Part shown: positions 1 through 64,000 of the stretch, in pieces
How positions within the stretch are numbered: position 1 is the first letter of the stretch
Layout: the number at the start of each line of letters is the position of its first letter
DNA from: Tubulanus polymorphus
Lineage: Eukaryota > Animalia > Nemertea
Assembly (NCBI RefSeq): GCF_964204645.1
Contig: NC_134031.1
Location: 21,149,910 to 21,213,909 of the forward strand
Reading direction: 5' to 3'
Length of the DNA stretch: 64,000 nt
Translations under genes and position numbers: made by a program
The notes under the pieces: model-generated
Databases searched by the model: none
Told to the model about the DNA's origin: nothing
Seen by the model: only the letters and a program-made list of their open reading frames with translations

Positions 1-181
1 TTTATTGAACATGGTTCTTTGCTGTCTCTGGAAGGTGTAGAGTGGCCTTGCAGGAGCTGGCACATTGAACGATAAGTTCAAAATGCACCCTATAAGAACA
101 TTAATGTTATTTTGTGGAAAACTTAGGTCCAATTTAATTAGAAAACTGTTCCAGTTATTTATATGTATTTTATTTTTGTAG

Positions 182-1144
182 ATTCGTCGCGAGGAATTAG
201 ACTCACATATCACAGGTGATTTGAGTGGTCACCTCAGTGCTCTGTCCCGCAGAATATCCAATCTCGAGTTGTTCAACCAGACATCCGGTCCGATGACTAG
301 TCTTCCGGCAAACGTTGAATTACAGACAAGATTTCAACATATGGATGGAATGTTGAACTCGATTAAGGAGGAGGTTATACGACATGCGTCAGAGATCGAC
401 GCGATCGGTTCCGTTAAAGCCGAGTTGATACGCCGTCTGCCGTGTTTAGAAGAGCAGTTGAAAATTCTGGAGAACGTCGTCGTAACGTTGAAGGGGCAGA
501 TCGGCGCGTACGAGGAATTCTCTCAGGAGATTCTTAATCGCTACTTACAAGCTCAGAAAGACAAAGACAGCCTCGAACAAAAGATGGCGTCGCTAGGCCG
601 CACGTTGGCTTTGAAAGATGTCGCGTTAGCCGAACAGGAGTTGCGCATCAAGGCCCTCGAAAACACGAGCTACGACGGAACGTTGATTTGGAAGATAACG
701 GAATTCTCGAAGAAACTTTCCGACGCTCAGAGCGGACGAGTGATTAGTTTCTATTCGCCATGTTTTTACACGAGTAGAAACGGTTATAAGATGTGCTCGC
801 GTATTTATCCGAGCGGCGACGGTATGGGAAAATCATCGCATGTTTCGTTGTTTTTCGTATTAATGCGAGGAAATAATGACGCGTTGTTACCTTGGCCCTT
901 CAAACAGAAGGTCACGTTCATGTTGCTCGATCAAGGTCACCGCGAACACATCCTGGACGCGTTCAATCCCGACCAGAACAGCCCGTCGTTTCAGCGACCG
1001 GTCTCCGAGATGAATATCGCGTCCGGTTGTCCGTTATTTATTCCGATTAATCACCTGTTGCAGACGTCTGACAATGAGTACGTTAAAGACGATACAATTT
1101 TCATAAAAATAATCGTGGATTGCTCCGATTTAAACAATCTATAG
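182..1144 (+). CDS. TRAF2: Terminal exon of a TNF receptor-associated factor (TRAF2/3/5-like): end of zinc finger, coiled coil, MATH/TRAF-C domain. Upstream exons lie outside the window.
   Basis: Splice acceptor tatttttatttttgtag|182 is in frame with the 221..1144 ORF (IRREELDSHITGDLSGHL...). MATH motifs SYDGTLIWKI, FYTSRNGYKMC, GDGMG..HVSLFFVLMRG..DALLPWPFKQKVTFMLLDQ, FQRPVSEMNIASGCPLF and YVKDDTIFIKIIVD are present. TRAF family is near certain; the paralog assignment is less so. Confidence 0.92.
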   Translation: MRREELDSHITGDLSGHLSALSRRISNLELFNQTSGPMTSLPANVELQTRFQHMDGMLNSIKEEVIRHASEIDAIGSVKAELIRRLPCLEEQLKILENVVVTLKGQIGAYEEFSQEILNRYLQAQKDKDSLEQKMASLGRTLALKDVALAEQELRIKALENTSYDGTLIWKITEFSKKLSDAQSGRVISFYSPCFYTSRNGYKMCSRIYPSGDGMGKSSHVSLFFVLMRGNNDALLPWPFKQKVTFMLLDQGHREHILDAFNPDQNSPSFQRPVSEMNIASGCPLFIPINHLLQTSDNEYVKDDTIFIKIIVDCSDLNNL

Positions 1145-1221
1145 AATTGATTAGTGTTTAATTGATTTGATACGTGGACTGCTGAGCCTGAGTAATCATA
1201 AGATTGATGTCTTTTACATGA

Positions 1222-1370
1222 GGGATCATATGTACACATTAGGGGAGAGGTCAGTGCAATTGCGTACTGTAATGCTTAATGTATATGAAAAAATGGCCGA
1301 TTTTGCGTACAGAGGGGGAGGGGAATTGAAAAATTCAAATTTCATCCGTACATAATAAATGAATGATCCC
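1222..1370. mobile_element. Short MITE, PIF/Harbinger-like, in the TRAF 3' UTR
   Basis: Inverted ends GGGATCAT...ATGATCCC with TGA on both sides (3-bp TSD). Confidence 0.5.
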
Positions 1371-1477
1371 TGATGGGATTGTGGTTTCAGAGGAATGGAA
1401 CAAAATGTCATTGATATTGTTTCATGTTCTGCTTTAGTGATTGAATGCATTCATGATATGAATATTCAGCATTAGTT

Positions 1478-1778
1478 TATGAACTGTATGTCCGATGTAT
1501 AATATATCCGGACCGTATCTCCGTGGTATAATATATCCGGACTGTATGTCCGTGGTATAATATATGAACTGTATCTCCGTGGTATAATATATGAACTGTA
1601 TGTCCGTGGTATAATATATCCGGACTGTATCTCCGTGGTATAATATATGAACTGTATCTCCGTGGTATAATATATGAACTGTATGTCCGTGGTATAATAT
1701 ATGAACCGTATCTCCGTGGTATAATATATGAACTGTATGTCCGTGGTATAATATATCCGGACTGTATATCTGTGGTAT
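1478..1778. repeat. ~26-29-bp minisatellite (ATATGAACTGTATGTCCGTGGTATAAT-like), about 11 copies
   Basis: Direct tandem repeats visible; they explain the YIIPRRYSS ORF. Confidence 0.9.
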
Positions 1779-1922
1779 ATTGTTTTAAATTAAAAGATTT
1801 AGCACACACAGATTTTCTCATTATTAGTGAGATTTTCCAGCAGTCGTCTTGGACTGGGATACTTGTGTATAATAACACTACCGGTACTCAGTGCTGCCAT
1901 CTATTGTCATTGCTTCAACTTA

Positions 1923-1928
1923 AATAAA
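1923..1928 (+). terminator. Candidate polyadenylation signal for the TRAF mRNA
   Basis: AATAAA about 780 nt downstream of the stop codon. Confidence 0.35.
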
Positions 1929-2374
1929 CTAAAATGTTAAATATATATACGTTTGTAGAAATCTTTTTCGAAGGCATTTCGTGGTTCTGAAATGTATTTT
2001 CGCAATAGACAGCTGCAAAGCATGGTCATCATAGCACCAACACTAACCGCAGTTTAAACATCACATAATGGTGTCTGAGTAGGATATTTATTGCTAACAT
2101 GTCTGTCTACGTAAGGCCTATACGATTACAGCCTATAGCAGCAGCTTTTAGTCTCAATTAAGAGAGATTACTACATTAATGTATAAATGAACATGGAATA
2201 GAGCACCCGACGTGTTAAGTACATTTAATTGTTCGTCTCAGTTTCTCAGTTGGGCTTTTCCATTTTGTCAGTCGTTCTTCTGAATATCAAGCAGTCTTTT
2301 AGCATAGTTTTAGCTTACGCTTGGAATTCCGTGAACTACCAAATTATTGGATTAAGTTTGCAGCTAATTAAACT

Positions 2375-2964
2375 GTATATCACAGCGCCATCTATTGGAA
2401 ATTTATATCTTGAGGTCAAAATAAACGTGGAATTTATTTTAAACGCAAAATATCTCGAGTTGAGTCTGAACTGTTGGTTTGATCTGAATGCAGTGGAACA
2501 GAATATCTGAGTGACTTAAAACCCTTTCACAACTGGCAGTAAAGTTTCCTATTAGTACAGAGATGATTTGGATAAAACCGGTGTCTCTGGTAAACTTTGC
2601 ATCAATCAGAATCTACTCGACCAAAATAAACTTGAAACCAAATCTGAGAATCTACAGGGCTTCAGAATGATTGTTGTTTGTTTTGACTGGTGCGTCGTCA
2701 TGGTGATGGCAAGGTGAAATTCTGGATCCGATGTCTTGGGAAAAAATAGTAATTCCTCAAAACAGAGCCAACTTTCATACTGAAATGAATAACTATACAC
2801 TTATTTTCATTGATATGAAAACAAAATGAGTTTATTTGAGCAAAACATTTCACAGAAATTTGTTGCAGAAATTGACTCAAAATTGAAAACTTGACCTCAA
2901 ATGATATTAGACTGTTAGACGGGTTGTTGAGTCCGGGTGACCTCTAGATACTTCAAATCGCACA

Positions 2965-2996
<32 letters not shown>

Positions 2997-4400
2997 CTGT
3001 TATTTGTGTTCTCCTCTTCTTCAGAATCAGTCTATAAATAGATTAAATCTTTCTTTAAAAAGTCATCAGGCCACACCGAGGGGAGAGGGTGAGAGGTTTG
3101 AGACGGACAACCCCGATTCATAATGACGACCATTACAAGGCGCCTATCGAAGGAATCTCTACGAACCTTCGTTCATTTAGTACGTTCGTCGCCCGATAGT
3201 TTATCAAGAGAAATATATGGCCTTCATGATTTCTACAGGCATAATGATACGTTTATGCAGTCACGTCTTTGTGTCATAGGCGCCATCTAATGAGATCGCT
3301 ATATCAGCTGCACGCATAGACCCGTCCAGTGAGAGGGTAGTCGGTATCTTCAAGTTCCTTTTTACAGAATATCATTAAAAACGGCGATAAACCTTTATAT
3401 ACACCAATAAAACCTCATTCAGTAATGTATCACAGCTGAAACTACCCCCGGCTCGATATTTCACGAGATATGTAACAAATGGGCCCATCCCGCATCCCGC
3501 TGTCGCAATAGCTCATCTCCCTATTGTTACAACACAATAGAACACGCCACTATTGAAATATCCCGCGCACTAGCAATAGCCGATATCCCCCAATTGAGAT
3601 CGATTAGCCAATCAGCGGCCGCGTACTGGAGCGTGTCTGGGCTTGTCGCAGGCGCCGGGAAATTCGATTTCATCGAATAAATCGTAATATCAATCGAATC
3701 GTGCGCCATCTTTCGCTATTCTGATTGGATTTTAGTCGGAAAGGAATTAATCCAATCGGGTGTCGTATGTTCATTACGGAGAAATTGTTTTTGGAAAGTT
3801 TTAAAATTGTATGAACGAAAAAAATTGGAACATTTTCAACCGAACTTTGATAGAAAATTTCGCCTGAAAACTAGATTTTAAAGACTTGGACACGGAATTA
3901 AATTGACTCAGGATGGGATTAACTATGAAATAACTGGATCAGGTCGGAAACTGGTGAAAAGTTGCAGTTTTGTAAGTAGGAAAATTTCTTTATATTAACG
4001 ACTGTAATCATCTTATTTAGGTTTAGTAGGGAAATATATTATTATCATTATAGGAAGTTTACAAATATCTTAAACATTCAGAACGTAGGACATAGAACTT
4101 CACTACCCGAATTATATACGTAATCTAGTACCGGGTATAAACAGTTCGTTAATACGCTATCAAAACTTTCAGCCGTTTATTTTTCTTACCGATTCTAAAT
4201 ACCCCTCCTTTAAATAGGCTAGATATAATTAATATTTATATTGTGTTTTTATGCGTGACTTTTGCATAAAACTTACTTTTCTAAAGTCACTTGAACGCGA
4301 TGATGTCGGGCAGCAGGGCTTTCAAAATACAAGTCGTCGGCTATCGCATCCGACTACTGGTATCAATGATATCAATGATAGTAAGAAGGCTGTGATCTAT
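2375..4400. repeat. Segmentally duplicated block. Homologues at ~50490-50960 (partial), ~53180-55670, and for the distal part ~6490-7610.
   Basis: Shared strings such as gaatctacagggcttc, ttgactggtgcgt..tcatggtgatggcaaggtga and cccatcccgcatcccgctgtcgcaatagctcatc. Confidence 0.85.
3600..3977 (+). promoter_or_regulatory. Candidate Pol II promoter and first exon, with copies at ~6765-7148 and ~54890-55271
   Basis: CpG-rich patch, CCAAT boxes (agccaatcag, ctgattgg), YY1-like GCGCCATCTT at ~3703, splice donor TTT|gtaagt at 3972 (gtaggt in the other copies). Confidence 0.4.
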
Positions 4401-5059
4401 GAAATTCTTCAGGTCATATGAGTTACTACTACGTATTACGAATTACACTATTGCGGCTTCACAGTATCCGAAGGCGCGTTAAATTCAACGGATTTCGGAA
4501 TGAAGTCGAATGATTAAATGATTTCAAAAGGCATTACTACGCGGTCGGCCCCGTTCGAACCTAAATGTCATTACTGATACTCTTTCAGGGTGGTCCGGAT
4601 TCCGTACATTAGATGATGTACAGGGTGTCCCGGGTTCGAACCCAGCACTATTCTAGGTCGTTTCTCAAAAATGATAAAATAACGCACACACGACTTACAG
4701 CAAAATTTGTGTATTTATTCCTCATTGTCATGTAATGCACGTGCCTTTTTAAGAATAGTAGTTGGACCATCGTTGAAACCCTCGCATATCAGGGTAAGAA
4801 TAAATGAATCCCTCGAGTGGACACCAGAGGTCGCAGTTTCACAAAAACGATCCATTCTTTGACCGAATTTGTGAAGAAATTTAATTTTGGTCAAATCTCA
4901 CTAAAGGACAAATAATAGATTAATTTCTTCATTAACTCAGTTTTTCTTCCCTAGTTTTCCAAAATTCGGATTAAGCCGATGCAGATTAAACGATTTAGTT
5001 TGACTTCACCCATCGAACTGGCCCCAGGGCACTAAAATTACCAAGAAACAAACACTGAC

Positions 5060-5270
5060 GAGTGTTGGCCTGTTTAATAAACGCAGAAACCCTAGTTTTG
5101 GCCTGTTTAATAAACGCAGTAACCCTAGTGTTGGCCTGTTTAATAAACGCAGAAACCCTAGTGTTGGCCTGTTTAATAAACGCAGAAACCCTAGTGTTGG
5201 CCTGTTTAATAAACGCAGTAACCCTAGTGTTGGCCTGTTTAATAAACGCAGAAACCCTAGTGTTGGCCTG
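5060..5270. repeat. 30-bp minisatellite (AACCCTAGTGTTGGCCTGTTTAATAAACGCAG[A/T]-type), about 7 copies
   Basis: Tandem repeats. Copy number varies: ~1.5 at 8845, ~21 at 21797-22435, ~9 at 33743-34015, ~1 at 44507, ~7 at 56039-56250. Confidence 0.95.
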
Positions 5271-5314
5271 TTACCACACTGACCATAAATATTCACAAAC
5301 AAGGTCAGCCACCA

Positions 5315-5456
5315 GAACTCAGCGGTCTAGTGGTTAGCGTGCTCGGCTGGCGAGCTGGAGGTCGCAGGTTCGAGTCCTGCTAGGGTTAGGGTTACGGTCG
5401 ATCTAGGGTTAGGGTTAGTGCCTCAGGCCGGGGCTAATTTTTGGCCCAGCGAGGTG
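5315..5456 (+). ncRNA. tRNA-derived (SINE-like) head + TTAGGG repeats + hairpin with T5. Other copies at ~8933, 22480, 34062, 48548, 56293.
   Basis: A-box-like GCGGTCTAGTGG (5322), B box GGTTCGAGTCC (5367) within a T-arm GCAGG/CCTGC, then CTAGGGTTAGGGTTA twice and the hairpin GTGCCTC..GGGCT-AATTTTT-GGCCC..GAGGT. No intact acceptor stem, so not a functional tRNA. Confidence 0.65.
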
Positions 5457-7607
5457 TTTGTAGTACGATGATCATCTGTTTGACTCGGGTTATTTTTTGG
5501 TCAATAGATTCTATACTAACTTATATATTTTGAACACAAATATTTGCTTTATCTAGTAGAGGCCACTTTATTTAAAAGATACTTCGCTCAAAACAGTATT
5601 TTATTTCTGAATGAATAAAAGAGTTGGTGACATTATTCAATATATATAAAAACCACAATATCTACTTTACGGTTGGTATGCAACAATTTCCACTCTTTTC
5701 CATATAGGTGTCGCTTTGGATAAATGTCTATATCTCTTGACCCAATGGACCGATTACGATTAAACTTGTTACTCAGGAACTTTTATCAAATAGCACTCGG
5801 GGTGGGTGAAATCGCTCTAGGTTGAAGTTACACTGTCCTAAAATAGCTCCAAACAACGTGAAATTGGTAGTTAGGCCTACTTCGAGTACGGGTAGAAGGG
5901 TTAGTGCCTCAGGTTGGGTCTAATTTTTGGCCCAGCGAGGTATTTGTAGTATGATGATCATCTGTTTGACTCGGGTTGTTTTTTGGTCAATAGATCCTAC
6001 TAACTTATATATTTTGAACACATATATTTGCTTTATCTAGTAGAGGCCACTTTATTTAAAAGATACTTCGCTCAATACAGTAGTTTATTTCTAAATGAAT
6101 AAAAGAGTTGGTGACATTTTTTATATATAAAAAAACCACAATATCTACTTTACGGTTGGTATGCAACAATTTCCACTCTTTTCCATATGGGTGTCGCTTT
6201 GGATAAATGTCTATATCTCTTGACCCAATGGACCGATTAGGATTAAACTTGATAAACAGGAACTGTTATCAAGTACTGCATCGACGCGTCGGGTTGTTAG
6301 AACTTACCAACTTCATAAGTGAGCCTACGGGGGCCTCTGGGTTCGAATTTGTGCTGGTGTTAGGGCTATGGATGACCACACGTCCCGGTGTGAGGGCTAT
6401 GGATGACATGTTCGTCACCCGATAGAGGAGAGAGAATTTCATGCCCTCCATGGTTTCTACTAAATGATACATGTCTTTTTGTGTCATATGCGCCATCAGC
6501 TGCACACAGGCCCGTCCAGTGAGAGGGTAGTCGGCATCATTAGGTTCCAATTTACCGAATATCATAAAATACGGCGATAAACCTTCACAAGCACCCCTAA
6601 AACCTCAATCAGTAAAGTATCAAGGCTGAAACTACCCCCGGCTCGATATTTCAAGGGATAACGTATCAAATACGCCCATCCCGCATCCCGCTGTCGCAAT
6701 AGCTCATCCCCCTATTGTTGCAACACAATAGAACATAATAGCCGATATCCCCCATTGAGATCGATTAGCCAATCAGCGGCCGCGTACTGAAGCGTGTCTG
6801 GACTTGTCGCAGGCGCCGGGAAATTCGATTTCATCGAATAAATCGTAATATCAGTCGAATCGTGCGCCATCTTTCGTTATTCTGACTGGATTTCACTCGG
6901 AAAGGAATTAATTCAATCGGGAATCGTACGATCATTACGGAGAAATTGTTTTGGAAAGTATTAAGATTGTATGAACTAAAAAATTGGAACGATTTTCAAC
7001 CGAACTTCGATAGAAAATTTCGCCTGAAAACTGGATTTTGTGAACGTTTAAAGACTTGGACACGGAATTAAATTGACTCAGGATGGGATTAACTTATGAA
7101 ATAACTGGATCAGGTCGGAAACTGGTGAAAAGTTGCAGTTTTGTAGGTAGGAACATTTCTTTATATTAACGACTGTAATTATGTTATTTTTCAGTATCAT
7201 TAAAGGAAGTTTACAAATATCTTGAACTCAGAACTTAGGATAGAAACAGTTTCTATACCCGAATTGTATACGTTATCTAGTACCCGGTATATACAGTTCA
7301 TTAATACGTTATCAAAACTTTCAGCCGTTTATTTTTTTTACCGATCCTAAATACCCCTCCTTGAATGGGCTAGATATAATATAGTGTTTTTATGCGTGAC
7401 TTTTGCATGAAATTTATTTTTTAAAGTCATTTGAACGTGATGATATGTTAAGCAGAGCTTTCAGAATAAGTCGTCGTCGGCGGCTATGTCGGCCGTCGCA
7501 TCCGACTATTAAGAATCCTGTGACGGCTATGAAATATCTCGTCTCATATCAATGATAGTAAGAAGGCTGTGATCTATGAAATTCCTCGGGTCATATGAGT
7601 TACCAAA

Positions 7608-8165
7608 GTAATTACTGATACTGATTCAGAGTGGTCCTGATGCTGAATAGAGGATGTACAGGGGTATCCCGCGTTCGAACCAAGTAATTACTGATACTGG
7701 TTCAGAGTGGTCTTGATATTGAATTGAGGATGTACAGGGGTGTCCCGGGTTCGAACCCAGTAATTACTGATAACTGATTCAGAGTGGTCCTGATGCTGAT
7801 AAGATGATGTACAGGGGTGTCCCGGGTTCGAACCCAGTAGTGGTCCAAGTTGTCCTGATGCTGAATAGAGGATGTACAGGGGTGTCCCGACCGTACGGTG
7901 CTGTCGCTATGCTCATCGTTAGCGGGATTTCCATACACTAACTGAAGTCAACTCTGGCAATCGTCGTGCTATCCAGCTATACTCCGTAACCCTTGCTTGC
8001 CAGAGTTGCCTAACGTTAGTGTATGCAAATCCCGCTACCGATGAGCATAGAGGCAGCACCGTACGGTAAAATGTTGATATCTTAAAAGTAATTACTGATA
8101 ACTGATTCAGAGTGGTCCTGATGCTGAATAAAGGATGTACAGGGGTGTCCTGGGTTCGACCCCGC
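7608..8165 (+). repeat. Tandem array of ~60-75-bp tRNA-like, B-box-containing units. Also at ~4535-4650, 9700-10620, 23260-24265, 34840-35465, 57770-58315.
   Basis: Unit ...CAGAGTGGTCCTGATGCTGAATAGAGGATGTACAGGGGTGTCCCGGGTTCGAACCCAG...; most units end in GGTTCGAAC. Confidence 0.85.
7890..8067. mobile_element. Fold-back MITE with ~70-bp TIRs, probably Tc1/mariner-type with TA TSD. Copies at 10154-10301, 23789-23966, 35125-35302, 57921-58098.
   Basis: accg-TA-CGGTGCTG(C/T)CGCTATGCTCATCG...CGATGAGCATAGAGGCAGCACCG-TA-cggt. Confidence 0.75.
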
Positions 8166-11100
8166 CACGAAAAATGATTAAATAACGCACACACGACTTA
8201 CAGCAACATTTATCTATATTTATTCCTCATTGTCATGTAACGCACCTGCCTTTTTAAGAATAGTAGTTAGACCATCGAATTGAAACCCTCGCATACCTGG
8301 ATAAGAAAGAATAAATGAATCCCTCGAGTGGACACCAGGGGTCGCAGTTTCACAAAAAACGATGCATTTTTTAACTGAATTTGTTAAGATATTTAATCTG
8401 GATCAAATCTCACAAAAAAGACAAAACAGATGAACTTCATAAGTAAATGAGTAAATGAGTAAATTCATGAGTAAATTATTTCTATGAAACTGAACCCGTG
8501 GGATTTACGTGTGACGTCAACACTAGTTTGTTAGAAATTAATAACTGTACCAACATTAGAGCTTTATATAAGGAGAGTAAATTAATGGTATGATAGAATC
8601 TCCCTAATTCCGATCATTGGGACCAACAAAATTCATCCGTTTTACGGCAAATCCGGATTAAAAGTCATTTTCGTGTATATTAATGATTAAATTGACTGTA
8701 AATATTATCCGGATTAGACCAAAATTCGGATTAAGCCGATGCGGATTAAACAGTTTAGTTTGACTGTATTAGCCAATAGAATCAGTCTTCACCCATCGAA
8801 CTGGCCCCAGGGCACTAAAATTACCAAGAAAAAAACACTGACGAGTGTTGGCCTGTTAAATAAACACAGAAACCCTAGTGTTGGCATGTTACCACACAGA
8901 CTACACGTATTCACAAACTAAGTCAGTCACCACAACTCAGCGGTCTAGTGGTTAGCGTGCTCGGCTGGCATGCTGAAGTACGCAGGTTCGAGTCCTGCTA
9001 GGGTTAGGGTTACGGTCGATCTAGTGCCTCAGGTTGGTGCTAATTTTTGGTCCAGCGAGGTATTTGTAGTACGATGATCATCTGTTTGACTCGGGTTATT
9101 TTTTGGTGAATAGATTCTATACTAACTTATATATTTTGAACACAAATATTTGCTTTATCCTTAGAAGCCACTTTATTTAAAAGATACTTCGCTCAATACA
9201 GTAGTTTATTTCTGAATGAATAAAAGAGTTGGTGACATTATTCAATATATATAAAAACCACAATATCTATTTTACGGTTGGTATGCAACAATTTCCACTC
9301 TTTTCCATATAGGTGTCGCTTTGGATAAATGTCTATATCTCTTGACCCAATGGACCGATTACGATTAAACTTGATACACAGGAACTTTTATCAAATAGCA
9401 CTCGGGGTGGGTGAAATCGCTCTAGGTTGAAGTTACACTGTCCTAAAATGGCTCCAAACAACGTGAAATTGGTAGTTAGGCCTACTACGAGTACGGGTAG
9501 AACACAGTTTGAAATCGTATCGTTGTAGGTTATCGTAAAGAAGATGAATACGACGATTAACAGTACAAATATCGTTATAGACACGGTTTTAGTCGAGACA
9601 TTGATCGCCGGGTTTAAACATTCCTGGATATGACCATGTTTCACAATTAAATTCATCTTCTGAATGAGGACACCATCGAACACGTGTCTAATCGCATCGT
9701 AATGGGTACGGGGTGTCCCGCGTTTGAACCAAGTAATTACTGATACTGGTTCAGAGTGGTATTGATACTGAATAGAGGATGTACAGGGGTATCCCGAGTT
9801 CGAACCCAGTAATTACTGATACTGATTCAGAGAGGTCCTGATGCTGATAAGATGATGTACAGGGGTGTACCGGGTTCGAACTCAGTAGTGGTCCAAGTTG
9901 TCCTGATGCTGAATGGAGGATGTAGGGGTGTCCCGGATTCAAATCCGGTCTATTGGTACTGATTCTGATTGGTCCTGATGCTGAATCGAGGATGTACAGG
10001 GGTGTGTCCCGGGTTCGAGAACCAGTAATTACTGATACTGATTCAGAGTGGTCCTGATGCTGATTAGATGATGTACAGGGGTGTCCCGGGTTCGAACTCA
10101 GTAGTGGTCCAAGTTGTCCTGATGCTGAATGGAGGATGTACGGGGTTGTCCCGACCGTACGGTGCTGCCGCTATGCTCATCGTTAGCGGGATTTCCATAC
10201 ACTAACTGAAGTCAACTCCGTTACACTTGATTGCCAGAGTTGACTAACGTTAGTGTATGAAAATCCCGCTACCGATGAGCATAGAGGCAGCACCGTACGG
10301 TAAAATGTTGATATCTTAACAAAAGTAATTACTGATAACTGATTCTCATTGGTCCTGATGCTGAATGGAGGATGTACAGGGGTGTGTCCCGGGTTCGAGA
10401 ACCAGTAATTACTGATACTGGTTCTGAGTGGTCCTGATGCTAATTAGATGATGTACAGGGGTGTCCCGGGTTCGAAACCAGTAGTGGTCCAAGTTGTCCT
10501 GAGTGTGAATAGAGGATGTACGATGTATCCCGGGTTCAAACCCAGTAATTACTTGTACTGATTCAGAGTGGTACTGATGCTGAATATAGGATGTACAGGG
10601 GTGTCCCGGGCTCGAACCCAGCACTATTACAGAGGTTGTTTCTCAAAAATGATTAAATAACGCACACACGACTTACAGCAACATTTATCTATATTTATTC
10701 CTCATTGTCATGTAACGCACCTGCCTTTTTAAGAATAGTAGTTGGACCATCGAATTGAAACCCCCGCATACTAAGGTAAGAAAGAATAAATGAATTCTTT
10801 CACAAAAAAACGATGTATTTTTTAACTGAATTTGTGAGGAATCTGGATCAAATCTCACAAAAAGATCTTTTTTGTTGATCTTTGATAATTAATCCGTATA
10901 TGTGAAACCGTACCCTCGGTAGGATTTGGTTTATGATGCGAGGGTTTCAATCAGATTTAGATGCTGCAGTTTCGCACTGAATAGCGAGTATTTAATACCA
11001 TCGAGTCCAGTTTCACAGAGAAAGTATCAATCAATTTCAACTTGGATTTACTTTTTTCTTCAAAATAAAATGTTTGAACGCAATTGGTTTGTGAAACTGT

Positions 11101-12365
11101 ACCCTGAGTGAAGTTTTTTGAGTAAACTGAACCCGTGGGATTTACGTGTGACGCACTGAGTGTGTGTGAAACTGCTGGCGTCTGTAATCACAACTAAAAC
11201 AACACAGAAAATTCATCTTTATTTCAAATAAAACAGAACAACAGTTCACACGAAATATTATAGTCCCATAATAAAGAAAACCTGTCGATATTTCAACTTT
11301 ATGGTTTCATTGATTGAGTGACTTGTCAAAACATGTCCATATTACATCATTATACAATATGTGTATCATACAATTTTTTACAAAACCAGACCAATAAAAC
11401 TGGGTCGTTGGGTACAAACAATTACAAACTAATGCAACCAGTTATCGCTGCTTTACAGCTACATTTAATCTTCAATTTCAACTTTCACTAAAACTTTAAC
11501 ACCCACTATATAGAAACTTAATAGAAGTAAAAGAGACAACATTTTGGAGTCTCTGTAGAGACCATCATCAAGTCTGAAGAATAACTAAAACAGGGAAAAA
11601 CAAGTTAATTAGGAAAGTAAAGCGAGTGTTCAGTGCTAAGGTTGAGAGGTTTTGTTATTTTGTTCGTATAGGTTGTTCTAGTTATTTCTTCATTATACTT
11701 TTATTATTTTGATTCTTGATAAATGAATTTTGCCTTTCAAATTTGCATATAACAGGGTTTAAATTATATATTCTATGCCTGAGTCAGGCTATTATTCTAT
11801 TAGCAAAAATGACACCACAGCTTTGAGAGACGAATCAGGGGATGACTCTAATGTTTTTATGTATACGTGATACACAGTCTATCAAACCATCACAAACAGT
11901 AGGCTGCCCGTGCCGGTCGGCACAGATAAACAATATTCATTTGGCTTTAAACTTAAAATTGCAGATCTGAAATAAGTGGCATCATATCAATCTCCAGGTA
12001 GATGGCTGGTCCCTGTCCCTGTCAAATGGCAAATTGGTCCCGATCCCCACTTCGTCCTAGAATAGAGAAAACTTGCGTCAGCAAATATTACATAGAAAAT
12101 GTTCAATTGAATTAACAGTCAAGTGGGAATTGTCTCCATGACATAATTCGGTAACTAGAATCTATAATTACCTTATAATACTAGATAATTCAATACCATT
12201 ATTCAATCTTTGATCACTTTTCAAACTGTTCTATTGGACAAATTTCATGCTGCAAAAAATCATTATACTATGAAAATACTAAGTAATGTATTTATAACAG
12301 TCTGAAATTTGGGCTAAATTCTATTGGAAAATCAATCATTTTCAAACTTGTGTTGAGCAGAATTA

Positions 12366-12405
12366 AGCAGCAGCAGCCGCCGCAGCCGCAGCAGCAGCAG
12401 CAGCC

Positions 12406-12447
<42 letters not shown>

Positions 12448-12463
12448 GCAGCAGTAGCAGCCG
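12366..12463. repeat. Interrupted (CAG)n tract, unit 1
   Basis: CAG repeats with CCG and TAG interruptions. Confidence 0.95.
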
Positions 12464-13534
12464 CACTGCTTTCCTGAGAATCACACATAAAAATTCTGTA
12501 CAGAATAATTAAATGTTAGAATATAATGAAATTAGAGCACAGTGGAGTGATGAAAGACTCACCATTTCTAAACTCATATCAGATTAGTTCAGTGCCATCT
12601 AGCAGGATTTCACTTCCAACAGTAATAATGTCATGAAGTTAAGAGAACTGATGATTTTCTGAGAAAATAAATTCTTAAAACGATAGCAGCAGCTTCAGCA
12701 ACTAGAGCTTCTTTACTCTTTGAAGGTGAATATTTTTAATTTCTCCAGTGCCAAAAAGTGTTGGGCGTATTGCATTCTGGAAAGAGAAAATTATGCCAGA
12801 AAATGGTTAATGAAATAGATAGAAACTGCAACTCTGTTTGTGTTCAATTGACAGAAAACCTACCAGGTTAATGAGTAGTTTATCACAATGTGTCGAGTAT
12901 ATGCAGATTTTTGAGAGGTTTGATGGTAGCTTTAGACTGCATCCTCAAGTAAAACGTTGATACCTGCCAACATTGACCGATCAAAACATCATTTTCTGGA
13001 CTTGATTTGAAGATCACCACAAATTACTGCAATAAATCGATATAAAACTCACCGCTTCTGACTCGTTTGATTTGTAGAGCGCAATGTTTACTGCAAGTTC
13101 AGCTTTATTTTAGACCCTAGAATACAACAGTTGTATAATTTTGATGATTCGAACTTTGACCAGAATAGAAGTGATTGAAATTTCAACTTCACTGATTAAT
13201 GTAGCTTCTAATCAGGAAATGAGTTTATAAATGTACAGTCAAACAGAGACTAGAATCAGTAGAGATATTTACCGGTACCGTATTGGTTTTGAGGATCTAA
13301 AGCGATGTCCATCTTAAACAAATGTGAAGTGAATTCCCAATGTTTACTGTTCACAGATTCTATCAAGGGTTCCAGTTATTTCAGCTCCTAAATACAAATT
13401 TTAGAAATTGTCAGTTAAGTTGTTATGAAATAAGAGCAGTTTCACAAAAAAATCAAACTAAGCCGTGATCTTTGAGTGATTGAATGCTGGAAACATAAAC
13501 AGATAGAATAATTTATATAGAACAGTTCTCTAAA

Positions 13535-14595
13535 AACAAGAAGCCTGTCGGCTTATATAGCTCCGCTGTCTTTGTTGTGGCTTGGAGCATAGACTATCAC
13601 ATCAGTATCTATTTGAAACTAGATGTTCAGGGACATTATAGCCATTTGGAGAAGGGCCACAATACCAATAATCATACTAACATACTCTAAACTGACAAAC
13701 TGTTGGAACTGAAGTCATAAGTGGAACAAACTGTAGTCCCCAAGTATAGGCACCAAGTGAAATTTATCAAAAATCTATGCAATTGCTTCGATATAGAATG
13801 GCTCTATACTTTTGTAGGCACTCCCCAATAGATCATTCATATGAAGTTTGGTTGAAATCTACTGAAAACTGGAGTAGAAGTAGAAATTTAAGTGAAAATC
13901 TAAAAATAGCCCTAATTTGCATAATTTATGCAAAATCAAAAGTATGGCTCTATACTTTTGTAGGCACTCCCCCATAGATCATTCATACCAAGTTTGATTG
14001 AAATCCGCTGAAAATCGATGGAGGAGTAGCGATTTTAGTGAAAATCTAAAAATAGCCCTAATTTGCATAATTTATGCAAAATCAAAAATATGGCTCTGTA
14101 CTTTTGTAGGCACTCCCCCATAGATCATTCATACCAAGTTTGATTGAAATCCGCTGAAAATCGATGGAGGAGTAGCGATTTTAGTGAAAATCTAAAAATA
14201 GCCCTAATTTGCATAATTTATGCAAAATCAAAAATATGGCTCTGTACTTTTGTAGGCACTCTCCCATAGATCATTCATACCAAGTTTGATTGAAATCCGC
14301 TGAAAATCGATGGAGGAGTAGCGATTTTAGTGAAAATCTAAAAATAGCCCTAATATGCATAATTTATGCAAAATCAAAATTATGGCTCTGTACTTTTGTA
14401 GGCACTCCCCCATAGATCATTCATACCAAGTTTCATCAAGATCCCATCAGAACTGTAGGACTAGTAGGGATATAAAGAAAAAGTTGACGCCGGACACCGA
14501 ACGGACGGACGGACGGACGGACGAACGACCGGACGGACGGACGACGAACCCCCTAACCCATCAGCTCCGCTGACCTTCGGTCACAGCGGAGCTAA
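13535..14595 (+). mobile_element. Non-autonomous pearl/HINE (Helentron-associated)-like element, unique to unit 1
   Basis: Absent in sister units (empty site ttctctaaaaataatg at ~27415, 37667, 61238); AA duplicated. Subterminal inverted repeat AGCTCCGCTG (13559) / CAGCGGAGCT (14584), 3' hairpin AGCTCCGCTGACCTTCGGTCACAGCGGAGCT, internal ~146-bp tandem repeats, and a (GGAC)n microsatellite near the 3' end. Confidence 0.85.
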
Positions 14596-14620
14596 TAATG
14601 AATTTCCAAACAGGTTTTAC

Positions 14621-15165
14621 CTGCTACTGCTGCTGTTGCAGCTGGTGGTGGCGCTGTTGCTGCATAGTGCTGGTACTGCGGGTACTGCCAGTGCTGCTGT
14701 TGCAGCTGCTGGTGGCGCTGTTGCTGCATAGTGTTGGTACTGCGGGTACTGCCAGTGCTGCTGTTGCAGCTGGTGGTGGCGCCGTTGCTGCATGGTGCTG
14801 GTACTGCAGGTACTGCCAGTGCTGCTGTTGCAGCTGGTAGTGACGCCGTTGCTGCATGGTGCTGGTACTGCAGGTACTGCCAGTGCTGCTGTTGCAGCTG
14901 CTGGTGGTGCTGTTGCTGCATAGTGCTGGTACTGCGGGTACTGCCAGTGCTGCTGTTGCAGCTGGTGGTGGCGCCGTTGCTGCATGGTGCTGGTACTGCA
15001 GGTACTGCCAGTGCTGCTGTTGCAGCTGGTGGTGGCGCCGTTGCTGCATGGTGCTGGTACTGCAGGTACTGCCAGTGCTGCTGTTGCAGCTGCTGGTGGC
15101 GCTGTTGCTGCATGGTGCTGGTACTGCAGGTACTGCCAGTGCTGCTGTTGCTGCTGCTGCTGCGG
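14621..15165. repeat. 61/64-bp CTG-rich minisatellite, about 8 copies here. Shorter versions at 27450-27736, 37702-37917, 61273-61368.
   Basis: Unit TGCTGCTGTTGCAGCTGCTGGTGGCGCTGTTGCTGCATGGTGCTGGTACTGCAGGTACTGCCAG. Confidence 0.9.
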
Positions 15166-15421
15166 TGTGTATCTCATCCTGTAACTGAGAGTAAAACTGT
15201 AATTTTTAGTTCAAAAATAATTAAAAATATCAACAGAGACTGTGAAGAATTCTGTGGAGAAATTCATTACCAGTTTTATACTTACCTTAAATGAGCCTGT
15301 TTAAATAGTAAATTATATTGCATTCATTTCATTCTGAAAAGAAAAAGAAGCAATAATCAGTGGCAATAGAGCAGAATGTAACATCTCAAATTATCAATCA
15401 ATCAGACAGAAACAGTACAGG

Positions 15422-15619
15422 ATTTCTGTAGATTAAACTGCTGTACTTATTTCATACTGATTGAACAGTTACAGATACATGTAACATTGTGTACAGATAC
15501 AGAGTACAGATCACTGCATTACTTCATCCTGTGATTGAACAGTGATTTAATGTTCTTTCATCTTCATTAGATTCCCATCAGTCTAACTAAAACATCAGAA
15601 CATTTTAACTCATCTAACC
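15422..15619. repeat. Left arm of a ~198-bp inverted repeat (partner 19283-19479)
   Basis: atttctgtagattaaactgctgtac...ctcatctaacc is the reverse complement of ggttaggtgagt...gtttaatctgcagaaat. Same pair at 27996-28193/31227-31429 and 38175-38372/42006-42203; left arm only at 61628-61825. Confidence 0.95.
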
Positions 15620-16050
15620 TCCCGACCCGACCCTCCCAGACCCCATCCCTCCCACTCTCCCACACCCCTTCCCTCCCGCCCTCCCCGACCCCATCCCTCC
15701 CACCCTCCCGGACCCCTTCCCTCCCGCCCTCCCAAACCCCTTCCCTCCCGCCCTCCCCTTCCCTTCCCTTCCACCGTCCGATACCCCTTCCCTCCAGCGC
15801 CCCTTCCCTCCCTCCCTTCCTCCCTCCCTCAATGCCCTCCCACCTGGCCCTCCCTCAATGCCCTCCCACCTGGCCCACCCTCAATGCCCTCCCACCTAGC
15901 CCTCCCTCAATGCCCTCCCACCTGGCCCACCCTCAATGCCCTCCCCCCTGGCCCACCCTCAATGCCCTCCCACCTGGCCCACCCTCAATGCCCTCCCACC
16001 TAGCCCTCCCTCAATGCCCTCCCACCTAGCCCTCCCTCAATGCCTCCTCA
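15620..16050 (-). repeat. C-rich low-complexity tract (GGGA-rich, G-quadruplex-prone on the minus strand)
   Basis: (CCCT/CCCA)n and ~25-bp CCCTCAATGCCCTCCCACCTGGC units. A second tract lies at ~19010-19281; both occur in each complete unit. Confidence 0.9.
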
Positions 16051-16909
16051 ACTCTCTTGTCTCCTCTTCACACACCACTCATCTGTACAATAACTACAAA
16101 ACGATTTGCCATTTTTCACGATCATATCAATTTCATATATAAATCAAAATCCTTAATCAATTGCATCATTGATGGGACTCACAGATACTTTCTCTACACA
16201 TTTTGGAGGCATTCAGATGACCTCAAATGATCATATGCCTGGGTTGGTCTTGAAAATCACATGGCTTCAATTTTACAGATGATTTCTTTATCAATTTCAT
16301 CAAATTATTCCTATTATTTCTACTCCCTCTAATAAGTATTCACAATATATCTCAGTTTCATGACAAGTTGCAGCAGTCGTCTGTAAATAGATTTCATTTC
16401 ATCAAATGATGCGAGTTTGAGTTGTAGAGGTTTCATCTACAAAACATCAAACTAAACCTGAGGAACTTAATGTTGTAAGGTAGGGGGACGTATATGGAGG
16501 GTTCACCCGAACCGAGGAATAAGCCCGAACCAAATCTCCACACTCACAAAATGTCGTGAGAAGGGCAAACACAAACCAAGGACAAGAATGATGGCTGAGA
16601 TCAAAACAATTAATGCTATTTATGTTGCTTCACCAATTCAACATGACGTCACTAAATGAAACCATTGTGGACTATTTCAATACTCTCTACTAGAGGTTTC
16701 ATATAAGCAAGTAGTTTATGGAATCCTATTCATAAAAGTCATAAGTCAATGTTTTTAAACTGCTGATGCAAAATATATACGTCAGAAATAATCTGTTTGA
16801 TTGTCTTTTCAAGTTAACACTTAAACCCAGTGGAACAAATCAAACTCCAGCCATTTTTCCTTCATTTGCCATTTTTCGTTTTTACTCTTTTCTCTGACTT
16901 TTAGCACTT

Positions 16910-16990
16910 GAGTCGAGGTAGGAATAGACCCCTGCCCGCTCGCTAAGCGTGCAGGACACTAAACCTTCGAATTGCTCTCGGACCCCACTC
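16910..16990 (-). ncRNA. 81-nt structured RNA-like element with a Y-RNA-like bulged-C terminal helix. Copies at 29295-29375, 39440-39520, and three in tandem at 62883-63163.
   Basis: Minus strand GAGUGGGGUCCGAG...UCCUGCACGCUUAGCGAGCGGGCAGGG...CUACCUCGACUC: GGGU-C-CGAG pairs with CUCG-ACUC. Several G-U pairs form only on this strand. Confidence 0.35.
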
Positions 16991-17150
16991 TTTATATCAG
17001 CAATTCATGCTGTTTTATTTTATTCACGCATTCGCTTTACATTTTTTCATATGGCTTTTCCTTATTTGTCGTCTCACTAAAATTCTCATCAGTTCCGACT
17101 TGGATCAAGTTTAATCTTTTAGAGACAAACAGCAAAAGGTTGTGTTAGTT

Positions 17151-17182
<32 letters not shown>

Positions 17183-17309
17183 TGCAGCAGCAACACTGAT
17201 ACAGATGAATCTTTCATTAACTACGTCATTTGTTCCATTCTCAAATATTGAGTCATGAAGGCAACAGAAATAACTTTAAAAAACGTTAAATCTTTCATTC
17301 ATGGTCTTT

Positions 17310-17520
17310 GTTTAGTGACCTAAGCGTCAAAGTTTGGTTCATAGCCCAGGTTTGGTGACCAAAGAGTCAAAGTTTGGTTCATGGCTCAGGTTTAGTGACC
17401 AAAGAGTCAAAGTTTGATTCATAGCTCAGGTTTAGTGACCAAAGAGTCAAAGTTTGGTTCATAGCCCTGTTTTGGTGACCAAAGAGTCAAAGTTTGGTCT
17501 ATGATTCTGATTTGGTGACC
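17310..17520. repeat. 40-bp minisatellite (TTTGGTGACCAAAGAGTCAAAGTTTGGTTCATAGCCCAGG). Also at 29695-29786, 39830-40201, 63480-63650.
   Basis: Tandem repeats with variable copy number between units. Confidence 0.9.
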
Positions 17521-18181
17521 ACGGAGGGTAAATATAGCTCATGGCCCTCGTTAAAGGTAAGTCAGTTTTATGGCTCTGGTTTGATTAGCAAATAATATGA
17601 GAAATTGTGCGTTGCATATGTTGAATAGGGGAATTGGACTAAACACTCATCACTAGAATAAAGTGAAGAATTATGTTTACACTGAATGGGCTCAAAATCT
17701 TGTACTAATTGATAAAGTCCGAAATAATTCTGACTAATTGAGTCTACCGGAAAATGATGCATTGATCGAAGTCTAAAAGCTATAAACTGACAAATTGATC
17801 GAGCACTGATAATATTTTAAATAACAGCGGAGGATGAAATAACTTTCATAAAACTGATATGATCGTGAAAAATGGCAAAATACACTAGATACACCTCCCC
17901 CACGCTTTATCAGAGTCTCATTGTAGTAGGAAGATTGCCGTAGCCTAACTGTAAAAACTACAACTACATCTGGTTGAATATCATTTGTTTTTATGGCTTT
18001 TAAATTCAGTAAAATATTTCCTGATAGAAGTATAATTAGTTCGCAGCCCCTTAAATTCTGTCTAGAATAGAATTATAAGTCACAGGTAGAAATAGAATAT
18101 TATCCTATTCTAAAATGAATATAATAATAGAACAATAGTCTCTCCGTGTCAATCTTTGTCCCACCTAAAAATTGAACAGTT

Positions 18182-18950
18182 TATTTCAGAAGATGTGTCC
18201 CATCTTTTTGAAAAGGATAACTAATTATTAAGGATATCTATGAATAGTGATATACTGTGCCATGAAGGCAAATGTAGAAGTGTGTCTGAAAATCCATAAA
18301 AGTGATAACAAAACATATCACTTATTCTAATGAGTTCTATACTCTTCTTCCAAAAATGAAGAGTAGGTCTCTGTCTAAGAATCTGCAGAAAAAAGAGGAA
18401 GCAGCGATGAATGTGACTGCATCTCGACTCTCGTCAATAATTTTCTAAGTCGTCCTATACAGTTCTCAGTATTTACAGCCGTTTTTAAAATAGCACAGAA
18501 GAAAATACATTTTTCAGCTGGAAATGTATCAGTAAACCGCCAGATATCAACAGTAATTATTACGTATGATTATTGTTTCATTCAATTATTAATGAAACCG
18601 TGTTTTGATCGGAGCCAAGGAGCAGTTTGTGATCATTCAAAAAATATCTCTCATTCCTGACCACATTAAATAATGGCCCTAAAATTTGAAACGTCCCAAT
18701 TCAAAAATCTGGGGGCAATTATCTCATAACGATTGAGAGAAGTGATGGTGAAATTACGTGCGCACTCACCGGGGATCAAACCCGGGTCTCATAGAAATAA
18801 CAACTAGTAAAATAGAACGAGTCCAATTGGCCGATGCTTATACAGCTTGTCATGCATAACAACTGAAACATGACATGTTGCAGTCACGTGTTTCATAATG
18901 ATTAATCCTTTCTTAGAATAATAAAAAGATGGGACACATTTTCTGAAATA
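18182..18950. mobile_element. Possible MITE with ~28-bp TIRs, present in each complete unit
   Basis: TATTTCAGAA(G/A)ATGTGTCCCATCTTTTT ... AAAAAGATGGGACACATTTTCTGAAATA. Confidence 0.55.
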
Positions 18951-20367
18951 TCCTAAACTTCAAGACTAAAACTACGACTAAACCACCTGTACTTGTACCT
19001 AAACCCTAAAGCCCCACCATATATCCCTCCCTCCAAAGTCCTACCACCACCCCTACATCCCTCCCATCCTCCCGGACCCCATCCCTCCCACCCTCCCGGA
19101 CCCCTTCCCTCCCCCTCCCGGACCCCTTCCCTACCGCCCTCCCTCCCAAACCCCTTCCCTCCTGCCCTCCCTCACCCCATCCCTCCCACCCAGACCCCTT
19201 CCCTCCCACCGTCCCCCACCCCAACCCTCCCTCCCTCTACCCCTTCCCTCCCCCAACCCTACCCACCCTCCCCAAACCCCGTGGTTAGGTGAGTAGAATG
19301 TTCTGATGTTTTAGTTAGACGGATGGGAATCTAATGAAGATGAAAGAACATTAAATCACTGTTCAATCACAGGATGAAGTAATGCAGTGATCTGTACTCT
19401 GTATCTGTACACAATGTTACATGTATCTGTAACTGAACAATCAGTATGAAATAAGTACAGCAGTTTAATCTGCAGAAATTCTAACTCTTAAGATACACAT
19501 GATCTGATTATCACGAAGAAACATGATTGATAACAGTTGTATTATTGACATCAGGAACCAGTTTCATATTGATTAGAAATAACATTTTAGTTGATCACAA
19601 TTTAGAAAACCTGTAAACCCGCTTACAGAAATAACAATCCCAACCATGAACTGATTATAGCCAAATATTCACCAAAAGAAATTTGAAATGATTGAATAAC
19701 TGTGACAGGTTTCTGAGATTTCATTTCAAAACATGGTTTATAACAAACAATATAAAATTGGTCCCTTAAAATCAATTCAACAACCGATAAATAAAGATTA
19801 ATGTTACTTATCTTGAATTTCCACATAGGCTATAGTGATTCCTGATGTCATGCTGAATCCAAGAGTGATTCCCGATGTTCTGTGCTAAATCAAAAAAAGT
19901 CTGGTAGTAAAACACTGATTCCTTGTTGTCCTGTGCTGAATCCAAGAATGATTCCCGATGTCCGGCGCAAAACCAAAAAAGTCTGATTGTGAAACACTGA
20001 TTCCTTGTTGTCCTGTGCTGAATCTAAGAGTGATTCTTGTTTTCCTGTGCTGAATCAAAATTCCCGTTGAACATGTTGAAGTGATACCTATAATAGACAA
20101 ATCTAAGATTGTTTTCTTTCCTTAGAAATAACTGCAGAAATATCAAATCTAAAATTCAAACTTACAAATTAGATTGTTCGCTCCAATCTGCAGTTCATTT
20201 ATTCAAGGGGTTTTTCTATCCACAGTTTAGGTTTTGCATCTAGAGTTCAACATGAAATAAACAAGAAAGTAATGAAAAAACGAACAGTTTAAATATTATC
20301 TGTTTCTGAAACCAATGAAGATCATCATCATCAATATCACAGACGAATGGAGGCAAGTAGAGGCATC

Positions 20368-20710
20368 CATCCTCCCGCGGCAGGGACTCGAACCTGATGG
20401 CATCCAGAATGCCACGGTACGAAACCCTGCCACACTAGACCGAGTGCGCAGCAGCTACATGCGCAGCTTAGATGATGTCATTAATAGCCAATTAGAAATT
20501 CAGTTTTATTTGAGCCCGGGTTTTCCCATTTATAGTTCTTCCGTGAAATTTACCTCAGCGATTAACGAGCAATCTGATTGGTGCTGCAAGATTTCATGCG
20601 GCAAAGCTGCGCATGTACCTGCGCACCCGGTCTAGTGTGGCAGGGGTTCGTGCCGTGGCTGAGTGTAGCGAGGGATGTCATCAGGTTCAAATCCCTCCCA
20701 TGGGAGGATG
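20368..20710. mobile_element. Nested inverted-repeat element: two inverted tRNA-like fragments flanking a MITE with ACCCTGCCACACTAGACCG TIRs
   Basis: catcctccc..gggactcgaacctgatggcatcc..gccacggtacg-aaaccctgccacactagaccgagtgcgcag versus ctgcgcacccggtctagtgtggcaggggtt-cgtgccgtggc..ggatgtcatcaggttcaaatccc..gggaggatg. Confidence 0.65.
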
Positions 20711-21108
20711 TTGCTGTTGGTGTCCCACACGTTTGGACTGTGATTGATATCGATTTAGCGACAGATGAAATAAACTTACACTGTTTGATTAAATCAGTCG
20801 ATGGAATCATTTTAGAACAAATTCATTACAACACAGCGAGATGAAGCCCATCGTGATCTAGAAATATCAGGATGGAATGACGTCGATATGCTTGACTGAG
20901 CGCCACCATATGTGCACTGTTTGTAGGATGTGACTCTGAAATAATATGATTTCCCACAATATCTGAGATGGAATATTTTTCGCCATTTAAACCAATGTTA
21001 CAAACACTTACCAAATATTGAAATACTGATTTCAGGGGTCGGGAAGGAGGGTGGCAATGTTTGTATTAGGTGAGGTTTTTGCTTAATTTCGTGTTATATG
21101 GTAAAGCA

Positions 21109-21157
21109 CGCCATTTTGATATTGCGTCATAGTGTACCTCAGATTGGGATTCCCGCC
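21109..21157 (-). promoter_or_regulatory. Candidate promoter of the minus-strand gene. Also at ~33055-33103 and ~43814-43862.
   Basis: In order on the minus strand: E2F-like GGCGGGAA, CCAAT, CRE/CEBP-like TGACGCAA, YY1-like AAAATGGCG, then a gtaagt donor ~100 nt downstream. Confidence 0.55.
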
Positions 21158-24100
21158 GCTAGACTGGTCACCGCCACATGTACTCGCAGTTAGAAATGGC
21201 AACCAGTCTATTGCAGGTCTCGGCTTCTTTTCGATTAGATTGGATTCTTAAATTCTACGAAATATTCAAAGAATTTATTCTAATGAAAACCACGCTTTTT
21301 ACCAATCTAATCATTCGTTTCGAGGTTTCCGGAATTACTACTTTAGTTCACAGAAATTCCGCTATCGTTATTCATAGGGGCAGCAGTGAACGGTTGTTAT
21401 CTGATGCAGTCTTGCTATTTTACTGTGGCATGTGAGGAATACAGATTTTTCTTAAGTCAAATTTCATTCATCACTCAACACTAGTTTGTTAGAAATTGAT
21501 AACTGTACCATCATTAGAGCATTAAGGAGAGTAAATGGTATGATAGAATCTCCCTAATTCCGATCATTGGGACCAACAAAATTCATCCGTTTTACGGCAA
21601 ATCCGGATTAAAAGTCATTTTCGTGTATATTAATGATTAAATTGACAGTAAATATTATCCGGATTAGACCAAAATTGGGATTAAGCCGATGCAGATTAAA
21701 CGATTTAGCTTGACTGTATTAGCCAATAGAATCACCCATCTTCACCCATCAAACTGGCCCCAGGGCACTAAACTTACCAAGAAAAAAACACTGACGAGTG
21801 TTGGCCTGTTAAATAAACGCAGAAACCCTAGTGTTGGCCTGTTTGATAAACTCAGTAACCCTAGTGTTGGCCTGATTAATAAACGTAGAAACCCTAGTGT
21901 TGGCCTGGTGAATAAACGCAGAAACTCTTGTGTTGGCCTGTTTAATAAACTCAGTAACCCTAGTGTTGGCCTGATTAATACACTCAGTAACCCTAGTGTT
22001 GGCCTGTTTAATAAACGCAGAAACCCTAGTGTTGGCCTGATTAATAAACGCAGAAACCCTAGTGTTGGCCTGTTTAATAAACTCAGTAACCCTAGTGTTG
22101 GCCTGATTAATAAACTCGGTAACCCTAGTGTTGGCCTGTTTAATAAACGTAGAAACCCTAGTGTTGGCCTGCTTAATAAACTCAGTAACCCTAGTGTTGG
22201 CCTGTTTAATAAACGTAGAAACCCTAGTGTTGGCCTGCTTAAGAAACGCAGTAACCCTAGTGTTGGCCTGTTTAATAAACGCAGTAACCCGAGTGTTGGC
22301 CTGGTGAATAAACGTAGAAACCCTAGTGTTGGCCTGTTTAATAAACGTAGAAACCCTAGTATTGGCCTGTTTAATAAACGTAGAAACCCTAGTGTTGGCC
22401 TGTTTAATAAACGCCGAAACCCTAGTGTTGGCCTTGTACCACACTGACCAACCATATTCACAAACCAGGTCAGCCATCAGAACTCAGCGGTCTAGTGGTT
22501 AGCGTGCTCGGCTGGCATGCTGGAGGGCGCAGGTTCGAGTCCTGCTAGGTTTATCGATCTAGGGTTAGGGTTAGTGCCTCAGGTTGGGGCTAATTTTTGG
22601 CCCAGCGAGGTATTTGTAGTACGATGATCATCTGTTTGACTCGGGTTATTTTTTGGTCAATAGATTCTATACTAACTTATATATTTTGAACACAAATATT
22701 TGCTTTATCCTTAGAAGCCACTTTATTTAAAAGATACTTCGCTCAAAACAGTAGTTTATTTCTGAATGAATAAAAGAGTTGGTGACATTATTCAATATAT
22801 ATAAAAACCACAATATCTACTTTAAGGTTGGTATGCAACAATTTCCACTCTTTTCCATAGGTGTCGCTTTGGATAAATGTCTATATCTCTTGACCCAAAG
22901 GACCGATTACGATTAAACTTGATACACAGGAACTTTTATCAAGTAGCACTCGGGGTGGGTGAAATCGCTCTAGGTTGAAGTTACACTGTCCTAAAATGGC
23001 TCCAAACAACGTGAAATTGGTAGTTAGGCCTACTTCGAGTACGGGTAGAACACAGTTTGAAATCGTATCGTTGTAGGTTATCGTAAAGAAGATGTATCCG
23101 TTAATACGACGATTAACAGTACAAATATCGATATAGACACGGTTTTAGTCGAGACATTGATCGCCGGGTTTAAACATTCCTGGATATGACCATGTTTCAC
23201 AATTAAATTCTTCTTCTAAATGAGGACGACCATCGATCACGTGTCTAATCGCATCATAATGGGAACGGGTTGTCCCGCGTTCGAACCAAGTAATTACTGA
23301 TACTGGTTCAGAGTGGTATTGATACTGAATAGAGGATGAACAGGGGTGTCACGGGTTCGAACCCAGTAATTACTGATACTGGTTCAGAGTAGTCTTGATA
23401 CTGAATAGAGGATGTACAGGGGTGTCACGGGTTCGAACCCAGTAATTACTGATACTGATTCAGAGAGGTCCTGATGCTGATTAGATGATGTACAGGGGTG
23501 TCCCGGGTTCGAACTCAGTAGTGGTCCAAGTTGTCCTGATGCTGAATGGAGGATGTACAGGGGTGTCCCGGATTCAAATCCGGTCTATTGGTACTGATTC
23601 TGATTGGTCCTGATGCTGAATCGAGGATGTACAGGGGTGTGTCCCGGGTTCGAGAACCAGTAATTACTGATACTGATTCAGAGTGGTCCTGATGCTGATT
23701 AGATGATGTACAGGGGTGTCCCGGGTTCGAACGCAGTAGTGGTCCAAGTTGTCCTGATGCTGAATGGAGGATGTACGGTGGTGTCCCGACCGTACGGTGC
23801 TGCCGCTATGCTCATCGTTAGCGGGATTTCGATACACTAACTGAAGTGAACTCTGGCAATCTTCGTGGTGTCCAGTTATACTCCCTTACACTTGATTGCC
23901 AGAGTTGATTAACGTTAGTGTATGAAAATCCCGCTACCGATGAGCATAGAGGCAGCACCGTACGGTAAAATGTTGATATCTTAACAAAAGTAATTACTGA
24001 TAACTGATTCTCATTGGTCCTGATGCTGAATGGAGGATGTACAGGGGTGTGTCACGGGTTCGAAACCAGTAATTACTGATACTGGTTATGAGTAGTCCCG

Positions 24101-24824
24101 ATGCTAATTAGATGATGTACAGGGGTGTCCCGGGTTCGAAACCAGTAGTGGTCCAAGTTGTCCTGATTGTGAATAGAGGATGTACAGGGGTATCCCGGGT
24201 TCAAACCCAGTAATTACTTATACTGATTCAGTGGTACTGATGCCGAATATAGGATGTACAGGGGTCACTATTACAGAGGTTGTTTCTCAAAAATGATCAA
24301 ATAACGCACACACGACTTATGGCAACATTTATCTATATTTATTCCTCATTGTCATGTAACGCACCTGCCTTTTTAAGAATAGTAGTTAGACCATCGAATT
24401 GAAACCCTCGCATACTAAGGTAAGAAAGAATAAATGAATTCTTTCACAAAAAACGATGTATTTTTTAACTGAATTTGTGAAGAAATTTAATCTGGATCAA
24501 ATCTCACAAAAACAGATGAACTCAGTTTCTCTTTTTTGTTGATCTTTGATAATTAATCCGTATATGTGAAACCGTACCCTCGGTAGGATTTGGTTTATGA
24601 TGCGAGGGTTTCAATCAGATTTAGATGCTGCAGTTTCGCACACTGAATAGCGAGTATTTAATACCGTCGAGTACAGTTTCACAGAGAAAGGATGAATCAA
24701 TATAGGCGGTAAAGTCGAATAGAGAAGTTTATTGAGTAAATTATTTCTATGAAACTGAACCCGTGGGATTTACGTGTGACGCACTGAGTGTGTGAAACTG
24801 CTGACGTCTGTAATCACAACTAAA

Positions 24825-33070
<8,246 letters not shown>

Positions 33071-35551
33071 CGTCATAGTGTACCTCAGATTGGGATTCCC
33101 GCCGGTAGACTGGTCACCGCCACCTGTATTCGCAGGTAGAAATGGCAACCAGTCTATTGCAGGTCTCGGCATCTTTTCGATTAGATTAGGTTTTATATTC
33201 TACGCAATATTCAAAGAATTTATTCTAATGAAAACCACGCTCTTTACCAATCTAATCATTCGTTTCGAGGTTTCCGTAATTACTACTTTAGTTCACAGAA
33301 ATTCCGCTATCGTTATTCATAGGGGCAGCACTGAACGGTTGTAATTTGATGCAGTCTTGCTATTTTACTGCGGCATGTGAGGAATACAGATTTTTCTTAA
33401 GTCAAATTTCATTCATCACTCAACACTAGTTTGTTAGAAATTAATAACTGTACCAACATTAGAGCTTTATATAAGGAGAGTAAATTAATGGTATGATAGA
33501 ATCTCCCTAATTCCGATCATTGGGACCAACAAAATTCATCCGTTTTACGGCAAATCCGGATTTAAAAGTCATTTTCGTGTATATTAATGATTAAATTGAC
33601 TGTATATATTATCCGGATTAGACCAAAATTCGGTCGATGCGGATTAAACGATTTAGTTTGACTGTATTAGCCAATAGAATCAGTCTTCGCCCATCGAACT
33701 GGCCCCAGGGCACAAAAATTACCAAGAAACAAACACTGACGAGTGTTGGCCTGTTTAATAAACGCAGAAACCCTAGTGTTGGCCTGTTTAATAAACGTAG
33801 AAACCCTAGTGTTGGCCTGTTTAATAAACGTAGAAACCCTAGTGTTGGCCTGTTTAATAAACGCAGTAACCCTAGTGTTGGCCTGATTAATGAACTCAGT
33901 AACCCTAGTGTTGGCCTGTTTAATAAACGTAGAAACCCTAGTGTTGGCCTGTTTAATAAACGTAGAAACCCTAGTGTTGGCCTGTTTAATAAACGCCGAA
34001 ACCCTAGTGTTGGCCTTGTACCACACTGACCAACCATATTCACAAACCAGGTCAGCCATCAGAACTCAGCGGTCTAGTGGTTAGCGTGCTCGGCTGGCAT
34101 GCTGGAGGGCGCAGGTTCGAGTCCTGCTAGGTTTATCGATCTAGGGTTAGGGTTAGTGCCTCAGGTTGGGGCTAATTTTTGGCCCAGCGAGGTATTTGTA
34201 GTACGATGATCATCTGTTTGACTCGGGTTATTTTTTGGTCAATAGATTCTATACTAACTTATATATTTTGAACACAAATATTTGCTTTATCTAGTGGAGG
34301 CCACTTTATTTAAAAGATACTTCGCTCAATACAGTAGTTTATTTCTAAATGAATAAAAGAGTTGGTGACATTATTCAATATATATAAAAACCACAATATC
34401 TATTTTAAGGTTGGTATGCAACAATTTCCACTCTTTTCCATAGGTGTCGCTTTAGATAAATATCTATATCTCTTGGCCCAATGGACCGATTACGATTAAA
34501 CTTGATACACAGGAACTTTTATCAAGTAGCACTCGGGGTGGGTGAAATCGCTCTAGGTTGAAGTTACACTGTCCTAAAATGGCTCCAAACAACGTGAAAT
34601 TGGTAGTTAGGCCTACTACGAGTACGGGTAGAACAACACAGTTTGAAATCGTATCGTTGTAGGTTATCGTAAAGAAGATGAATACGACGATTAACAGTAC
34701 AAATATCGATATAGACACGGTTTTAGTCGAGACATTGATCGCCGGGTTTAAACATTCCTGGATATGACCATGTTTCACAATTAAATTCATCTTCTGAATG
34801 AGGACGACCATCGAACACGTGTCTAATCGCGTCATAATGGGTACGGGGTGTCCCGCGTTCGAACCAAGTAATTACTGATACTGGTTCAGAGTGGTCTTTG
34901 TACAGGGGTGTCCAGGGTTCGAACTGAGTAGTGGTCCAAGTTGTCCTGATGCTGAATGGAGGATGTACAGGGTTGTGTCCCGGGTTCGAGAACCAGTAAT
35001 TACTGATACTGACTCAGAGTGGTCCAGATGCTGATTAGATGATGTACAGGGGTGTCCCGGGTTCGAACTCAGTAGTGGTCCAAGTTGTCCTGATGCTGAA
35101 TGGAGGATGTACACGGGTGTCCCGACCGTACGGTGCTGCCGCTATGCTCATCGTTAGCAGGATTTCCATACACTAACTGAAGTCAACTCTGGCAATCGTC
35201 GTGCTGTCCAGCTATACTCCGTAACCCTTGCTTGCCAGAGTTGACTAACGTTAGTGTATGAAAATCCCGCTACAGATGAGCATAGAGGCAGCACCGTACG
35301 GTGAAATGTTGATATCTTAACAAAAGTAATTACTGATTCTGATTGGTCCTGATGTTGAATGGAGGATGTACAGGGGTATCCCGGGTTCGAACCAGTAATT
35401 ACTGATACTGGTTCAGAGTGGTCTTGATACTGAATAGAGGATGTACAGGTGTCCTGGGTTCGACCCCGCCACGAAAAATGATTAAATAACGCACACACGA
35501 CTTACAGCAACAATTATCTATATTTATTCCTCATTGTCATGTAACACACCC

Positions 35552-35769
35552 GGACGCAGTTCCACAGTTGTGTTAGAGTTAACTCCGAGTTAAAGTTAAT
35601 TCATTTTCAATAAGTTACCCCAGGGCCCAGTTTCACAAAAAGGTTTAACTCTTAAATCGGTTTAATTTCTTCATTAATTCACTTTATCTTAAATCGATTT
35701 AGGCCTTAATCCTTTTTGTGAAACTGGGCCCAGAATTAAATCTTAACTCAACAACTGTGGAACTGGACC
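35552..35769. mobile_element. Harbinger-like MITE with a second MITE nested at 35624-35730, unique to unit 3
   Basis: Outer TIRs CAGTTCCACAGTTG / CAACTGTGGAACTG at the empty site gcacCTGcctttt. Inner TIRs GGCCCAGTTTCACAAAAAGG / CCTTTTTGTGAAACTGGGCC flanked by CAG/CAG. Confidence 0.85.
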
Positions 35770-36176
35770 CTGCCCTTTTAAGAATAGTAGTTGGACCATC
35801 GAATTGAAACCCTCGCATACCAGAGTAAGAAAGAAAAAATGAATTCCTCGAGTGGACACCAGGGGTCGCAGTTCCACAAAAAACGATGCATTTTTTAACT
35901 GAATTTGTGAAGAAATTTAATCTGGATCAAATCTCACAAAAAGATCTTTTTTGTTGATCTTTGATAACTAATCTGTATATGTGAAACCGTACCCTCGGTA
36001 GGATTTGGTTTATGATGCGAGGGTTTCAATCAGATTTAGATGCTGCAGTTTCGCACACTGAATAGCGAGTGTCCAGTTTCACAGAGAAAGGATGAATCAA
36101 TTTCAACTTGGGATTTACTTTTTCGTTCAAAATAAAATGTTTGAACGCAATTGGTTCGTGAAACTGTACCCTAGGC

Positions 36177-39100
36177 TGCCCGTGCCGGTCGGCACAGATA
36201 AACAATATTCATTTGGCTCCAGGTAGATGGTTGGTCGCTGTCCCTGTCAAATGGCAAATTGGTCCCGATCCCCACTTTGTCCTAGAATAGAGAAAATATT
36301 ACATAGAAAATGTTCGATTGAATTAACAGTCAAGTGGGAATTGTTTTCATGACATAATTCGGTAACTAGAATTTATAATCACCTTATAATTCTAGATAAT
36401 TCAACACCATTATTCAATCTTCGATCACTTTTCAAACTGTTCTATTGGACAAATTTCATGCTGCAAAAAATCATTATACTATGAAAATACTAAGTAATGT
36501 ATTTATAGCAGTCTGAAATTGGGGCTAAATTCTATTAGAAAATCAATCATTTTCAAACTTGTGTTGAGCAGAATTAAGCAGCAGCAGCTGCAGCAGCATC
36601 AGCCGCACTGCTTCCCGGAGAATCACACATAAAAATTCTGTACAGAATAATTAAATGTTAGAATATTATGAAATTAGAGCACAGTGCAGTGATGAAATAC
36701 TCACCATTTCTAAACTCATATCAGATAAGTTCAGTGCCATCTAGCAGGATTTCACTTCCAACAGTAATAATGTCATGAAGTTAAGAGAACTGATGATTTT
36801 CTGAGAAAATAAATTCTTAAAACGATAGCAGCAGCTTCAGCAACTAGAGCTTCTTTACTCTTTGAAGGTGAATATTTTTAATTTCTCCAGTTCCAAAAAG
36901 TGTTGGGCGTATTGCATTCTGGAAAGAGAAAATTATGCCAGAAAATGGTTAATGAAATAGATAGAAACTGCAACTTGTTTGTGTTCAATTGACAGAAAAC
37001 CTACCGGGTTAATGAGTAGTTTATCACAATGTGTCGAGTATATGCAGATTTCTGAGAGGTTTGATGGTAGCTTTAGACTGCGTCCTCAAGTAAAACGTTG
37101 ATACCTGCCAACATTGACCGATCAAAACATCATTTTCTGGACTTGATTTGAAGATCACCACAAATTACTGCAATAAATCGATATAAAACTCACCGCTTCT
37201 GACTCGTTTGATTTGTAGAGCGCAATGTTTACTGCAAGTTCAGCTTTATTTGAAACCCTAGAATACAACAGTTGTATAATTTTGATGATTCGAACTTTGA
37301 CCAGAATAGAAGTGATTGAAAATTCGCCTTCACTGATTAATGTAGCTTCTAATCAGGAAATGAGTTTATAAATGTACAGTCAAACAGAGACTAGAATCTG
37401 TAGAGATATTTACCTGTACCGTATTGGTTTTGAGGATCTAAAGCGATGTCCATCTTAAACAAATGTGAAGTGAATTCCCAATGATTACTGTTCACAGATT
37501 CTATCAAGGGTTCCAGTTATTTCAGCTCCTAAATACAAATTTTAGAAATTGTCAGTTAAGTTGTTATGAAATAAGAGCAGTTTCACAAAAAAATCAAACT
37601 AAGCCGTGATCTTTGAGTGATTGAATGCTGGAAACATAAACAGATAGAATAATTTATATAGAACAGTTCTCTAAAAATAATGAATTTCCAAACAGGTTTT
37701 ACCTGCTGCTGCTGCAGCTGGTGGTGGCGCTGTGGCTGCATAGTGCTGGTACTGCAGGTACTGCCAGTGCTGCTGCTGCAGCTGCTGGTGGCGCTGTGGC
37801 TGCATGGTGCTGGTACTGCGGGTACTGCCAGTGCTGCTGTTGCAGCTGCTGGTGGCGCTGTTGCTGCATGGTGCTGGTACCGCGGTTACTGCCAGTGCTG
37901 CTGTTGCTGCTGCTGCGGTGTGTATCTCATCCTGTAACTGAGAGTAAAACAGTAATTTTTAGTTCAAAAATAATTCAAAATATCAACAGAGACTGTGAAG
38001 CATTCTGTGGAGAAATTCATTACCAGTTTTATACTTACCTTAAATGAGCCTGTTTAAATTGTAAATTATATTGCATTCATTTCATCCTGAAAAGAAAAAG
38101 AAACAATAATCAGTGGCAATAGCGCAGAATGTAACATCTCAAATTATCAATCAATCAGACAGAAACAGTACAGGATTTCTGTAGATTAAACTGCTGTACT
38201 TATTTCATACTGATTGTACAGTTACAGATACATGTAACATTGTGTACAGATACAGAGTACAGATCACTGCATTACTTCATCCTGTGATTGAACAGTGATT
38301 TAATGTTCTTTCATCTTCATTAGATTCCCATCCATCTAACTAAAACATCAGAACATTTTAACTCATCTAACCTCCCGACCCGACCCTCCCAGACCCCTTC
38401 CCTCCCGCCCTCCCAAACCCCTTCCCTCCCGCCCTCCCTGACCCCTTCCCTCCCGCCCTCCTGGACCCCTCCCTCAATGCCCTCCCACCTGGCCCTCCCT
38501 CAATGCCCTCCCACCTGGCCTACCCTCAATGCCCTCCCACGTAGCCTTCCCTCAATGCCCTCCCATCATGCCTCCTCAACTCTGTTGTCTCCTCTTCACA
38601 CACCACTCATCTGTACAATAACTACAAAACGATTTGCCATTTTTCACGATCATATCAATTTCATTTATAAATCAAAATCCTTAATCAATTGCATCATTGA
38701 TGGGACTCACAGATACTTTCTCTACACATTTTGGAGGCATTCAGATGACCTCAAATGATCATATGCCTGGGTTGGTCTTGAAAATCACATGGCTTCATTT
38801 TTACAGATGATTTCTTTATCAATTTCATCAAATTATTCCTATTATTTCTACTCCCTCTAATAAGTATTCACAATATATCTCAGTTTCACGACAAGTTGCA
38901 GCAGTCGTCTGTAAACAGATTTCATTTCATCAAATGATGCGAGTTTTAGTTGTAGAGGTTTCATCTACAAAACATCAAACTAAACCCGAGGAACTTAATG
39001 TTGTAAGGTAGGGGGACGTATATGGAGGGTTCACCCGAACCAAGGAAATAAACCCGAACCAAACCTCCACACTCACAAAATGTCGTGAGAAAGGCAAACA

Positions 39101-42100
39101 CAAACCAAGGACAAGAATGATGGCTGAGATCAAAACAATTAATGCTATTGATGTTGCTTCACCAATTCAACATGACGTCACTAAATGAAACCATTGTGGA
39201 CTATTTCAATACTCTCTACTAGAGGTTTCATATAAGCAAGTAGTTTATGGAATCCTATTCATAAAAGTTATAAGTCAATGTTTTTAAACTGCTGATGCAA
39301 AATATATACGTCATTAAATAATCTGTTCGATTGTCTTTTCAAGTTAACACTTAAACCCAGTGGAACAAATCAAACTCCAGCCATTTTTCCTTTATTTGCC
39401 ATTTTTCGTTTTTACTCTTTTCTCTGACTTTTAGCACTTGAGTCGAGGTAGGAATAGACCCCTGCCCGCTCGCTAAGCGTGCAGGACACTAAACCTTCGA
39501 ATTGCTCTCGGACCCCACTCTTTATATCAGCATTTCATGCTGTTTTATTTTATTCACGCATTCGCTTTACATTTTTTCATATGGCTTTTCCTTATTTGTC
39601 GTCTCACTAAAATTCTCATCAGTTCCGACTGGGATCAAGTTTAATCTTTTAGAGACAAAGAGCAAAAGATTGTGTTAGTTGCAGCAGCAGCAGCTGCAGC
39701 AGCACCAGCAGCAACACTGATACAGATGAATCTTTCATTAACTACGTCATTTGTTCCATTCTCAAATATTGAGTCATGAGGGCAACAGAAATAACTTTAA
39801 AAAACGCTAAATCTTTCATTTATGGCCTTGGTTTGGTGACCTAAGCGTCGAAGTTTGGTTCATAGCCCAGGTTTGGTGACCAAAGAGTCAAAGTTTGGTT
39901 CATGGCTCGGGTTTAGTGACCAAAGAGTCAAAGTTTGGTTCATAGCTCTGTTTTGGTGACCAAAGAGTCAAAGTTTGGTTCATAGCTCTGTTTTGGTGAC
40001 CAAAGAGTCAAAGTTTGGTTTATAGCTCTGTTTTGGTGACCAAAGAGTCAAATTTTGGTTCATAGCCCTGTTTTGGTGACCAAAGAGTCAAAGTTTGGTT
40101 CATGGCTCAGGTTTAGTGACCAAAGAGTCAAAGTTTGGTTCATAGCCCTGTTTTGGTGACTAAAGAGTCAAAGTTTGGTCTATGGTTCTGATTTGGTGAC
40201 CTCGGAGGGTAAATATAGCTCATGGCCCTCGTTAAAGGTAAGTCAGTTTTATGGCTTTGGTTTGATTAGCAAATAACATGAGAAATTGAGCGTTGCATAT
40301 GTTGAATAGGGGAATTGGACTAAACACTCATCACTAGAATAAAGTAAAGAATTATGTTTACACTGAATGGGCTCAAAATCTTGTACTAATTGATAAAGTC
40401 TGAAATAATTCTGGCTAATTTGAGTCTATCGGAAAATGATGCATTGATCGAAGTCTAAAAGCCATAAACTGACAAATTGATCGAGCACTGATAATATTTT
40501 AAATAACAGCGGAGGATGAAATAACTTTCATAAACTGATATGATCGTGAAAAATGGCAAAATACACTAGATACACCTCTCCCCCGCTTTATCAGAGTCTC
40601 ATTGTAGTAGGAAGATTGCCGTAGCCTAACTATAAAAACTACAACTACATCTGGTTGAATATCATTTGTTTTTATGGCTTTTAAATTCAGTAAAATATTT
40701 CCTGATAGAAGTATAATTAGTTCGCAGCCCCTTAAATTCTGTCTAGAATAGAATTATAAGTCACAGGTAGAAATAGAATATTATCCTATTCTAAAATGAA
40801 TATAATAATAGAACAATAGTCTCTCCTTGTCAATCTTTGTCCCACCTAAAAATTGTACAGTTTATTTCAGAAATTGTGTCCCATCTTTTTGAAAAGGATA
40901 AGTAATTATTAAGGATATCTATGAATAGTGATATACTGTGCCATGAAGGCAAATGAAGAAGTGTGTCTGAAAATCCATAAAAGTGATAACAAAACATATC
41001 ACTTATTCTAATAAGTTCTATACTCTTCTTCCAAAAATGAAGAGTAGGTCTCTGTCTAAGAATCTGCAGAAAAAAGAGGAAGCAGCAATGAATGTGAACT
41101 GCATCTCGACTCTCGTCAATAATTTTCTAAGTCGTCCTATACAGTTCTCAGTATTTACAGCCGTTTTTAAAATAGCACAGAAGAAAATACATCTTTCAGC
41201 TGGAAATGTATCAGTAAACCGCCAGATATCAACAGTAATTATTACGTATGATTGTTGTTTCATTCAATTATTAATGAAACCGTTTTTTGATCGGAGCCAA
41301 GGAGCAGTTTGTGATCATTCAAAAAATATCTCTCATTCCTGACCACATTAAATAATGGCCCTAAAATTTGAAACGTCCCAATTCAAAAATCTGGGGGCAA
41401 TTATCTCATAACGATTGAGAGAAGTGACGGTGAAATTACGTGCGCACTCACCGGGGATCAAACCCGGGTCTCATAGAAATAACAACTAGTAAAATAGAAC
41501 GAGTCCGATTGGCCGATGGTTATACAGCTTGTCATGCATAACAACTGAAACATGACATGTTGCAGTCACGTGTTTCATAATGATTAATCCTTTCTTAGAA
41601 TAATAAAAAGATGGGACACATTTTCTGAAATATCCTGAACTTCAAGACTAAAACTACGACTAAACCACCTGTACTTGTACCTAAACCCTAAAGCCCCACC
41701 ATATATCCCTCCCTCCAAAGTCCTACCACCACCCCTACATCCCTCCCACCCTCCCAAGTCCTACCACCACCCCTACATCCCTCCCACCCTCCGGGACCCC
41801 ATCCCTCCCGGACCCCTTCCCTCCTGCCCTCTCGGACCCCTTCCCTCCCGCCCTCCCTCCCACACCCCTTCCCTCCCGCCCTCCCTCACCCCATCTCTCC
41901 CACCCTTCCTCCCAGACCCCTTCCCTCCCACCGTCCCCCACCCCAACCCTCCCTCCCTCTACCCCTTCCCTCCCCCCAACCCTACCCACCCTCCCTAAAT
42001 CCCGTGGTTAGGTGAGTTGAATGTTCTGATGTTTTAGTTAGATGGATGGGAATCTAATGAAGATGAAAGAACATTAAATCACTGTTCAATCACAGGATGA

Positions 42101-43830
42101 AGTAATGCAGTGATCTGTATCTCAGTATCGGTACACAATGTTACATGTATCTGTAACTGTACAATCAGTATGAAATAAGTACAGCAGTTTAATCTATAGA
42201 AATTCTAACTCTTAAGATACACATGATCTGATTATCAAGAAGGAACATGATTGATAACAGTTGTATTATTGACATCAGGAACCAGTTTCATATTGATTAG
42301 AAATAACATTTGAGTTGATCACAATTTAGAAAACCTGTAAACCCGCTTACAGAAATAACAATCCCAACCATGAACTGATTATAGCCAAATATTCACCAAA
42401 AGAAATTTGAAATGATTGAATAAATGCAACAGGTTTCTGAGATTTCATTTCAAAACATGGTTTATAACAAACAATATAAAATTAGTCCCTTAAAATCAAT
42501 TCAACCACCGATAAATAAATGTAACTTATCTTGAATTTCCACATAGGCTATAGTGATTCCTGATGTCATGCTGAATCCAAGAGTGATTCCCGATGTCCTG
42601 TGCTAAATCAAAAAAAGTCTGGTAGTAAAACACTGATTCCTTGTTGTCCTGTGCTGAATCCAAGAATGATTCCCGATGTCCGGCGCAAAACCAAAAAAGT
42701 CTGATTGTGAAACACTGATTCCTTGTTGTCCTGTGCTGAATCTGAGAGTGATTCTTGTTTTCCTGTGCTGAATCAAAATTCCCGTTGAACATGTTGAAGT
42801 GATACCTATAATAGACAAATCTAAGATTGTTTTCTTTCCTTAGAAATAACTGCAGAAATATCAAATCTAAAATCTAAAACTTACAAATTAGATTGTTCAC
42901 TCAAATCTGCAGTTCGTTTATTCACGGGGTTTTTCTATCCACAGTTTAGGTTTTGCATCTAGAGTTGAACATGAAATATAAACAAAAAGGTAATGAAAAA
43001 ATGAACAGTTTAAATATTATCTGTTTCTGAAACCGATGATGATCATCCTCATCAATATCACAGACGAATGGAGGCAAGTAGAGGCATCAATCCTCCTGCG
43101 GCAGGGACTCGATCCAGAATGCCACGGTACGAAACCCTGCCACACTAGACCTAGTGCGCAGCAGCTACACGCGCAGCTTAGATGATGTCATTAATAGCCA
43201 ATCAGAAATTCAGTTTTATTTGAGCCCAGGTTTTGCCATTTATAGTTCTTCCGTGAAATTTACCTCAGCGATTAACGAGCAATCTGTTTGGTGCCGCAAG
43301 ATTTCGCGCGGTAAAGCTGCGCATGTACCTGCGCACCCGGTCTAGTGTGGCAGGGGTTCGTGCCGTGGCTGAGTGTAGCAAGCGATGTCATCAGGTTCAA
43401 ATCCCTCCCATGGGAGGATGTTGGTGTCCCACATGTTTGACTGCGATTAATAGGCCTATAGGTTAAGCGACAGATGAAATAAACTTACACTGTTTGATTA
43501 AATCAGTCGATGGAATCATTTTAGAACAAATTCATTACAACACAGCGAGATGAAGCCCATCGTGATCTAGAAATATCAGGATGGAATGACGTCATGCTTG
43601 ACTGAGCGCCACCGACCATGTGCACCGTTTGTTTGTAGGATGTGACTCTGAAATAATATGATTTCCCACAATATCTGAGATGGAATATTTTTCGCCATTT
43701 AAACCAATGTTACAAACACTTACCAAATATTGAAATACTGATTTCAGGGGTCGGGAAGGAGGGTGGCAATGTTTAGGTGAGGTTTTTGCTTAATTTCGTG
43801 TTATGGTAAAGCACGCCATTTTGATATTGC
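36177..43830 (-). ncRNA. Candidate spliced lncRNA gene, unit 3 copy, lacking the terminal exon
   Basis: Promoter and internal splice sites conserved; last exon and polyA region deleted at 36172. Confidence 0.45.
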
Positions 43831-44540
43831 GTCATAGTGTACCTCAGATTGGGATTCCCGCCGGTAGACTGGTCACCGCCACCTGCATTCGCAAGTAGAA
43901 ATGGCAACCAGTCGATTGCAGGTCTCGGCTTCTTTTCGATTAGATTAGGTTTTGAATTCTACGCAATATTCAAAGAATTTATTCTAATGAAAACCACGCT
44001 CTTTACCAATCTAATCATTCGTTTCGAGGTTTCCGTAATTACTACTTTAGTTCACAGAAATTCCGCTATCGTTATTCATAGGGGCAGCACTGAACGGTTG
44101 TAATTTGATGCAGTCTTGCTATTTTACTGCGGCATGTGAGGAATACAGATTTTTCTTAAGTCAAATTTCATTCATCACTCAACACTAGTTTGTTAGAAAT
44201 TAATAACTGTACCAACATTAGAGCTTTATATAAGGAGAGTAAATTAATGGTATGATAGAATCTCCCTAATTCCGATCATTGGGACCAACAAAATTCATCC
44301 GTTTTACGGCAAATCCGGATTTAAAAGTCATTTTCGTGTATATTAATGATTAAAATGACTGTAAATATTATCCGGATTAGACCAAAATTCGGATTAAGCC
44401 GATGCGGATTAAACGATTTAGTTTGAATGTATTAGCCAATAGAATCAGTCTTCACCCATCGAACTGGCCCCAGGGCACTAAAATTACCAAGAAACAAACA
44501 CTGACGAGTGTTGGCCTGTTTAATGAACGCAGAAACCCTA

Positions 44541-46515
44541 GTGTCCCGACAGAGTACTGTGTACCGACGGAGTACTGTGTACCGACGGAGTACTGTGTAC
44601 CGACGGAGTACTGTGTCCCGACGGAGTACTGTGTCCCGACGGAGTACTGTGTACCGATGGAGTACTGTGTACCGACGGAGTACTGTGTCCCGACGGAGTA
44701 CTCTGTCCCGACAGAGTACTGTGTCCCGACGGAGTACTGTGTAACGACGGAGTACTGTGTCCCGACGGAGTACTGTGTCCCGACGGAGTACTGTGTCCCG
44801 ACGGAGTACTGTGTACCGACGGAGTACTGTGTACCGACAGAGTACTGTGTCCCGACGGAGTACTGTGTCCCGACAGAGTACCGTGTATCGACGGAGTACC
44901 GTGTACCGACAGAGTACTGTGTACCGACAGAGTACTGTGTCCCGACGGAGTACTGTGTCCCGACGGAGTACTGTGTACCGACAGAGTACCGTGACCCGAC
45001 AGAGTACCGTGACCCGACAGAGTACCGTGTCCCGACAGAGTACCGTGACCCGACGGAGTACTGTGTCCCGACGGAGTACTGTGTCCCGACGGAGTACTGT
45101 GTACCGGACGGAGTACTGTGTCCCGACGGAGTACTGTGTACCGACAGAGTACTGCTTATCGACGGAGTACCGTGTACCGACAGAGTACTGTGTCCCGACG
45201 GAGTACTGTGTACCGGACGGAGTACTGTGTCCCGACGGAGTACTGTGTCCCGACGGAGTACTGTGTACCGACAGAGTACTGTGTCCCGACGAAGTACTGT
45301 GTCCCGACGGAGTACTGTGTACCGACGGAGTACTGTGTACCGACGGAGTACTGTGTCCCGACGGAGTATAGTGTACCGGACGGAGTACTGTGTACCGGAC
45401 GGAGTACCGTGACCCGACAGAGTACCCAGGGGCGGATCCAGGGGGATGGGTAGACAGTATTGGAAGGTAATTTAAGGGCACCTTTCTGATCTTAGGGCAC
45501 ACCCAGTATCCAGTTCAATGCGAGCGCCGAAGGCGCGAAGTCCTTAGAGGAGCCGTCTGGGGGCCCACCCCCGGAAAATTTTGAAAATATGGTACCATTT
45601 AAAGGCTTTTAGAGGGCTTCTAGAGGCTAGCAGAGCAATCCAGAATAAACGAATCCGAGACAAGATTTCAACACATGCGGATAAAAAATGAAGCTGGCGA
45701 ACCCATGAAAGAATGGTTGTAGCCAACTTCGCCTAGTGCCCCTATAATCTTTAAAAGTGCCCCTTAACAATTATACAGAATACGGCTAAGTGCCCCTTCA
45801 TTGTTAACAATCGGCAAAAATTGCCTCGTCTTCACATTTATCCTTATGTCGTGTGCCATCTTCCAAACCAAAAGTGCCCCTAAAATTTTAAAAAAATTAG
45901 GCAAAAAAGTGCCCTTTTCTTCAACATTTTCCGCGTATAGTGCCCTCTTCTAAAGTACGAGTGCCCCTTTAGCCCTCCCTGTAAGACAAGGAAGGACAAG
46001 GTGCCCTCATCTAAAGCATGAGTGCCCCTTGCAAAAGGAAAGTGCCCATTTTAATTTATCATGATTAAAGGCTTTACAAATGTGATTATCTCTCCTCACT
46101 TTCTCGGCAGCAGTATATACCGATTAATTTTATAATTATGCCCGGATTACGGACACGGAATTAGCGGTTGCTGAAATAATGCCGTCAAAAATATTGCCGG
46201 TGAAATTTCGAAGGGCACTTAAAAATTCTAGACCGTATTGGGCAATACGGCTAATACGGTCTGGATCCGCCCCTGGTACCGTGTACCGACAGAGTACTGT
46301 GTACCGACAGAGTACTGTGTACCGACAGAGTACTGTGACCCGACAGAGTACTGTGTACCGACGGAGTACTATGTACCGACGGAGTACTGTGTCCCGACAG
46401 AGTACTGTGTATCGACAGAGTACTGTGTACCGACAGAGTACTGTGTCCCGACAGAGTACTGTGGTACCGTCAGAGTACTGTGAAACGACGGAGTACTGTG
46501 TACCGACAGAGTACT
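44541..46515. repeat. 18-bp minisatellite (GTGTCCCGACGGAGTACT), interrupted by a MITE
   Basis: About 60 tandem units; source of the PTEYCV and RRSTVS ORFs. Confidence 0.95.
45427..46275. mobile_element. 849-bp non-autonomous DNA transposon with perfect 15-bp TIRs and 5-bp TSD
   Basis: GTACC-[CAGGGGCGGATCCAG...CTGGATCCGCCCCTG]-GTACC; many internal GTGCCC/GGGCAC motifs. Confidence 0.9.
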
Positions 46516-47119
46516 GGTTTGAGCAGGGGACGCCTAGGCTCAACGGAGCCCCGCGTCCAGGATTTTTAATGGTTCTATATCAACTTCATGACCCCTTCTT
46601 AATACCCGAGAAGTTTCAGAGCCCTAGGCCACTATTAGGGTCGTGCAGGAAGTTAGAAAAAGGTCGCTTTTCAGGTCTCAACTTAGTTCACTTTCGCGAA
46701 TTATTTGACTCTGATTTTCGTGGTTTGAGCAGGGGACGCCTAATTTCTAACAAGTAATGACAATGTTATGAAATTTTCATGACAGGTAATGACGACGACG
46801 CAATTTTATCGACAATGATTCTCTTTAATTGTTTTTTTATAACACAATTCGTTTATTTATCCAGTACACGCCGCTTTATTGCGTAGCGTTGCAACAGATG
46901 TAGATAAATTACCTAAGTTCACAATCCATGAGGGAGATAGAAACATTTTAAATAGTTAATTGTTAATTCTGGGACTGGGTGTCATCGATACGTGTAATAA
47001 CGAATGCCGTGTTATGACTTGTCATCGTACAATGTTATGACATTATGACATTGTCATAACAAGTCATAACATTGTCATAACAAGTAATGACAATGTTATG
47101 AATTAACGACATAGTAAAA

Positions 47120-47258
47120 TTAACAACTAAAAGCCTGCTTAAAAAAGTGTGTTTTCAATGATCTTTTAAAACATTCAACCTTTTCAATTGAACTAAGAGA
47201 ACTTGGTAAAATATTCCACACGTTAGGAGCATTAACTCTAAACCCAAGATGCCTTCTC
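47120..47258 (-). mobile_element. L2/CR1-clade LINE ORF2 3'-terminal fragment
   Basis: Minus-strand translation RHLGFRVNAPNVWNILPSSLSSIEKVECFKRSLKTHFFKQAFSC* fits the F...AP..WN.LP...FK..LKTH.F tail of L2/CR1 ORF2. Confidence 0.75.
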
Positions 47259-48066
47259 AGGGCTTCCATACTTATTCAAATATTTCAACACCGAAAATTC
47301 TGATATTTCACCATACTTCACGCATAGGTTTTTAAACCGAATATATTTTGACAGTTCTGTTTTGCAAGCTCGATCCAAAACAAACGGGTATCAGTGAAAT
47401 ATAGTACTGAAAAAGTTGAACGAATTCTGGTCACTTTCACTAGCGTTAGGTGGATGAGAAAGGTTTAATTTATTACTGGCGGCAATCAGGGGTCCGATTA
47501 GAAACTGTTATAGTCAGATAATGATAGCGGATATTCTTAGTGAATAGAGTCACCACACCTGACTGGTCAATGTTTAACTATGTTCTCAGTTTTAGCATAA
47601 ATTGCCGTCAAGATAACTTATGATTTCTTTATCCTCTAATTTAATTCTCCACGTTTCAGTGTGGTAGTTATTCTGGTATTTACCACCCATCTTACAATTT
47701 ACTGACGTCGATAAATTTAGACGTTTTATCAAAACTTTTACCGACGATGTTTAGATTAAGTCGGTGAAAACTCTGTATTCTTTCTCAAATATTAAACAAA
47801 ATCAATTTATCATATATCTGAATAGTATGAATCTTCGGTAGGCTCATTTAACATGAATTCAAAAAGGTATTTTATCTTTAATATTGGCGTCTGATCTTTT
47901 CAATTTCTAATTGTTTTTTTCAGAAATCATTCGAATTGGAATCGCATTCAGGATTAATATAAAACGTTTCTGAAACTGAAGGGTTTAAATTTACTTTAAG
48001 GATCCTCACTGAATTCATACACACACACACAGGAGTCGCAGAATCTGTAAGGTAGGAATAAATATT

Positions 48067-48136
48067 GATACGATACGATACGATACGATACGATACGATA
48101 CGATACGATACGATACGATACGATACGATACGATAC
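48067..48136. repeat. (GATAC)14 microsatellite
   Basis: Direct reading. Confidence 0.95.
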
Positions 48137-51100
48137 GTGATATACTCCGAGATTTTAACACCGAAGATTCTGATATTTCTTACTCTACCAGATGTGGGCT
48201 TACGAGTCGATTGTGACCCTTAGCCTAATTCTGTCTCTGTATCATTTAAATACATCAATATTGTCAAAATAGAACAAATTCAGCTGGTAAATTTTGATAG
48301 CGTTGATAGAAGAGAAAGGCTTTAATTCATTACTGGCGGCGGCAATTTAGATCAGGTCTGATTAGAAACTGTTGTAATCAGAGAATAATAGCGGGTAGTC
48401 AGTGAAGAGTCACCACATCTGACTGGTCGCCAGTCACCACAACCTGACTGATCATCACATCTGACTGATTGGTTCTCTGGTCACCACACCTGACCGGTCA
48501 CTGGTTAAACAATGACCAGACAAACTAACAAACTGCGTTAATCGTCACTGGTGTATGGTCTAGTGGTTAACACGCTCGTCTGGCATGCTGTTGGTCGCAG
48601 GTTCGAGTCCTGCTAGGGTTAGGGTTACGGGTGATCTAGGGTTAGGGTTAGTGCCTCAGGTTGGGGCTAATTTTTGGCCCAGCGAGGTATTTGTAGTACG
48701 ATGATCATCTGTTTGCCTCAGGTTATTTTTTGGTCAATAGATTCTATACTAACTTATATATTTTGAACACATATATTTGCTTTATCTAGTGGAGGCCACT
48801 TTATTTAAAAGATACTTCGCTCAATACAGTAGTTTATTTCTAAATGAATAAAAGAGTTGGTGACATTATTCAATATATATAAAAACCACAATATCTACTT
48901 TAAGGTTGGTATGCAACAATTTCCACTCTTTTCCATAGGTGTCGCTTTGGATAAATGTCTATATCTCTTGGCCCAATGGACCGATTACGATTAAACTTGA
49001 TACAGGAACTTTTATCAAGTAGCACTCGGGGTGGGTGAAATCGCTCTAGGTTGAAGTTACACTGTCCTAAATTGGGTTGGCGAGTCAGGTGCTATTACCT
49101 ATTGTTTGGGCCTATTTTGCCTTTGTTGAGGCTATTTCATGATTCCTGTCGTCCCCTAAATGCCATTTTGGTGGAAAAAGGGTAATTTATTATTGGCGTC
49201 GATGGGGTCTTAATAGAGAATTGTTGTTATCAGAAAAATGATAGCGTTTCGACAGTTTACAAATAAGATAAACTTTTTCGACCTTTACAGAAGTAAACCG
49301 TATGACGTAAACATCAAGCGATTAAAATATTCACTTAAGTTTTATTCAGCAAAAAATCATCGAGTTTATTTTGTACGTTACAATTGAGTTCTTCAATTAA
49401 ACAACTTAGTATTAAAAAAATGATGGTTGGATTTATAATTTTCAATATAAATGGCGGAACTTACTTTTTACAATATTGAATAATTCGATGGTTTAAAAAA
49501 TACTAATAGAAAAGGAGAAATGGAAGATGAAATGAAATAATTTTCAGATTGACTAGAGAGATTGAGATCTTCTGGTGTTCTACTTCTTATGTTTAAAATA
49601 CACGTATTTATTATAGTGGTACCTGGTTTATCGTGGGCTGATTATATGTACAGTCCGTCTGATATTCAAAGTTTAACAAAATCTGATAAACACGTAGTCC
49701 AAAAACTGGCCCTATAAGTGTCACTTTCGTAATCTTAATTTGCTCTAACTGACATTGAACCACATAACTACGTGATAGGGGGAAATGTTCGTATTCTCAA
49801 AGCGTGGATTCCCGAACATCATCTACGGTGAATCAAACAGTGAATCGGTCGATACCGTATACAACTAGTGAAGATGGAGAAATTCAAATTTGATCAGTGT
49901 CATTAATTCAAGTCAATTACAGATAATACAGTCGTCTGTCAACAAAACGGTTACTATTATCAGTCACCAGCTGTCCTTGTACAACAACGCGCGTCACACA
50001 TATAGACAATACAGATGTAGAACGATAACCACACTCAAACGTGATGAACGGATAATAAGATAAAATCCCACTATTTACAGATTAAAATAGTGGGATTTTA
50101 TCTTAATACAGATGTTTATTACTGTAGAAATTGTTTTTTAATTTCGAGGTTTTACTTGAAAAAGCCGCCATCTTGATTTTGACCTTTTAAAGAACATTTC
50201 ACATTTAAAATGTAGTTTTAGATTTAAATAGCTATATCAGGAATAAAACGCGTTATTGATAGTTTATATCATTATGATGATATTTATGTAAAGAAGACAG
50301 GTTCTGTTACGGGTGATGAAGCTCTGCAGTTTTACACCCGGAGACGGTTTAGGACGGCGTCCAGAATAGACTGAACGAGCTCCAGAGTGTGGAAGGTTTT
50401 TGTATTGTATCGAGTTTGCCGGGTTTTGATCGTCAGTTTGTACGTAAACATCGACCATGATTTGTGGAACATCACGTATTGTATTCTAATTTATATCTTG
50501 AGTGTAAAAAAAAACGTGAAATTTATTTTAGATTAACACAATATATTTCTCAAGTTGAGTCTGAACTGTTGGTTTGATCTGAATGCTGTGGAACACAATA
50601 TCTGAGTGACTGTTAAAACCCTTCCAGGATTGGCACTGTCCCCCACAGATGATTTTGATGAAACCAATGTCTCTAGTAAACTTTGCATCATTCAGAATCT
50701 ACTCAACCAAAATAAATAAACTTGAAACCAAATTTTAGAATCTACAGGGCTTCATTTCTGAATGATTGTTTTTGTTTTGACTGGTGCGTTGTCATGGTGA
50801 TGGCGAGGTGATATTCTGGATCCGATGTCTGGAAAAATAGTAATTCCTCAAAACAGAGCCAAATTTCATACTGAAATCAATAACTACACTTATTTTCATC
50901 GATATGATAATGAAATGAGTTTATTTGAGCAAAATACGTTATAGAAATTTATCACAGAAATATAGAACTTGTCGATGTCGGCCGCGCCCCGCTGATAAAC
51001 TAGGTGAAATACCTATTGTGAGTCACCGATTTAAGTTTTTAAGTTTCTTTGTTTGAAATACCGGTATTTTATTGGGAATATTTTTCACATAATTTTTCTG

Positions 51101-51299
51101 TGAACTATTGCACGGAAATCGCTACAAATTCCTAATTTCGTGGTATTATTTCCCGCAACTATCAATTAGCGGCATTTAAAGTCTACCGCGGCATTTAAAG
51201 TCTACCGCGGGCACTATCGTGAACTCTTTAGTTGGTGCCCGGAGCGCTAATGCCCCTGAGTCCTAGTCGACCTCGATCTGCGCGGACTACAGAACTAGC

Positions 51300-52900
51300 C
51301 CTCCCAAGTGGAGTATGTCCCATTTAAGAATGATGGCGGACGAATCAATCGAAATTTACACTTGAAATATTTAGAAGCTTCTCTTTCAACGAAGAAGCGA
51401 CAAAATGTCTTCAAACCATTTCAACATTGAAATACAGTAAGTAACTTTACTTATGAATCGAATACTTTTTTTGTACGGTTGAAGGTGATTCGAGATGGAA
51501 GGTGTCGGAACACAGGGGCTTGTCACAATGAATTCCGTCACAATTTGATGGACGGATGGATGACACCAGTTGCCAGTATCCCTATCTAGGTATGACTGCA
51601 GTTTTGGTGTCCCTAATGGTATGTACCTAACCTTACCATAACACTATTCTTTAATAACACTAGCGCCACCCAGTGGATAGGTGACCCAAACTGCAGTTAG
51701 CCCCCCTATCTATATAAGGATACTGGTGTGGTCCATCCTCAATCAAATTGTGATAAGCTCCTGTGTGTTGGACATAAAACACTCGGGTTTAACCGCCATG
51801 TCGAGCTGATGCGTGTAAAACTGTCGGCCGACATTCAAGATACAATTAGTAAAATGTATGAATAATATCAAGTGTGGATCGAGGCCTAATATAAATTATT
51901 ACTATCAATACAGATGGAGCATTTGAGCAGTGACTTGACACATTTTGACCCCAGTATCCTAGGTACTATATATAAAAAGACTGAGGATACTGGGGTCAAA
52001 ATCTTTTTGTGTCAAGTCCCTGTAATTGCTATCAACACAGATGGAGAATTTGACCCCGCGGATACCCTTGATTTTATAGTGCTTTCTCTGACAGGTTTCT
52101 ATGTTTATTTCAGGGTGATGCTCTACTAATTAACTGCAGTCATGCAGGAAGTTCAAGAAATAACTGTTTGCAATGAAGTGAACAAGTGATCCCTCGATTC
52201 AGGTAGATATATCTTAGGCCCTAATCACAGACCTCTAGAAACTAAATAGTTTCAGTGGTGTTTTAAAACTGAGTTAACCAAAATCCAAGTAGGTTTTCAG
52301 CGCCGTTCTCAAATCATTGATGCCATCATGATTTGAAAGCTTGTCAAAGATTGCGGCTCAATTTACTGTGTTTGGGACTAAACAAAAATTTTGCTGCGAT
52401 GAAATTTACTGTGGAAATATCAAACATGTTTGAATGGTGCGATTCACCTGCTGCTGAGCAACGAACACGCTGCAAATTTCATTGTGAAATCTGTAATTTC
52501 AGACGGTGTGGGAATAAATTCATATAGTGTTCCCTGCTCTAAGTCTGAACCAATTTACCGTTAAGTCTTGTATGAAAAAAAGATTGTAACACTGAAAATT
52601 CTTGGCACTAAAAGCATTTTGAATCTTGTTGAATCTGTTTTCATTTTTTATCTGATGAAGAAATAATGATTTTCAGTGTTTTGTATTATTTCAGATGTAG
52701 GCGTAACGCTAGAGTTTTGTTTATTCTACTCAAAAGAAGGTGATGTTTAGATCAGGTTCGTTTAGTTACTCTTATTTATATCGAATATTTGATATGATTT
52801 TTGTGAATTGCTCTAATGATGTTATAATGAACGTTGTTTGATTTATTTTCAGTCTAATGGGGGAGGATCTCAATAACTGAAACCTGCGACACGTCTACAC
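51300..52900 (+). ncRNA. Candidate spliced non-coding transcript or 5' UTR exons (single copy in the window)
   Basis: CpG-rich region with YY1-like ATGGCGG (~51333), donor ACA|gtaagt at 51437, exons 52114-52202 (ttatttcag|...CAG|gtagat) and 52695-52755 (ttatttcag|...CAG|gttcgt), acceptor ttattttcag|52853. Confidence 0.4.
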
Positions 52901-55715
52901 CTGAAATTGACTGCACGTCAAATGAATGAATTATTGAATCTAAATGACTGTGATGTTTCATGCTGATTGGAGGATTTGGAGGAATGTCTCAGGTTCGAAC
53001 CCAATGACTGTGTTGCGATGTCCCAGGTTCAAACCCAGTGATTCTGATCAGATGATGAACCAAGGTGTCTTATTACTTCACATACATTAGTTACATGTTC
53101 GCCACCTCTTGGAATTTTGCTGAACCACTAAATTACTGGAAAAGCTAATTGCGACGATTGGCAAAATGAGTTACATATCGCAGGCGCCATCTATCGGAAA
53201 TTTGAGTTGTGAACTTTTGATCTGAAAACATTTTATCACAAAATCTGAGTGACTAAAAGCCCTCCAGGGATGGGGCAGTGAAGTTTACCATCAGTACTGA
53301 AACTCTAACTTTGCATCATTCAAAATCTACTCAACCAATATAAACAAACTTTTAACCAAATATAAGAATCTACAGGGCTTCATTTCTGAATGATTGTTGT
53401 TTGTTTTGACTGGTGCGTTGTCATGGTGATGGCAAGGTGATATTCTGGATCCGATGTCTGGAAAAATAGTAATTCCTCAAAACAGAGCCAAATTTCAAAC
53501 TGAAATGAATAACTACACTAATTTTCATTGATATGATAACAAAATGAATTTATTTGAGCAAAATATTTCATAGAAATATAAAATTAACCTCGAATGATGA
53601 TACTGGAGGCTGTAATGTTGAGTCCGGCTGACCCCTAGTTACTTCAGACCTCACAGATGATGATGAAAACTGTCATGAAAACTGTGTTCTCCCCTTCTTC
53701 AGAATCAAGCTATAAATTATGAAAAGATATTTGCATTATTTACTTAAAAGTGTCATTATTGCTTAGGCTACATTCTGCTTTCATCAATATCAATATCTAT
53801 AAGCCTATGTGCCCCTAGAGGAACCTTATCTATTTTCTGAATTGATAATCAATGGAGTTTCAATGCACCTTATTTCTTATGCATCATCTATGGGAAATAT
53901 AGAATGAAATTTATTCAATGAATTAAACTCTGTGTCCGTGATTCGAACCCTGTAACTTGCCATTGGATGTTGAAGGAGAGGATTTTTCCCGGGTTCCAGC
54001 GTCCGCATATTTGACACCAAATTTCACAAAATTTTCTTTCCAAACAAAAACTAACTCATTTTTACTATAGAATCAATCTTATATAGGTCTATTTAGTGTT
54101 TGTTAATGGAAATAAATAGAAATATATTTATAAATAGACGATTATTTCTTTATATTATGGTCTGATGGTGCATGGTCTTTTGGTCTCTTCTTTTCCCTGC
54201 TTAGGATAGCGGACACACAGCAGGAAAACTGGAATAATCATTTGTCACATCCCAAACACCACCGTCCCCAGACGCGCGTCCGCATGTGGTATAAGTCAAA
54301 CCTCGGACTACATTAATCGCTACCTGGGTTCAAGTTGACATGTTTGATTGAGTTTGGACACTTATTCGATCAGTAACTTTGAGCCTATATTTCGCTTCTC
54401 TTGCCCCATCCCCGACCAGTACATGGCGCCTAATCGTATATCAAAGGAGTCTCATCTACGAACCTGTTCGTTGTACGTTCGTCGCCCGATAGAATCGAGA
54501 GAGTTTTGCCCTCCATATGATTTCTACATAATGATATGCTGCAGTCACATGTATCATATTGTCTCATGCGCGACGCCGTCTCTATAATGAGATCACAAAC
54601 ATAGACCCGTCCAGTGAGAGGGTAGTCGCATCTTCAAGTTCCTTTTTTACAGATATCATTAAAAACGGCGATAAACCTTAATAAAAACCCCTAAAACCTC
54701 AATCAGTAAAGTATCGAGGATGAAACTACCCCCGGCTCGATATTTCAAGATATTTGTAACAAATGGACCCATCCCGCATCCCGCTGTCGCAATAGCTCAT
54801 CCCCCTATTGTTACAACACAATAGAACACGCCACTATTGAAATATCCCGCGCACTAGCAATAGACGATATCCCCCTATTGAGATCGATTAGCCAATCAGC
54901 GTCCGCGAACCGAAGCGTGTCTGGGCTTGTCGCAGGCGCCGGGAAATTCGATTTCATCGAATAAATCGTAATGTCAATCGAATCGTGCGCCATCTTTCGC
55001 TATTCTGATTGGATATTACTCGGAAAGGAATTAATTCAATTGGGAATCGTATGCTCATTACGGAGACATTGTTTTTGGAAAGTTTTAAGATTGTATGAAC
55101 TAAAAAAATTGGAACATTTTCAACCGAACTTCGATAGAAAATTTCGCCTGAAAACTGGATTTTGTGAACGTTTAAAGACTTGGACACGGAATTAAATTGA
55201 CTCAGGATTGGATTAACTATGAAATAACTGGATCAGGTCGGAAACTGGTGAAAAGTTGCAGTTTTGTAGGTAGGAAAATTTCTTAATATCAACGACTGTA
55301 ATCATGTTATTTAGGTTTAGTAGGGAAATATATCATTAAGATATTTGTAAACTTCCTATAATGATAAACATTCAGAACGTAGGATACAGAACTTCACTAC
55401 CCGAATTATATACGTAATCTAGTATATAGTTCGTTAATACGTTATCAAAACGTTCAGCCGTTTATTTTTCTTACCGATTTTAAATACCCCTCCTTTTCAA
55501 ATGGGCTAGATATAATATTCATATTTTGTTTTTATACGTGACTTTTGCATGAAACTTATTTTTCTTAAGTGACTTGAACGTGATGATGTTGAGCAGCAGG
55601 GCTTTCAAAATATAAGTCAGCCGTCGCATCCTACTCTAGTAAGAATCCTGCGACGGCTATGAAATACCTCGTCTGAGGAATACAGATTTTTCTTAAGTCA
55701 AATTTCATTCATCAC

Positions 55716-58700
55716 TCAACACTAGTTTGTTTGAAATTAATAACTGTACCAACATTAGAGCTTTATATAAGGAGAGTAAATGGTATGATAGAATCTCACT
55801 AATTCCGATCATTGGGACCAACAAAATTCATCCGTTTTACGGCAAATCCGGATTAAAAGTCATTTTCGTGTATATGAATGAATAAATTGACTGTAAATAT
55901 TATCCGGATTAGACCAAAATTCGGATTAAGCCGATGCGGATTAAACGATTTAGTTTGACTGTATTAGCCAATAGAATCAGTCTTCGCCCATCGAACTGGC
56001 CCCAGGGCACAAAAATTACCAAGAAACAAACACTGACGAGTGTTGGCCTGTTAAATAAATGCAGTAATCCTAGTGTTGGCCTGTTTAATAAACGCAGTAA
56101 CCCTAGTGTTGGCCTGTTTAATAAACGCAGAAACCCTAGTTTTGGCCTGCTTAATAAACGCCGAAACCCTAGTATTGGCCTGTTTAATAAACGCAGTAAC
56201 CCTAGTGTTGGCCTGTTTAATAAACGCAGTAACCCTAGTGTTGGCCTTGTACCACACTGACCACACGTATTCACAAACTTACTCAGCCACCAAAACTCAG
56301 CGGTCTAGTGGTTAGCGTGCTCGGCCGGCATGCTGGAGGTCGCCGGTTCGAGTCCTGCTAGGGTTAGGGTTACGGTCGATCTAGAGTTAGGGTTAATGCC
56401 TCAGGTTGGGGCTAATTTTTGGCCCAGCGAGGTATTTGTAGTACGATGATCATCTGTTTGACTCGGGTTATTTTTTGGTCAATAGATTCTATACTAACTT
56501 ATATATTTTGAACACAAATATTCGCTTTATCCTTAGATGCCACTTTATTTAAAAGATACTTCGCTCAATACAGTAGTTTATTTCTGAATGAATAAAAGAG
56601 TTGGTGACATTATTCAATATATATAAAAACCACAATATCTACTTTACGGTTGGTATGCAACAATTTCCACTCTTTTCCAATAGGTGTCGCTTTGGATAAA
56701 TGTCTATATCTCAAAAATTCGAAAATCAATAGAATATGGTATGGTAATCTGTTCAATCTGTATAGAAATAACCAACTTAGCTCAAAATGGATTGAATCCA
56801 TAACATATTACATGATTGTAACTTAGGTTACGTATGGACGATCCAGGATCCAGTAGATGTCAATGGTTTAAATAATCATATGAAATTATTCCTTAAATAT
56901 CAATTTATTCAACATTGGCGGAACGAAATGGCTACCAAAGATACCCTTTGTAATTATAGAATGATTAAAAAGAATTTTGAATTTGAAAAATACCTGATTG
57001 AGTCACCGTCGAAATACTGTAACTATTTGCTACGATACCGTGCCAATAATCATTATTTACCGATTGAGAAGGATAGATATACGAAAAAGAAAGAAGAAAG
57101 ACTATGTACAATGTGTAATTCAGGCGAAATTGGGGATGAATACCATTATCTAATGATGTGTCATTCTCACACCGATCTAAGAAGAAGACACATAACTAGT
57201 TATTATTACGATAATCCCTCCGAGCTAAAATATTACGAGTTATTGAATACGAAGGATCCGAAATTATTAATGAATATTATTGATATGTTAAAATGTTTTG
57301 TAAATATTTTGATTTTTAAATAGTGTGTTGATATAAATGTTTTTCTATATCCTTGTCAGGATGAATAAAGTAAGAATAAATCTCTTGACCCAATGGACCG
57401 ATTACGATTAAACTTGATACACAGGTACTTTTATCAAGTCGCACTCGGGGTGGGTGAAATCGCTCTAGGTTGAAGTTACACTGACCTAAAACGGCTCCAA
57501 ACAACGTGAAATTGGTAGTTAGGCCTACTACGAGTACGGGTAGAACACAGTTTGAAATCGTATCGTTGTAGGTTATCGTAAAGAAGATGAATCCGTAGGC
57601 ACCTAATACGACGATTAACAGTACAAATATCGATACAGACACGCGGTTTTAGTCGAGACATTGATCGCCGAGTTTAAACATTTCTGGATATGACCATGTT
57701 TCACAATTAAATTCATCTTCTGAATGAGGACGACCATCCCATCGAACACGTGTCTAATCGCATCGTAATGGGTACGGGGTGTCCCGCGTTCGAACCAAGT
57801 AATTACTGATACTGGTTCAGAGTGGTCTTGATGATGCTGATTAGATGATGTACAGGGGTGTCCCGGGTTCGAACTCAGTAGTGGTCCAAGTTGTCCTGAT
57901 GCTGAATAGAGGATGTCCCGACCGTACGGTGCTGCCGCTATGCTCATCGTTAGCGGGATTTCCATACACTAACTGAAGTCAACTCTGGCAATCGTCGTGC
58001 TGTCCAGTTATACTCCGTAACCCTTGCTTGCCAGAGTTGACTAACGTCAGTGTATGAAAATCCCGCTTCCGATGAGCATTGAGGCAGCACCGTACGGTAA
58101 AATGTTGATATCTTAACAAAAGTAATTACTGATAACTGATTCAGAGTGGTCCTGATGCTGAATATAGCATGTACAGGGGTATCCCGGTCTATTGGTACTG
58201 ATTCTGATTGGTCCTGATGCTGAATGTACAGGGGTATCCCGGGTTCGAACCCAGTAGTGGCCCAAGTTGTCCTGATTCTGAATAGAGGATGTACAGGGGT
58301 ATCCCGGGTTCGACCCCGCCACGAAAAATGATAAAATAACGCACACACGACTTACAGCAACATTTATCTATATTTATTCCTCATTGTCATGTAACGCACC
58401 TGCCTTTTTAAGAATAGTAGTTGGACCATCGAATTGAAACCCTCGCTTACCATACCAGGGTAAAAAAGAATCCCTCGAGTGGACACCAGGGGTCGCAGTT
58501 TCACAAAAAACGATGCATTTTTTAACTGAATTTGTGAAGAAATTTAATCTGGATCAAATCACACAAAAAGGACAAAACAGATGAAATCTTTTTTGTTAAT
58601 CTTTGATGATAATTATCCATATGTGAAACTGTACCCTCGGTAGGATTTGGTTTATGATGCGGGTTTCAATCAGATTTAGATGCTGCAGTTTCGCACACTG

Positions 58701-61700
58701 AATAGCGAGTGTCCAGTTTCACAGAGAAAGGATGAATCAATTTCAACTTGGGATTTAATTTTTTCTTCAAAATAAAATGTTTGAACGCAATTGGTTTGTG
58801 AAACTGTACCCTAGGCCCAGTTTCTTCAAAAATATTCATTCATTGAGGCGGTAAAGTCGAATTAAGTAACGTTTTTTGAGTAAATTACGTATTTCAATGA
58901 AACTGAACCCGTGGGATTTACGTGTGACGCACTGAGTGTGTGTGAAACTGCTGGCGTCTGTAATCACAACTAAAACAACACAGAAAATTCGTCTTTATTT
59001 CAAATAAAACAGAACAACAGTTCACACGAAATATTATAGTCACATAATAAAGAAAACCTGTCGATATTTCAACTTTATGATTTCATTGATTGAGTGACTT
59101 GTCAAAACATGTCCATATTACATCATTATACAATATGTGTATCATACAATTTTTTTACAAAACCAAACCAATAAAACTGGGTCGTGGGGTACAAACAATT
59201 ACAAACTAATGCAACCAGTTATCGCTGCTTTACAGCTACATTTAATCTTCAATTTCAATTTTCACTAAAACTTTAAAACCCACTATATAGAAACTTAATA
59301 GAAGTAAAAGACACAACATTTTGGAGTCTCTGTAGAGACCATCATCAAGTCTGAAGAATAACTAAAACAGGGAAAAACAAGTTAATTAGGAAAGTAAAGC
59401 GAGTGTTCAGTGCTAAGGTAGAGAGGTTTTGTTATTTTGTTCGTATAGGTTGTTCTAGTTATTTTTCATTATACTTTTATTATTTTGATTCTGATTCTTG
59501 ATAAATGAATTTTGCCTTTTAAATTTGCATATAGCAGGGTTTAAATTATATATTCTATGCCCGAGTCAGGCTATTATTCTATTAGCAAAAATGACACCAC
59601 AGCTTTGAGAGACGAATCAGGGGATGACTCTAATGGTTTTTATGTATACGTGATACAAAGTCTATCAAACCATCACAAACAGTAGGCTGCCCGTGCCGGT
59701 CGGCACAGGTGAACAATATTCATTTGGCTTTAAACTTAAAAATTGCAGATCTGAAATAAGTGGCAGCATATCAATCTCCAGGTAGATGGCTGGTCCCTGT
59801 CACTGTCAAATGGCAAATTGGTCCCGATCCCCACTTCGTCCTAGAATAGAGAAAACTTGCGTCAGCAAACATTATATAGAAAATGTTCGATTGAATTAAC
59901 AGTCAAATAGGAATTGTTTTCATGACATATTTCGCTACCTAGAATTTATAATTACCTTATAATTCTAGATAAATCAACACTATTATTCAATCTTTGATCA
60001 CTTTTCAAACTGTTCAGTTGGACAAATTTCATGCTGCAAAAAATCATTATACTATGAAAATACTAAGTAATGTATTTATAGCAGTCTGAAATTGGGGCTA
60101 AATTAGAAAATCAATCATTTTCAAACTTGTGTTGAGCAGAATTAAGCAGCAGCAGCAGCAGCAGCAGCATCAGCCGCACTTCTTTCCGGAGAATCACACA
60201 TAAAAATTCTGTACAGAATAATTAAATGTTAGAATATTATGAAATTAGAGCACAGTGGAGTGATGAAAGACTCACCATTTCTAAACTCATATCAGATAAG
60301 TTCAGTGCCATCTAGCAGGATTTCACTTCCAACAGTCATAATGTCATGAAGTAAAGAGAACTGATGATTTTCTGAGAAAATAAATTCTTAAACCGATAGC
60401 AGCAGCTTCAGCAACTAGAGCTTCTTTACTCTTTGAAGGTGAATATTTTTAATTTCTCCAGTTCCAAAAAGTGTTGGGCGTATTGCATTCTGGAAAGAGA
60501 AAATTATGCCAGAAAAAGGTTAATGAAATAGATAGAAACTGCAACTTGTTTGTGTTCGATTGACAGAAAACCTACCAGGTTAATGAGTAGTTTATCACAA
60601 TGTGTCGAGTATATGCAGATTTCTGAGAGGTTTGATGGTAGCTTTAGACTGCGTCCTCAAGTAAAATGTTGATACCTGCCAACATTGACCGATCAAAACA
60701 TCATTTTCTGGACTTGATTTGAAGATCACCACAAATTACTGCAATAAATCGATATAAAACTCACCGCTTCTGACTTGATTGATTTGTGGAGCGCAATGTT
60801 AACTGCAAGTTCAGCTTTATTTTGGACCCTAGAATACAAAAGTTGTATAATTTTGATGATTCGAACTTTGACCAGAATAGAAGTGATTGAAATTTCAACT
60901 TCACTGATTAATGTAGCTTCTTATCAGGAAATGAGTTTATAAATGTACAGTCAAACAGAGACTAGAATCTGTAGAGATATTTACCGGTACCGTATTGGTT
61001 TTGAGGATCTAAAGCGATGTCCATCTTAAACAAATGTGAAGTGAATTCCCAATGTTTACTGTTCACAGATTCTATCAAGGGTTCCAGTTATTTCAGCTCC
61101 TAAATACAAATTTTAGAAATTGTCAGTTAAGTTGTAATGAAATAAGAGCAGTTTCACACCAAATTAAACTAAGCCGTGATCTTTGAGTGATTGAATGCTG
61201 GAAACATAAACAGATAGAATAATTTATATAGAACAGTTCTCTAAAAATAATGAATTTCCAAACAGGTTTTACCTGCAGCTGCTGCTGTTGCAGCTGCTGG
61301 TGGCGCTGTTGCTGCATGGTACTGGTACTGCGGGTACTGCCAGTACTGCTGTTGCTGCTGCTGCTGCGGTGTGTATCTCATCCTGTAACTGAGAGTAAAA
61401 CAGTAATCTTTAGTTCAAAAATAATTCAAAATATCAACAGAGACTGTTTAAGAATTCTGTGGAGAAATTCATTACCAGTTTTGTACTTACCTTTAAATGA
61501 GCCTGTTTAAATAGTAAATTCTATTGCATTCATTTCATTCTGAAAAGAAAAAGAAACAATAATCAGTGACAATAGAGCAGAATGTAACATCTCAAATTAT
61601 CAATCAATCAGACAGAAACAGTACAGGATTTCTGTAGATTAAACTGCTGTACTTATTTCATACTGATTGTACAGTTACAGATACATGTAACATTGTGTAC

Positions 61701-64000
61701 AGATACAGAGTACAGATCACTGCATTACTTCATCCTGTGATTGAACAGTGATTAAATGTTCTTTCATCTTCATTAGATTCCCATCCATCTAACTAAAACA
61801 TCAGAACATTTTAACTCATCTAACCTCCCGAACCGACCCTCCCATACCCCTTCCCTCCCGCCCTCCCGGACCCTTTTCCTCCTGCGCCCCATCCCTCCCT
61901 CCCTCCCTCAATGCCCTCCCACCTGGCCCTCCCTCAATGCCCTCCCACCTGGCCCTCCCTCAATGCCCTCCCACCCGGCCCACCCTCAATGCCCTCCCTC
62001 AATGCCCTCCCATCATGCCTCCTCAACTCTCTTGTCTCCTCTTCACACACCACTCATCTGTACAATAACTACAAAACGATTTGCCATTTTTCACGATCAT
62101 ATCAATTTCATTTATAAATCAAAATCCTTAATCAATTGCATCATTGATGGGACTCACAGATACTTTCTTTACACATTTTGGAGGCATTTAGATGACCTCA
62201 AATGATCATATGCTTGGGTTGGTCTTGAAAATCACATGGCTTCATTTTACAGATGATTTCTTTATCAATTTCATCAAATTATTCCTACTATTTCTACTCC
62301 CTCTAATAAGTATTCACAATATATCTCAGTTTCATGAAAAGTTGCAGCAGTCGTCTGTAAACAGATTTCATTTCATCAAATGATGCGAGTTTGAGTTGTA
62401 GAGGTTACATCTAAAACATCAAACCAAACCGGAGGAACTTAATGTTGTAAGGGAGGGGGAGGTATACGGAGGGTTCACCCGAACAAAGGAAATAAGCCCG
62501 AACCAAACCTTCACACTCACAAAATGTCGCGAGAAAGGCAAACACAAACCAAGGACAAGAATGATGGCTGAGATCAAAACAATTAATGCTATTTATGTTG
62601 CTTCACCAATTCAACATGACGTCACTAAATGAAACCATTGTGGACTATTTCAATACTCTCTACTAGAGGTTTCATATAAGCAAGTAGTTTATGGAATCCT
62701 ATTCATAAAAGTTATTAATCAATGTTATTAAACTGCTGATGCAAAATATATACGTCATAAATAATCTGTTTGATTGTCTTTTCAAGTTAACACTTAAACC
62801 CAGTGGAACAAATCAAACTCCAGCCATTTTTCCTTCATTTGCCATTTTTCGTTTTTACTCTTTTCTCTGACTTTTAGCACTTGAGTCGAGGTAGGAATAG
62901 ACCCCTGCCCACTCGCTAAGCGTGCAGGACTCTAAACCTTCGAATTGCTCTCGGACCCCACTCTTTATATTTTATCTTTTTTGAGTCGAGGTAGGAATAG
63001 ACCCCTGCCTGCCCTCTAAGCGCGCAGGACTCTAAACCTTCGAATTGCTCTCGGACCCCACTCTTTATATTTTATCTTTTTTGAGTCGAGGTAGGAATAG
63101 ACCCCTGCCCGCTCGCTAAGCGTGCAGGACACTAAACCTTCGAATTGCTCTCGGACCCCACTCTTTATATCAGCATTTCATGCTGTTTTATTTTATTCAC
63201 GCATTCGCTTTACATTTTTTCATATGGCTTTTCCTTATTTGTCGTCTCACTAAAATTCTCATCAGTTCCGACTGGGATCAAGTTTAATCTTTTAGAGACA
63301 AACAGCAAAAGGTTGTGTTAGTTGCACCAGCAGCAGCAGCAGCTGCAGCAACACCAGCAGCAACACTGATACAGATGAATCTTTCATTAACTACTTCATT
63401 TGTTCCATTCTCAACTATTGAGTCATGAAGGCAACAGAAATAACTTTTAAAAATGTTAAATCTTTCATTTATGGCCTTGGTTTAGTGACCTAAGCATCAA
63501 AGTTTGGTTCATAGCCCAGGTTTGGTGACCAAAGAGTCAAAGTTTGGTTCATAGCCCAGGTTTGGTGACCAAAGAGTCAAAGTTTGGTTCATAGCCCTGT
63601 TAGGTTTACCAAAGAGTCAAAGTTTGGTCTATGGTTCTGATTTGGTGACCACGGAGGGTAAATATAGCTCATGAGCGTTGCATATGTTGAATAGGGGAAT
63701 TGGACTAAACACTCATCACTAGAATCAAGTGAAGAATTATGTTCACACTGAATAGGCTCAAAATCTTGGACTAATTGATAAAGTCCGAAATAATTCTGAC
63801 TAATTTGAGTCTACCGGAAAATGATGCATTGGTCGAAGTCTAAAAGCTATAAACTGACAAATTGATCGAGCACTGATAATATTTTAAATAACAGCGGAGA
63901 ATGAAATCACTTTTATTAACTGATATGATCGTGAAAAATGGCAAAATACACTAGATACACCTCCCCCACGCTTTATCAGAGTCTCATTGTAGTAGGAAGA
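55716..64000. repeat. Macro-repeat unit 5, truncated by the window end; contains the 3' part of the minus-strand gene (~58975-64000)
   Basis: Collinear with unit 1 up to the homologue of ~17935. Confidence 0.95.
56713..57379 (+). mobile_element. 5'-truncated non-LTR retrotransposon (RTEX-like LINE 3' end with CCHC knuckle), unique to unit 5
   Basis: ORF 56880-57323 has HYLPIEKDRY...RLCTMC....IGDEYHYLMMC.....LR. It is inserted in gtctatATCTCttgaccc with ATCTC duplicated and ends in a GAATAA-repeat tail. Confidence 0.85.

Follow-up and report, generated by a model that had tools for sequence, protein, structure and literature searches.

A genome-wide non-coding repeat family with tandem arrays near chromosome ends in the nemertean Tubulanus polymorphus

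A 64,000-nt stretch of the Tubulanus polymorphus genome (assembly GCF_964204645.1, contig NC_134031.1, positions 21,149,910 to 21,213,909; C7 below, with the stretch itself referred to as the window) carries units of more than 10 kb in tandem. An earlier note had read the minus strand of each as a complete non-coding gene, with a promoter, a run of short exons and a terminal AATAAA. Is the array a tandemly amplified gene for a spliced long non-coding RNA (lncRNA), or is the gene-like layout a property of a repeat family? The array is one part of a genome-wide non-coding repeat family of ~100 copies, which looks like a fairly ordinary subtelomeric macrosatellite or dispersed non-coding repeat, of a known kind; the lncRNA gene model is unproven, with no support for its particulars.

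The array and the layout of its units

Self-comparison and tiling resolve three full tandem units of 10.8-13.0 kb each, spanning 8584-44241, with matching segments 90-98% identical between units, a tandem structure far beyond chance. The macrosatellite proposed earlier is borne out, although the limits given for it (8517-44178) were too narrow: pieces of unit are found at 4567-8583, a further unit starts at 55779, and the array extends to at least C7:21258474, 44 kb beyond the window. Its features, in window coordinates, are as follows.

4567-8583, no strand assigned: degenerate, partly duplicated spacer pieces between the end of the TRAF gene and unit 1, with 85-94% matches to 8844-10795
8584-21533, minus strand: unit 1 (U1), 12,950 bp, made up of spacer (8584-12646), core (12647-21240) and then the first 290 bp of inter-unit sequence
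8584-12646, no strand assigned: spacer, specific to the subtelomeric lineage and absent between two cores on C3
12647-21240, minus strand: U1 core, read from 21240 to 12647, the ~7.5-8.5-kb stretch common to older copies elsewhere
12970-13049, minus strand: invariant 80-nt 3' module, starting right after the GTGAGT at 13052 and containing AATTTGTGG
13550-14600, no strand assigned: ~1.05-kb insertion in U1 only (1 of 23 aligned copies)
14621-15156, no strand assigned: GC-rich 64-bp minisatellite, with 8.4 copies in U1, 4.4 in U2 (27450-27732) and 3.3 in U3 (37704-37915)
15626-16044, no strand assigned: repeats of 24-26 bp forming a C-rich tract, G-rich when read on the minus strand, with a second tract at ~18957-19310
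20322-20758, no strand assigned: inverted pair of tRNA-like SINE pieces inside intron 2 of the earlier note, an insertion specific to the subtelomeric subfamily
20936-21165, minus strand: conserved 5' module, with equivalents at ~32884-33113 and ~43648-43877
21534-33482, minus strand: unit 2 (U2), 11,949 bp, tiling onto U1 at 90-97% identity; 5' 42-mer at 32945-32986, 3' 42-mer at 26896-26937
33487-44241, minus strand: unit 3 (U3), 10,755 bp, tiling onto U1 at 78-98% identity per segment (core 92-98%); 5' 42-mer at 43709-43750, 3' 42-mer at 37149-37190
44246-55778, no strand assigned: array interruption, a different 11.5-kb segment
55779-64000, minus strand: next unit, truncated by the window end, with spacer and the 3' half of a core; 3' 42-mer at 60720-60761

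The interruption opens with the first 300 bp of a unit, passes into a 49-copy 18-bp minisatellite (44541-45425) and then runs on for ~10 kb through different non-coding DNA. The final ~1.2 kb of the interruption is similar to 3315-4335 and 6737-7479, and neither conserved 42-mer occurs in the interruption. The 5' module of the unit that starts at 55779 lies ~3.3 kb past the window, the next 5' 42-mer being at C7:21217204. Pfam scans covered the long ORFs and 75 ORF pieces from the flanks and the interruption, and the ORFs of the interruption gave no match. The sole real Pfam match in these scans of the window is the MATH domain of the TRAF gene (221-1144), a gene just 62% identical to its best match in the protein collection.

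The ancestral shared unit is a ~7.5-kb core beginning with a conserved promoter-like block of ~190-230 nt, and the subtelomeric lineage has gained a ~4.5-kb spacer of minisatellites and SINE pieces. In U1 the spacer includes tandem 76-79-bp tRNA-like SINE pieces (9706-10621) and a (GCT)n tract (12366-12515), and a 33-bp minisatellite lies upstream of each core (e.g., 21797-22434). In a tandem pair on C3 the cores abut without any spacer: the sequence there matches 13457-12647 and passes straight on into the promoter-like region of the following copy. The distance from 5' to 3' module is 6.0-8.0 kb in arrays and dispersed copies alike. At the site of the inverted SINE pieces, 23 of 23 dispersed paralogs have just ~120 nt (identity ~0.02 over the insert).

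Minisatellite copy numbers vary between units, as had been described, with 6-19 copies of the 33-bp repeat, 3-8 of the 64-bp repeat, and ~50 vs. 118 of (AGC)n. All frames of the 64-bp minisatellite are open, but only as a result of its repetitive composition; its period is not a multiple of three and its copy number is variable, and it therefore provides no stable reading frame. The U1-only insertion includes a 146-bp minisatellite in 4.4 copies (13798-14433), and it is because of this insertion that the intron proposed at 14621>13387 is long in U1 alone. GC skew in the two C-rich tracts is -0.15 to -0.26.

Distribution of the family across the genome

A 1.2-kb probe found copies at 94-97% identity on C1, C3, C4, C6, C7, C10, and C54, and units 95-97% identical form arrays close to both ends on C4 and on C7, and close to a single end on C1 and on C10. 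There are some 55-60 of these young copies, 2-3.5% apart, in head-to-tail arrays of 10-13.5-kb units located 12-510 kb from at least six ends of chromosome-sized contigs; (TTAGGG)n blocks are present at C1, C4, and C7 ends. Array size, in this one assembly, ranges from 3 to 12 units and differs between chromosome ends. In six of the seven array blocks, the units face away from the closest chromosome end, and C10 has a second array in the opposite orientation. Head-to-tail units of kilobase scale, spaced 10-13.5 kb apart in the other arrays as well, are a mark of a macrosatellite; nearness to ends, sharing by non-homologous ends, polarity, and exchange between ends are marks of a subtelomeric family. 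Some copies are on the small unplaced contigs C54 and C56.

The older copies, of which there are at least 30, are 74-93% identical and lie inside at least nine chromosomes, either alone or a few in tandem. The 5' 42-mer has at least 68 matches (50 perfect), and the 3' 42-mer at least 67 with three or fewer mismatches (57 perfect), at 6-8 kb from the 5' module; counts based on these two 42-mers are lower bounds, biased towards well-conserved copies. The 5' module of an old copy, used as a probe, yielded at least 103 candidate loci. The earlier note had placed the family beside an immune adaptor gene, but relatives of TRAF do not lie beside the other arrays, and the unit is genome-wide and mainly subtelomeric.

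In a tree of 23 copies the chromosome ends are intermixed, with a mean divergence of 2.5% within arrays and 2.9% between them. Array length would change through unequal exchange. Multi-unit blocks may have been transferred from one chromosome end to another by ectopic recombination, given that the divergence of a unit from its neighbours is no lower than that from units on other chromosomes. For the older dispersed copies, a mobile-element-like route is probable.

Coding potential, splice-like signals, and conserved modules

No unit encodes a protein, as the earlier note had held. No Pfam domain was found in 74 stop-to-stop ORF pieces of at least 45 aa from both strands of U1; every proposed exon except the minisatellite one, each examined singly, has stops in all three frames; and nearly all ORFs of at least 60 aa are broken in most of 23 copies. 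Rfam searches of the whole window (gathering threshold) and of U1 (E <= 1) returned CAG-repeat noise only, with no match to a family pointing to small RNAs. No tRNA genes were found, nor any Alu-like match.

The strings on which the gene model was built are present: all 12 quoted junctions have GT or AG at the bases specified, E2F-like, CCAAT, CRE-like, and YY1-like motifs occur at 21165-21105, and the AATAAA at 13109-13104 is followed by a GT-rich stretch. It is also true that splice signals are conserved among units, but this is uninformative, because the units differ by just 2-3% throughout. Two comparisons were made with background, one of 24 splice bases in 23 array copies and one in 23 older dispersed paralogs. 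In the arrays, splice bases are non-consensus in 4.2% of cells, vs. 3.2% for background (P = 0.78); in the paralogs, splice positions have an identity of 0.80 and background 0.73 (P = 0.21). Of the single sites, a donor (20165) and an acceptor (20088) survive in 21-23 of the 23 paralogs; the acceptor at 20240 has its A in 22% of them, most showing GG or some other loss there. Among the aligned segments, exon 2 ranks lowest in conservation (52% identity) and introns 1 and 3 highest (84-86%). On the minus strand the donor-like string GTRAGT occurs eight times (2.9 +/- 1.7 in shuffles), on the plus strand 0-2 times. A single older copy, a C3 paralog, has a readable 3' part, and there the AATAAA has been lost. 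No transcription-type strand asymmetry was seen among 485 substitutions, a comparison of low power. The splice-like signals are only modestly above chance and bear no sign of upkeep by selection. The specific exon-intron model finds no backing in conservation, and the structure it describes is probably not one that selection maintains.

The 5' module consists, in order, of a GC-rich E2F-like box, CAATATCAAAATGGCG, ~95 nt, GGTAAGT, and a second AAATGGCG, and ends at TTTCAG; it spans what had been taken for promoter, exon 1, and intron 1. The block at 21118-20939 has an identity of 0.75-0.92 in 23 dispersed paralogs, vs. 0.44-0.64 immediately downstream. Only one of 60 sites in the module is variable among 23 array copies, and the YY1-like and E2F-like boxes are retained in most paralogs. 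The block is conserved and promoter-like, and may act as a promoter. CpG observed/expected is 0.85-1.0 over the first ~1.2 kb (21600-20400), vs. 0.2-0.6 in much of the body; this pattern and the strand-biased excess of GTRAGT would fit transcription of the unit, which is possible and which the conserved block may drive towards the centromere.

At the other end of the core, the 3' module has no variable sites in 23 array copies, and the adjoining 60 nt are hypervariable. Its first 42 nt are the 3' 42-mer of the searches, found again in U2, U3, and the truncated unit at the positions listed above. The conserved 5' and 3' blocks fold no better than shuffled sequences (z = -0.35 and -0.38). Both modules have a GT followed by an Sm-like string. 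A spliced-leader or Sm-class small RNA gene was nevertheless rejected, given the lack of any Rfam match, of a fold above shuffles, and of compensatory change, and the hypervariable sequence just upstream of the GT of the 3' module.

Possible origins and comparison with known systems

Taken together, the family is probably a subtelomeric macrosatellite built from a promoter-bearing interspersed repeat, rather than a proven lncRNA gene. That each unit is an RNA polymerase II gene for a spliced, polyadenylated lncRNA, tandemly amplified and acting through its RNA, possibly as a host for small or circular RNAs, seems unlikely. Such a gene would account for a promoter-like block kept in paralogs whose aligned segments are otherwise just 74-93% identical, for CpG undepleted over the first ~1.2 kb and depleted in much of the body, for strong donors in excess on one strand, for the retention of the donor at 20165 and the acceptor at 20088 in nearly all old paralogs, and for a unit without coding potential. 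It fits poorly with splice dinucleotides kept no better than background in arrays or paralogs, with the widespread loss of the 20240 acceptor, with an exon 2 (0.52) far less conserved than introns 1 and 3 (0.84-0.86), with the missing AATAAA on C3, with the 485 substitutions without strand asymmetry, with the lack of an Rfam match or significant fold in the conserved blocks, and with "introns" that are retained in all genomic copies seen. It is rather improbable that the 5' block is a working promoter from which ~60 subtelomeric and many interior units make a long, G-rich, possibly spliced non-coding RNA running away from the telomere; if they did, a spiralian would possess a large lncRNA family across its chromosome ends, with a conceivable role in subtelomere chromatin or chromosome-end pairing. 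The gene-like layout and the splice-like signals on one strand could also be those of a decayed multi-exon protein-coding gene, now a pseudogene family, but this is very doubtful: none of the 74 ORF pieces matches Pfam, all but the minisatellite "exon" have stops in every frame, "exon" indels are not multiples of three, and ORFs are broken at random among copies.

The core might instead be a non-autonomous mobile element, rolling-circle or other, with the modules as its mobilisation ends and with arrays and dispersed copies both produced by transposition; this deserves some weight, though it is not the likely origin. The dispersed copies, 30 or more on at least nine chromosomes, have subfamily structure, one group on C1, C3, C4, C6, C7, C8, and C9 being 82-96% identical to a C1-group 5'-module probe; short conserved modules at both ends enclose a fast-changing interior; cores abut head-to-tail on C3, where there are also mini-units with 5' and 3' modules only ~0.45 kb apart; and Helitron derivatives build subtelomeric tandem expansions in cnidarians (PMC11934779). 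The hallmarks of mobility were not found, however. Pfam searches of the unit revealed no transposase, Rep/helicase, or reverse-transcriptase remnant; there are no terminal repeats of LTR (LARD/TRIM) or TIR type, with no match above 15 nt, on either strand, between the first 840 nt of the core and its last 1200 nt; and no clear Helitron ends (TC...CTRR with a hairpin) are seen at the single C3 core-core junction read. At their 5' side, the dispersed copies have nested limits instead of a common one, and polarity to chromosome ends and the intermixed tree fit end-to-end recombination at least equally well. A sharp 5' boundary in four dispersed copies proved to be an unrelated ~155-nt interspersed repeat. 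As for an assembly artefact, with repeats over-expanded or misplaced, the two C10 arrays in opposite orientation and the copies on unplaced C54 and C56 might raise the suspicion; it is extremely improbable, since units are 2-3.5% apart, insertions and minisatellite lengths distinguish one unit from another, and arrays are flanked by unique genes such as TRAF.

The family defines a major subtelomeric building block, with 10-13.5-kb units on at least six ends, mostly fixed polarity, and exchange between ends, together with its interior ancestor and a short conserved promoter-like module. If the module is active, it would offer an accessible model for macrosatellite-borne non-coding RNA outside vertebrates. 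The case also illustrates that a gene-like pattern in one window can be the property of a repeat family: comparison of ~100 copies left the splice signals with no sign of selection.

Several known systems share parts of this description. SVA elements are non-coding and transcribed by polymerase II, with an AATAAA at the end, and combine VNTR and SINE-derived parts with C/G-rich simple repeats; they are 2-3 kb long and dispersed, with a poly(A) tail and target-site duplications. The Tubulanus unit is likewise non-coding, with VNTR, SINE-derived, and C/G-rich repeat parts and an AATAAA, but it is longer and arrayed, and the head-to-tail abutting C3 cores are at odds with retroposition. TERRA transcription begins in the subtelomere and proceeds into the telomere. 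If transcribed, the unit would resemble it as a source of subtelomeric non-coding RNA whose sense strand has G-rich tracts, although the orientation here is away from the telomere and the units are 12-510 kb from the chromosome end.

Subtelomeric duplicons, such as the yeast Y' elements and the human subtelomeric blocks, are multi-kilobase sequences on many non-homologous ends, with a fixed polarity to the telomere and a similarity between ends that nearly equals that within one end; Y' elements code for a helicase, and no more than a few of them stand in tandem. The Tubulanus family has the same sharing between non-homologous ends, polarity, and between-end similarity close to within-end; unlike Y', it forms arrays of 3-12 units, codes for nothing, and has interior paralogs. 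In cnidarians, a 372-bp unit with detectable Helitron affinity, associated with minisatellites, has expanded at the subtelomeres of many chromosomes (PMC11934779). The Tubulanus unit is also minisatellite-associated and locally amplified at the subtelomeres of many chromosomes; it is ~30 times longer, and no Helitron feature was found in it.

The human macrosatellites D4Z4 (4q35/10q26) and DXZ4 consist of ~3-kb units in tandem arrays; D4Z4 is subtelomeric, on two chromosome ends, each unit carrying a gene-like element with its own promoter and encoding DUX4, while DXZ4 is expressed though not obviously protein-coding (PMC5687341, PMC6451109, PMC3081327, PMC3218863). The Tubulanus family has no sequence relationship to either, and its unit, unlike that of D4Z4, encodes nothing. 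It shares with both the organization in tandem arrays of kilobase-sized units, but on a larger scale: the units are 10-13.5 kb long and full of internal minisatellites, and they occupy at least six chromosome ends in addition to the older dispersed copies.

Organization of the array

The window (G000:C7:21149910-21213909, within a 268-Mb assembly whose telomere repeat is TTAGGG) has a G+C content of 36-49% and lacks Alu-like sequence, which speaks against a human origin. Self-comparison resolves three full units, here called U1-U3, arranged head-to-tail on the minus strand with corresponding segments 90-98% identical. The macrosatellite recognized in an earlier note is thus confirmed as a tandem array, but the limits given for it were too narrow: there are degenerate pieces of spacer to the left, and on the right another unit begins within the window and further ones follow to at least 44 kb past its end.

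Features of the window (U1-U3 from self-comparison)
221-1144, plus strand: last exon of a TRAF2-like gene, with coiled coil and MATH domain (Pfam, E = 3e-44)
4567-8583: degenerate spacer pieces
8584-21533, minus strand: U1, 12,950 bp
21534-33482, minus strand: U2
33487-44241, minus strand: U3
44246-55778: unrelated non-coding DNA interrupting the array, 11.5 kb
55779: beginning of the next unit

Differences in unit length are due to minisatellites and insertions, among them a 1.05-kb insertion limited to U1, where it lengthens one of the introns proposed in the earlier note (14621>13387). The interruption has no Pfam match and neither of the conserved family modules described below; it contains 49 copies of an 18-bp minisatellite (44541-45425), with a related one at 46276-46516. 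Within the spacer, U2 carries an uninterrupted (AGC)118 tract (26022-26376) vs. about 50 repeats at the equivalent site in U1 (12366-12515); this CAG/CTG-type repeat is very unstable. Tandem repeats of 76-79 bp (9706-10621, 23267-24147, and 7607-7839), each ending in a tRNA T-arm-like GGGTTCGAACCC, are SINE-derived pieces that have become minisatellite; ARAGORN called no tRNA gene in them.

Distribution and history of the family

A 1.2-kb unit probe found 94-97%-identical copies at a spacing of ~11 kb on contigs C1, C3, C4, C6, C7 (the window's own), C10, and C54. For a census, two 42-mers invariant in 23 aligned array copies (U1-U3 and 20 fetched from elsewhere) were searched, counting matches with no more than three mismatches. 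The one at the first proposed donor (20997-21038) has at least 68 matches in the genome, of which at least 50 are perfect; for the other, at 13008-13049, the figures are at least 67 and at least 57; and the distance from 5′ to 3′ 42-mer is 6.0-8.0 kb throughout. The family is genome-wide and mostly subtelomeric, with the sense strand of the units directed away from the nearest contig end in six of seven array blocks.

Distance of arrays from the contig end
C7 left: 12-47 kb
C4 left: 436-509 kb
C4 right: 81-205 kb
C1 right: 192-251 kb
C10 right: 128-356 kb
C7 right (the window's own): 365-452 kb

On C10, two arrays in opposite orientation share one chromosome arm (13.94-14.02 and 14.09-14.18 Mb), which could mean a palindromic subtelomere or else a fault in the assembly. 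Some subtelomeres also have interstitial (TTAGGG)n blocks, tens of kilobases in from the contig end (C4, at 25.8, 47.7, and 64.5 kb; C7, at 21.564 and 21.5715 Mb).

This distribution does not fit a locus-specific cluster beside an immune gene, as had been suggested. The TRAF2-like exon has its closest named relative in the ribbon worm Lineus longissimus (59% identity), and four weaker TRAF-type MATH exons are found elsewhere in the genome. None of the four adjoins another array, so the association is accidental.

In a tree of the 23 array copies (5,250 well-aligned columns), copies from the various chromosome ends are mixed together. Divergence averages 2.5% within arrays vs. 2.9% between them, and the closest relative of each of U1, U2, and U3 is on another chromosome. 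An array whose units had already diverged was probably copied between ends in multi-unit blocks, with local duplications following later; two C7-left units are identical to each other.

Older copies were traced through variant forms of the first-donor 42-mer, reading 3 kb around each. Twenty-four dispersed copies were recovered on C1, C2, C3, C4, C6, C7, C9, and C11, with aligned segments 74-93% identical to U1; the 5′ block of one of them, used as a probe, has at least 103 candidate loci genome-wide. In a tandem pair on C3, the 3′ end of one copy (U1 position 12647) abuts the promoter-like region of the next, so that the ancestral unit is a ~7.5-kb core (21240 to 12647, minus strand). The 4.5-kb spacer, with its tRNA-like SINE pieces, (GCT)n, and 33-bp minisatellite, was added in the subtelomeric lineage, as was the pair of SINEs at 20322-20758 within “intron 2,” where older copies have only ~120 nt. 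Also on C3, at 26.218-26.222 Mb, four 3′ modules spaced 1.1-1.5 kb apart have a 5′ module between them; these are mini-units retaining only the two conserved ends.

Tests of the proposed non-coding gene

The earlier note read each unit as a multi-exon non-coding gene with junctions 21012>20935, 20780>20239, 20166>20087, 15286>15178, 14621>13387, and 13273>13116. The GT and AG dinucleotides, promoter-type strings, and AATAAA it quoted are all in place, and its non-coding assignment holds. No Pfam domain was found in 74 ORF pieces of at least 45 aa from both strands of the unit; the proposed exons, taken singly, have stops in all three frames, except one made of a 64-bp minisatellite, whose period is not divisible by three and whose copy number varies; and ORFs are interrupted in most array copies. 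Two plus-strand ORFs, 16030-16227 (66 aa) and 16963-17145 (61 aa), are open in 22 and 21 of the 23 copies, respectively, and match no family; their openness probably just reflects low divergence, both being where the unit varies least.

The exon-intron model itself drew no support from some 50 copies compared. GTRAGT donors are in modest excess on the minus strand (eight, vs. 2.9 ± 1.7 in shuffles; P about 0.01, without correction for choices), with zero to two on the plus strand. Splice bases, however, are kept no better than background. Across the 23 array copies, 4.2% of cells at the 24 bases depart from consensus, vs. 3.2% in the 5,789 columns used as background (P = 0.78), and 16 of the 24 are invariant, vs. 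71% of background columns; among 23 older paralogs, the ten alignable bases are 0.80 identical, vs. 0.73 for background (P = 0.21). At acceptor 20240, the A is kept in only 22% of older paralogs, most having GG. Paralog identity by segment (exon 2, 0.52; exon 3, 0.78; intron 1, 0.84; intron 3, 0.86) is contrary to an exon-intron pattern. In the sole older copy read at the 3′ part, AATAAA is AATGGA and the GTGAGT at 13052 is GTTAGT. Polarized substitutions have no strand asymmetry (A>G 58 vs. T>C 48, P = 0.2; 485 events), and there is no match to an Rfam family that would point to small RNAs.

Conserved modules and the nature of the family

Conservation in the family is highest over 21124-20936, together with a GC-rich box immediately upstream. 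The conserved order in this block is CAATATCAAAATGGCG, ~95 nt, GGTAAGT, a second AAATGGCG, and a terminal TTTCAG. Only one of 60 sites varies among array copies, and identity in older paralogs is 0.75-0.92, vs. 0.44-0.64 directly downstream. At the 3′ end, 80 nt (13049-12970) are invariant and adjoin a hypervariable 60 nt. Neither conserved stretch folds better than shuffled sequence. CpG observed/expected is 0.85-1.0 over 21600-20400, vs. 0.2-0.6 in much of the body.

These features are compatible with a promoter heading a transcribed, perhaps methylated body, and equally so with a mobile element's functional end. Seven chromosomes carry a dispersed subfamily whose copies are 82-96% identical to a 5′-module probe from the C1 group, which is behavior typical of mobile DNA. 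The Pfam scan of ORF pieces found no mobile-element coding remnant in the unit, the core has no terminal direct or inverted repeats, and no Helitron-type ends were found at the C3 core-core junction; the dispersed copies do not share one 5′ limit, their limits being nested. One sharp 5′ limit was considered as an element boundary and rejected as a separate ~155-nt repeat. This interspersed repeat (L034:970-1130, in a stretch fetched from C1 at 21.778 Mb) has at least 40 copies genome-wide, several just upstream of old family copies.

On balance, we lean toward a subtelomeric macrosatellite family that was built from a non-coding interspersed repeat of ~7.5 kb carrying a promoter and that recombination has spread from one chromosome end to another. 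That the conserved putative promoter block drives transcription is a reasonable possibility. The general kind is already known, with parallels in the human macrosatellites D4Z4 and DXZ4 (PMC5687341, PMC6451109, PMC3081327, PMC3218863), subtelomeric duplicon families, and the subtelomeric expansions derived from Helitrons in cnidarians (PMC11934779); what is added here is a family whose unit is unusually long and composite.
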